From the NCBI GenBank assembly GCA_036172245.1, contig JAYWIR010000061.1, positions 124,001 to 188,000 on the forward strand: DNA of 64,000 bases, given 5' to 3'. This document shows positions 1 through 64,000 of this stretch, piece by piece (the first letter of the stretch is position 1; each line of letters begins with the position of its first letter). A program made the position numbers and the translations under genes. Under the pieces are notes generated by a model. That model was not told the origin of the DNA. It made no database searches and saw nothing but the letters and a program-made list of their open reading frames with translations. The DNA is from Raillietiella orientalis (Eukaryota).

Positions 1-759
1 TTCCCGCTGTGTCCCTCAAACGAGATCGCGGGTAGTGCGCGTTCCCTACGGAAACTTCGAAAATTCGTTCTGTCGTCCCCTCCCTCTGCACAGGGTGACT
101 TCGGCCGCGCTTCCTCTCAGCGCCCGGCCCGAATCTCCCGGTGCTCATGGCACTCCGGAAATGATCAATAATTGCCTTTGTATGTTACAATTTGCGAGCG
201 ACCATAAGTGCACAATACCTCGTTAGACACGAGAAAGAATGCACTTCATCTAAGAAGCAGACCAACGCTTTGTTGTCATGAAATGAGGGAAGATACCAAG
301 CGCGGAGGTCGTTTCGTTCTTTGTGCTCCAATTAGATCCACAGAAGCTGATAACGAAGTTCCGTGTAACGCGCAGGGTGTGTGGAACCAGCGGGAAAACA
401 GGTGCTCGAACCTCGATTAACTCCGGCCTTCGATTTTACAAAGCAGCCTGACGCCGTTGGCAACCCTGACTGCCTGGTCCGACTTCGAATTTGGAATTCG
501 GGAAGCGAGGGGTCGAGAGCCACCGGTGGAGAGGGGAAGCATCCTCTAGTTCCTCCTTTCCCCTCGTTGCGTAGATGAACTCACCAGGGAAACATCAGCC
601 CATTTCCTTCCCGTGGCGACCCACGTTCGCGGCCGCGAAAAAGGTCTTTGCGCTGTCGAAATTCCCTTGGAAGTGCGATGCCACTCCGGAGGGCGCGCGC
701 TCCCGTTCAGAGGAGCCTCTTCGAGGTTCCGAGAGAGGTCAAGTTTTGGGAAAATTCGG

Positions 760-3700
760 CAGCCTTCCCTAGTAGGCTCAGGAAGGTCATCTTTCCTCTA
801 GCGACTTCTTCTGAAGGCCTCCCTGCGCCACTCTAGCGGAATTCGGACGAGGAAATCGGAAATCCACACAGAGACCTCTTCGCCTAATCTTTTGAGTGAC
901 GGGCGGAGAATGCAGAACAAGAAAGCTGAGAGTAGCCGGATGCTGCACGGACGGATGACCCTCATTTGCTTACTCTCGGCAGGGAAGCAGCTGCGACTGC
1001 TGCCGTCGCTCAGCATCCCCTCGAGGATTTCCTGTCTGCCCCCCTTCCCAAACCTGGTTACCTTGCTGCTCACTGCCGGAGACCACTGCGGACTGTCTTC
1101 TGACGAAAGGATGCTTCCGGGAAGATGGCTCCGTCGGTTCATACCCCTCGGTTGCATGTCGATGGAGCGAAATCATCAACCCGCATCCATCAGGTCTTTT
1201 GTGGATTGTTTGCGGGGAGAGCTGCTGGATCCATGTTTTGCGCGTTGGTCGTCTCAGGAAAGGTAGGAGGATCATTAAGGTGGAGCGAAAAGAAGCTTCC
1301 AGGCATCGTTTTTCTCCCCTCCACCTTGCCTTTTTCCTTCTTCTCTGGCCTTCTTTCGTGGAAAGTCATTGATTATTTTTCCACGAGATGCGACAGTTCT
1401 TCCCATTGTCACGAAGATACGGCGAAGGGAGATAACCCTTGCGTGCAGTTGATCTCGAACGTCTTCCCTCACCACTGATTTCCGAACGGCGTCTTTGTGA
1501 AGCCTCCGGCCGACAGGATGGGCGCCTCCTCCCGTGAGCGCGTAGCTTCTGCATCCACTGGAACAGCGAGAAGCACTTCCGTGCTGAGTAGAGGCCTTTC
1601 GTTTCCTGGCAAAATTCAGGCTCCGTTCCCTCAGGAGCGCTCGAGTTCGCGAGGCATCGGTCGGATCACCCTCTTGTGTTTCGGCATCCCTAAGAGAGTT
1701 AAAAAGGGGAGGGAAGAATGTAACGAAGGAGCAGAGGAGTCAGGAGAATAAAACCCTCCGACTGTCGAGCAGCACGCGAGCAGACGCGTGTGGACCGGCG
1801 GTGAGTCGCTGCGTGATCTCGCGATCCTTTCCGGACGAACCGCGAATGACTCCCCGCGGCGCCTTGCAGGGGAGGCGAGCGTCTCCTCTCGGGGACGAAG
1901 AGCACTAGGCGGTTGGCCAGGATCGGTGAGACGCGGCAACCCTCGGGTTACGCCGTTCCGAGGTTCTTGTCTCATGGGTGCGCTGCGTCCTTCATGGGTT
2001 GCACCGGCTTCCGCTATCCCAGACGCTTTTCCCTGGACCACTGTCAGTTTTAGGCATTTCTCGCTCTCCATCTTTTCTTATTTTTTCCTGTTGTGATCTT
2101 CCCTCTCCCCAAGGACCTCCGTTCATCCCCGGTCAGTGAAAAATTGCCAGATGTCAATTACGGGTTTCTTCTCTCTGGTAAACTTTGCTAATTGAAGATC
2201 CTGGATCGCTCCCGGCAAAGATGCGGGGAAGTGCCATAACAAGGAAGGCGCTGACTGAGGTATCTGCAGCTCCAGCTGGCTTCCAGGACGGCCGCGCGTT
2301 CCCATCTGCGACGCTTACGAGAGAAATAACTCGTTTAAGACTTCCCTGGATCCCGCTCCTCAGATGAGCTTTCGTTTTCCTGGAGAGCAGTCGATGCGCA
2401 GGAGGATGGCGGCCATGCCCCGACAGGGGGACCTTCTTCGAGACCTGAAGAAAGGGACGCGGGTCCTCGCTGGTCGGAAGAAAAGTAGGAAAATCCTTGA
2501 GGTCCTGATAGCGCATGATGACCTTCAGGACCCGATCAGATGGTGTACAGTGCGTTTCCCTGCGTGAAGTGAGTTGGAGTTAATCCCTGCGAGCCTCCGG
2601 CAAACAGGGAGCAGCAGAATCCCTACTCGAGCGCGTCCTGGAAGCAGCCACTCATCCACAGATAAAATCTCTTTTCCTCTTCTTCTTGCTCCTCTTCTTT
2701 TCTTGGTTCCTTTCCTTACACCCACACCCCTCCTTCCCTCTTATCGTGTTTCTTCGTTTTCCCGTTTTGTTCTCATTCCCTCGAGCTGTTGGGCTACTAG
2801 CAACGAAGGTGATTCCTGGCAGAGCGCCGATAGTTGCATGGGATTCCCTATGGACCGGTTTCAGCTGCTTTTCGGGTCCTAGCGCACCCGAAAAGACCAC
2901 AGACCCGCAGATGTCCCGCGCAGGGGGAGGTGCGCGCTGTCGCCAAGAGACCAGCGACTCCCTCCTCCGTTTGGTCTACACCCACAGCGGGGGAACGCGG
3001 CGCCGCATGAGCGCTTTCCGGGGAGCTCATTGGCTGCAGGCACGCGGGGCGAGTGCAGTAGCCATTCCCGGAAAAGCGTCACCTCTTTCCCTCCCCCATC
3101 ACGGAGCAATAAAACGAGGATGCCGGCTGGAATCCTCCTCTTGGCTAAGGAGATGGGATTCCTGAGTCTTGAATCTGCTGCGCGCGCGTTCCCTCCCCAT
3201 TTGCTCTCCCGGTCGTCTCATCCCGGATCCTTCCTTCCCTTCGCTCCAGATTCCCTTCGCGGTCAGCAAAAAAGCGGCATTCTGCAGGAAAACAAATATC
3301 CTCTCTCTCAAAGTTTGTCAGATTAATTCGTCTCAATTGACAGAGGGAGCCCCAGGGAATCATGCTGGCGTTCGTTTCCAAGCAACGCGCTCCGGAGAGT
3401 CTTCCCATGCCAAGCTTGCGTTTTTCCTTCCTTCCCTCCCTCTTCGTTCGGCATCCTTTCCGCTGGGCATCTCCCCTTCGATGAAATGAGATCGGCACCG
3501 GGAAGCAGCCTGGAAGCTGCAAGGGAACCCATCTGTCATGACAAGGGAGATCTCCGTGCGCTTCCGGGATGCCGTGGGACAGGCGTGGGATCCCAGCGGC
3601 TAATTGGGAGAAGTTCTGGATGCCTCTTCAAGAGAACGGTTCCACCAAGACGTCCGACGTCTCTGCGACGCGGGTTCCCGACCCCCAGCATCAGGTTCTT

Positions 3701-4900
3701 CGCTCTCTTCCCCTTTCCGAGGGATGAACCAAGGTTGGGATAGTAGGCTGGCTGGCTCGAGGCGCGGCGTCGGGGAGCAAAAAGCTGGAAAGATCCCGGC
3801 TGACTCCGGACGGAGCCGCGGGCACCTTCCGTGCCCGAAATCCTTTCGCCTCCTCGTCAACAGATGCCGTCGGCGTCGCTTTGCTGGCATCCGCCGTCCC
3901 TTTCGCATCCGGCCGTTCCCTTGGAGCTCTCAGCGTTCGGACGGCGGCACCGGCTGCCAACGTGATGGTCGCTGAACTGCCCGGTAGCCAAGTGCAGGCG
4001 TAGGTGCCGCACTGCCCGGTCAGCAAAGGGAGGAAGGAAGGGGGGGGAGGGTGAAGGGGGGGAAGTGTTTGCAAACAGCGTAGGCGGAGGAGCCCACCCG
4101 CACGCTCCAGTGGGATCCCGGAGATGCGCAGCAGCAGTCAGAGACCACGCGCGTAACCGCGGCGTTCCCTCCCTCCCGCGCGCCGTGCGCTTCTGCGCAG
4201 ATCCGCGCACGTCTGCGGACGGAGGAAGCGACCGCGCGCGCGCGCGCATCGTTATTCAAAAATTTATGATGCGTACGTGTTCCCCCTCGAAATTCCCGCC
4301 ACAGCGTCCGTATCCCTAATCCCGCGAGATGCATCGCCTAGCTGCCAGCAGACAGAATGTCACCTTTTGTCCTCGCGCCATTCTCGGCTGATCCTGAAAT
4401 ATTCCTCTCTCCGTCCGCCCTCTGCGGCGGTTTCGGAATCCTCCCGGAATCTCAACCGTTCCTGGATGGCGCGGTAGGCAGCGTCGAGGACGAAGCCCGC
4501 GGGGCTTCGGATGGGAAGAGGGAAAAAAAAAAACAAAAGGCGAGGATGAAGTCCCCCCCCGCCTTCCGCCTATCGAAGCGGATGCTGCCGAGGGATTCGG
4601 TAGCCTCCGAAGGCGAGTTCTCCTCCGTAGCCATTGTCCACAGTGTCCGTCGGTCGAATGGAAGCAGCCAGCCTGTGGTTTCCTGTGCGAGCGAATCATC
4701 GCATGCCCGGCTTACGGATGACCGAGGAGCCGCGGCCACGCCGCAGACGCGACCCAAGACGTGCGGGAGAAATGAGAAGGGAAAGAAAAGGAACGCAACG
4801 ATCATGTAAATCCGGGAACCGAAATCTCTTTGGCGTTCTTGTCGCCGAAGCTATTCAAGGTATTTTTTTTTTGGTTTCCTTCTAATCCCCTAGGGGCTTT
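760..4900 (-). mobile_element. Decayed L1/Tx1-like non-LTR retrotransposon (ORF1 knuckle relic, APE endonuclease relic, post-RT region)
   Basis: Minus-strand fragments occur in the expected order. A knuckle-like 'DHHVGSRC' lies near 3950-3980. An APE start 'GINSNSLHAGK' lies near 2590, followed by 'GMAAILL' and 'IDIWQFF'. Post-RT 'SRGKIIND' and 'PFLRR..KTWI..IHKRPDGCGL' lie at 1150-1400. Many frameshifts. Confidence 0.5.
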
Positions 4901-4974
4901 TTATTTTATTTTATTTTTCAAACAAACAAAAAAATCCCTCACCGCTGTCTTTTCTCTTTATATTTTGGGGGAAG

Positions 4975-5620
4975 GGAGGATTCCCCAATAAGAGGGAACG
5001 GTGCTGCTCGCATCTGCATCTCGGCGAGATGCGTGCAGGTCTGATGTGCGCTTCCACGAAAGCGGTGACCTACTAATTATCCCACAGCGTTCGCCCCCCG
5101 TCAGGAATGGCGTCACCTGAGCACAAGCCGCATCCACACATCAGGCACACACGCGCGGATGCAGACTCCAACATGCTGGTGACCCCGGGACAACCCTCGT
5201 TTTGCTGGCGCCGGCCACGCGCCGCATGCGGGCGCAGAGAAGCGGGGAGGCAGCAGAGGCCACCGCTTGATAGAGCGCCAAGCCAGGCAGGTACGAGCGG
5301 AAGGCCGCGATGCTGCAGATTTGGCTCCACTCTTAGCAAATCTGCTCTGGAAAGAGACGAAAGTGAGAAAAAGGAGACCCGAGCCACGCACTCGTGAGAC
5401 CAGCAGCTCCGGAACCCACCAAGGACTTTGCCACCCTCTTGGGGGTGCTCGCATAAATCCGCGCAATGAGCCTACCACACCTGATTTCTCCATCACTTCC
5501 GACGTTGATGACCACGTCACAAGCCTTTGATCAGGGGTCAAGAAGGTGAGACGTTCAAAATGATGGCAACTTCGTCTCCAGGTATGAAATCTCAACCGAC
5601 CGAATGAACTTTTTTTTGCC
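4975..5620 (+). pseudogene. SNX9/18/33-like relic (PX end to BAR start)
   Basis: 4983-5015 resembles the linker end at 30716-30750. ORF 5267-5530 reads 'IERQARQV..LAPLLANLLWKETKVRKRRPE', resembling the PX-end / 'WK.GKRRAE' region. Confidence 0.35.
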
Positions 5621-7899
5621 GTTGAACCCTTGAGACTTCGGGCACATCAGATGGAGAGAGTGAGAAGATCAGTGAGAAGATCACTTCCATCTCCCAGCAC
5701 TCCAGCCAGTCTTGGGCATCCCGTTCAAAGACTGAATCAAGAGAGCGCCATTGGATCGGATCGCCCTTCGGAGCAGCTTCCTTTCGAGGGCCGCAGATCC
5801 ATCCATGTGGCTACTTGACTCGTGCAGGTACGTACCCGTCCGCTGAGGATGGTCTCTCTCGCAGGAGCAGGAGATGCGTCGAGAGGGAAGAGTTCCTAGG
5901 GAACGTGCTCGATCACTGTGCCAGCAACGAAGCCACAGTCATCAAAAGACTAGAAAAGCTGGTAGTCCAGGTACAGGAAGGTTACCTGCCTGCACCAGGA
6001 GCTGGGGACTTCCCATCAGCCTGTCTCAGAAATGGGTTCGATGCCAAAGTGCTCCAGTAAGGAGGGAAGCTGAATTATGCCGGAAATCACTTGCTCTCAC
6101 GAGCATTCATCGACGGCACCAGAGGGACGGCAGCAGAAGGAGAGGAAATGCAGAGGGTCGGCCCCCCACCACGTCCCCCCAAAGGGATGACCGCAACAGT
6201 AGAAGCGCCCGTAGTGGGATATTAAGACCCGGAGAAGAGAGAAGCGAGTGGGAGAACTTCCCTCGTTCTAGAGAGATAGGAGCAGAACGCCAACGAAGGA
6301 TAGATGTGTCGTATGCATTGGATAGGTTACCTTCCCTAGTGAGATTAGGACTACGATCCCCTAAAAATCGTAGTCTATCCCGAGGGAGGGGCGAAGAGGA
6401 TGTGACAAGGGAACGGCGTAAAAACACTTCTCCCTTTTGCCCCATGCCAACGTGTTTCGTAGGTAAAAAGAGAGTGAAGAGTGAAGAGAGTGAAGCACCA
6501 TCACTGCAAATGGGGGGAAAAATCGGCAGAAGGTGCATCATATTTTTAGGTAGGACGTGCATGATGGAAAGCAGGGTGGCAGCTTCATCGGCTGCAAGAG
6601 GTGCGGTCCGAACGCTGCAGCGGTCGCTAATTGCCGGATCAGCAAGCACCCTTCGTGGGGCCCCGCATGCGCGGCGGGAGGAGGATTCGGGAAGGAGGAG
6701 CCCGCCGGACATAGTCTGTGCCTGACGTGCATGGGAGCGGAAATTCCCGTCGCAGAGAGCTAGTAAAAAAAGCTCTCCGGGAACAACTGGGGCTTCCCTG
6801 CCTCCCTGTAGCGTGGAGCACGGAGCGGCGGGAGGAGACGAAACGCAGAAAAGGCAAGGAGGACCACGCTGTCGTGCGAGAGGCCTCCAGAGCTGTCCCA
6901 ATGAAACACAAACCGCGGAGATGGGCGAGCGTGCAGACCCCAAATATCCGCTGCATCTTCCAAGGGAACAACTCGGTCTCTTCCCCCCCTCCTCGCCTCT
7001 CCCCTTCCTCCACCCTCCTCGACCTAGTGAAAAAACAGGATCCCTCGACTGAGGCAGTACCTTCCCCCTCGGCATGCGCCCTGAGCACCTCCCGCATCAC
7101 CCTTCTCCACCGGTCGCAGAGGAGTCCAAAGAGGGTTATCGAACTGAAACGCTCTCGTTCTCGTGCTGCTCGCATCCGAAAAGATGCAACGCAGATGCAA
7201 GCAGATGGCAGACGCCTCGCAGAAAAGGGCGCAGGTTCCTGGGCTTCTCACAGCGTCATCCGTGGAAACACAAGATAACCTGCAACTTGACCCTCTACCA
7301 ATCCATTTTTTTTTCACCCTTTTCCTTTCCTCCTCTTCCTCCTCCTCTTCCCCCCCCCCCCTCTTGCTGTCACAGGGATGAAAAGAAACAGAGGGAAGCG
7401 ATGAGGAGGACCCTTGGGATCCGTGGGTTGTCACAAAGACAAGGATAACGCAAAAAGTCTACAAGTTCAGCTCGAAAACACCCCGCAAGACGCATGCGCC
7501 GTGGCGCCCAACGAGAGCAGTCCTCACGCGAGAGCTCAACAGCAGCGCTGCCATGCGAGTCAGGATACTCCTCTTCCATCGAGGGAAGGCAACACTCCCG
7601 TGCCGGACCCCCAGCATTGCCGGAAGAAGATGAGACCGAGGATCCTCTTCTACGATGGCCTTGCTAAAAAAGTCTATTCCAAAGTGGAGAGGAGGGGGGG
7701 AAGGAGGAAAAGAGTGGAACAGAGAAGACAAGGCTGGAAGATCTTCACGCTTAGGGACTCCTGGAAGCAAAGAGAAACGTGCAAGGAGATCTGGGTTGCC
7801 AGGACTCTCTGAAACGCCACTCCAGCATCTGAAAAGGAGGTATGACAAAGCCACGAGGATTCCCGAAGCTCGTCACCTTTTAAAAATCTTTGGAATCTA

Positions 7900-10800
7900 G
7901 CACCTACAAGATGTCCTTATTGCATCCGGAGAGAAGCAACACAAAAAGCACGACGCGGATGGTCGGTGTGCGGTGCGGGGAGTGCATTGACCCGCACTGA
8001 GTTCGAGCATCCTGGACCACACCTTTCCCCGCTCTTGGGGAACCTCGGGAAGATGCTCACATTCCTGAGGTAAGGATCATGGACGGGTATAGAAGGCTGA
8101 CCCTACGCCGCTCGCACTTCTCCTTTCCAGCTCTAAGGAAGAACAAAGGTGCAACCTAAGGTGCGGTTTCCCTGGGAGTGGAGCTCCAACTCGTAGCTAG
8201 ATGATTCCGCACCTTAGTTACATCCCTAGACTCCCATATCTGTAGCAGCTGAGCACTGTGAAGCGCTTGGTCACTTAGAGAGACTTCTATCTCCGAGCTA
8301 CCTGCGTTTTTTTCTCTTCGAAGTTCCTCACCACGCCTTCGAAAGTATGTCGGGATGTCGATGGTGGTCCAGTTCTCGCTCTGAGCTCCGTGTAAGAGCC
8401 ACAAATGCCTCCTCCCCCTCCTCTTCCTCTTTCTTTCCTCCTTTCCTCCTCCTTTCCTCCTCTTCCTTTCCTGTTCCCTTCCATCTCCCCACCGTGGCAT
8501 CATGACGATACCGCGTGGCGATGCTGATCCAGGAAGAAAAAAGAAAAGGAAAACGAATGGAGAGGAAAAAGCAGGATCGATCTCCGGTTCCATTCTGGGA
8601 GATTCCTCGAGAGCGGAAGGATCGAGCATTCCAGAGAGGACTCGGCATTCCCGAAGGTGCAGGAGAGGGCTCAAGGAGAACGATTGGTCGAAGTTGTCTC
8701 TGTGAGGGGTCGGAGGGGTCGGAGGAGGAGCTGGAAAGGAGAAGGTGAAAGGAAAATGTTCATTGGAGCTTCCGAGTGGACGAGGCGGCTGAGGCTCCCC
8801 TTCCCTGCTCTCTCCACAACGACCTGCATAGGTCGGCGGCGGTCTCGTTCACGGCGGGGCACTCTGCTGGCAGGAAGATGGGGTCGCGAACTCTCGCTTT
8901 CAGCAGGATCGGAGCTCCTCCGGTAAGAAGAGTTCCTCCCTCGAGGGGGAAGAAGGAGCAGGAAGACAGGAGTGCGTGCTAGCCTTTCTCGCGGGTAGGT
9001 CCTCCCTTTCCAGCATCCCCGCCCTCAGGGAGCAGATGCCGCCATCATCCACTCCCTCCTTCAAGCGCGTGCCTGCTGGCCCCACCCTCCCTTTTCCTGC
9101 TTGCGCTCCTCGGTCCTTCGGATTCCGAAAGTTCGGCCCCCAAGATGGGGACGAAGGCAGGGAAGAAATTCCTTTATTCTCACTCGTCCGGGAGAGGGGA
9201 TCACAGCGGAGATCCGCTCCCGGAGGATACGTGAGAGGACAAAGAGTAATGGCGGTCCGGCTTCCGCAGACAATAAGGGAGCCTCCAGATTAGGGTTGAT
9301 TCCGGGGACAAAAGAAGGAGTGCGCGTCTTCATCAGAGTCCCATTGTCTCCCCCATCTGATGACGTCCACACGCGAGGGAACTGCATCCCTGGAAATCCC
9401 GTCGCCCCTGGACTTCGAAAGGTGCTTCCCGAGGTGGCGGCGCCTGCAGGGAGGGAAGACGATGGAGGGCAGGGGAGATCCCGGCTTTCGTCCCCGTCGG
9501 GAGCGCGAACAGGTTCTTCCCCGGAAAAGCGTCCTGCCTCCCGATCCGGCTGCTCCCTCGCCGCGAGTCCGTCCAACGAGGAAGCTCCCGGCCACCCACG
9601 CTCCCCAGTCCTTGTGCAGAGCAGGGGCGGAGGTTCCGTTCCCTCCGCTCCCGAGCCCAGAACCCGAGGGAGGCTCGGCAGCTTCGAGGAAAGCGTGCCG
9701 AGGGATGCCAGTCGTTTATTATTTTTTTCTTTTTTCCAGACTCCCTCCCTATTTTTTTTTTTTTTTTTTGCCTTCCTTTTTTCCACCACCCCCGATTTCC
9801 AGAGGGATGATTCCCGTTTCCCCTCCGTGAAAACAAATCCCGATCCCGGAATCATAGCCCGTTGCGAAAGGCCAGACCATTTTTTCTTTTTTTTCGGATC
9901 AGACAGCCATCGAAATCTCCCCTCCCTCCTCCTTTCCCTCCCCCGCTGTTTTCCCCGTCCCCTTCGCCTTTTCCAGGTCCCGGCAGGATTTTTCCTCTGG
10001 GAGATGCGTTTATTTTTTTATTTTTCTCTTTTTCGGGAAACGCTTGACGGGTGACCTTCCGGGTCACCCTAACGACGCTATCAGGAGCGGCGAAGATCGT
10101 TGCCATTACCGGGATGCAAGGAAGTGTGACCCCTCCCTTGACCAGTAATGATCGCACGCTCGTTAAACCCGAGAGACCTCCGCAGCTCCCGGACGTCCAG
10201 GTTTCTCCCTTGACGTCCCAATCGAAGGGCACGCAAGCGCCGGGTTTCGGCGAACCGGAAGATCCCCTTGACGCAGGCTCGGAGCGAGCCCTCTCGCGGA
10301 AGCACGTGGCCCTATGGGAATGGGGGGTGAGGGAGGAGGGGTGGAGAAAGCCATCCCGGACGACTCGAGGAGTATCAGGTGCGTTTCTCCACCGCAGAGA
10401 GTCACGCCCGGAAGCGATTTGAAAGCCGTCCCCCCCTTTCCCCTTCTGCGAGCAGCGTTCGGCTGGTCGTTCCCGGGAGCTCCAGGAAAAGCGCTGGTTT
10501 CGACGGCACGTTCCCCGCTAAGGGCAGAGGGACACGATCCAGCACCGTTCCTCCTCGAGGATCCACTAGTCCTCCAGTTTCCTCTTTCCGATACTTCCCG
10601 ACAGCCACCTTGGGGGAAATATGGAGTAGACTTCGAGGTCCAAGAGAGATCCCACGTTTCCGGCATGGGTCCTTTCTCTCTCCAGGGGAAGACAAGAACC
10701 TGCTGGGAGAAGTCCCTGGGAGTCTTCGCTCCACGCGGGATGGGTTGCTGTCGGTTGGCAGTCCTTGAAGTCCAGCGGGCGGGTCCTTCGGTGAGCTGTG

Positions 10801-11450
10801 GGCCGGTAGGCCGCGAGGTGGGTACGCGGACACGCAGCGATGGGAGGGGAGTTTTCTCTGTGCTCCCTTCCGAGAGAATCCGCCGGGACGAGCCGCCACG
10901 CAAAGGGAAGAAGCTGCTCCTAGTCATTGCTGCGACGGGTCATCGGTGGCACCTCGAGCGGATGCACGTCTCATACCTCTATGAGCCATGCGAAGGACGG
11001 ACCTTCTCCTCCCCCCCTTCCGCGTGGTATGCCAGAACAGCGACCAGCTAGGTGCCCACAGTGGATGCTGGTTTCGGGAGGGACCAGACTCTGAAAAATG
11101 CCACACCCCTGAGCGGGAGCTACCCGCTCTAGGACTTTCCTTTTCCCGCACGAACATGTCTTATACGTGTTGCTCTTAATCCAGGATCCGCAGGTGCCAT
11201 CAACATGTTCCATGACAGGGAAATCGATCTGCTCGTGAAAAGAATGAATCGCCCTTGGGGTAGAGTCTCTGCAGAGGGCGCGCTTGAATTTGGTATAACC
11301 CTTGCCTGTATTCACCGCGGCAACCGCAAGGAACTGTACTTCCGCCACTTTGCTTGCAGTCAGCACATCATTTTACGGTTTCGTGCGTACAGTTTGGCTG
11401 AAAAGGCACACTCTGCAGGAATGTTGCTATCGGCGGTGCAGCACAGGAAG
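7900..11450 (-). mobile_element. Decayed LINE ORF1 (low-complexity, knuckle relic) and possible APE start
   Basis: 'HRGMRRASAR' knuckle-like relic near 10950-10990, long Pro/Ser/Arg-rich minus-strand frames, and 'EHLPEVPQE' near 8040-8065 (cf. APE DIxxLQE). Confidence 0.3.
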
Positions 11451-11641
11451 GGGTGTTGACTTTTTCAGGAGGTCTCAAGGGCATCTCACGTGCCTCGTGT
11501 GAACCGACCTCTATCTCCCGCGTGGCTGCGGTCACCTCTCGTGATGCCAAGCGCTGTGGGTTCGAACCCCACCCGGGAAGGATGGGTGCCGGCAAATGGA
11601 TGCAACTTGGGTTTCGAGTTCCTCCGCAAGATGACACTGGT

Positions 11642-12551
11642 TGCTCTTTATTTCACCCGGTCACGCTGGGGCGTTTATTTCAAAAAAAATATTTACAAAA
11701 AAAAAAAACAGTCACATGAAATGTAACAAAATGCCTCCCTTCGTAGTGGTTCCACACCACCAGTGCAAAATGAAATACCCCGGAGGCTCTGCTTCTCGTG
11801 AGCCGCTCCCCGATGAAGTCCGCACAGGATAAGTGGGGGAAGGGGTAAACAAAAACAAAAAAACACACACAAAAGTTCAGTCGAAGAATGTTGGGGGGGG
11901 GAGGGAAGGGATCACAGATTTCTTCCTGGCATCCTCAGCATACCCTGAAGGCTGGAGGATATTGGTAACTTCCTCCTTTTGCTGGCAGAGATGTGGCCAT
12001 CACCTTCCTCATGAAGGAGCAGGTGATCACGATGACCTCACCGTTCGACTGGCCTCTTCCTGCGCGGTTTCTCGCCGCCACGATTCCACGAAGGCAGCAC
12101 GGATCTGCAAGGGAAGCTGCAGGCGGCATCGAAGAGGCGCCGCAAGACCTCTTTGAAGCTGCCCATCGGGAATGGGAAGACCGCAGCGAAGCGTTTTCAG
12201 GCACTCGGGAGAACAACACAATCCAACAACAGGTGCGGGAAGGTTTCCCGTTCCCTGCACCTGGCACAGTTCGTCCAGCGGTGGACTCGTGCGTGGCACG
12301 GGATCGCTCAGCGCAACAACTGCAATGCCGAGTCCCGCCACTTCAGGGGAAGCGTGATGCTGTCCACAAACACTGGGGGTATTCTGCCTCTTTGGGAGGA
12401 ATGTCCAGGAATTTCACCCAGAGACGAATTCCGTTGGGGAGGAATGAAGGGGTACATGCGCCAACCAATTGACGCGCCATTCAGCATCCCAGCTGCTTCT
12501 TTTTTCCGGTGATCTCGCAGGATACTTCCCATATTGCGGGCACATCTCTGT
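11642..12551 (-). mobile_element. 5'-truncated Tx1-like LINE, copy A (CCHC finger + 3' UTR)
   Basis: Minus-strand 'NCARCRERETFPHLLLDC' near 12220-12275 is homologous to the finger at 54220-54285. Flanked by cactggt at 11635-11641 and 12555-12561. Confidence 0.65.
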
Positions 12552-12591
12552 TTCCACTGGTTGCCTTTCAGGCATCGGACGCGGCATTGGT

Positions 12592-13227
12592 TGACACCCG
12601 GTCACGCTGGGGCGTCTACTTATAAAAAATAAAGTAGGCAAGACGTCTGTGGCAAGACATTTGATGCTGCGCCGTTAACTTATAACTACGAGAAGCAACC
12701 TGCCAGGAACTGACACGTAGGCCAGTGGGGTTCGCCTCGGCAGCATAGGGGAAGGGGAGACAAACATAAAGAAAAAGAGAGACAACAGAAAACATACGAT
12801 CACAAAAATTAGGGGGATTTGGAAGGATCACTGTGTGTTGGAGGTGGTCCTCTGCATCCTTGTGAGGATGCCAGCAATTTCCTCCTTCACTGTTCCCAGA
12901 TGGGACCATCTTGACGTTGTCCTCATGAAGAGGACAGCAGAATAGATCACTTCTCTGTCGTCCTGGCCTCCTCTGGAGCTGTTCCATGCAGCCACGGTTC
13001 TGCGTAGGTAGCAAAGTGCTGCTAGGGGTGCGGCCGGCGTTAGGGCGTCGCGCGGGAGGAGGCGCCTTCAAACGTCTCTGATGTTGCTGCTGGGATTCCA
13101 AGGGTCGCAGCAAAGCGTCCCCAAAGGGGCTGGAGGGCAACACAGTCCTTTAGGAAGTGCGGGAAGGTTTCTTGTTCCTCACACCTTGCAAAATTTGGAT
13201 CCACAACACTTCAGTGGCTGTCTGATT
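12592..13227 (-). mobile_element. 5'-truncated Tx1-like LINE, copy B
   Basis: Collinear diverged homology to about 23243-23830. Flanked by gcggcattggt (12581-12591) and ctgccactggt (13228-13238). Confidence 0.7.
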
Positions 13228-13449
13228 CTGCCACTGGTGAAAACCGGAAACCAGATTTCCCTTTTGACTAGCCGGGATTGAAAGTTAATCTTCCGGAGTC
13301 CTTCCAGGACATCAAGGGGCTGGTTCCCTTTGGGGTTTCTTTTCGGTTGAGAATATCCTTCAATGGCCGTGCATATCCGTGTTGGGAACGTCTTGGACCC
13401 CAAGGACGTCAGAAGAGACTCCAATAGCCTCTCTTAGCGGTACGGAGAG

Positions 13450-15600
13450 GGATGAGCTTTGATTTCGAAGTGCATCGTAGGAATCCTTTCTCGATAGGCG
13501 TCTTCTAGGCACTCGTTCTCCGTGCAAGCTTCTCAGGACACTTCTAGCGTGAAACATCCATCACGTCGAACACCTTCAACCGAGGCTATCCCTGGATTCT
13601 GAGTACCTGGTACATTCCAGAAAGAGTCTTCCCGATTCTAAGTGAGCTGCGGCCTTACTGCCGCCAAAAAAAGAGATTCTCCCTTGCTACTGAGGGTCTG
13701 GTCACATTTAGCGAATGCGCTTTTCCTCTTCATTGGAGCATCCATCAGCTGCTAATTCATGTCAGATGTGAATGCTGGGTCTAGACAAAGCAGAGGACCC
13801 ACCTTTATGGGCGGAAGATAAAGAAGCCAATCCAACAGTTGCAGTTTGGGCTTCATTGATTTTCAATCCGTAGGAACGGAATGCACCGGTGGTGCCGTGA
13901 TCGAGAGCGAGAAGATTTGCAGATTGCAAAAAGAATGAGCAGGGAGTTAACGACAGCGTCGAGTACTGCAGCCTTTCGTGATTTCCAAATTTTGCACAGT
14001 TCTTTCCCGTGATTCGTTTGAACTACCGTAGAGCATCCGCCAACGTGTCCTTCGGAACGTTGGATAGGAAGAAGGAACTTTATGAGCTCCAGCTTCCATA
14101 TTCGCAACAGACAGTCTGGAGTCAAGGGACTCATGACCACTGCAAGCCACCATCTCACCAGACATGAAAAAATGGTTCATCGGAACGTGTGTGATCCGAA
14201 CACGAGATCCTCTCCTGCGTTCCATCCAGTTGAGATTTTTCCTCTTTTGCATTCGGCCATCTTGTTGCGTTGCCTTTGTTTTTATGTCTCCTGATTGGCC
14301 CGCAGACCAGTGGCTGCGATGAGGCCGTTGCTCTGCACATGGCAGCTCATTTTGCTGAGAAAGTACGCTGCATGTTCGCTTAGAAACTCAAAATCTCAGT
14401 CCCGAAACAACGTTGCATGCACTCGAGGGTGCTGCTGTTCTCCCGTTTTGTACAGTGCGAAAGCTCCCGAGAAAAGTTCGAGATCTCCGGGAAGTTTTCG
14501 TGGATGAAGAGCGACCATCTCGTAATGAGCGGCACAGCCTCGGTCGACACGGGCACTTTGATACCTCCGTACCAAGAACTTAGCATCATCTCAGCCTTCG
14601 ATAAGAAGGGACGCTGCAGAGTTCCTGCAAAGTCTCAGGGTACCGAGGTCTGCCCGCCGCCAGAGCCGAGGGACCAGCTATCTTTGTCTTTGCTTTGAAG
14701 AGAGAGGGAAGGAAGAAGGAAGGAAGGAAAGGAAAAGGAGTAAGAAGAAGGGTAAAGGAGTAAAGGAAGAGGACGGAAAATCGAAGGTCACGAAGTCCTC
14801 AACACTCCACGCAAGTCTGGCAGGAGTCACTAGCGACTTCGGGGGGCTTCCGACCCCTCAGGGGCAGCAGAAACGATACAAAGGTTTTCAGTCCCAGAGG
14901 TCTCGGGGTCAAAGTGACCGATGGTCCCCGTCGGAGAAACGCTCAAGGTAGAGCGGAAGACCTTGGTTTCCGGGCCGTAGGCGGCTGCGGGGAAGGCACA
15001 AGAGCGGAACTCGCAAACCCTCGCTCCTGAGTCGCCTCGGGGGAAGAAGGGGATGGGGCGGCTCATCTCCACCTCTCCCTTTGGGGAATCCGGGAAAGCA
15101 AAAAGTAAAGCGTGGTGTCTTCCTGACCCCTATCCTGGTTTCCTTCGCTTTCTCTTCTTCGACCGATGTTCCCTGTCGTGCGAAAAGGGGAGGAGAGGGG
15201 TGTTCATGTTGGTGGAGCAGTAGCAATGGCGGCATCTGCCATTTGAACTCTGCGCTTATTCGCCCTGCAGCACTCGATTCGCGCCAAAGATCCACGGATC
15301 GCCTTTTCCGGGATAAGCTTCGAGCTGAAGAGGCATCGACCAGAGGCTGCAAGCGAGGACCACATGGCCACATGTGAAGTCTGCTCGGGGCGCGCGGGCC
15401 CCGAGCAGACTTCCACCGGTAACGATCGTCGCATGCTGACGCTGCTTTGATGACAAGGACGATGGCTTCTTTTTCCTTGGATCCTCGGACCTCGTCTCAG
15501 CTTTCCTGAGAAGGCGGCGGATTCGAAACGGTAGCAGCGAAGGCGCGCGTCTACCCTGCTCAGGGGGGAGCGGCGCGTAGATTATACTACGCTGGGAGCC
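13450..15600 (-). mobile_element. Decayed LINE ORF1/ORF2 5' relic
   Basis: Knuckle-like 'RCRHCYCSTNM' near 15205-15240, a pyrimidine-rich inter-ORF tract (reverse complement of 14700-14770), then a possible APE start. Confidence 0.3.
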
Positions 15601-15619
15601 CATGCGCTCCTGCTCACTG

Positions 15620-16680
15620 TGAGCGATGCTCAAGTTTCTGAGCTTCTTTCTCTCTTTCTACCTTCCTCTTCAACAAGCTCCGCTTGGTGCCCTGCACAAA
15701 GATGTGCACTCAGTTTTCACATCAGAAGACAGGCAGCATCACTCTCTTCGTCCATCATTATTAGTCCACCCTTCAGAGATGCGTACGCATCTCAGAGGCA
15801 AACAAACTTCCTGGTGGTGCCCCATAGGGACTGATCAGCTCAGGGTTTTCCTCTTCGAGTTCATCACCCGAGATCAAGTTCGCTATTACTCTCCAACCAC
15901 ATGCAATCAGCAACACTTTTCCAGGTGGAAGACGGACGCCCAATGGAGCCGTCTGCAGTTGTCATCTCCCTCGTGCAGGTTGCGGTGGAATAGGCCAAAC
16001 TGGGATTTGACATTTGAAGTAGTCTCAGGGCAATTGTCAACAGACTCGATCGTAACCGGTTACAGCACATCCCCATCCCAACGAACTAGTCGTCCCTGCC
16101 CTGTGTCTGGACGCTTCAGTGCTCCTCCTCCATTGGAAACAGGAAGTGTTGCTGCTTCTGCACCGGGGTTTCTGGTGAGATGGGCACTTCCTCCTCGTTT
16201 TCGGGGAGTGTGCATCCCGAACCGTTTCAGATGAGGGTCCAATCGGATCGATTCACGCACCTGCTTTCGGACAGCGGAGCCCTCGACGAACTGTGGCGAA
16301 GGCTAGCTTCATCCTGCGGGAGGGCGCCGTCCATGACTCTCTGCGGCGGTTCTTTGTTTCCGACGGACTCCCTCCCGGCGCAGTGATCGCAGCCGCGCCA
16401 TCGTTACGACCCGTCATGTGCTACAGACGCGGATGCAGCGAAGGGAGGTCACCCACATGGCAGCCTCTCACATGAGGACAGCTGCCAGGTGACCTCACCT
16501 GGAAGAGGAAGTGAGAACTGGGATCTCCAGAATGCAGAGCAGGTTCTAGAAGAAAACAAAGGCCGAAACTAAAGACCCCTGTCCTCATCCCCCTCACTTA
16601 TTTATTCGTTGTTCCTTCTCACCCGTTTTGAACTTTTCCCGGTTTCCTTTTACAAGGAACGGGCGACACTAAAGACAAAG
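15620..16680 (+). mobile_element. L1/Tx1-like 3' end relic
   Basis: 'LLHRGF' near 16150-16170 and 'FTHLLSDSGALDELWRRL' at 16252-16305 (degenerate CCHC finger), followed by a pyrimidine-rich 3' UTR. Confidence 0.55.
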
Positions 16681-16879
16681 GGGGAGGGATGCCCTCCTTC
16701 GTCCCTGCCCTCCTCCTTTTTTTATTTTCCCCATCCATCCGTTCTGAGCTTTTAGAAATGGCCGACCTACGCATCGATGGATCCTCCACTTCAGCTTCTT
16801 TTCGCTTCCCGTTAGGAACCGCGTTCCCCGCTAGCTTGTCCAAGAGGAACATATTCCTTTTGGACAAACGCCCCTGAGT

Positions 16880-17637
16880 GAGCGGGTGGTGAATTTCCTC
16901 CCGTCTCATCCCTGTTCAACGTGGTGAATCCGGCAGCATGGGAGCAAGGGATTCCACGTCAGAAAGGCGTTCCTCGGGAGAAAATGGTGATCCTCGCTCT
17001 TGCGTCTGAATAGCTCAATGCTTTCTCTCCGCGCCCAGAAGACGGCGGCCCTGCTCCTGCACTGGAGACTCGCATGCTCCTGATGGGTGGGGAAGTTCCT
17101 CCGAACTATGGGAGGCATGGGGTGAGGATTCCACTTTTTCTCTTCACACCTTTCTTTCTTCTGGACTGCAGAGCCGTTCTCCCGGGCTGGTGACGTGTGA
17201 CAGGGACCCTCTTCGTCTGGAGGGGCTCCACCAGGACTGCAGTCGCTGTGAGTTTTATGTGGCCTTCCGCCGACCTCCAGTAAGGGCCGTCTCCGAGATC
17301 TCGCTCTGCACCCGGGACATCGAGACAGCTCACCTCACAGCGAGAAGACTGGAGGCGAGAACGGGTGAACCCTAGGGGTTTATTGTCTTCTCGCCCATCG
17401 CCATTTTTATTCATCTTTTGTCCCCTCTCCCTCACACTCCAGTCCCCTTCTTCGGTTCAAGAGCGCCTCAGACATTGTGACTCCTCCCCCCCTCCCGTTT
17501 GATTGCGTCATGCATCATGTAGTGATGCGCATGCGTGTCCATTTCTGACGATCAAGCGCCCCTATGTGACCTTCTTATCCCGGATGAGGAGGTCATATGG
17601 GACCATTGATTTCAAGTAAATAAATAAATCAAAAACA
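16880..17637 (+). mobile_element. L1/Tx1-like 3' end relic with stem-loop and A-rich tail
   Basis: 'LLHWRL' near 17051-17070 and 'FLLDC' near 17155-17169, a 17-bp hairpin at 17563-17599, and tail taaataaataaatcaaaaa. Confidence 0.5.
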
Positions 17638-17649
17638 GAGTCCCACATG

Positions 17650-18700
17650 CATCGCCACGAACCCATAGGGGACAGAACAGAACTAGGGAAGAGTGGAGGG
17701 AGAAGAAGAGAGGGATAGTGAATAAATAAATAAATAGGGAATAGTTTGGATCGGCTTCACGGTATTTCACCTGATTCCTGAGGACTGGGTCAGGTAGGGA
17801 AGGAACGGGCTGGGACTGGATGAGGGGATTCAGGGCTCTCGTGATTCGAGTTCGTCTCCGTGAGGCTGATCCATGTTGTCTCCATGTATCTGTTTACATA
17901 CCGACCCTTCCTCCACAGCCTCTGCTTCCTCCCTAATTCCATCCCCAGTGAGAGTTCGGGCTCATTCGTTCTGGCTGGGACAGGTTCCGCCCCCTTTCTG
18001 ATGGGAAATTTTATTTCCCTATTTGTTGAAACCACGTTCCATAGGGAGAAAGTTGCGGAAACAGTCTCTTCTCTTCGTTCCCTCCGTGAATTCCCCGAGT
18101 TCTCCGAATTTTATTTATCTACTTGCAGGGAATGGCCCAACGAGGGCCCGGGATGAGGAGGTCCATTCGTTCCGATCATCGTCATCAATATTCGATTAAC
18201 ACTGTGCAGCATCCGTCGCAGGCTCCCTTGCAAGACCCGTGTGACCAGGAGAGCCTGAATCGGAACGGATGAGAGAGACTGCTGGAGCACTGAATGGAAC
18301 GCCCTCGCCAGCACACTTGGAGACTGTAATCAAGTGCTTGTCACCGGGAGAGAACAATGGGTGCAACTCTTTCTGATTCGGGTTATGGAAGCTCCGAAAT
18401 TTCCCTGCGACTCCTCCCATCCTGAATAGGGGCTAATGAAGAATCCGCCGCTGCACGCATGCGCGCAGGGACAAGGATGAGTGAACGATCGCAATATTGA
18501 TCCCGGGGAACTGCAGGAGGATCCCCCGTCATGCTTGTCGACGAGATGAGCGCGACAGTTGCTGTATTCGTACCAGAGACACACCTTGGCATCGCTACTT
18601 CGCACCAGCTGTCTCAGCCTCGGACGCGGATCTGGAGCTCTTGGTTCGAACTTCCAGCGGTTGATGACTTCCTCCGTCAATAAAGTAAATAGGAAATGAC
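17650..18700 (-). mobile_element. LINE ORF1 relic with zinc knuckle
   Basis: ORF 18330-18680 ends 'RIRKSCTHCSLP', and the shifted frame continues 'GDKHLITVSKC'. Confidence 0.4.
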
Positions 18701-19879
18701 CTGAGGGCTAGGCATCGAGGTGGTGAAGGAAGGATCGAAGAAATCACGTATGCTCTCACGGAATGACTTCGTCACCCTATCAGCAAGCCCTTTTCCCTTC
18801 AGAGGGCTTTGGGATCGAGTGAAACCCTTTGGAGTAAAGGTTAGATTAGGTGCTAGGCTACTTTAGGTTAGGTGCTGCTAGGTTTCTTCGCACACAGAAG
18901 TCTGGGGTTCTTGCAGCTCTGCAGCCAGCTACTCAGTTATAGGCATCGCGTATTCTATTAGGAGGAGCCACGAGCTACGTGAATCGTCAGATCAAGCTCA
19001 AAAGAATGTCCGCTTCTTCGAGTTTGCCATCCACCCCTTCTCTTGACGCTCTCCTGCCGCGTGTGACCAGGAGCAGCATTCACACGGGGGAGTCGTTGTC
19101 TCGCTCTAGAGGAAGTAGGGCGGAACGGTCCAAACTGGGAAGTGGGATAAAGGGAGGCCTCGAAACAATTGCAGAAGGGCTGTCACCTACCCTGTGACAG
19201 CGGCCTATTCCCTTCCCTCCCATCTCTTTCCGAATAGGGCCCTCCGAAGTTCTGTTCGCCCGTGATACCAGTTTGTCTCACCCATATTTATTCATTTGTT
19301 ATTGCCCTTTCTCTCGTTCCACTCTCCACCCCCTCCCTAGTCCTGTTCCCAGTGAGGTTTGAATGTTTTCGTTTCGGGACGGTGCAAGCTGTGTCCTTTC
19401 TTAATGTACTTTCCTCTACATGGGGAGTGATGAAGAGAAAGTTTCAGCGCCGCCTCCGGCTAGTGCCCACTCTCGATAAAAGATAAGGAGCAGAAAACCT
19501 TGCAAGAACTCATACAGAATCCGAATCCAGACATCTGAATCCAACGAGGTGCTCTCTATCCTTTCATGGACTGAGAACCCTGGCTGATATGGTTGAGGAT
19601 GTTGCCCTCAAAAAGAGCATCAGGAGGCAAGGAAAGAGTGTGTTCGATGTGCACGCGATCCTGCCCAGAGGAGCACAACCTTCATTTCTTCCAGGTTTAG
19701 ATATCTAGAATTTTATCGATCGAGTGCACGGGTTTTTTTTTTCATCCTTCCTATCTTACAGATACGTGAGGTGTATGCTGAACTTCGAAGACACCGATTA
19801 TGCAAGCAAATCTTTCCCATGGTCAGCCTCATGTCTTCTGCTCTTTCTCCTTTTTTTCAAAATACATTATATTTCAATT

Positions 19880-20480
19880 ACATATCGCTGAGTTTTGCGA
19901 CATAACCTTAGAAATTAAGCAAGGCTCATTGGTATCGCACCAAACAAGGCTCGGTTGATGCGCTGCCAATACTCGTGGTTATCTTTCAATGGGTTCATAG
20001 ATGCAAGTGTTCATTCTTCATTTGAGCTGCACATGCATTAATATATGGACAGTAGTCTTGACTGTCTCTCCTCTGTTCGGGCATCTTCATCCTGCATGGC
20101 CGTTCAACCTTGCTGATTTCTTTCACATGTGGTATGGTGGGCATCGTCGACTGGCGACCGAGTCTGCGCGCGTCTAATAAATACCGCAGCTACGTTTAGA
20201 AGCCGGGAAAGCCTTCCGCTGAGTGGAACTGCATCGTGCAGCAGCTCACCTATTTCCTGGAAACTACCTACTATTGACCTGCCAATTCATACACTACTGG
20301 GATCGCAGGTCACAAGGTAAGCAGCGAAAAGGCATGATCGAACGTGCCGACGATAAGGGGCGAAACACCGCTGCACGACCTAAACCACTGCTTGTGGCAC
20401 TCTCTTCTGTTCATACAACGGCATAGTGCTGTTGTGAACCTCACCCTGGAGACAACTCACACGGAAGATGAGAAATGGTC
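19880..20480 (-). pseudogene. SNX9/18/33-like BAR domain relic
   Basis: Minus-strand 'GSFQEIGELLHDAVP' (about 20225-20270; cf. SNX18 'AYDAIGELFAEQP') is followed by 'GRQSTMPTIPHVKEISKVER' (20101-20159; cf. 'GHLANFPDIIHVQKGALTKVKE') and 'YINACAAQMKNEHLH' (cf. 'SYA.LAEMNHFH'). Confidence 0.65.
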
Positions 20481-20569
20481 TCTCGCGGAACAAAAATGCC
20501 AGACGTCGACTCAAAGCACTCCGCTCGGATCTCCTGTTGCTAAGCCGGAGACCGAGCCAGAATTGTGAA

Positions 20570-21450
20570 TGCGGGACTTGTACACGAGGATACCCAGGAT
20601 GCCTTCAAACTGGCTCGAGAGAGCAAAGAGTGTAAACATTGCGGCACTGCTTTCCAGATGTGCTCCAAGGGCAGCACAACGTCAGCGCGTGCTTTCCTCG
20701 TGGAGTGATCTTTTCATCGTCGCCCCCGAGGAGCTCGCGATTCCTTCCTCTGTATTTGGACACTTCCGTGTTCCCCTCAAGCTGCAACAGACTGTTTCGC
20801 TCTTTCTGCTCTGGGGATTTCCGGTGCAATCAGCGCCCTCACCTCGTCCCCGGGGAAGCTCACCCGGAACTGCGCCAGAACTGCGGCGCCCTCCAGGAAC
20901 TGTGGCGGAGGTTGACTTGGGTGCTGCGATGTCGCCCATGACCTGCTGCGGTAGTTCCTCGTGCCCGGACTCTTGGCCAGCTCAGTGTTTGAAGCCGCGC
21001 CAGCGTCACGGCCCGCCATGTGCTCGAGACGCGGAAGGGGCGGAGGGAGGTCACCGTGATGACAGCTGCCTACATGAGGAAGGCCGCAAGGTGCTTTCAC
21101 CTGGAAGAAGAATTCAAGGTGGAGATCGCCGACATCCAGCACCGCCTCGAAAAGGAAGGAACGGCAAAACCGGCAACCCCTGTCCCCACTCACCCCTTAT
21201 TCATTTATTTGTTTGTTTTTTGTTCCCTCTCACATGTTCCGGATTTTTCCCGGTTTTTTTCTTTTCTCAAGAAGAAACGAACCAAAGACCCTTGCCCCTT
21301 CCTTCCTACATTTCCGTATTTATTTGTTGACCTCTTTTTTCCGTTTCCTATTTTTAGATGTCCTGACCTGCGTGTCGGTGGGCCCTCCCTTTGAACTTGC
21401 TTTGTCCTCAGAACCGAATTCCTAGCTGGTTTGACTTCTATGAAATAAAC
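20570..21450 (+). mobile_element. L1/Tx1-like 3' end relic
   Basis: 'FLLWGF/RCNQR..NCGALQELWRRL' region, pyrimidine-rich UTR, ending in gaaataaac (about 21442-21450). Confidence 0.5.
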
Positions 21451-21499
21451 GCTCCGGCTAAGCCGGGTGAAAGATCTTCGTGGAATCTCCTGGATCGCG

Positions 21500-22715
21500 T
21501 GACCAGGTAACCACTAAAGACTTGGAGACCAGGAAGTCCCTGGATGTCACTCAACCGCTCGAGGAGAGCACCTCATCCAACGTGGGGACATCTGCTGGAC
21601 CGCCCGCTTATGCCATGCTCCGGACGATCCAAAGCTCAGCCTGCGATTTGACACACCAGAGGAGATCCGTTCAACAGACGCGAAGACGACGTCTGCAAAC
21701 GGCATTCGTCTTGGCGTCTTTTGAACGGATCGCCCGCAAGCGAATTGCGCACCGACCGGGTTACTGTTCTTAGTGGGGCACTCACCACTCTGCGATGGAG
21801 TGAAGCTAAGCCCTTTTTGTGGAGGATTTGTAAACCGTCGCACCCCCAGCCGTAGCACCGTCTGTCCTGAGGGCAAACAGTGAGGACAGCACTCAACCGG
21901 CGGGATGGGAGTTCCCCTGCAAAGCTGCACGAGTCGAATAACTCCCTGACGGCTCGAAAACGAGTGAATAGGAGCCACTCTTCGTTCCCGTGCAAAGGGA
22001 CTCCTTCGGCGAAGCGGTCTGCTTGGCGTGGCTCGTGAAGAACTCGTAGTTCCTCCCTCGTGTATGGACACCAGGGTGCTCTCGTTGAGCCGGAAACAAG
22101 ATGCCCTGCTGTTCCAGCACCGGGGTTTCCGGAGCAACCAGGGCAGACACCTGGTTTCCAGGATAGTCGCGTACCCGAGCCGTTCCAGGTGCGGGCCGAC
22201 ATCTCCTGCGGTGCGCTCGAGGAACTCCGAAAGAAGGACGCCTCGGGAACCCTCGCAGGCAGGAGGGCATTGCAGTGGACTTGCTGCTGTGACCCTTTCC
22301 TCATACAAGGAAGGCTCGCAGCAGGCGCGGTGATAGCGACGAGATGCTGCATGCGCGCCATCGCCACAGCCTGCCGTGTGATGTTAGATTCGAGCGCAGC
22401 GAGAGGCCACACGCATGGCAGCTGCATTGATGAGAATGGCTGCAAGTCGTGGCCTCGCCACCTCAGAGAAGAAGTTGCCAGAGAGATCACCAGCATACAG
22501 TTTCAGCCCTAGGATGAAAAAAGTGGCTAAAACCGAAGAACCGTTCCCAACCTTTCCTTTTTTTCAATTGTTTACCGCTCCCTCCCTTCTACTCCAGGCT
22601 TCCTTAAAAGTCGGCCTGAGTGCCGATGGTCATTTCCTGCGAGTTTTTTCTTCTAGCTGCTTCCCGGAAATTTCGTTCCCAATGACTTTTACTTTCGTTC
22701 ATTTTAAAATAAACG
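21500..22715 (+). mobile_element. L1/Tx1-like 3' end relic
   Basis: 'HRGFRSNQ..YPSRSRCG' and 'ISCGALEELRKK' (22110-22240), T-rich UTR, and aaaataaa near 22706-22713. Confidence 0.5.
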
Positions 22716-22929
22716 TCACGGGTCACCAGGTGAAAACGCAGCGTAAGTTTACGGACGGGCAGTTCCGGTGCGCCGGCTACAGCACCCGGGGTGGTTCACA
22801 AAGACGCGGAACTGGTCCGAGGTCTGGAATACCATCCTGCGCTGACATCCCCCCTCCCCATCATTTTTTTGCGTGGGCCCCTGAAGCTTGCAAGACGGAT
22901 TCCTTTACTTGCTCTCAATAGATGGCCCT

Positions 22930-25000
22930 GAGCCAGTCACCCCATCGTGGCCCGCGTTGGCGGGCGCACGGCTGCGATCTCCGCGAGTGGCACCAAATGT
23001 TGCGGTAGAAACGGGAAATCCTGCTGTTTCCACACTGGGGTTTCCGGTGCAACCAGGAGGGACGCATGGTTCCGGAGGAGTCGCGTGCCCGAGTTGTTCC
23101 AAGTGTGGGGCGATCCCCACACTCGGAACCGGAGAAGAATCGCCGCCGAGAATGAGGAAGGGGGGGGTGCGTCGTGGGTTTCGAGTTCTCTCTGCAGTAC
23201 GGCGCTGCTTGACCTGTAGGCTTCGGATGAGGAGGCACTGCTTGACATCCGGTCGCGCCGAGGGGTCATTTATAGAATAAGCATACAAGTGTGTGGCAGG
23301 ACGTTTGATCCTGCCACGTTACTTGTGATTACGAGAAGGAACCTGCCGGGAACCGGCACGCACGCCAGCGGGGTTCGCCTCCGTAGCACAAGGGAAGGGG
23401 AGACAAACAAGAAGGAAAAAATAAAACAAAAAACATACAGTCGGAAAAAACGGAGGGGGTTCTGGAAGGGATCACCGGGTGCTGGAGGGTGTCCTCCGCA
23501 TTCTTGTAAGGATGCCGGCCAATTCCTGTTTTATGGTTCCCGTATGGAACTATCTTGACGTTGCCTTCCTGAAGAGAACAGCAAAGTAGATGGCCTCCTC
23601 TGGCAGTGCTGCTCCATGCAGCCCCGGTCTCGCTGCGTGGGCAGCTAAGTGCTGCTGGGGATGCGGGCGGCGTGAGGGCGTCGCGCAGGAAGAGGCGCTT
23701 TACAAAGTCTCGGGAGTTGCCGCCGGGGGCTCCAAGGATCGCGGCAAAGCATTTTCAAAGGGTCCAGAGGGCAACACAGTCCGCTAGGAGGTGCGGGAGG
23801 GATTTCTGCTCCCTGTACCGTGCACAGTTTGGATACACACACACCCGTATCCACAGATGCCGGCGGGCGTTGCACGGGGGGTCCCAGTGCAGCAGCATCA
23901 ATGCTGACTCATGCCAATTCAAGAGAGGGTGCGAGTGTTCATGAGCACTGGGGGCCACTGCAGGTCTTCCTCCTGAATACCAAGTAGCACGCCCAAGCGC
24001 AAAAGTCCATGAGGTCGAGCACTCGGAATCGCGGCGTCAGTGACCTGGCCCGTCGTCCACTCGCCCAGTCCTTCCGGAGATTTCCACAGTGATCTCCCAT
24101 CTAGCCGTAAGGCTGCTGCCCATGTGCTCCCTAAGGAAGGGCAACACGGCAGTGAGGGAGGTGTGGCGCTGGTGGAAGCCGGAAATCCTTGGATTTCCCC
24201 GTTGACTGGCCAAGGTCCTTCCAGGAATCAGGCAGCCGGTTCTGTTCGGGGTTTCCCTTCAGAGTGTGGAGAAGCTCTTTGCTCTCTTCCGAGAGCGGCC
24301 CTCCAGAGAAATTTGGTGAACCTCCCCCTTCGGGGTCCTCGTCAGAGGAGCAAAGATGAGTTCCCTTGCGGGTTCCCTTCAAAAAAGAAATGAAAAATGA
24401 TCCCTCAAATTTCCTTATTCTCTGGGGAGAATAAGGAAGAAGAGGTTCCCTTCGGAGAAATCAGAGCAAGGATTCCCTCCAGGGTTCCCCACCAAGAACT
24501 CTTTTCTCTGGAGCCCTTCCTGGATTCATAGGGAGGTCTCCTTCCCAGGTATCTCTTAACTTGAAGAGTCATCACGCATCCTCGGGTGGCATGGACAGTG
24601 TTAAAGAGCCTCGTGAGCCCCTAGGCGAACGGTTCTTGAGGTACTCAGAGGACCAAAAAGAAAAACCCGAAAACAAAACAAAAAAAGGTGGAAGGAAAGC
24701 AGCGAAGACAGAAAAGAACCCAAAGGGATTTCCATCTCGCCGCCGCTTACCGTCACGGCTTCCGGATCCGTACTTTGGCTATCGGGACCGAACGTCCACC
24801 TCCATCAAACTTCCAGTTTCTTTCCGAACCCGGGAAACTCCTGAACTCCAGCGTCGCCGAAGCGTCCAATAACGGAGCGGTTTCAAGGGTCCCCTCTGCA
24901 GGAGTAAACAGCTGTTGCCTCGCTTGTCGAGGGGCAAATTGCTTTTTGTCAACTCGGGTGATCCTGAAAGCCGTGGCGAAAAGGGGTAATTGATTAGGAT
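22930..25000 (+). pseudogene. SNX9-like repeat 5' part interrupted by Tx1 insertion
   Basis: Head 22940-23242 and body 24163-24690 align with the uninterrupted copies at 26660-27420 and 30025-30780. Confidence 0.55.
23243..24162 (-). mobile_element. 5'-truncated Tx1-like LINE, copy C
   Basis: 23299-24160 is a near-identical reverse complement of 53900-54761, giving the same ORF-track peptides. Flanks are gaggcactgct (23232-23242) and gtggcgctggt (24163-24173). Confidence 0.85.
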
Positions 25001-25559
25001 TGATAAAGAAAGGATTACGTGGCAGAAAATAAATTGCCTTTCTGCATGCCCCCCCGGTCGTAACCGGATTTCCGTCACGCGCGGACCATCGAGCGAGGCG
25101 ATGGGCGCATGCCGCAGGGAAGAGGCGGCCAAGGGTCACGGTGCTCGACACCGAAAAGAAGCTCCATCCGTATATTGTTCCAGCAAGCGCAGCAGCAACA
25201 CTCCCCCTCTTCGCTCAGAGTCGTGGCGTTCTTTTTTTTTTTTTAGGGCTAAGGGGGGTCGGGCTTTGTTTTCCATTCTGATTGGCTTACAGCGCCGGCG
25301 GCGAAATCCGGAAGGAACGAAACCAGCTCCCAGCCCTCTAGGTGGAAGGAACCGTTTCTGGAGTCAACTCGTGATCTTCCGGAATCCTGAGGTTCTGAAA
25401 ATTCCTCCGGATATCCGACAGGGAATGAGATCTTCGCAAACGGCCAAAGATGCAACTCTGTTGCTACTGCGAACGTGGAAACATACCGTCTCTCTCTTTC
25501 GATTTCGCCCATCCCACCCTCCACCTCTCTCACCTCCCCCATCTTGCCTCAGTATTCTT

Positions 25560-26480
25560 CTGAACTACATTCATTAAATAACGGTTGCCCAGTCCTTCCT
25601 TGAAAGAGGGATTCCTCCTCAGCTGTACCAACAGAAATGCTTCTGCGGGGGTGGAGCTTTCGCTTGAGGTAGCGATTCCACTTGAAGAACAGGATGCCGC
25701 ACCTCAGACGCAGTATCCTCACAGAAAGCTGATGACAGATCCCGCGATCCTTCGGGCAGTCAGCAAAAGTTGCGGTGCACCGTAAGATATGACGGAGGGC
25801 ACCCGCAAAACGGCTGCTGCAAGCTCTGCATCCCCGGTAAATAGCAGCAGCAAGAGCATTTGACGCTTTGCGTACTTCTCTGGTGGAAGGCCGCGTGTCG
25901 GTGGTCCTGCGAATCACTGCCGATGATGCCTGGCGCTGCAGATTTCCAACCACCAACCGTTCCAAAGCAAACGGTAGAAGTCTTTGGCGTTTGGCCGAAG
26001 CAAGCGGGAACGCTTCGTGCTTCCTGAATGAAAGCGCATCCAAAGAGGGAACCAGGCCTTCGTAATGTCTGTTTAATTTTTTTTTTTTGAAGCAGAACGT
26101 GATTGCCTGATGGTGCGTTTGATCCGTCGACAAAAGGGCCGCAAGGAACAAAACAAGGTCAGGGGATTTGAGAGCTTTGATAAAGACCTTCGAGGGAGGT
26201 TGCACAGTGTGATTGTTAAGATGGCATTCGGTTATCCGTTTGCATGCTTTGCATCTGCTTTCTGATACAAAGTAACCGGCGTCCACGCTGCTTCTCGTAT
26301 CCACGCAACAAGTTGTGCCGCTGCGGTCTGAAATCGGACCACTCCTGTCGTCGGCAATCCTCATCTCACGACCAACCAGGAAGCAAGGATGCTGCTTACT
26401 CGACGTTTCCTGTGGTCTGTGGTTCCCTGGCCTCTCCGATGACCGGATGATCCGCAACCTTCTTCAGGTAGATTAAACAA
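25560..26480 (-). pseudogene. SNX9-like PX-BAR relic
   Basis: 'YLKKVADHPVIG' (PX C-terminal helix motif) at about 26435-26470; shares a 31-nt identity with 28549-28579. Confidence 0.55.
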
Positions 26481-26659
26481 AACAGGCTGCAAAAGACATT
26501 GATGTTGATGTTGCTGCTGCACGCAACAGTACTGTCTCGGCAAGGTCTTGTCGCAATCTTCGGACGCTGTTCGGTTCTTTTCCTCGTTCGAAATGAGCCA
26601 CGACCTGCTTTCTCACCCGCATGGTCCAGGGCGTTTATTCGAAACAACGGGGGGGTCGC

Positions 26660-27750
26660 GTCGGCGGCCGTGCGGCTGCAATGCTCTCCTCCGCGCGTGG
26701 CGGCGGACGTTGTGGTTTCAAATCCCACCCGGGAAAGGGTCGACGCCGAGAATGGGGTGTGCGTCGTGGGTTTCGAGTCCCCCCAGAAGGATGACACTAG
26801 TTGGCCTCGGTTCGCTTTGGGTTCGCCACTAGTGGAAGCCGGAAGCCCCAATGGAATGGCCGGGATCGGAAGTTGACTCTCCGGGGTCCTTACAGGACAT
26901 CAACGAGCCGGTTCCCTGCGAAGTTCTGCTCCAATAGTGAAACGGGAGCCCTCCATCGAGTACCATGAGGTGGTAGATTGATACCTCTCCAGAGAAATAT
27001 CAATAAGCGCTCTCTTCCCTCCGGGGAACGACCCTTCCGAGAAATTTAGTAGCATCCCTCCGGGGTCTTCTTCAGAGGATTAAACAAAAAAGAGGCGGTT
27101 CCCTTACTGGTTCCCTCTGGAGAGAAGATAGAGGATGACTTCCCCCCTCCGGGATACTCCTCCGGAAGGAATTAGCAAGAGGAGGTTTCCTCCAGGGTTC
27201 CTATTCAAGCGTGAGAGGACTCCTTCCAGACTCCTTCCTTTAGAGCCTTTCTGGATTCAAAGAATGGTCCCTCCGGGGTCACCTCCTAACTTGAAGAGTC
27301 AGCACGCTCCTTCGGGTGGGCGTGAATAGTGCTAAAGAGCTTCGTGAGCTCCTAGGCGAACGGTTTTTTAGTAATTAGAGAATCAAAAAAACAAAAAAAA
27401 CAATAAGCTCACAACAAAAACAGCAATGGTAGCACTGCTTATCCCACCAAGTTCAATGTACATAGTACCTGCCGGTACCTCGACAAATAAGATCGGGGAT
27501 TTGGAAACACCGAACGCCTGCATCTCCTGAGGGATGCCGGCAAGGATGCCTCCATCTGTGTGGCTCCCAGACGGAGCCATCTCGTCGCGATCTCCAAAAA
27601 GAGAATGGCGAAGCGGGTGGTCTCTCCATCGTGCTGGCCTCTTTCGGCGGTGTTCCAGTCAGTCCCAGTCTCGCCAAAGCAGTAGCAAAGAGCTGCTGGA
27701 AATGCAGCTAGAGGGAAGAAGGGCATCGCACATGAAGGGGCGCTTCAAAG
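26660..27750 (+). pseudogene. SNX9-like repeat 5' part, empty Tx1 target site
   Basis: 'VCVVGFESPQKDD' (SH3 start-like), two cactagt motifs near 26796 and 26827 with no insertion, 'RFPAKF' near 26910, then linker and A-rich Lys-coding tract. Confidence 0.55.
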
Positions 27751-27859
27751 CGTTCCCGGGGATGTCAAGTTGCAACGGGAGGGTGCACGTGTGAGGACGA
27801 TACGCGTGTAGTCTGTGTGACTCGAACTCGACTGACCAGGTTTGTCACTCCTTTGACCG

Positions 27860-28800
27860 TGACTACTCAAAAACTTGAGCTTCGTTTTTTTTCATTGTTC
27901 CCTATCCCTCCTTTCCCCATCGACAAAAGTGTTTTGTCTCCTGGAACCGAAGATGGACTGAAATGTTTCATATTCGAGGGCTTTCTGGTGGTCAGTGCCT
28001 TCGATGATGACTTTCTCGAGGTAACATTGTTGACTTCATGATGAAGGCAGTGTCTCTTTGTCTCGTGATGCGTTTCTCTCATCTTCTAAAGGAATCCCTC
28101 TTCTCTTGATGGAAAGAACCGATGCTCGGCGAACACGGAGCTTTTCAGTTCCCGATCTTCCTCTTCGAAAGCGATCCCTGGTTCAAAAAACACTGAGCCT
28201 TTGGAAACAATCCCTCGATTGCAACCAGAAGTAAGAGTTTTGGAAAGGAAGTTTTGGATGATCATGTTCCTGCAGTTCCTGAAAGAGGTGAGGAAAAAGA
28301 CTCTACTTGTCATCAACAATGACGTGAAGAAATTCGCTAAACGTCTCCGCTTACAGATGGTGATCATCCACATGTGTGACTCCTGGTACCTCGTCATCAC
28401 CCGAAAGCTCTCGCTTGGTAACCGGGTCGCTTGGACATCCAAAGTCACCTCCGGTGATATGTGCCACTGAAACCTGAAGTATCCACAGACCCTCTTTGTC
28501 GGCTCTGATCCAACATTGCATCAGAACTCATTCCTGGGGGTACGACCGTCTCCGATGACCGGATGATCCGCAACCTTCTCCTGAGACCGCTGGGCGAACA
28601 TGTCCGCAATGGCAGGCAGAGGAACGCGGAGCGCTCCGAAAACGAGGCGAGAAACGGGACCAGGTCACGTGGCTCAACACGATGAGCTTTAGCGAGTATT
28701 TCTCGGAGCAAAGGGGAGATAGGTGGAGCGTTTCCGAGAGGGGAGACAGTGGAACCAAGGACTACGGGCGCCTTCAGCTATGCAACCTGCTCAAAACCGT
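27860..28800 (-). pseudogene. SNX9/18/33-like PX-BAR relic
   Basis: 'LSPLCSEKYSL..SRFSPRF' and 'KVADHPVIG', then ORF 28086-28448 with 'KRRRLANFF' and 'GSVFFEPGIAFEEED' (cf. SNX18 'GQSFRGLSQAFELD'). Confidence 0.65.
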
Positions 28801-28885
28801 GCCGACGGGATGCCTGAACCCGTGACGTCCGCCCGTGCTTCGAGGAAGCGCCGAAGGCAAGCCGAAAACCGGATGATCAGTCAAC

Positions 28886-29013
28886 GCCACAGAGATGAGC
28901 CAAAGACACGGAGATGAGTCAAAGACGTCTTTGGACGTCGGAGATGAACCGATATGATGACCAGTGAACAACACGGAGATCAACTAACACGGAGATGAGC
29001 CGATATGATGATC
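28886..29013 (+). repeat. Degenerate minisatellite, core cacggagatgagc
   Basis: Five imperfect copies of (ca)cggagatga and two of cgatatgatga. Confidence 0.7.
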
Positions 29014-30024
29014 ATCTAAGAGAATTCTAAGAGAAACAATCTCACTGATTGCTCTTTTTTCCTACCAAAATGCTCAGATGACTGAAGAACGAGGACGAGG
29101 CCGGAGACACGCTTCTAGCGCTCCCGTCCATCCGCAGAAAAACGGGACAATGGACTTTCACCATTCAATTTCCCATGTTCCTGACTCCTTGTTCTCTCAG
29201 GAAGAACCCGGGTGCATCATTCAGGCAGTCCCTCCGATTCCTGAGGGAGGGAGACGAGATTCGCAGGAGAGCTTGTCCCGTAAACAAACAGCCGGGGACG
29301 TCCTGCGTCCCGAAACAATTCGGTTGATGAACGCCTGTCCCTTCCATTGAGGCGGCGGGGCCAAGCACGTACGCAGGGTGCCCCTCGTCCTTCAGGGCAT
29401 TCTTCTAGCCGATTCAAAGGGAACTACCTTCCGGGCGGCAGCGGAATCTCAGATTTCCACGCAGTAGCAGCACTCCGCTCCATCAACCCCGAACAGAAGA
29501 GCTCAGGATTTGGCGAATCGCCTTTTCACCCGGAGAAGATCCATAGCCTCTGGACATTGGAAGAAGCTAACTGGTTCGTTTGTTTGTTTTGCTAAAAAAG
29601 AAAAGACAAGACAAGGAAAGAAGGGAAGAAATCCACAGCTTCCGTAGCCGTTCTTGAGGACACTGGACTTGGGCGCTGAACAAGTGATGGCGCCAACTGG
29701 CAGACTGAGAAGGCTGCCTGGTCTCGAATCGCTTTTCGGTCATCTCGATCAATCCAAAGGAGTTGGCAGGAGTTGTCTCAGGCACGAGGTGCCAAGGTGC
29801 AGACTGTAGCGATCTCTTGCAGCCAGTCCAGGCGGTCTGCCAGAGAACAAACCACACTCTGCATCTCCAGAGGCGCGCGGTTTCCAATCAGGCATGGCTT
29901 GAGGATCAGTCAGTGAGAGCACTATCATAGCGAGAGGATGCTTCCAGCTTCATTCTGGAGCTCATTTCCTGCTACCGAGATGATCCCCTCTGCGTGTAGG
30001 CTGCCTTAGGGAAATCCGCTTTGG

Positions 30025-30953
30025 CAACCATGTGGCTACGGTCTCTGCGCGTGGTATCAGGCGTGGATCGACGCCGAGAAGCGGGTGCGTTGTGGGTTCG
30101 TGTTTCCCCGCAAGATGACACGCTGATTGGCCTCGGTTGGCTTCGGGTGTGGCTCTGGTAAAAGCTGGATGCCTCTGTTGACTGGCCGGGATTTGAAGTT
30201 GAACCTTTGGGGTCCTTCCGCTGCATCAACCAACTGGCAACATGGGCCAGTTTCCTTCGGGATTCCCCTCCGGTTGTGGAAATCGAGCCTTCCATCGAGT
30301 ACCACGGAGCTGGTGGATACCTTTTTTGGGAGTTGCGTTTCCAGATTATGAAGAAGCGCGCTGCTCCCTTTGGGGAGCGGACCCTTCAGAGAAATCTGGA
30401 AGCGTCCCTTCGGGGTTCTCTTCAGAAGAGAGAGAAGCAAGGAGACTTTCCCTTGTGAGCTCCCTCCAGAGAAGAAATTCCGAGAGCGGATCCTTTCCAG
30501 GTTTTCTCTGGAGAAAAATAAGGAGTGGTCACCTCCATGGGATCCCTCCGGAGAGAATGAAAAAGGGGTTCTCTTCAGAGTTTCCTTCCAAGTTGACTAC
30601 TACCTCCGGGGCTCTTCCTGGATTCATAGGGTGGTCCCCGCGGGGTTATCCCTTGACATGAAGATTTTTACAAACCCTTAGATAGCATGGACAGTCTACA
30701 AAGAGACTTCGTGAATCCCCCTCCAAGGAAGCGAACGGTTCTTCGGCACTCGAAGAACCAAAGAAGAAGAAAAAAAAAGGGCCGCAAGCGCGAGGAGCCG
30801 CAGCACCATTTCCGCTTCCTTGCGGTCAAGCAGCGTTCATGTTCTTCCGTCTTTTCCTTGGAGGAATTCACGCGTCACCTTCGGGCCAAGAAGGATGCAC
30901 ACGGAGGGATTGAACAGCTGCACAAGGGAGTCAAACCTCCCAGCAACCTCTAA
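30025..30953 (+). pseudogene. SNX9-like repeat 5' part (SH3-linker-PX start), empty Tx1 target site
   Basis: Head continues directly into body. 'TGNMGQFPSGF' (SH3 GxFP motif) near 30233-30265, and ORF 30687-30953 ends 'GIEQLHKGVK' (cf. PX FxxLHxxL). Confidence 0.55.
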
Positions 30954-32239
30954 ACCTTCTTCAGCAGCCGGAAGCAGAAGAAGGAAACGGAGGCATGCCA
31001 GGAAGATCCAGGGTGGCAGGAGGCTCTCCAGCTTCCCTGCTGCTTCCCCGGAAGTGACTAGCTCGAGGCGGAGTACCACGTTCATCCGGCGCGACCACTT
31101 CCCTCCTTTCCCTGTAGCAATCGAGGTCTCCTCGAATCCTCACGGGTTGCTTCCGGTAGCGTGGACGTTGCCATGGAATCCGGCCGAAGGGCATGTCCCG
31201 AGGGGCAAACCGCCACACATCCGTGGGTGAATGACGTATGGCACGCCGATCGCTTTCTCGGTCTCGCTGCTGCATGTCTCCCCTGACCCGGGCTCGGAGG
31301 GAAGGATCGCAGAGAGGAGCGTCCTGCGGGCACTCCTCTGCAGATGGAGCAGTTCTGGTCCATTGGCGACGAGAGATGCGACTAGGTGGAGGAGGCACGG
31401 CGAAGAAGGCCCGAGGGCAGCTCGTGGTCTTGGGAAGAGGATGCCTTCCTTCTTGAGGATTTCTCCTCCTCATCACCTGTATCTTCCATCCTACCGCACA
31501 TCGTCTTGAGCTTCCGGTTTCCGTTTCCCTGCCTGCTCCTGATTTTTCGTCTTCACAGATGCAGAAATCGCAAAGGTCCTTCCTTCTTTCGCGTTGATGG
31601 ATCATATGCCGTCAGAGAGGTCCACGCGCACTCACGCCACTGCCGGAAGTTTCCGCAGATGGTCCCCAGAGCACTAGAGCTGCGAAAAGTTCCCCTGGTT
31701 CCTGGATCCCTCGTGGGGCTTGGACGGACGCAGACCGACCCTCTGCAGCTACGCCGGAGTGCGCCCTTACCAGGCCGTGCATTGCAGTCCGCTCACCTGA
31801 GAGCCTTTGGTGGATCGAAGGAGGAGTCCTGACAGGTCCCGGAGAAGGAGATCCTCTCCTCGAGGCTTTTTTCTCAGGAGATTCCCGTAGGGGACATTGA
31901 CGCCGGTGCTCGAACGAGGAAGTTTGAGCGCTGCCAGGATCTGGCGAGAGAGGCGAAGCGGCAGGAGCGCCAGCGGAGGAAAAGATGAGTCAGGGAAGTG
32001 ACCCAAGCGAAGGAATGGCTCTTCCCCTCAGAGCCAAGAAAAGAGATATGCGCGGGCGCACTTGGACCTGCTCCAGGCGATTGGCTTACCGACTAGCTGA
32101 AGGATAAACCTGGAAGAGCGTCCGCCTTGCCGGGCAGGACGTTCCCTGTTCCGTGCTTCCAGAGGAAGCTCCTAGGACCACCTCATGACGCACAGTAGTG
32201 GCAGTGCTAACGCCCAGGTGACCCTAAAGGTTAGGGGTT

Positions 32240-33010
32240 CAGTGCATGTGCCGACCACGGTTTTTTTTTTTTTTTCGTGAGGTCGAAGGTCAGAAAGTCA
32301 CCTCTGGTTGCCTCTCAGGAACCAGCCGGAGCATCTCCCAGCGGCTCACCACGACCCCCAAGGGGAAGCCCATTCCCCCTCGGAGCTCTCCTTTTCCCCC
32401 CTTCCGCACTGTACCCCGAACCTCCGCTCATCCGGGGCTGAGAGGTGCCGGCAGCGAGATGATTCTTGAAGCGAGGAGCAGTCGCGCGCTAATCTTCCCC
32501 GATCGCGTGCACCCCCTGAGGCAAGCGATCTGGAGATTGAGACGCAGATGTTGGCAGATTACCCAACTTCCTCCCTTCCTCTTTTCTTCACCTCCGTCCA
32601 TGACTGGAGTGCGTGGTTTAAGCAGACTGAGCAGGTCACTCCCAGAACCATCCTATCAACCAACAAACCTTAGGCGGCAGTCTCTCCCCCGAGAATCGTT
32701 TCCATGAAGATTCTGCAAGGTTGGATGGATCTGGTGTGTAAAAAAAGTTGCCCTCCCCGCGCTACGAACCGCATCCTCATTCTTGTACTTTCTGCAAAAC
32801 TCCAATCTCGCCGTCCATGGAATCCTCGAGTGCGCGTCCCTCGTGGACTTTGACCTGAAGGCAGCTTCCGCCCATAGGGATGGAGACCTGGGATGAAAAC
32901 AAGGCGACCCCGTCTGGCTGGTTCCTGAGAGGCAATCGGAGGAGGTACCTTTCTGACCTTCGACCACACGAAAAGAAAAAAAGAAAAACGGGGTCGGCAC
33001 GCGCGCACTG
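32240..33010. repeat. Imperfect inverted repeat, arms 32240-32327 and 32916-33010
   Basis: Both arms read cagtgc..gtgccgacc..cg-T-tract-cgtg.ggtcgaaggtcagaaag..cacct/tacct..ttgcctctcaggaaccagcc. Confidence 0.85.
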
Positions 33011-33399
33011 CACCACTTCGACCTCTTCCAGGTTTGTTCTTCAGGAGATCTCAGAAGAATCTCCAGGAGAACAACTCGACCGTCGGGAAACCAACATGTC
33101 CTGAAGGAGGTGCGAGCACGTTGCAGGACCTGTCCTCAACCGTCCGAACTCGTGCTTTTCATCCGCAACGCGGACAGAAGGCACCTTCCATCTTCGAAGG
33201 TGTTCACAGGGATGAAAAGGGGTAAGGAGGAGATCTGATGGCGACTCGGGGAGCTTCCGAACCCGGGCGCAAGTCGCCAGCGAAATTTTCTTCCCGTCCG
33301 TTTCGTTTTGAGCCGGACTGGATAGGGAAAAAGCGGATCGCGGCTGGATCGAAAGGCACTGGAGGTTATTAGGGAGGTCGGCGGATGCTTCATGGGATC

Positions 33400-34650
33400 C
33401 CCGTGGCTGAGATAAAAAAAGCAAAATAAGCCGTCTAATGCGACCACAGATCCTCGTGACCTTGGAATTCACCACCACTCTTTCTCCCTTCCGTGTTGAC
33501 CGACTTCATGTTCTCATGCACCTCGCCTTCTCATGACCTCGTGATGAATTCTTGGAGGCTGGCGGTCCAGGACTCGCCCTTCTGGTGCGTTCTCAGAGGT
33601 AAGTGAGGTAGGATCACGCGGGCTGCTCTCGAGTCGATGGTTGCCTGCTCCACTGGAAGATCAGCGCTTTCCGAGTGACTCGAGCTTGCTCTCTGGGAAG
33701 CTCTCCAGGGCCCACGGGATGGAAGACCTCCGGGTGCTTCGACTCTTGTGGGCTTGGTCCCTGGTGGCTCTCTTCCTTCGGACGATGTGTGTATTGCTGT
33801 TCCGACTTTCCTGACGCGAAAGAGAGCAAAGAAGGACAGCATGAGCTCTCCTCAGGGGCCTTCTTCGCGCATCCCTTTCCCTGGATCGCAGTCCTATTCG
33901 TTTCAGCCCCCGCCCCCCTCCGCATCGCAGGGCCATCCCGCTTGTTTGCAGGAACTCGGATCGCAACTCGCTTCGGGGGTGCTTCGAGGGATCTCGGATG
34001 GGTTCGTTCCGCAGGAAACGGGAAGCTGACCAGATCTTCACTTCGTCAAGCATTGGCGCCCCCTTGAAGGCGAGCACTCAGGAACAAGGTTGCTGATCTG
34101 CTCCAGCCTTCGTTGGATCGGAGCGTGGGAGAATTCTGGGGAACCGTTCCGCTGCCTAATTCAGGAGGCAGTCTTCTTTGGAACGTTAGACGGCGCTGTA
34201 AAGATTCCCGTTTTGGCAGATCCTCCAGCTTTCCTTTCTTCGAAGGGAGCAGCTCGTTGCTTCCTGCGCTGGACAGCGATTCTCAGATCGCCCGCTTCCC
34301 GGAGATGTCGAGCCCATCCCGATGCACGGAGAAGCAGGCAACGGATATGTTCTTCAGAAAGTGATGCGACCAGCTGCCGGAAGTTCCTCCTTGAGAGCTT
34401 CCCGACCGTCTTCGTTCGACGGTGTGCAGGTGCTCGTACCAATAATTTGATAACGTCTGGAAGATAGCAGACTCAGTGAGCAGGCGATCCTCTTAGCGAT
34501 GCACTTCGGTCCAGGTTTCTGATCCTCGGAGAAACTCAGCACCTGCACTCCGCTGATGAGAGCGTCCCTCTAGTTTCGCGGATCTCCCACGAGGAAATCT
34601 TTCGTCCAATTCTGCTGGCGCAGATGTTCCCTAAACTCTAGTCCGGCTGT
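33400..34650 (-). mobile_element. L1/Tx1-like post-RT and finger relic
   Basis: 'LSSRRYQII' and 'EERKAGGSAKTGIF' (cf. PKxxGGLG), and 'GCAKKAPEE/HAVLLC' near 33825-33880. Confidence 0.45.
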
Positions 34651-36099
34651 GTCCGGAAAACAGAGATGGCGTTCCGTCCTTCCCAGAGGCTGGCGTTCCG
34701 CAGCTCTCCTCCGCCTCCTACCCTTTGTTTTCCCTCTCCCCAGAGAGAAGAATTGGACAAATGACCTTCTCAGAATTGCTCTTTGGGGTAAGCGAAGGTC
34801 CTGAGTCCAGCTGAGGGAATTGTGTGCTCCGAGCCGGGATGGCTACCTGGGTCTCCTGACGCTGGAGCGAATGGAGACCCAGCTGCGATGAAAAACAGCC
34901 ATCGCAGCGAAGTATCGGAGCGCTCCCTGGCTCGTTCCCACACGCTTCCTCGCCAGCCATCCTGTGCGGAAGGAATTTCCTCCTTCCTTTCTTGCCACGG
35001 CCGGAAGGTGAAAAGATGCGGTCTCCACCTCGGACTCATGGCCACCCTGGCGAAGGAAAACCGTTGGATGGCCTGCTGCCCCGTGAACTCTAGCCGATGG
35101 TTAGAAGAAACTGTTGGCACGTGGGAAAAGCTCAAAGAGCGCAGCTCGAATAGGTGGAACTGCCTGCGACTCGGCATCCACGCCCATTGCTCTCTGCAGA
35201 ATATCCTAGAGGGTCTCAGTGTGAGCGCATGGGTGAAGCTGATCCCTGCAGAGCTGCTTCCCTCCCTAAAGGAGGCTAATGGTAGCGATGAAGTGGAATG
35301 TCTCTTGAGAGAGCGCGGACAGGAGGAAAAGAATTAGTGGCTGGACCACGGGGCAGCTGACCCACTCTGAGATCCCAAGTGCCCTTCCACGTGGAATTGC
35401 ACACTGGTGCGAGCTGCTCGGCATTCTCAGCGAAGTCCTGAAGTACCCTCAGAGTTTGAGGGCAGCAGCGCTCTTTTCCTGAAGTGACAGGAGTCGGCAC
35501 TTTTTCTGTTGCACTGGGGGTCTTCTCTGCAACGCTCGCCGTTGCCACTGGAGATGAGGGAGTGCGATCCTGGACTGTCGCAGGTGCAGGGAACAGGAAT
35601 CCTTCCTTCTCCCACTCGTGTGCCGCCTTGCCCTTAGGTCCCTTTGGGAACGTCTTGGAACATTCCCTCGGATCCTGATGGGCAACCCCAGGGACGTACC
35701 GAAGCACCTCTCCGCTCGTGGTGCACCGCTGTCAGCAGCATCCTTAGCAGCTGTTTGCTGACACCGCGGGATAGTGGCGTCTCGGAGAGTTGTTACAAGA
35801 GTGCTCCACAGCCTCTTTGGGAGCGTTTTGGGATGACGCTACGGATCCCTGCTGTCAACTTCAGGCATGTTTCAAAACTCCTGTTCATTCGGAATGCCTT
35901 ACCACCAGCTGCAGCCTTAGCAGCTCTTTGCTGCATCTGCGGGATTGTGGAGGCTTGGAGCGATGCTAAAGAAGGACCTTATAAGAGGGACGCCATCGAG
36001 TATACACTTTGTTTTCTGTGAATAGCAGCAAGTTATGGCCTTACCTGGGTGCTATCCAGAGGGACTAGCTGATATTCTGGAAAGGGTGCAGAGGACTCC

Positions 36100-37830
36100 T
36101 TGCAGCAGGCAGTGATTCCTTCCCTATCCCCAGTTTTATTTGTTTTTTCTCGTATTTCATGAACGTTATTTTATTTCTACCTCCCCTCCGCTGCCGAGGT
36201 GAATCACGCCGGTCTGCAAACCGACAACCAGCCGGTCCACAGTCGAATTGAGCGTGGTAGGACCACGTGTGTCCTACCACAAATTGTGAGTTTATTGTGA
36301 ATTTTAATAAACGCCCCCGCGTGACCTGGTGGCAGCCAGGTCTCCTCTCATTCGCGATCCTTCCCGGATGCGAGGCATGCAGCACGTGCGATGAGCTCCC
36401 TTCTTCGGCCGAATGGAAAGTGCGGCGGGCAAAGATCTGCCTTGCAGTCACTGGCCACGAGAACAGCGGTGGATCAAGTGTGTTGAAAAGGATGCGCTGT
36501 TGCCCATGCTTGCGAAAACCTGCACCCATCTGCCCTTCCGGAAACATCCCGGAAGCACGTCCTGCTGAGAGGCTTCTGCAGGAGGGAAACTGAATCCTTT
36601 CTAGACCAAACTCTGCTCTGACCCTTTAGGTACCTCGCTGAGAAAGACGGAAGGATGCGATTGATGACCACTGATGTAACCTTCTTCGAAAGCATAGGAA
36701 ACGTCGTTCACTGCGACAAGGGTGGTTCTTGTTCTGTGGACTTCCACGGACTCACTCTGTGTGAGAAGCGCTCGACTGCCTCATAAAAGGACCTCTCGTG
36801 TGCCTCCTTGGTGCCGTATGCCGCGACATCCTTCTTCGGGAGCAGGAGCTGTCTGCTCCATTCCGATGACACCGCCACATGCCTCACCTATCCAGAAGGG
36901 TGCCGCAGAAGAAAACTGCGTTTACAAGATGCTTCTAGTTCTAGTCTCAGCTGAGATGAGGACGGTCTCCTACGCCGAAGTCATGTGCTTTTCTTCCCCT
37001 TTTGCAATCCTGGATTGCGGCAAGATGGTCAGCAAGCTTGCCCTTCCGGGGACAGGAACGGACCCTGAATGATGCCTGCATTTCTAAGTGCTCCCTTGAA
37101 GGGCCTAATGAGGAGCCTTGGGCGCAACCGTGGGGACGCGTTCCTGCGGGAGCGGAGCTTTCATTCCCTTCGGCGTGACGCAGATCGAAAAGGCTTCGCT
37201 CCCTCCCAACTCGAATCCGGGACCCCTATAGATGCCTCCCCGTTTGCGCAGTTTGCGCCCTATAAACCGTGCTTTTTGTATGAGCGTCTTCTCCGACGTG
37301 GAGAAAGCTATTTTGAGCAGTTGGGATCTCATGCTCGTTCCCAAGGAGATTGTTCTTCTGAAACCCCACATTTTCTCTCTGCTGATCGTCAAAGCTAAAC
37401 AGAGCACTTGTTAAAACAAGGTCTTAAGGGAAGGAGGAGACGGGGGGCAACAAAAAGAAAGAAGGAACTTTCTGGGAACATTTGTAAACAAACACGAAGT
37501 CTGCACGCTGTCATTTTCCATGGAACCAGAATTTATGAACCAGCAGTTTTCATTCCGCCAGAGATCCTGCGCCGCACCCGGACGCGCGCGATGCTGGATC
37601 GCTCGCTCGCGCAGCCATCGCTCGAGGAAGCCAGCAGCGTGGATCGTGATGCAGAGGTGCTTTCGTGCCACTCGCGGAGCAAGCGGTGACCTCGTGCGAG
37701 ACGCCACCCCTTTGATGAGCTGGGGTCATCCTTCGCCGAAGGAAATCCTCCGACCGGTCTTGTCGAGCTACGAAGGGGCCCCGCGATCGAGTGTGTGTCC
37801 CCCGAAGAGCAACGCCATCATCCCATAATA
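36100..37830 (-). mobile_element. L1/Tx1-like RT to 3' end relic
   Basis: Degenerate RT motifs at 37400-37800, and 'NTLDPPLFSWPV' (cf. ETxxHLLFxCP) near 36450-36485. Confidence 0.4.
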
Positions 37831-38600
37831 AACTAATTAGGATCGATTCTGGCGGATGCTTCTTCATCCGATGAACTTTTAACAGCAGGGCTCCTCTGGA
37901 ACGAAACGATCCTCCCGAATCCAAATCCGTATCTGCCGACGAACTCAGCAAATTTAGAGTTTCGGGTTTACATGTGAAGTTAGATTTGATTTGTGCGTCC
38001 TTGGCATTCCTCTTTAGTAGTGGTTTCCGGATATGCACGAAGCTTTCATGGACCGCGTGCCGCCATCTAGGTAAAGTGGCGCGAACTAATTTCTCCCCAA
38101 AGCGAAATCAGCTGGCAATTGTGGACAATTTGTTGGAAAGGGAACGAAGCTCTGCTCGACTACTCTGACACTTTGATTCGAGTGATTTCTCAGTAGAATC
38201 AGAATCCACGAATTCGTCCGAAATTGCACTTTAAAAGGGTGGAAAGAATCTGCAATCTGCTGGTTGTCCCAGACAAGGGAATCGTTCTTTCTTTGTGTTC
38301 CCGCACGCAGCCGTTGCACGTAAAAGCACTGATTGAGGATTTCGACATGAAGACGCAAATCATTTTTTGGAACTTTCCACAACAGGGACTTTATTCGATT
38401 CTTTTATTAGACACAATGATTGCTCTCGTGAATTCTCTTGTACTCGCTTTAGGGAAAAGATAAAAAACAGCATTGCATACCCAAACCAATTAACGGGCAT
38501 TCAAATGAATGGGGTGTGTAGCACAATGCATCGAATAAAGGAAAAAAAACCAGCAGGAAATTGGATTTCCTTTGTTCAAGAGTACTAGTAACACATTTAA
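37830..38600 (-). mobile_element. Possible Tc1/mariner transposase relic (AT-rich insert)
   Basis: Sharp drop in GC content, and 'IRKPLLKRNAKDAQIK' resembling Tc1 'RKKPLL...RL.FA'. No TIRs identified. Confidence 0.28.
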
Positions 38601-38659
38601 GGATTAATCTCAGAGCGTTGTTATATCCTGAATAACATCTCTAAATTATTTAATAGCGC

Positions 38660-41220
38660 ATGCGTGCAAAAACGATGGAAAGGGACGTTCCCCGGAAGCT
38701 TTAAGGATAACTATTTAGTGAGCGGAGTGAAGCGAAGTCATTCGAAATCCATGATTTCCCATCGCATGCGAAAAAACTACGGTTGGAAAAAGGAATGCAA
38801 GCGTGGAAAGCCATCAACTAAAAGAAGCAGCCGCGAAAACCCCCAGGGGTGACAGAGAACGAGGGAAATGGGACATTCCAGGGTCAGTTTCTGTGCAAGA
38901 GAAACTGCTGTTTTCCCTCACCTCCCTTGTGCTTCGAAGAAACAAGGAAGCAAGTCCCGAGGAAATTTCCTCCGGTGTTTGTTTCGGAGAAAATTCCGAA
39001 GAGCGAGAAAACCTTTGGCTTTCCTCTACCGCAAAACTCCACTAGACGGAGAGCAGGAAAACACACACACACACACACATTCGAAACGCCTGTTCCCGGT
39101 ATACGCGTTACCTAAGGGCGAACTCCGACTCGGAAGAGAATCTGGCAAACGAGAGATGCGGAAGTCCCTTCCGTACCATCAACAACAGCCCGACTGAAGG
39201 TTAGCAAACCACTCGGACGCCAGACCCATTTTTAGAGGAATCGCCACCTACGCTTACGTTTCTTTTGGGAGGGTTTTGGAAACCTCGCGAGCAGAAGATT
39301 TAGAGTTTGGTGCTTCCAAAGAAGGGCCTCTGATCAGATTGCAGGATGGGAATCCCAGGAAACTTTCACGTCAGTTCGCTCGTTTGCCGCTTTCGGAGGT
39401 CAGGATTGGGAACAAGGAAGGAAGGACCTGAGCACCAAGAGATACGGAAGCAGCCAGACTGGAGATTGCTCGATCCTTTGCGTTCACTTCTTTTGAACGT
39501 TCCGGGGAAAAAGCCATCCGTGGTAATCACCTGGGCTCGAATCGCTAAGCTTTGCTTTCGGGACGCCTCTTGCGAGAGCGCCAGCTGCACACGCGCTCGC
39601 CTTCCGACAAAGGTCGCGGGAGCAGATATTCCCGAAACCAGAAGAGAAGGTAGGCGTTTTATAAGAGAAATCTGAATGATGCTCACATTTCTGCTTCATA
39701 GATTTTCATTCTGCGGAGGACGGCTCCCCATTGTCAAGGAAACAACGACGGGCTCGTTCGCCATTGAAACCGCCGTTTGGTGTTTCCTTTCCTTTTGCAT
39801 TTCTGGCATTCTCTCGCCCTAATTCTTGCTGAGAGCGTCGGTTTCTTGCAGCCAACTTTGCAATCGTGGGCAGGAGCTCGAGTTTCCCAAGCTCTGCGAT
39901 TATTGTCTCCTCGCACTGTCTGCAGCAGCCGAGAAAGCCGAAATCCTCCTGCCATCTTCGCAGATGGGAAGAGAATGCCGAGAGACGATCCCGAAGATGA
40001 GGAGAGTTAAGCGATTCTGAAATTTCCATCCGCTCACCATGCTCCGAGTGAGCTTCCTCCTGCGCCGTCCCGACGCTCGCCACTCTCCTGGTGTCCGACC
40101 ATCGGTGATTCCAGCCGAAGTGGACCAAAATTCTGGAACCCTCCCCAGCGCGAGTGTCCCCGTTCCCCCTTCGGAACGAGACTGCTCTCGGGAAATGGAA
40201 GCGATGTTGCGTTAATCCAAGCACCTGTTTCCTGGTCACCTGAGAAACACAAATACAGAACCACGAAAGAAGACTAAGAACAGAACGGAACTGTCGTCCT
40301 TCAGTGTCCCGCAGCACGAAAGAACAAGCAATTGCAAAACCAGAGGGTTCCCTTCGCGGATCCAGAAGCTCCAAGGAATTCAGAAGTGAATACTTTCCGG
40401 GTTCTCTCCGGAGAAGAAATGAATAACGCTTCCTCCTCCGAGGGTCCCTCCGGAGAGAATAAGAAAGGGTTTCCTTTCATGTACCCTACCAAGAGTAAGA
40501 GGAACGAATTCCTTCCTCCGGAGCCTCCCTGGATCCATTGGGTGGTCCCTCTGGGGTTGTCCCCTGTGCTGAAGAGTTGTACTTACCCTCAAGCGGCGTG
40601 TGCAGTGTTAAAGAAGAGCTTTGTGAACCCTCCCTGAGAAGGCGAACGGTTGTTCAGCACTTTGCGAACCGAAAGAAAAAGATGGAAGGGAAAATAGCGA
40701 AAAGTGTGGACTTCGCAGTTGTCTACAAGTTACAAATGGTCGCGGGCACAGCAGGACGAGTTCTTCGGATGTCTTTCAAGAGTGGTTGCCTGGAGTTGCA
40801 TGTTTTCTGCGTTAGAGATGGTCGGTCTACAATCTTGACTTCCGCCACGTTTCAGACTCCCTGCCTCCTCCCCTCCTGACCAACAGTGACGCAGATCCCG
40901 AGCGCAGCTCTTCTCAGCCGTTGTGCCCATTGTCCCTCAAAACTCTACTCAAGGTTTGTAAAGACCGAAGCAAGCAGGAGCGCCAACCGATAAAGAATCC
41001 TTCCTCTATCTGTGGACTCAAGGGACTCGCTTCTGCTCATCAAGCATGTGTGCACAGAAGACAGACACAAAACGGAAACAGTGCATACAGAATTCCAAGT
41101 CTTTTTTTTTTCTTCTTTTTTAGAGGAGGAGAAGTTTCTGCTAGAAAGATTTGAAGTTGGGCATCTACGTATAGTCATCAAACGATTTTCCCTTTCGTTG
41201 TCATGAAAACAAGAAACGGT
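38660..41220 (+). pseudogene. SNX9-like copy split by a LINE (parts at about 38660-39050 and 40330-41220)
   Basis: 'KGTFPGSF' (SH3 end); linker homologous to 30440-30780; 'RKKKMEGKIAKSVDFAVVYKLQ' (cf. SNX9-family 'K..KFKGIKSYI.YKL'); 40930-41215 weakly aligns to the reverse complement of 28030-28260. Confidence 0.5.
39100..40330 (-). mobile_element. L1/Tx1-like ORF2 relic (APE end, linker, RT start)
   Basis: 'WSDTRRV', 'RARRCFLDNGEPSS' (cf. RSRxxWLxxGE), 'TTDGFFPGTFK' (cf. PGxDGxxxEF) and 'FLVP', in the correct order. Confidence 0.6.
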
Positions 41221-41289
41221 CATCTAATGCAAAGAAACAGCGAGGCGTGAATAGCTATGGGAAAAGGAGTAGGTTTCCTTGAATACGTG

Positions 41290-41794
41290 GACGAGTGGGA
41301 GTATTTTGCAGACGCCTACGAAAGGAAGATAGAATGGTAGTGTTGGATGTTGCACACCAGTTTGGAATGGTGAAAATGCACTCAATGCTGCCAGAAGACA
41401 GAAAGAAGAACGGTAGCAAGGCATAACAGGATCTCTCTTCCGGAAAAGCATCAAATCTGATGTCCAAAAATTCATAACTGGAGCACTCGGCTCGTGGGAC
41501 CTTAGGAATGGTGGAGTTAGCCAGGCACCCCACGGAGATACGCGGGGAAAACGAAAAAACGAATGGTATCCTCCTCCATTCGATGCAGTCGGGATGTGCA
41601 CTGGACGCACCGGCTGGGCCACCCTTCCGACGAGGCTTGCAATCCAAGGGACTATTTGGAAGTTCAAGTACAGTAGAGGGCAGCAGTCTCTTACGAGTAG
41701 TCAGTGGATGATTTCACAGAAGAAAGAATAGGAAGATTCAGTGGAGCCACACGGGTCAATATGTAAAATGAGTTGTAACATTTATGAAATAAAA
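41290..41794 (+). mobile_element. 3' end of Utopia-like (NeSL/R2 group, restriction-like endonuclease) non-LTR retrotransposon, decayed
   Basis: 'VVLDVA..NGENALNAARRQKEER*', 'FITGALGSWDLRN' and 'RCSRDVHWTH' are typical of Utopia/NeSL RLE C-termini. AATAAA at 41788-41793 abuts a U2 fragment. Confidence 0.8.
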
Positions 41795-41972
41795 TCTGCT
41801 CTTATCAGCTTAATATCTGATACGCCACCTTGAGTGGCGTATTATTTTAAATACTTTAATGTCTGATGGCCAGTATATTAAACTGCTTTCTGAAAGTAGA
41901 TGGGACTCTTGGAGCTCGCTCCTCTCCTGTCGCAGGCTGACCCGGTATTGCAGCACTTAGGGATCGGCCTAC
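41795..41972 (+). ncRNA. U2 snRNA 3' fragment (5'-truncated pseudogene)
   Basis: tctgctcttatcagcttaatatctgatacg (stem IIa), tatattaaactg, ggagctcgctcc, and cccggtattgcagcacttagggatcggcc (stem IV loop). It lacks the first ~38 nt including the branch-pairing GUAGUA, and the Sm site is altered. Confidence 0.92.
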
Positions 41973-42249
41973 TGCTCCCCATTACGGGAGGACCGAAAAG
42001 CAAATGCAAAGAGAGATCCAGGTTCCTCACTCCCTCGGGAGGAGAGTTGTACTTAAAAGATGTACAGGAATCCGCATCTCCGTCTAGTCTTCCAGAAGTG
42101 GTAGCTGAATGAAGACTTCGATGACCCCTACTTTTAACCAATCACTACTTCCTAAGCGATATCATAATATCGAAAGACAACTAGGGGTGAACGGGTGTCC
42201 TCCCTGGAGGCCAAGCCAGGAAGAAAGATAACGAGGTAAACGAATTCCA

Positions 42250-43000
42250 TTGTGTTCCAATGGAACATGGGAAGAGACGGTCTACCGTTCTGAGGAAGAT
42301 CTCCGTGTTTTCACTACCACTCACGGATCTTCACTGCTGAAATCTGCGGATGACAGCTTTCAACCAACGATAAGCTCTCAGGCATCGCAAGCGAAAGTAC
42401 CTGAATTCTTGTCCTCAGGGGCAGTTGGACAATCCAGAAATGAAACGACTATCTATTCTTGTCTTGAAATAGGCAACGTTCACCGAAGGAGATTTGCAGC
42501 CACATCTTGCCTCGAGGCTGGGTCGATAAGACAGGATCAGTTGGATAGATCAGCTGACTTACTTGCTGAGCTCTTCTGGTAAGCCCCCAAACACACCAAT
42601 TTGGCAGCTGAACAGAATTTCCGGAAATCAAGGAGGAAAAGAAGCCTTCCCACTTTCGAAGTTGTTAGACCTGTGGTGGTGGGTGCCTCGAGCACGTAGG
42701 GAACGTTTCTGGGTTGAGCTGAGGTGCGCGAGCAGTGGTAGGCAATTCAAGACAGCGGGGAAGCAGTCACTTCCCGAGCGCATGTACCCGACCTTTGGAA
42801 ACGCGGGATCCTTCTTTTGCAGAAGAAGAGGGAAAAAAGGGCATGGGCTAGGGTCAACTCTTGGAAGTTCACACGGGCTCTGGGTGTCAGAATTGGAGCA
42901 CTAAACTCAGGTACCCTCCTCAGAGTAAGGGGTGACGAATTTGGCGTTTCCAGAGAAGGGGGAGATGATGGAAGCTGCGGGTGATACCAAGCATCCATCG
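42250..43000 (+). mobile_element. LINE RT relic
   Basis: 'HLASRLG...IDQLTYL..GK' near 42500-42585 (cf. LAxRL...QxxxxPG). Confidence 0.35.
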
Positions 43001-45300
43001 GCAAGCGCACTCTTTCAATACATCAGGTCAAGATCGAGGTCCTAGACACCCGAAAGCGGGAAAGAAACAAAGGTGGATTTGGATGGGACATCTGCTCGTG
43101 AGAGTCTTTTCTTGTAAAGCAAAGCAGATGCCCTCTCAGACTTCCCAACGATCCCCATCTCATGCCTACTGAGCCGGAGATGACCGCTTGAACCTCGCAG
43201 CTGCTTCCAAAGCAAGGAGTAAGAGACATAAAGGAAGTCAGCAGGACACTGGAGCTTGTGAGAAGGGGCAGCGAGGAGGCGGGAACCTCCTCGATGGAAG
43301 TAAGAGCGGTAGTCGCACTGCCCGTCACCCAGCGAAGAGTCTCCCATCTCCAGAGCGTTCTTGAAGGAGGAGAGACGAGAGTGACTCTAGCTTTTCGTTT
43401 CAAGGCTGGGAGGCAGAGAGCCAGGACTCCGAAACCACCCGAAGGGCTCCGAGCTCGTCCGGAAAAGCGAGGAACGAGGAAACCCGCTGCGAACATGAGA
43501 AGTCTAGTGGAGGTACTCTACGTGAGATGGCGCTGCCGAACTCTCAGCCACGCGAGCTGTAGCCCGGTAGCTCGAGATTCCACGCAGTCCGGCCAGTGCC
43601 AAAGCAGCAGTCGTTTCCCGAGGGCATCTCAAAGGTCAGAAATGGAAACATTCCTGGGAAGACAACTTCGGGAAGATGACCTTCGTAAGCTCCTGCTTCG
43701 ATCATGGAGGGTCGAAGAAGTTGGAAGCCTCGACTGAAAAGCAGGATTTCGGTCCATACAGGGCACCGCAAACAGACAAGGACAAGCCTGGAGAGATTCG
43801 CTTCCCATATAATTCCCTCTTTTCCTTCCTGGGAGGATCAGGTGGTTCCCTGGACGAGAAATCAGCGACGCTATCGTGACCACCTGCGCTGCCGATCCAA
43901 TCAAGATCAAGGGGAACACCCATCGCTTTTCGCAGCCTCAAGAGCAAGGATCCTCTTTCCGTTCCTTTCGGAGAAGAAAGGGTGGCAGTGGTACCGAGTG
44001 GGGGCGGAAGAATGGAAGAAAGGAAAGAAGTCGCGGATCCAAGCTCACGCCGCCCCACATCTTGCACAACAGGCTTCAAGGAGGAGACCCGAGGCTCCGT
44101 CGTTCTCCGTTCCCTTTCACTCTCCTACCCCTGGCGCTAAGTTGTGAAGCATCTGGTCCAGCGAGCGAGTGTGACAGAGACTCTCATCTCTGGAGGATGG
44201 TAGCCTTCCGGTGCTTCAGGGAAAAACTATCTGCTGACAATCTCTTTTCAGATGAATGTTCCCGTTTCCCTCTCCCTTTCTCTTATTTTGTCTCGAGGAG
44301 AGTATCCGACTTTGGAAGAAAGGGGATGGTTTCCCTTCTTACATGCAGCTCCTTCCATCTTATCCTCTTCTCCCCCTAGGAGGAAGAGAATCCATGTGGA
44401 ACGCCCGAGGGAGTAGAATCGGAACAGATTCTCCAGGGGAGGTCGCTTCCCAGATGAAGGGATGAGGCGGTAGGCCATCTTAGGGGTCTGGAGATTTGGG
44501 ATCTTCGCTGGACTTATCTCCAGGTCTCAGAGGGAGACAGAATGCGTGCTGAGAGGAGAACTCCCTTCCCCTCCTCCTCTCATCCTTCCGAACGGCAAGC
44601 GAAGTCTGGAGGAGCAGCCATCTAGGATCCTCTGAAGAGGATCCCAGACAATGTCTCTGCAACCCTCCGGAAGGAGGGGATTTTCAACAGCACGTCATGT
44701 CTTCCTTTCAAGCATCCGTCCCATCTTAACAGAAGGGTTCGCAGCATCAGACGCGGGCATCTGACGCACGTCTGAATCCCGTACCACTGGTTCCTTTGCC
44801 ATCTCTTCCACCTCCTGTGCCACATGCTTTCCTCCATCTCCTCACGGAGATGTCATCCTTCTCTAGAATCAGGTCATCGATGCCAACTGCGACCCTCGCA
44901 TCGCTACTCCAAGTTTCCGTTACAGGGAGGAGACCTTCAAACAGCACTTCCGGGTAGAAGTAGCGTGCACCCCTTCTTCTCGCAAGAGGTGCTCTGTCGA
45001 GGGGTGACTTTGGATCTGACCTCCTCGGAGGATGAGCACTGTCCTTCAAATGCACCTTTTCGGACCGCATGTCAAGGATTGAACTTTTGTCCTCTCCCGA
45101 AAGATCTCGAAAGTACCATGCAAAGAACCCAGACGAGAGCCTTCTTTGTTGTTCAGCGCTTCAAGCGTACGAGGAGCCCTCACATGCTTTACGCTGCTCC
45201 CGGAAGATTCTTGCCTGTCCCTTTCTAATGCTCTCAAAGATGACTCGAGTATCCGTAAACTCACTCGACGGGTGTCCTGGTTCCCGTTGTTTGGGAAGAA
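43000..45300 (-). mobile_element. LINE RT, post-RT and finger relics (probably two elements)
   Basis: 'AMGVPLDLDWI' near 43895-43925, 'SPSGGFGVL' near 43425-43450, and 'PFC..KEDM/HDVLLKIP' near 44675-44740. Confidence 0.33.
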
Positions 45301-46989
45301 GGGTTCTCCAGGGTGAACGGCGTACGCCCTCTTGTAGAGTTTTTCTTTGCCCTAAAGGAGCGCCCCACCAAGTTCGTGTGTGACCTATGTGAAGAATGCC
45401 ATCATGAAAACGGATCCTTCATTATCTGAAACAGTCACCAAGCAAGATTCACGGAAAGAGACACCTTCCAGGAGCCTATCCAGTGTGCCAACGAAAGGTC
45501 ATGAGAAAGAATTTTTCTCTGGACCGTCGAAGAGATGATGGCCCCTGCCGATCATTAACCTGTTCGTGACAGAGTACACGTCCAGCACCAAGTGACGAGA
45601 AAATGGGATGATGGATGCAGGTCAAGAACCAGGAAGTAAAATCTTTCCTAATTCTTCTGTTCGTAACCAAAGCAGACTAGGGTGCTCTCTGGTTTCGAAA
45701 CGTTTTCTTCAGGGTTTACTGCTTTGTCGACAATGCACCGGGAGCTTGTGAGCAACGAGGTTACGTTTTTCCTCCCCAGGATGACTTTCTGCACCTCTGC
45801 AGCTGGGCTTGGCTTTCACGTGATCTTCCAGCATCCTCCCATTCCTAGTAAAAGAAAGAGTGATGAATCAGTAAAGTCTTTCTTGAATGAACCACACTGC
45901 ATCCCTGCTCTCCGAGTGCCAGTGTCCACCTACTATCCAAAAAAAAGCTCCACCGCTCAGAAACTCCAGATCCTCTGACTTCGCTTCGAAGACGCCGTTT
46001 CTCATCTAAGAGGAACCGACCGAGGAAAATGCTGCCTCTCTCTTCGGATTCTTCTGCTCTCCTCTTGAAACTCTCTAGAGATGTTGTCAGGTGCTTGGAG
46101 CGTTTGCTTCGTCTTCCTCTCTCTAGCAGATTCACGATTATGCTCTTACTGGCCCACTGTCTCTTTTCTTCACCATTTGCTCGGTCTTCTCATCATCTCC
46201 ACCAATTCGATCTTTCTCATTTGCTCAGTTCATTTCAGCTCACTCGTCTTTTGCTTTCCCTCACCAGCTCACTCCATCTGACTGGCCCAGACTGCAATCC
46301 CGGACTTGGCTGGCATAGTTCTCTAGAAGTCAGCTCAGGGAAACAAAGATACATCACCAAGCACCTATAATTTGATGGAAAGAATCTTCCCCAGCCTTCA
46401 AGAGATACTCCGCAGACTTTCTCTCCTCTCATGTTTGGATCGTGTTACGGATTGATTCCAATTTTCCAAATCCAAAATCGAGCTTCAAATACATCACAGC
46501 TTCCAAAAGACAGAGGTCAGCTTTTGCAGCAGGGGGCGCCCTAGAGGACAGTTACTCTGAATCTATGTTTCCGCTAATGTGGTCGTTACCCGAGATCCGT
46601 CTTTTCCGAGCATTCTGTTGAAAGCGTTCAGGACACACGCTGAGCAGCAAAGAGTCTGAATCTCTAAGTGGGGTCCTGTGCTGTCCTTCACCTTTCGGTT
46701 GCCTAGGAAAGTTTATCTTATCTGGTGAATTCCCAAAAACCGAAGGGAGCCTCTACAGCAATAGCAAGCAAGCGAGCCATCGGGAAAGCAGAAGAAGTGA
46801 TCCCCTACTGAAGTTTTCCAGAATTGAGCAATACAGAACACTCCCGAAACCGCCTCTCTGAGTGCAATTCCCAGTGGAGTTTGGAAATTCCGCCTATTCC
46901 AGTTCCCTTAAAAAGGAAAGCCAGCTCTTTGTTCTCTCCACTTAAAGTAGTCCTTTCCCTTCCCTCATCCCTACGCTTCCCTGACTCTT

Positions 46990-48000
46990 GACCTCACTAT
47001 GCAGGAACCAGTATCATGAAGGATTGTGTTTTACATAAGCACGTGCTGCAATAGTTGGATGCCAAGAAGCCAGCAAACAACCTTAAAATCCTTTTGTCGA
47101 TGGAGTGCTTTGTGTTTGCCTCCTTTTCCGATGCCGCATTCAAAATCCGCGATGTTCTTTTACTCAAACAAGCATGTTGAAAGACGCAAGGGGAAAACAA
47201 CGTGGATGAAGAGTTAACGAAACTCTCAGAAGGTAAGTTCAGTGGATCATGAATGCTGGCAAAGCATGAATCTTCACAGATAAGTCCATCTCATGAGGGA
47301 GAAATGAGAGACTGAGAAATGCACGTAGGAACAAGCTTGTCCTTGTGGGTGACGCGTCGATCTGCATTCACTGAAATCGAATACATCAGCTGATCGGTGG
47401 TATGCTGGCTGGATGACCATCGGCGTGAGGATTTTTGTTTCAGAGACCATTTTTCTGCTGCATCCTTTCGCCGCTCTATTTTTAAGTTGAGTTCTTAATT
47501 TGTCTTTAACTCTTCTTTCGCTTTCCCGGGAGAGCACTCTTCAATCCTCTGAGCACCAAACAGAACAGCCCAATCACCAGGAGGACGCTGAGGTGTAAGA
47601 ATCCATTTGTGGAAACTATGGGCTTCCTCCAAATGCGCGGAAAGCACCAGAGCAACCGAGGCAATCCAGATATGATTGTGGAGGGATCGTGAATAGATTC
47701 CACCATATGAGCATCGAAAATCAGATGATTTGCATGGAACGATAAGGGAAAGGCTGGTGAGTGATCCTCATTGCAGAGTTCTGGCAGCCAACGCCATTTC
47801 CTCTCACCTTCCGTTATGGGAACCAATGTCATTTCCTATCACCTTTCATTCACAGTTGCTTATCTGCCAATCGTGGAGTGCTGCAAACAAATGTAGGAGT
47901 TGAAGTTTCCAGCATTCTTTCAGCGTGTTCTTTTCGATCCGTTCTCATAACTTGGCTGAGATCCATCATTAAGTTAGGTGGAAGGTGGACCATCCGATGC
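46990..48000 (-). pseudogene. SNX9-like PX-BAR relic
   Basis: 'VHLPP', 'QHSTIG' (cf. RHPVI), 'EGERKWR' (cf. DEKxWK) and 'IDKRILRLFAGFLA', in order. Confidence 0.4.
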
Positions 48001-48059
48001 TTTCAGTGTGCCTCCCAGGAATTCTGAGTGTTCCAAAACATTTCCTTTTTTGTGTTATT

Positions 48060-49340
48060 TTCCACCTGTCTCTCTGAATGATCTCCTATCCGCTTCTCTC
48101 TTCTCCTGATCTCAAGATCTCAGGGATTCCACTACGGATGCTCTTTCAGCTGCGGGCACCCCTTTTGGGAGAAGTGGGGAGTCATTCTCTGCATTTGCTC
48201 TCCTGCTGCCGTGCTTCCGTGCTGCCTTTGATGAACACTCGTAGAAGAAAACGACCCCTTTATGAGGATAAGTCTTTTGCTCCGCAGTACCGGATCTGCT
48301 TTAGCTTCGAATCCGTTTCGGGAATGGGCTGAGTGGAAATCACCACACCTTATTGTCTCATGGTGTTGCTCTTGATGTGGGCCATGAGAATGAATCGAAA
48401 TGAAAGGAAAAAATCACTGCCAGCGAAGAGGTCGCTGCTTTCGGCTGTCTCCGCGTTCGTGCAACCTGTGAGAGGTCGTTCTTCCATTATCAAAGGGAAA
48501 TTTGCCCCAAATAGGTTTGACTGATTTGCCGACCCAGTCGTGACTTCAAGCGCAGCTGGTGGAACGTTGAATTCCAAAATGAAGAATCCAGGATCGGAAT
48601 TTCGAAATAGTCTCCTAACTTGCCGCAGGCCGGAATAAAGTCCGCGAAATTCAGTGACTGCGAGCGTGCTCTGAAACCATTCCTTCTAGCAGTCCTCCAC
48701 ACAATGAAGTCGGCTCCAAAGTTAGCCTAGTAGGCGAATTGGAAGGTGCGTACCACTCAACTCCCCGTTCCAAAGAGATCTTCTTTTTCTATAGGATCAT
48801 GAAGCCAATCAGTCGTGGACGTGAAAATTCGGCATGAGGATTCAGACGCTCTGCAAAAGAGCTGCCGAATCTCGGGAAAAAATGGCTGCTCCAAAGCGCA
48901 CCTTTTACCAGCACTGCAGGAGGATTTCAAAGTCTCGAAAGAGTCATCTTGTGTTAGTCACGTAAGGTCTAGCGCTATCAGCATAGTGGTCAGTTGATCC
49001 ATTGCGAAGTAACCCTGAATTCACGACAAACAAGTGTTGCACAAGAACCTCGGCAATCCGTCCTGGATTACGCACGCGGGTGAATGACCCCGACTTCGGG
49101 CAGCGTTCTTCCGGACCAGTTTATGGTCAGTTTCATTCCGGATGTAAAAGTCATTGTCATTGTTTCCTTTCCGATTTCGTTTTTGCTATGTTCCTACTAT
49201 GTTTTTGTCCTTGGCGCACTGATGACCATGTCCGCAGCTTCCAAACACCACTGGAAAGAAGACAGGGGACTAAGCAAAAGCCTTCAAGAACAGTGACACG
49301 GCTTTTCTTGGGATGCTGCTGCTGGCCCCTTTGAAGATGT
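48060..49340 (+). pseudogene. SNX9-like PX-BAR relic
   Basis: ORF 48078-48332 'ISYPLL..FQLRAPL..NTRRRKRPL', later 'VSFPI' and a BAR-end-like segment near 49295-49330. Confidence 0.4.
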
Positions 49341-49399
49341 GTCGCTAATAACCTGCACCCCTTCGGTTGCCCAGTTTTTTTTGCCTTTTTTCTTTTTTC

Positions 49400-52300
49400 A
49401 CGGCAGTAGTGATCTCATGGGAAGACTGTTATTATTGGCCCTAGAATGATGGGACCTCGGTTCGTTCTTGCTGCTTTTCACGTTGGTATTCAGCCATGGA
49501 CCGAACCTGAGAACCATCTCATCATAGCTTGGGTTTTAGCGGCTTAGTTTTCATGCCGATATGAAGTGAGATTCCAGAAATCTCTTTCTTTAGGGAAAAT
49601 GATGCGTCATCTCAAAGATGTACTGTTTGAGATCTCTTCCCCCTGGTTCCGATTCGCGTTCGCTGGAGTGGAGCAAGGAAAACTCTTCTTCGTATTCCAC
49701 TCTTCTTCCAAAGAGGGGGCGGAGTCTCTGACATCCACAAGTCAGGTAGCTTCTTCTTCATCTTCACTCTCAACCTGATCGCACTGATGGTTCTTGAAAG
49801 CCCGATCGTGAGAATAACACGACCGGTTCTCCAGAAGCCTTTCTTGGCGAGCTGTTTCTACAATCCGGGTGTTTGCTCTGCATTTTGCTGAGGCTGAGGT
49901 CCAGTATTTCTCCTTTTCATGAGCCCTTTGTCTACCGCTCGGTGCAAAGAGTGAAAAGAACAAAATACCGAAGGTCGAATGCAAACTGGATGAACGATGA
50001 AAACTCCAGATGTAAATCCTTCCAGGAAACTCTGGTTTTCCTCATCGAGAGGCGACGTTTGCTTGTGAGTATAGGGCTCAGGAACGTCCATCCCCTAGGG
50101 AACGGGCACGCTGGAGGCCTCTTCTTCCGATGTAATAGTCGAGAGCTGCAAAGACAAAGGAGCCGTCGAGCTCCTTCACCGTAGCCAAAGTTTGCAATTC
50201 CATTTTCTATTCTCGGAGTGACTCCTGTACTCCCGAACGAACGGGAAGGCGAGACGTCACTTCTCCGGGACATCCCGGGTTTGCTACTGTCCTGGGAAAC
50301 TGCGGGGGTGAAATCCGCGCGCTCTCGAAGACAAGTGAGCGTTTCGTGCGGCAAATATGGGAATTGTGAAAAGGTGAAATTTATACCCTTTTGGTTCTAA
50401 AAGGCGCTGTGGAAGAGCTGATATATTTATAGCAATGCTGTCCTCGTTTCAGAGACCGATGCCAAGCATCCATGAACCAAAAGTGATTTCATCTCTGACG
50501 ACTCCATGAAAGTGCATGCGGCTCTCTCAATATCTTTCTGTCGGAGGTTTAAAAATGACCGCTGAAGAGTCACTTTATTGGAGAATGCATGGTCTCCCTC
50601 AAGGTCATGTACAGTGAGACCGGCTCGTCGTGCCGCTTCTGGGTGAGAAGAGGACACTGTTCACGTAGGGGGTTGACTGCTAGGAACCAAACCGTTCCCA
50701 TTCGTATGTGGAAAGCAGCCTAATGAAATTTTCGGATGATGTGGGACTTCCTCTGGGGACCCGTATCATTCGAAAAAAAAAAAGAAACGAGTTACCTAAT
50801 GTCCAGACTCCAAATAGAGCAGATCAAGGTGGCCCCTGAAAGGAAACGCGGGTCGCAGACTGCGGGAGAAAGTTCTCCCTGTGCTACCCCTTCCTCTGGA
50901 GCTCATAGCAATCCCACTTAAGTGCAGCATGGGGTGAGAGCTGCTCCTCACAGGGAAGAGCAGCCTTCGATATCCCTGCGATCTGCAGACCCTCGTCAGC
51001 TCTTCGCCATCTCCTGAACCAGCGGAGATGGCAGAGACAACCAGTCTCCTGTCCCGCCGGGAAAATCTTCACCCTTGAACCATCCCATCTCCCCCTAAAA
51101 GAAAAGTCCTGGAACTCATGCGTCCCTTGCATTCCAGTGGCCTCCGTCACGTACCGTGAGAATCCCCTATTATACCCTAGTAGCTTTTGGAGTCGACTTT
51201 CGTTTGTTCCAGGTTCTTCTAAGCGTCATCATCAGCACGATCTTTCGGACATGAAACACGGCACTTCTAAGTAGCAGGGATCCTGAGACGTCAGAGCTTC
51301 TTCGCTCTTTCTGATTTGCAACGAGCTTCTAGGCTTTCGAAAATTCTGGGCACTTTATGAGGGCTTTCGATTCGGACCCCCTGCCTGAGGAACAGCTACT
51401 CGGGACCCGAGGGGAATTGCGTTCTCATAGGAGCACCCGGTCTTCTTCTTTTTTTTTTTCCTCAACACTTTCATTGCACCCTTTTTTTCTTCTGTGCACA
51501 GCTGCACTGAAGTATTTGTGAAAGATGTGCACTGCTCCGCCCACTCGGAGATGCGTGTTAACTCTTCAAGTTGGGGGAGCACCCCGGGAGGAAGGAGATC
51601 ACCCCACGAATCCAGGAAGGACACCGGAGAAAGGAGTCCATTCCTCTCATGCTAGAAAACCCTCCACTCTGGTTGTCTCCGAAGGTAACCACGAAGAAAA
51701 CCTCCTTCCTTATTCACTCCGGAGGGACCTGCTTGATAGAAGGGCCACCACTCCATCATTTCTTTTCCGAAGGTAACCTGGAATGGATCCACTCCCGGAA
51801 TTTCTCCCCCGAAGGGAACCCGCAAGGAAATCGCTCCTATTTGCTTCTCTGAAGAGAGCTCCGATGGGAGGTTTCCAGATGTCTGTGGAGGGCGCTCCCC
51901 GAAGGGATGAGTGCGTTTCTTCACACTCTGGAGAGATACCGATCCCCCAACTCGATAGAGGGTCTTCCCCAGAGGGGGGAGGGCGGCTCCCTTCGCGCAA
52001 TCGCAGGGGAATTCCGAGAACAAGCCGTTCCTCGATTCCTGGAAAGACCCCGGAGGGTCCTCTTACAATGCCTGTCAATCAACGGGCCCATCCGATTTCC
52101 GGTTTTCACCAGTGCCACCCCAAGTTCTTCTCCTCCCTGTAGGCGAGAGCACCTCCTGAGAGGGATTTCGCAAGATTCCTGCTTCCGGAAGGTGCGCCAG
52201 AGATCGGGGAGGAGCTCAGGAGGAGCCTCGACGAGCCTTTCACAATGGGAGAGATCATCACCGCCATCGGAAAGCTCAAGAGGCGCAAGACTCCAGGAGA

Positions 52301-54975
52301 GGACGGCCTGCCTGCGGAGTTTTTCCAATGCTTTGCGGCGGAGCTGACCACCCTGATACAACCCTGCTGATACGAGAAATAGGCGACGTTCCCGCCTCAT
52401 TTCATTCAGCAAGGGTACGGTTCCTTCCCAAAGGAAGAGACCTACGGAGCATAAGCAACTGGCGGTCGATTACCGTGGTAAACGCGAACGCCAAGTTGCA
52501 ACCGAAACTGTGGACCGAGCCGCTGGGGTGGGTGGCAGAAAGCTTCATTAGCCCGGAGCAGTCGTATGCTGTTCCCGGGCGGAGCATGGACGCCAACCTG
52601 TTCTTCGCCAGCACATGGTTCGCGCTCCAACAAGAAAGAGGCAGGATGGACAACGGGAATTCCGGAGCGTCCGTCGGCCAGGGGAGGGAAGATCGGGTGG
52701 GAGTGGGAGCCCTTGCGGGCGTAGTCGACCTGCACAAGGCATCGACTGCGTAGACCAGGAGCTCCTTCTGGAACCGTTGGGACGCTTGGGTTTCCCGACC
52801 GCATTGTCGGCCTATCTGCGCTCCAGTTGGCGCCATGCGCTCATCAATATCTCTTTCAGTGGGCAGACGGTGCACGGCGTACCGGTTTACAGCAGGACGA
52901 CAGCCCTACTCTTTAGCATCTATTTCGAATTGGTGATGAGGACACTCAGGGAGACTCTAGCTCTCCACCCGCGCGTATGTCCCGGCACGCCTGCCGTCTC
53001 AGCATACGCGGACGATCTTCTGCTGTTGCTCCCCATGTCCACGCCGGCATGCGCACTCAACGATTTTTTCGAGTTTCTCATTCGTGGGACGGGCCTGAAC
53101 AAGGCGAAGTCGTCCGTGGTTCCCGTTGGTGCGTCGTGGGCAGGGCGGCCGGACTGGATTCGCCTGGGGATTCCCAACGGAACACCCAGGTAATTTAAGT
53201 ACCTGGGCGCTCCTTCTGAGGGGACTTTTTCTCCTCAGAAGCCTGGTACAGCCGTCTTCAGAAAGCACTGCAGGTGCTCGGCCCGTTCCAACAGGGCAGG
53301 TTCTCCCTGCCGGAGGGGGTCACGGTATAGAACACGTTTGTGGCCCCCCTCCTCCGCCCCTGGCTTTTTGTTTGCTCCCTTTGCCGCCATGCATTTGGAA
53401 GCGGACAAAGGATTTCCTCCGGATCGTCCTCTGAGGCAAAGGGAGGCTCCGAGTCCTCCCAAAGGACTTGTGTGCTCCTCTCAGGGACGGCGGTCTAGCC
53501 CAGGACTCCTGACGCTGGAGCGAATGGAGCTGCAGCTCTAGTTTTGAACTATTGCCCTTATGAAAAAATTATGGAGCACCACCTGGTGCCAATGTGTAGG
53601 TCTCCTCGTCCAGCAAGTCAATGACAGCGTGGAACTCGCGCCCTTTTTTGAGCCCCGTCCACTCAGTCTCATCCACGGCGGACTGCACCTGCGTCAGGTG
53701 GCCACGCAGCCAAGAAAAACGGATGGATCCCGTGCTGCTCCGCGAATGGTAGTGCCTTGCAGGCAATCGTTCGAACGTGGGGGAGGATCCAGGAGCCAAG
53801 CACGGAACAGATGCGACGTTTTATGTACGCGCGTAACAACAATTGCACGCTCGGGGAGATCCTGGAAGATCACGCGAACAGTGCATGGGCAAGCAGGACC
53901 TCCCACACTGCCGTGTTGCCCTTCCTTAGGGAGCACATGGGCAGCAGCCTTACGGCTAGATGGGAGATCACTGTGGAAATCTCCGGAAGGACTGAGCGAG
54001 TGGACGACGGGCCAGGTCACTGACGCCGCGATTCCGAGTGCTCGACCTCATGGACTTTTGCGCTTGGGCGTGCTACTTGGTATTCAGGAGGAAGACCTGC
54101 AGTGGCCCCCAGTGCTCATGAACACTCGCACCCTCTCTTGAATTGGCATGAGTCAGCATTGATGCTGCTGCACTGGGACCCCCCGTGCAACGCCCGCCGG
54201 CATCTGTGGATACGGGTGTGTGTGTATCCAAACTGTGCACGGTACAGGGAGCAGAAATCCCTCCCGCACCTCCTAGCGGACTGTGTTGCCCTCTGGACCC
54301 TTTGAAAATGCTTTGCCGCGATCCTTGGAGCCCCCGGCGGCAACTCCCGAGACTTTGTAAAGCGCCTCTTCCTGCGCGACGCCCTCACGCCGCCCGCATC
54401 CCCAGCAGCACTTAGCTGCCCACGCAGCGAGACCGGGGCTGCATGGAGCAGCACTGCCAGAGGAGGCCATCTACTTTGCTGTTCTCTTCAGGAAGGCAAC
54501 GTCAAGATAGTTCCATACGGGAACCATAAAACAGGAATTGGCCGGCATCCTTACAAGAATGCGGAGGACACCCTCCAGCACCCGGTGATCCCTTCCAGAA
54601 CCCCCTCCGTTTTTTCCGACTGTATGTTTTTTGTTTTATTTTTTCCTTCTTGTTTGTCTCCCCTTCCCTTGTGCTACGGAGGCGAACCCCGCTGGCGTGC
54701 GTGCCGGTTCCCGGCAGGTTCCTTCTCGTAATCACAAGTAACGTGGCAGGATCAAACGTCCTCCCACAGACATGGATGTTTCTTTTTTATAAATATGCGC
54801 CCCGGAGTGAGCGAGTGTCAACCAGTGCCACATCCGTCATCCTGTGGGTGAAACTCAAAACCCGCGACGCACCCAGCACTTTTTGATTCGTCGATCCTTC
54901 TCCGGGAGGGATTCGAACCCGCGGCGCTCGGTGCCACGGCTCAAAGGCCGCAGCCACCGCACGGCCGCGAACGAT
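49400..54975 (-). pseudogene. Most complete SNX9-like copy: head 54975-54821, Tx1 insert, SH3/linker 52118-51440, PX-BAR about 50650-49400
   Basis: Reverse complement of head and body aligns to 26660-27420. 'NGLFSEF' near 52010-52030, 'LQRSFLNLRQK' (50427-50657 ORF), and 'FPYLPHETL..ADFTP' near 50305-50365. Confidence 0.55.
52119..54820 (+). mobile_element. 5'-truncated Tx1-clade (L1 group) LINE: RT, CCHC finger, 3' UTR; frameshifted; 11-bp TSD
   Basis: 'LDEPFTMGEI..KTPGEDGLPAEFF', 'FLPKGRDLRSISNWRSI', 'EQSYAVPGRS', 'VDLHKA', 'AYADDL', 'FKYLG' and 'CVYPNCARYREQKSLPHLLADC'. ACCAGTGCCAC lies at both 52108-52118 and 54821-54831. Confidence 0.92.
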
Positions 54976-55317
54976 GTCTCTGTTTCGGTCCTCTGATGGC
55001 TGATCTGCCCTCTCTCCTTCTTATGGTCTCAAATTTCTACTTTTCAGCAAGACTTTCGCAAGTTTGCTTTCTTTAACGGCAGCTTTCGCCTCTTCGTCAG
55101 CGAAGGAGTTGAGACCCGACCGCCACTCTCTCTCCGCCATCATTTACTCAGAGAAAGCATCGACCCACCGGCAGCTCCCGAGGTGAGCTTCCTGGCGAAT
55201 CCTGCTTGTGCTGAATGGAGAATTTTCCTCTAATCTGCTCCCCTTGAAGCACTTCGCCGGGGTCTACGACGGGTGCGATGGGCAGGAAGGGGATGTTCCT
55301 TCCTTCGAGAGTCCGCT

Positions 55318-55400
55318 TCTCGTCGTCAGCTCTTCCCCGGGTGGCATTCGAACCCGCAACGCTCGGTGCCACGCGTGAGGAGTACGGCAGCCACACGGAC
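55318..55400 (-). repeat. Isolated head of the SNX9-like repeat (contains GGTTCGAA B-box-like motif)
   Basis: Closely similar to 54895-54960 (ttcgaacccgc..cgctcggtgccacg..gcagccac). Confidence 0.7.
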
Positions 55401-55409
55401 TTTGGTCCT

Positions 55410-56550
55410 TAACCAGGACGCTCCCGGAACGGAAAGCAGTAAAGCAGCAGACAGGTGAGACGAGGCAGCATTCTGTGGCTCCAGGAAACGGGTCCCAGAA
55501 AACCTGAAAGCGCAAGGGAAAGTCTCGGGAGCAAGTTTCCACGTCCTGTGAATCTCTCTCCGGCAGACCCTTGTTCCGCATTTGAGTCAGTTTGTTTCTT
55601 TTCTTCCACATCCTCTTTGCTTCGAAGCTTTCTGATCAAGAAGCTCCCTTTGTCGAGAGGAAGCAGCAACGCTCTTTTCAGCCGCAACGATCCTCGTTCT
55701 CTCGAACAGCTGAATAGTCATCTAGCTGAGGTAGATGATTGCATCCTCATGGTCCTCTGCTGAGATTAATTTCTCCTCCGCTATTTAATCCATTCAAAAT
55801 TCCGCTGCAGTGGATTGGCCAAGAGCATTCCGAACCAGCTTCCTTTTTTTTTTTTTTTTTATGTCCGCATCGACCGACGCGATGCTTTTCATTCCAAAAA
55901 TTCCCCAGTCAGCTTCGCTTCTCGTTCCCCTATTCCGTCAGGGGCGATTCCAGAATTCTTCCAACGTTCAGCCATTTCTATCCTCTTCCTGATTCTCGCA
56001 TTCAAATCTTTTGGATCGAGAAACAGGAGTTCGGCAGCTGCTGGGTACCTTAGAAGCGGCTCCTTTAGCAGAAAAAGGCAAGCGGCTGTCTTGTTGTGCA
56101 TGGAAGGACTCATCCTGGGTCCTTCCTGCGATGAGAATTCCAAAGAGCAGCGCATCAGGTCCCTGCAAGAAACCCACAGGATTACTCAAGTCGCGTCTGA
56201 TGAGAGCGAGATGAGAGGCACTCTCTCTCTTGCCCTGCTCTTGCGATGATGCAAGAGCCCTCACAACAAGTGATCTATCGCAAAACCTCACTAAAAATTC
56301 CCATCCAGCATGCAGCCTGGAGTCGACCAGTTGTGATTCCATCTGTCTGAAAAAAACCATCCATGAAGGAAGTTGGAAATGATAACAAGGTTACTGGGGA
56401 GCGAAGCTGCGTCATTGCACAGAGAATTCTCGCAAGCAATAAAAGAATCGCTTTTCTTTTTTCTTTCCTTTTTTTCTTTTTTCTGCGGCTTCCTACCATT
56501 CAGCAACGGAGAAGCTTACGATACGTAGGAAAGCACTCAGCACGAAAATG
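55410..56550 (-). pseudogene. SNX9-like PX end and BAR relic
   Basis: 'LHAGWEFL..QEQGKRESA' (cf. WxHFL..KQGKRKAE) and 'LDKGSFLIRKLRSKEDVEEKK' (cf. QKGA..KVKE...EEGK). Confidence 0.5.
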
Positions 56551-57599
56551 GTATTGACAGAAAAGTGTGTGGTCATTGCTACATCCAATTTTTACGGACT
56601 TCGAGAAGGTTCTGGGCCTGGGAAAACGAAAAATTTAGGGCAACCTTGATTGACTCTTGTACATAGAAGACAAGCAAATAAGGAACAACAAGGCATTCGT
56701 GTTGTTTTTATAAGGATAAAGAATTTATCCTTACAAGAAGTGACTAAGAATGAAAATTCACATTTCTCCTTCGGGCTTCCTGCTCTCTCCAGTACTTAGC
56801 AGCAAAAGAGACTTGAACCCAGGAAAGTTGTACTTTGGAAGGAAAACATGCCATCCTTGGCGTCAAAGGCATCGCTCCTCATTCGCCAGCACTGTAGAGG
56901 TAAACGACGGATGCAGAGCGAATTCGGTTGCTTTCTCCTTCTTCCTTTTTTTCCGGCTGTGTCCAGCACTTTCTAGGAGCTAGCACCGAACGAGCACTGG
57001 CTGACACTTCTCCACATTCGTGTATTCGATTTGGTCCGCTCACTCCATGTTCTTCAGGACAGTGACGAAAATTACTGCGTCTTCATATCTGTGGCTCTGA
57101 GAAACAAAGAAAGTCTCCTCTCTAAATCGTAGAAACGACGCGTCTGGAGCCTTGACGGCGGCGCGCAGTTGCATTTAGTTGTAGAGGATGTTCCTGAGCG
57201 GGCTCGAATGTAAGAATGGTGTGCCATTCTGAATGCTTTCTGCAACCGAGCTCACAAGCAATCAGGAGGCGCCTTCAACCTTTCACAAGGTCTCAGGGTC
57301 TCATGTTCCAATGCCAACAGTCAGCATCCCGGCTCCAGCCACCCCAGATCTTTCCGGACATATGAATGCCTTCTTGTCGCACTTAACCCAACCTAACCTG
57401 CCGGGTTTCTGAGTCCAGTCAAGCAGCAGGCTGACAGGCCCGACAGGCCTTCGACCGTGTCCAGCTTTCCTCTGTTTCGGCAAGCAGCCCTATAACAGCT
57501 GATTTTCGTCATGCCACCATCTTAAGACGCAGAAGGGGATGTTCCTGGTTTCTCACCGTTGTCTGCAGTGATTTCATTCAACACGATTTCCTTTTTCAG

Positions 57600-58560
57600 C
57601 TCACTCCTGTGGAAGCACTCTACTCAGCCCTTTTTTCAGTCCGTGGGAATAAACCAGGTTTGCAAGAATCTCCATTTTGTACTCATCGCAACCTGGAAAA
57701 CTCTGATGGCTCAAACGCGTCTTCCGTTTCCAGACAAACTTTCGACTTCTGCCTCCAGATCCCAAGGTGAAATTCGGGATGCAGGGAGGAATGATGGAAG
57801 GAACGTAAGTACATGAAAAATAATGAGAGAAGGAAGCTTTTGCGAAAAATCCTCCGCGTTGGTTTCCAGGGAAAAATAGAAACCTCCCGATTCCTACTGC
57901 CGCCTTACTAAACTTGAACAAATTTCTCGTTTGCCATTGTCTCTTTTTTGTTTTCACTTGAGCGCTGCACTCTCTCCAGTAGAGTGGGCTGCATTTACAT
58001 GCCGCATGGAGGTCCGTTTCTCCTCCTTGGGAACTTCATGAGGCATTGAAAAGAGAAGAAAGAGTTCCTACTCGATTCTGTCATGAGCTACACCCTTTAT
58101 TTTCGGTAGACTCTTCCACAGTCTCAAATACCTTCGACACTCTAGGGAACCGGGCAGCACTGACATGGCTACCATATCCTAGGATCAAGGTACCAGTCCG
58201 GAATCATGTTCCCATGAACAGGGATAAATTCTTTGATCTGCATTTCTGGATTTCGTAAAGATAGCTTTATTCTTGCTTTTACCGTCGGGATAAGCAATTC
58301 CTCATCTTGGCTCTGCGCTTCCTCCCTCACCTGTCAAAAGTGTGCCTCTGCTCAGAGCCCTTAATAGCATTTGAAATGCTCCTCGATCAGAGAATCTCCC
58401 GCACTGGATCGTACCGACTCCATTGCGAAAAACCAGACCAAACCCTTGCATTGCACAAGAGGAACCATGGCAGCACCATGCGGGCTAAAACACATTTCGC
58501 ATCATCCATCATGCTTCCTTCTTCCTCAGCTAATTTGCTGCGACTCCCTTCCATCAGCCG
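57600..58560 (-). mobile_element. Possible pogo/Fot1-type DDE transposase relic
   Basis: 'TLILGYGSHVS' near 58160-58192 (cf. LLILDGHxSH) and 'PP...MQP' near 57985-58012. The spacing is longer than canonical. Confidence 0.22.
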
Positions 58561-58899
58561 ATGAGAAAGTGCGCTTCTCGATTAGACATGGGGCAGCCTA
58601 TCCCTAGAAAGAGGTATGGCAGCGAATCGTGGAAAGGCATGGAGCGACTATCAGGGACTTGTCCTCATTGGAGAAGATGGAGCATCCCGCTATCCGTGCT
58701 TTGCATTCTTGCGTTCTGCGTGGAGAAGTCTGATCTGACCCTCTTCCCTTCCTCCTGCTCCCTTCCTCTTCCTCTCCTCTTCCTCCTCCTTTTCTCCTCC
58801 GCGTCATGGACGACACCTTTACAGCCGGAGACTGAGGCGAGGAGTTGACGTTTGTTCTCAGGTCTTCCCGTTGCTATGAGAAGAAACCGTTTACGATCG

Positions 58900-59450
58900 A
58901 TGCTAACTCCAGATGGAGGAACATCGGAGTTCTTTCGCTTATTCCCCCACCGAGCAAGTAAGGAACGCGTGCAAGTCGCTCTCAGGAATGGAAGGCTCGG
59001 TAACTTGCAGAGCCAACAGCAGAAGTAGTCGCTGCAAGAACTCGTTCAGAATAGCAAGAGCGGGTGGATTCTTCCACATTTGCGCAGCGCGTTTCTCTGA
59101 ACAGCAGTCATTCCGTGAGCTGGAAGTCATCATCATTTGCTAATCGCTAAGAGCTGCAGATATTAAAGGGAATTACGAAGAACCCCAACGGGCGTGAGCA
59201 TGATGAGGTGTCAGCGCTTTCCAAGCTCTTTGAGAGGAGACCGACTCATGGAAGCAATGAGGGAAATCCTCCGCAACGGATTCTCATGGTCGAAACAGTG
59301 GAACCAGGGGATCTCTTTGAAAAGGCAGGCATTAAGCCACGTCTTTCTCCACCTGGTTTGCCCCAGCGTTGGTGCACCATGAGACTGCTCAAGACCCATG
59401 AGACTCCTCCATCGCTAGGGAGATGGAATCACCCCGGAGAGTAGAAGGTA
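58900..59450 (-). pseudogene. SNX9-like PX relic
   Basis: ORF 58939-59136 'LNEFLQRLL...DLHAFLTC'; upstream 'TWLNACLFKEIP'; 59293-59309 matches 28744-28761. Confidence 0.55.
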
Positions 59451-59459
59451 AACCGTCCG

Positions 59460-60136
59460 GTCGTCAAGTCCATCGCGCCGTCGAGAGCGGCGCAGCTGGT
59501 TTGCGGAACCACGCTGGGGAGATCTGCATAAGAGCAGCAAAGATTCCCCGAGAATCCTCCAGGAGGGAACCTCCCGGGTCACGGACTTCCTTCACCCTTC
59601 CTCCTCCGTGAGACCGGCTCACCGCCATCTTTCGTGTGCCTCCACCCATTCTCGGAGAGGTTTCCCTGCGTCCGACAGCAGAAAGGCCGGGGAGAGAAAG
59701 CATCTCAGGGACATCCAAGAGTGCCCTCGGGAGCTGCTCAGAGGAAGGTTCACCTCTTGTGAGGCTGGCTGGTCGCCTCCTTGCTAACCTACTCTCTGCC
59801 GCGCGAGAGCAGCAGAAAAAGCCAAGATGGCGGCAGTTCCCGAGCGACGCTGCCCTCACGCAGGATGCTGTGGGATGGCTCAAACCGGGATGTGCAGCGC
59901 GAAGGGGCTAGGAACTCCTAAGACTGAGGCGCATCCTTCCTTATTCTCCAGTCCCTGCCCGTAGACAGGTCATCAAGAGTCGCGTTCGCCACCGCGAGGA
60001 CGCTTCCTTCAGCTTTCATTCATTTATTCGTTTGCCCCTCATTCCTATTTTTGTCCCCATCAGACCCTTCCATCCCGGTCTGGAAGTCGCTTGAACCCCT
60101 CTTTTTGTGTTTCCTTTGTTGTCGTTTCAAATAAAT
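59460..60136 (+). mobile_element. L1/Tx1-like 3' end relic
   Basis: 'GRESISG..ALGSC' finger relic, pyrimidine-rich UTR, and caaataaa near 60128-60135. Confidence 0.35.
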
Positions 60137-60259
60137 GGCATGGAATGCCTCCATCTTCATTTCTTCGAGCAATGTATCCCGGCCTTCTAAAGCTTAGGCT
60201 CCCCGGGAACAGATTGTGCGGCAACCTGGATGAGCAATAGAATGGAGTTCCTCCAGATT

Positions 60260-60900
60260 TTCATGCTGCCGATTCGAGGAGCAAAACACAGTTGCAGTGT
60301 CCATGCAGAGAGGAAGCTCTGATTAGGAAAGGATTGGGGGCATCCGGACGGGTTCCCTGGAGCTGCCAGTGCGCCCGAACGTCCGAAAGGCGGGCTGCCC
60401 GAGGAGTCCGCGAAGCAGCAGCAAACAAGAAGTCTGATTTTATTTTTGCCTTCAAAGCGGAAGCGCACAGTGGTGCTGCTGGCAGGGCGGGCCCGCTACC
60501 GTGCTATCCAAGAACGCAGATACGCGGCATCGCCGCTCTGTCTTACGAGGGTGTTTATAGCAGATCTTCGGGAGTGTTCCCGAAGCTGCTCTATAAATAG
60601 AAGAGCGGGCAACCCGGTCTCTCTCGCGCGGACGATAGCAACGCGCACCTGCGTTTGGATTCATCAACCGCAGATGATGAATTCAAGTCATCTCCGCAGC
60701 CATCGCGGGCTTTGCACCCTCGAAAGAATATCTCGCTTCTATTAGCTTCTAGAGAGTGAGAAGGGATGAGGAAGCAGCTGCTGTGGACAAAATGCTGCTG
60801 GAACAAACTGTAAGCTGACAAGCGTGGAGAGATGTCTTGATGGATAGATCGGTGGGGGCGCCTCAATGAGTTCTCTAATGAGGAAGGGGAAACAAAGAGT
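60260..60900 (-). pseudogene. Possible SNX9-like BAR C-terminal relic
   Basis: 60413-60450 resembles 47066-47098 and 25843-25855; weak peptide similarity only. Confidence 0.25.
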
Positions 60901-62295
60901 CTCCGTGCATAACTGGTAGAGACTGGAGTGTGACGTATGGAATGTTCCTCGCCACCGGATCACCTTGGTTCCACATACTAGCGATGCATTTGGTGGACGG
61001 GGTCAACTATACCCGCGAGCCAGCTTTGAGACCTGGGGGGATAGGGGGATGGGGGACGCGCGGTGGACTTGACTTGTAAGCACGAAGATGGCGCCGGCAT
61101 TGTGGCGCAGATTATGCCGCGGTACCCAAGATTTCCTTTCCCAAATCCTCGCAGGACAGCGATGCGTATTTCTGGATGAGCAGAGGAACAGAGCAGACGT
61201 CGCAGCAGGACCCTGTCGTACAGGAGAAGGCTCGTTGAAGTTGCTTAAGGGGTTAAGGATGACGGTGGTGTCCGCGAGATGACGGGAAGATGGCTACAGA
61301 GAGAATGATCGTGGAAGAACCGGTGTCCCTCTCTTGCTGAGGAAAGCAGGGATGCTGTTGGTATAGATTGGGCTCTTGGGCACTCTCAGAGAAATCCACG
61401 GAGGTCAGGCCGAAAGGAAAGAATGTTAGAGGGAAGTCCACCTAGGGCGACCTGGGACATCCTTGCTGCTGGAGGGGCACTGCACCACATGTCGAGCTCT
61501 CCCTGCTAGAAGTAGCTCCCCAGAAGCCAACACGAGCTGGCTCCTGCTGCATCCGATGCCGCTTGCGGATGCTCGGACCCGCGGACTGGGCACCCGGCCT
61601 TGCAGCGGCACCAGCTTCTTCCTCCCTCACGCGTGAGCGTCCCGTGACGTGACGGGGGACGTGTTGGAGAATAGGAAAAGGAAAAGGAAGCTGTTTATTT
61701 CTATTTGGAACGCGTCCCTCTCTCGCCTCCGTCCTCGTCATCATCCTCGCTGTCACTCCTCCTTGCACGTGCTTCCCTCATCGAAGGAGCGGGGGCGAGG
61801 CGGGAGCTCCCGCAGTGTCGCATCGGCTTCTGAGAGCGCAGGCGCGGAGAGAACCGCCTTTTCCTGCTCTCCAGAAGCTCCCGGCTTTCTACTCGAGAAA
61901 TCGAGAGGAAATCTCCGGGATACAAGACGCGCGAGCGGAGGAGGGAAGCGGGGACTCCAGGGCTCACCCGGTGACATGTGACTCCTTCGTTTCCAGGTGA
62001 GGGTCTTTCTTTGTCGCCTCTTGAAATCCGGAACTCCTACTTCGGGAGAGGGAGGGGGTGGGAAGGAAAGAAAGGGATCTCCTTTCGCTCACCTCATTTA
62101 TACCTTTCCCTTCCCTTCTCTTGCTTTCCTCCCTCCTGTCACGCTCCTTTAGGGAAGGCACGCAAAAGGAGGGAAGCAAAAAGGTTTTTCCGTCTCTCCC
62201 TCAACTCGGTCTTCACATCTCCGCTCTTCCTTCTTCCTCTCTCCTTTCTATTCTACGCAGCTTCCCCTCCCCCGCCCTCCCGGTTCAATCCCGGA

Positions 62296-62435
62296 ATGCA
62301 CGAAAACGATCGATCTTCCCCGCGCTGCGGAGTCCCCGAGCTGATGAAGATCCTGACTGAGCCGGCCGGAGGTCGCTTCCTGGTTCCCCGGGATCCCTGC
62401 AACGAGGTCTACCCGGGCGTCTTCGTCGGCGACGA
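62296..62435 (+). CDS. Atypical dual-specificity phosphatase (DUSP3/13/26-like), exon 1 (start codon uncertain)
   Basis: 'MHEND..ELMKIL..PCNEVYPGVFVGD', with donor ga|gtgag at 62436. Confidence 0.8.
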
Positions 62436-62491
62436 GTGAGGTCGCCCCCCTCTTCCTAGGGGGTCCCGTATGGAGCCGCCTGCTTCCCCAG

Positions 62492-62727
62492 GAGCACCGC
62501 CCTGACTACCTACAAGCTGAAGGAGATGGGCATTACCCACGTCCTGAACACAGCCCAGGGACCCCAGCCCTATGTGAACGGGGGAACCGTCAACACCAAC
62601 GCCGCCTACTACCAGGAGGCTTCCATCAAGTTTAAGGGCATCCCTGCGGTAGACATGCCTGGCTACAGGATCTGTCGCTACTTCGAGGACTGCGCCAACT
62701 TCATCCAGGCCGCCCTAGACTCGGGAG
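62492..62727 (+). CDS. Atypical DUSP, exon 2
   Basis: A 56-bp GT-AG intron joins in frame: 'ESTALTTYKLKEMGITHVLNTAQG..VNTNAAYY..GIPAVDMP..YFEDCANFIQAALDSG'. Donor g|gtagg. Confidence 0.9.
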
Positions 62728-62803
62728 GTAGGTGCTCCTTTTTTCCAGGGCATGGGAGAGCCTGGACCCTCCCTTTCTCCCCCCCCTTGGTTTGTCCCAG
62801 CAG

Positions 62804-62915
62804 GAAAGGTGCTCGTCCACTGCCAGCAGGGCATCAGCCGCTCTCCGACGGTCGTCGTCGCGTTCCTCATGCTCAAGAAGGGTCTTGACGTCACCGAAGC
62901 CCTCAGGATGATCAG
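62804..62915 (+). CDS. Atypical DUSP, exon 3 with catalytic loop
   Basis: 'GKVLVHCQQGISRSPTVVVAFLM' has an intact HCxxGxSRS motif. CAGCAG tandem acceptor (62800/62803) and probable donor ag|gtcggt. Confidence 0.9.
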
Positions 62916-64000
62916 GTCGGTCTCCCTTTCTTTCTCCCTGGGGTGTCCGCGGTTTGGAACGATCGGTGGCATCGTGCAGGAGGACATTGGGTGGACGTTT
63001 CATTCCCTCAGATCTCACCCCATCCTCGGCCTGCCGGAGCCCTCGCGAGCGCCCTCCTCCGAGGCGAAGGCGACTGTTACAAACTCCCCGACGCGTGGAC
63101 CCGCCCTTGAGGGAAGGGGAAATGGCCGCCCTGCGGGAGAACAGATGCCCCGAAGCGGAGGAAGGAGGCACGAAACCTCATGCGAGTGACAAGCGTGGCT
63201 CCGTATCGAAAAGCCCGCCGGTAACGATGGTAACGATACCCCTTCGATGCACATTCAGGGTACGCACGCGCGAGCGTGCGGCACCCCCTGACGGTATCTC
63301 TTGAGCAAGAAGGGATCCCAGGGAAATTCGAAGGGATCCCGGAAAAGGAAGAGGTGCCCATGCACCCCGACAACTGCGAATCCAACCGCTTCCGGAGAGA
63401 CGAAACTCCCCTCTCTTCTCGGAGCAGTAAGCATGGATCCCCTGGGATCGTTGGGGACCGAGGACGGAGCCGGAAGTAGAGACGTCCCTTCAGCCCCCGC
63501 AAGCACGCTTCCGGAGGATGCGCGCCGTCACGCGGAGTTCCGTCAGGTTCCGCCACCGCTGACGCGTCAGGGAAGAACGGAGATCCCGCGGGTGTCTTCC
63601 TCGGTAGAGGCTCCAGGAAGGAGAGGGGAATAGAAGAGGAACTCGCCTGCTCGAGGGTGCACGAGAAGATACGGTTTCAAAGGGCGGAGGGGGTGAAAAA
63701 GGAGACCCTTACTTACTTCATGAGGACCGTACGTAGGGGTCTCTCCTTTTTCATCATCCCTCGCCTTGTCTTGGACGCTGCAGAGCACCCTCCTCACCAG
63801 GGGAGCGTGAAGTCCTCTCTGGAAGTCCCGAGGAAGATGGAATCGAGGGTTCAAGAGACGAAAAGAGGGAGACGAGATTCTCACCCACCTCACCCAAGGA
63901 CGAGAACGCCGCGTCTTGATCGTTTGCGAAGGCAGAGGGCGTCTCTCCTCTTCGTTCCTCGGAAGAACGATACGTTGCGGGTGAGGGGGACAGTGAGGAG

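What the first reader, a model, noticed from the sequence alone, without database searches (positions are those of the whole stretch)
11631..54831. A Tx1-like LINE family inserts site-specifically into the SH3-like segment of the sorting-nexin repeats
Seen: four related LINE 3' ends of different lengths (11642-12551, 12592-13227, 23243-24162, 52119-54820). All lie antisense at a (G/C)CACTGGT motif in the same part of the repeat. The longest has a perfect 11-bp duplication ACCAGTGCCAC (52108-52118, 54821-54831), and the others have degenerate versions. Copies at 26790-26840 and 30115-30165 are empty sites. Established: Tx1-clade elements are often target-specific (Tx1 into a DNA transposon, Keno into U2, Mutsu into 5S, Dewa into tRNA spacers), and variable 5' truncation indicates independent insertions. 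Inference: a new target class (a protein-coding multicopy repeat), i.e. a hyperparasite of the SNX-carrying element.
Basis: partly seen in the sequence, partly recalled or inferred. Interest (0 to 1): 0.85.

Follow-up and report, generated by a model that had tools for sequence, protein, structure and literature searches.

The report
Dead LINE family targeting a SINE-like repeat
A decayed jumping gene (a LINE) has landed again and again at one short sequence inside another, non-coding repeat, which is a known habit of some LINEs; the repeat is not a sorting-nexin gene.

Summary
The sequence facts are right. Four 5'-truncated copies of one LINE family (A 11642-12551, B 12592-13227, C 23243-24162, D 52119-54820) lie antisense at ACCAGTG-type motifs in an ~800-bp dispersed repeat. 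D has a perfect 11-bp duplication. Units at 26650-27411 and 29991-30790 are empty.

Independent insertion is well supported:
- The 5' truncation points differ, yet B, C and D abut the identical 23-nt flank.
- A and B hit two motif copies ~30 bp apart in one unit.
- The DNA outside the units is unrelated in all 10 unit pairs.

The interpretation needs three corrections.
1. The target is not sorting-nexin or SH3 coding sequence. It is a non-coding, SINE-like retroposon with T-arm-like motifs, an A-rich tail and frame-breaking indels. None of 570 ORFs hit PX, SH3 or BAR.
2. "Tx1-like" is untested. The RT is a long isolated branch of the L1/Tx1 superfamily.
3. Specificity is not absolute. A fifth copy (34520-36334) and two tail-sharing elements lie outside units.

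C and D differ at only 2 of 865 bases but at 22 of the last 58, which suggests gene conversion. LINEs that target other transposons are already in print. Genome-wide data could not be obtained. This is a new member of a known kind, of modest interest.

The parts
52119..54820 (+). LINE copy D: 2.7 kb, 5'-truncated. It runs from the RT N-terminal region to the 3' end. The ORF is decayed by many stops and frameshifts.
   Evidence: tblastn of P0001 matches aa 22-100 (74.7%), 103-232 (63.8%) and 231-563 (45.6%). YADD motif present in the translation. RVT_1 hit is only E=0.058.
52108..52118 (+). 5' copy of D's target-site duplication, ACCAGTGCCAC.
54821..54831 (+). 3' copy of D's target-site duplication, ACCAGTGCCAC (11 of 11).
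23243..24162 (-). LINE copy C, 920 bp. 23298-24162 differs from D 53898-54762 at only 2 positions. The last ~55 nt (23243-23297) differ from D at 22 positions.
24163..24173 (-). C target-site duplication, 5' copy (ACCAGCGCCAC in LINE sense). Partner at 23232-23242 (AGCAGTGCCTC), 8 of 11.
12592..13227 (-). LINE copy B, 636 bp. Duplication copies at 13228-13238 and 12581-12591, 7 of 11.
11642..12551 (-). LINE copy A, 910 bp, a diverged sublineage, inserted at the second motif copy of the same unit as B. Duplication copies at 12552-12561 and 11632-11641, 8 of 10. It carries 12 extra nt between GGGTG and the target.
34520..36334 (+). LINE copy E, diverged, NOT in a recognisable unit. Candidate 9-bp duplication CCAGGTyTC at 34511-34519 and 36336-36344. 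The 5' end is uncertain.
   Evidence: tblastn of P0001 aa 406-607. Tail match with 1 mismatch. No unit similarity. Motif positions.
26650..27411 (+). Host repeat unit E1, empty. Degenerate motifs at 26823-26833 and 26791-26801 (ACTAGTG in LINE sense).
   Evidence: nhmmer E=5.6e-208
29991..30790 (+). Host repeat unit E2, empty. Degenerate motifs at 30149-30159 (ACCAGAG) and 30115-30127 (ATCAGCG).
   Evidence: nhmmer E=2.7e-218
51443..52118 (-). Body and A-rich tail of the unit that holds D. Its head is at 54821-54995.
   Evidence: nhmmer E=7.9e-154 and 2e-34
24163..24681 (+). Body of the unit that holds C. Its head is at 23085-23242.
   Evidence: nhmmer E=1.8e-137 and 1.1e-30
13228..13676 (+). 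Body of the unit that holds A and B. Its head is at 11481-11641 and the inter-motif spacer at 12552-12591.
   Evidence: nhmmer E=5.2e-81 and 5.9e-36
40342..40698 (+). 5'-truncated unit copy (profile positions 465-794, with the A-rich tail). It lacks the target region.
   Evidence: nhmmer E=1.1e-47
16866..16888 (+). LINE-type 3' tail of element F. F pairs with G (tail at 21447-21469); the two are 63% identical over ~790 nt. Their flanks are unrelated to the unit.

Best explanation
An extinct family of APE-type non-LTR retrotransposons (L1/Tx1 superfamily, exact clade unresolved) inserted by target-primed reverse transcription. It inserted repeatedly and independently at one short sequence, core ACCAGTG within TTTCCGGyTTyC|ACCAGTGCCAC in LINE sense. 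That sequence lies about 170-200 nt into an ~800-bp non-coding, SINE-like retroposon.

Inferred mechanism:
- The element's endonuclease nicks the unit-sense strand after ...CACTGGT.
- The freed 3' end primes cDNA synthesis on the LINE RNA, whose conserved terminus is AAACGCCCCnGnGTGAsCGGGTG plus TCA.
- The second strand is cut 10-11 bp away, which gives the duplication.
- Incomplete cDNA synthesis gives the different 5' truncations.

The unit carries the motif twice, ~30 bp apart, and both copies were hit in one unit. Targeting a multicopy junk repeat spares host genes.

What is shown: the anatomy, the junctions, the empty sites and the unrelated outer flanks. What is inferred: the endonuclease type (no copy in the window reaches that domain), the nick positions, and that the preference holds genome-wide.
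For: - Junctions: B, C and D share the same 5' flank to the base, while the LINE starts at different internal positions: D coordinate 52119, about 53898 and about 54200.
- All four copies are antisense to the unit.
- The 3' junctions are uniform: GGGTG + TCA + ACCAGTG-like.
- Of the 5 units that carry the target region, 3 are filled at motif 1, and one of those is also filled at motif 2.
- The filled sites keep ACCAGTG (3 of 4) or ACCAGCG. The four motif copies of the two empty units each have 1-2 core changes.
- The units are dispersed copies. Outside the unit, no similarity was found between the flanks in any of the 10 unit pairs at E<=0.01, apart from physical overlaps and one 31-nt repeat.
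- Units are 53-67% identical to each other, while LINE B versus C/D is 75%.
- A and B/C/D are only 57-59% identical, yet both target the unit.
- Family identity: P0001 (619 aa) matches RVT_1 at E=4.7e-24. Relatives at about 30% identity carry Exo_endo_phos + RVT_1 + zf-RVT. The best solved match is human L1 ORF2p at E=7e-40, against R2 at about 1e-15.
- Precedent: passages in PMC4494074 and PMC4640811.
Against: - There is only one 64-kb window and four events. No genome-wide copies could be collected.
- Copy E is not in a recognisable unit. Its junction reads GCCAGGTCTCC.
- Elements F and G carry the same tail at unrelated sites.
- Three ACCAGTG sites outside units and LINEs are unoccupied: 14306, 28960 and 44791.
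- The duplications of B and C are badly decayed.
- The C and D sequences are not independent.
- The flank and tail patterns were derived from the same sites they then count.
- No endonuclease domain is present in the window.
Confidence: 0.65

Rival explanations
1. The LINE's endonuclease prefers only a short motif (ACCAGTG or CCAG-type, comparable to L1's TTTT/A). The repeat is hit often merely because it carries two motif copies and is dense in this region. There is no repeat-specific targeting.
For: E sits at GCCAGGTCTCC outside any unit. F and G, with the same tail, lie elsewhere. The empty units have mutated cores.
Against: Ten ACCAGTG sites occur in the window. Five are at LINE junctions inside units, two lie inside LINE copies, and all three free sites outside units are empty. 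The three motif-1 hits share 23 nt of context. All four insertions have the same orientation.
Confidence: 0.2
2. One ancestral insertion into one unit. The filled unit was then duplicated, the LINE 5' part was later deleted to different extents, and the LINE was lost precisely from the empty units.
For: C and D are almost identical over 865 nt. Both C and D have an extra head fragment upstream, at 22946-23007 and 55315-55399.
Against: No similarity outside the units for any pair, including C and D. Three deletions would each have to end exactly at the unit/LINE junction. A and B occupy two different motifs. The 3' terminal 58 nt of C and D differ at 22 positions. By unit identity the empty units are no further from C than D is.
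Confidence: 0.05
3. Spread by ectopic gene conversion between units, or an assembly or polishing artefact that homogenised repeats, rather than by retrotransposition.
For: The C/D tract has 2 differences in 865 nt and then 22 in 58, with the boundary inside the element.
Against: Conversion copies an insertion with its truncation point, yet B, C and D differ in theirs. Duplications and uniform 3' junctions are the marks of target-primed reverse transcription.
Confidence: 0.05
4. One reading: a Tx1-clade LINE that parasitises a protein-coding multicopy sorting-nexin/SH3 repeat, as a new target class.
For: Site preference is real. Tx1-clade elements are often target-specific (PMC4494074 passages).
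Against: None of 570 ORFs hit PX, SH3 or BAR. The units evolve as non-coding sequence. The unit has T-arm-like motifs and an A-rich tail. No clade placement was obtained.
Confidence: 0.03

Closest known systems
Tx1L inserting into Tx1D (a non-autonomous piggyBac) in Xenopus laevis. Christensen et al. 2000, as cited in PMC4494074; I saw passages only.
   Same: An APE-type LINE whose copies sit at one site of another, non-autonomous transposable element.
   Different: The target here is a retroposon with an A-rich tail, not a DNA transposon. Clade membership is untested and the host organism is unknown.
Crocodilian Tx1-Mar families in Mariner-N4_AMi, and Tx1-8_Crp / Tx1-4_AMi in LTR retrotransposons (PMC4494074, passages).
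   Same: Preferential rather than absolute insertion into a particular repeat family, together with non-autonomous partners.
   Different: Those cases were quantified genome-wide, for example 313 of 347 SINEU-3 copies. Here there are only four events in one window.
Keno (APE type) and Utopia (RLE type) in U2 snRNA genes (PMC4640811, passages).
   Same: A precise 3' junction at a fixed target sequence, variable 5' ends, and specificity of differing strength between families.
   Different: Their target is a functional multicopy RNA gene. The U2 gene in this window (41768-41977) is uninterrupted.
Human LINE-1 ORF2p (PDB 8c8j, 8uw3, 8sxt).
   Same: The best solved-structure match of the family's RT: E=7e-40 over residues 3-397 of P0001.
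   Different: L1 has a poly(A) tail and only a loose TTTT/A preference. This family ends in a conserved non-A terminus and shows a long, specific target.

Membership tests
APE-type non-LTR retrotransposon (L1/Tx1 superfamily) | Reverse transcriptase domain of the LINE type | tested here: met
   P0001 matches RVT_1 at E=4.7e-24. D aligns to P0001 over aa 22-563. D's own ORF is sub-threshold, E=0.058.
APE-type non-LTR retrotransposon (L1/Tx1 superfamily) | N-terminal apurinic-like endonuclease | tested here: inconclusive
   All window copies are 5'-truncated and P0001 is a fragment. Only relatives at about 30% identity carry PF03372.
APE-type non-LTR retrotransposon (L1/Tx1 superfamily) | Variable 5' truncation with target-site duplications | tested here: met
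Tx1 clade | RT groups with Tx1 reference elements in a phylogeny | not testable with these tools
   No Tx1 reference sequence could be obtained. In a 54-row quick tree P0001 is a long branch (1.91) lying outside the starred vertebrate L1-like and plant clusters, and it belongs to no starred set.
Target-specific non-LTR retrotransposon | Independent copies at the same target sequence with a precise 3' junction | tested here: met
   B, C and D are at motif 1 and A is at motif 2, with unrelated outer flanks.
Target-specific non-LTR retrotransposon | Most genomic copies lie in the target | not testable with these tools
   No genome, no runs listed, no close loci. In the window, 4 of 5 RT-family copies lie in units, while E and the tail-sharing F and G do not.
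tRNA-derived SINE (the host repeat) | tRNA-related head with a Pol III promoter | tested here: inconclusive
   Two T-arm-like motifs of the GGGTTCGAAyCCC type. However, ARAGORN finds 0 genes and Rfam gives no tRNA match at E<=5 to 10.
tRNA-derived SINE (the host repeat) | A-rich 3' tail, dispersed copies and 5'-truncated copies | tested here: met
   A-rich ends in 5 copies. Unrelated outer flanks. Truncated copy at 40342-40698. No duplications flanking the units were identified.
Sorting nexin (PX with SH3/BAR) coding repeat | PX, SH3 or BAR domain detectable in translation | tested here: not met
   None of 570 stop-free ORFs. The scan covered ORFs of >=45 aa at the units and >=70 aa elsewhere; 16 ORFs inside LINE D were dropped. 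Shorter exons would be missed.
Sorting nexin (PX with SH3/BAR) coding repeat | Coding-type evolution between copies | tested here: not met
   165 of 212 indel runs are not multiples of 3, and mismatches show no third-position excess.

The most novel reading that the evidence does not exclude
A deep, isolated lineage of APE-type LINEs has kept sequence-specific targeting of a SINE-like retroposon over a long time. Two sublineages only about 58% identical both use the site. That would make it a LINE living inside a SINE family, a target type not named in the passages I read. The duplicated motif in the unit could itself be the footprint of a very old, nearly complete 5' truncation.
Probability: 0.3. 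Interest if true: 0.5.

Novelty: new member of a known kind. Interest (0 to 1): 0.33.

Why it matters
If the preference holds across the genome, it adds one more target (a retroposon) and one more lineage to the list of LINEs with sequence-specific endonucleases. Such enzymes interest people who study how retrotransposons avoid harming their host, and people looking for natural site-specific integration machinery. All copies here are dead and no endonuclease sequence is available, so the practical value is small until an intact copy is found.

Tried and rejected
External data
- No whole genome is held.
- The metagenome scan with P0001 gave 7 loci with only distant RTs (22-61% identity on short stretches) and not P0001's own contig.
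- Earlier-findings look-ups gave nothing.
- A homologue search with the phosphatase ORF, meant to place the host organism, found none.

Analyses that did not help
- Pairwise global alignment of flanks against LINEs was discarded because shuffled controls gave about 76% identity.
- The LINE tail hairpin has 5 predicted pairs and no covariation.
- No convincing duplications flank F or G. Only single 8-mers matched, at chance level.
- The idea that the ~24-nt spacer between the two motifs is an old LINE tail rests on about 10 of 24 matches by eye, which is not significant.

Readings considered and rejected
- E's downstream flank has a ~22-nt resemblance to the unit head, but blastn did not report it at E<=1, so it is not counted.
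- A chimera by template switching (the U6-L1 type) was rejected. The duplication flanks the LINE alone, and the two flanks rejoin into the contiguous unit seen in E1 and E2.

A few tblastn alignments run up to 140 nt upstream of 52119 at 26-30% identity. I read these as drift into a chance open frame, because unit homology runs up to 52118.
Full report
OBSERVATION

The window is GC-rich (about 46-60%) eukaryote-like DNA with very few recognisable genes. The element at 52119-54820 (+), called D, is flanked by a perfect 11-bp direct repeat, ACCAGTGCCAC. Its translation is a decayed reverse transcriptase with a YADD motif and many stops and frameshifts.

blastn of D against the window finds two minus-strand relatives:
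- C, 23268-24162, 98.8% over 897.
- B, 12592-13209, 75.0% over 629.

Copy A (11642-12551) is seen only by tblastx and in multiple alignment, at 57-59% identity.

- A fifth, diverged copy, E, lies at about 34520-36334 (+). P0001 residues 406-607 align to it and its tail has one mismatch to the pattern.
- Two elements of about 800 bp, F (ending at 16888) and G (ending at 21469), are 63% identical to each other. They share only the ~25-nt terminus AAACGCyCCnGnnnnnsCGGGTG with the LINE.
- Only D and E carry RT coding remnants. tblastn with 123 LINE proteins found those two places and no others.

THE HOST REPEAT

Aligning the flanks with the LINEs removed gives a unit of about 800 bp. An nhmmer profile of the unit finds:
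- Two intact units: E1 at 26650-27411 and E2 at 29991-30790.
- Three interrupted units: BA, C and D.
- A 5'-truncated copy at 40342-40698.
- Two small head fragments at 22946-23007 and 55315-55399.

Five units therefore carry the target region. Three are filled at motif 1, and one of those is also filled at motif 2.

The unit begins with two T-arm-like motifs of the GGGTTCGAAyCCC type and ends in an A-rich stretch of variable length. ARAGORN and Rfam do not call a tRNA, so tRNA descent is only a suggestion.

The unit is not coding:
- None of 570 stop-free ORFs hit PX, SH3 or BAR. The scan covered all ORFs of >=70 aa in the window, except 16 inside D, and all of >=45 aa at the units.
- 165 of 212 indel runs between units break the reading frame, and mismatches show no codon periodicity.

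The sorting-nexin/SH3 label is therefore not supported. Exons shorter than the ORF cut-offs would be missed.

INDEPENDENCE OF THE INSERTIONS

B, C and D abut the same 23 nt of the unit, TTTCCGGyTTyCACCAGyGsCAs, to the base. That pattern has 3 matches in the window against 0.03 expected, although it was derived from these same sites. The LINE starts at a different internal position in each copy. All four copies are antisense to the unit. A and B occupy the two motif copies, ~30 bp apart, in one unit.

The key control is the DNA outside the units. For all 10 unit pairs it shows no similarity at E<=0.01, apart from physical overlaps and one 31-nt repeat. The units are therefore separately dispersed copies, not segmental duplicates that carried one insertion along.

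Units are 53-67% identical to each other, whereas LINE B versus C/D is 75%. By unit identity the empty units are no further from C than D is.

A single ancestral insertion would require three deletions that each end exactly at the junction, plus two precise losses. I reject it.

A COMPLICATION

C and D differ at only 2 positions across D 53898-54762 (865 nt). They then differ at 22 positions in the last 58 nt, and their flanks are as diverged as any other pair.

D's reading frame is badly decayed, and C shares that decayed sequence. C also has a decayed duplication. The patch is therefore best read as ectopic gene conversion between two old copies, or as an assembly or polishing effect. It is not recent retrotransposition. 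It leaves the junction argument intact, but it removes C/D similarity as evidence of recent activity.

LIMITS OF THE SPECIFICITY

- E's flanks show no unit similarity. Its junction reads GCCAGGTCTCC, with a candidate 9-bp duplication.
- F and G lie at unrelated sites, and I found no duplications around them.
- Of the 10 ACCAGTG sites in the window, 5 are LINE junctions in units, 2 lie inside LINE copies, and 3 elsewhere are empty.
- The filled sites keep ACCAGTG or ACCAGCG. The four motif copies of the two empty units each carry 1-2 core changes. This fits a sequence-reading endonuclease, but the sample is tiny.

WHAT THE LINE IS

A HMMER search of 1.84 billion representative proteins with D's 213-aa ORF gave only 3 hits at E<=0.001. 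The best is P0001, 619 aa. It comes from a 2870-bp JGI metagenome contig and matches RVT_1 at E=4.7e-24.

Longer relatives of P0001 are only about 30% identical. They carry Exo_endo_phos + RVT_1, and many also carry zf-RVT. The best solved match is human L1 ORF2p at E=7e-40, against R2 proteins near 1e-15.

In a quick tree of 54 RT rows, P0001 is a long isolated branch. It lies outside the vertebrate L1-like cluster, which I anchored on a frog protein that matches ORF2p at E=1.9e-170, and outside the plant cluster. I had no Tx1 reference sequence, so Tx1 membership is untested. The endonuclease type is inferred from relatives only.

MECHANISM (INFERRED)

- The endonuclease nicks the unit-sense strand after ...CACTGGT.
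- cDNA synthesis is primed on the conserved LINE terminus.
- The second strand is cut 10-11 bp away, which gives the duplication.
- Incomplete cDNA synthesis gives the 5' truncations.

The tail can form a 5-bp hairpin, but there is no covariation to support it.

COMPARISON WITH WHAT IS KNOWN

[quoted passage not shown] Passages of PMC4494074 describe the following:
- Tx1 inserting in the piggyBac-type Tx1D.
- Crocodilian Tx1 families preferring Mariner-N4_AMi.
- Two crocodilian families preferring LTR retrotransposons.

A LINE living in another repeat is therefore a known kind. A SINE-like retroposon as the target was not named in what I read. My two literature searches found no such case, but that is weak evidence of absence.

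VERDICT

Site preference is supported within this one window. The SNX target is rejected, the Tx1 label is untested, and the novelty is modest.

Noticed in passing
window 41768-41977 (+): A full-length U2 snRNA gene (Rfam RF00004, 71.2 bits, model positions 1-192). It is uninterrupted, so there is no Keno- or Utopia-type insertion.
   Followed up: partly
window 23298-24162 versus 53898-54762: A tract of 865 nt with only 2 differences between LINE copies C and D, followed by 22 differences in the last 58 nt. This points to probable gene conversion or an assembly or polishing effect.
   Followed up: yes
window about 16100-16888 and about 20750-21469 (+): Two related elements, F and G, 63% identical. 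They share only the ~25-nt 3' terminus with the LINE family and lie at unrelated sites. They may be non-autonomous partners or a distant subfamily.
   Followed up: partly
window 62460-63186 (+): Two ORFs in different frames match halves of the dual-specificity phosphatase domain (PF00782, E=1e-4 and 7.8e-14). This is probably a split or intron-bearing gene. A homologue search found nothing.
   Followed up: partly
window 11133-11456 (+): A sub-threshold UbiA prenyltransferase match (E=9.7e-5, 22 bits against a cut-off of 34), just upstream of the BA unit.
   Followed up: no
window 22946-23007 and 55315-55399: Extra fragments of the unit head lie just upstream of the heads of the C and D units, but not of the empty units.
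   Followed up: no
window 26433-26463 and 28549-28579: A perfect 31-nt direct repeat, 2.1 kb apart, outside the units.
   Followed up: no
window 6099-6255 versus 48082-48242; 32211-32330 versus 32912-33035: Two further inverted repeat pairs, the first 70.8% by blastn and the second seen by tblastx only. They may be other repeat families.
   Followed up: no
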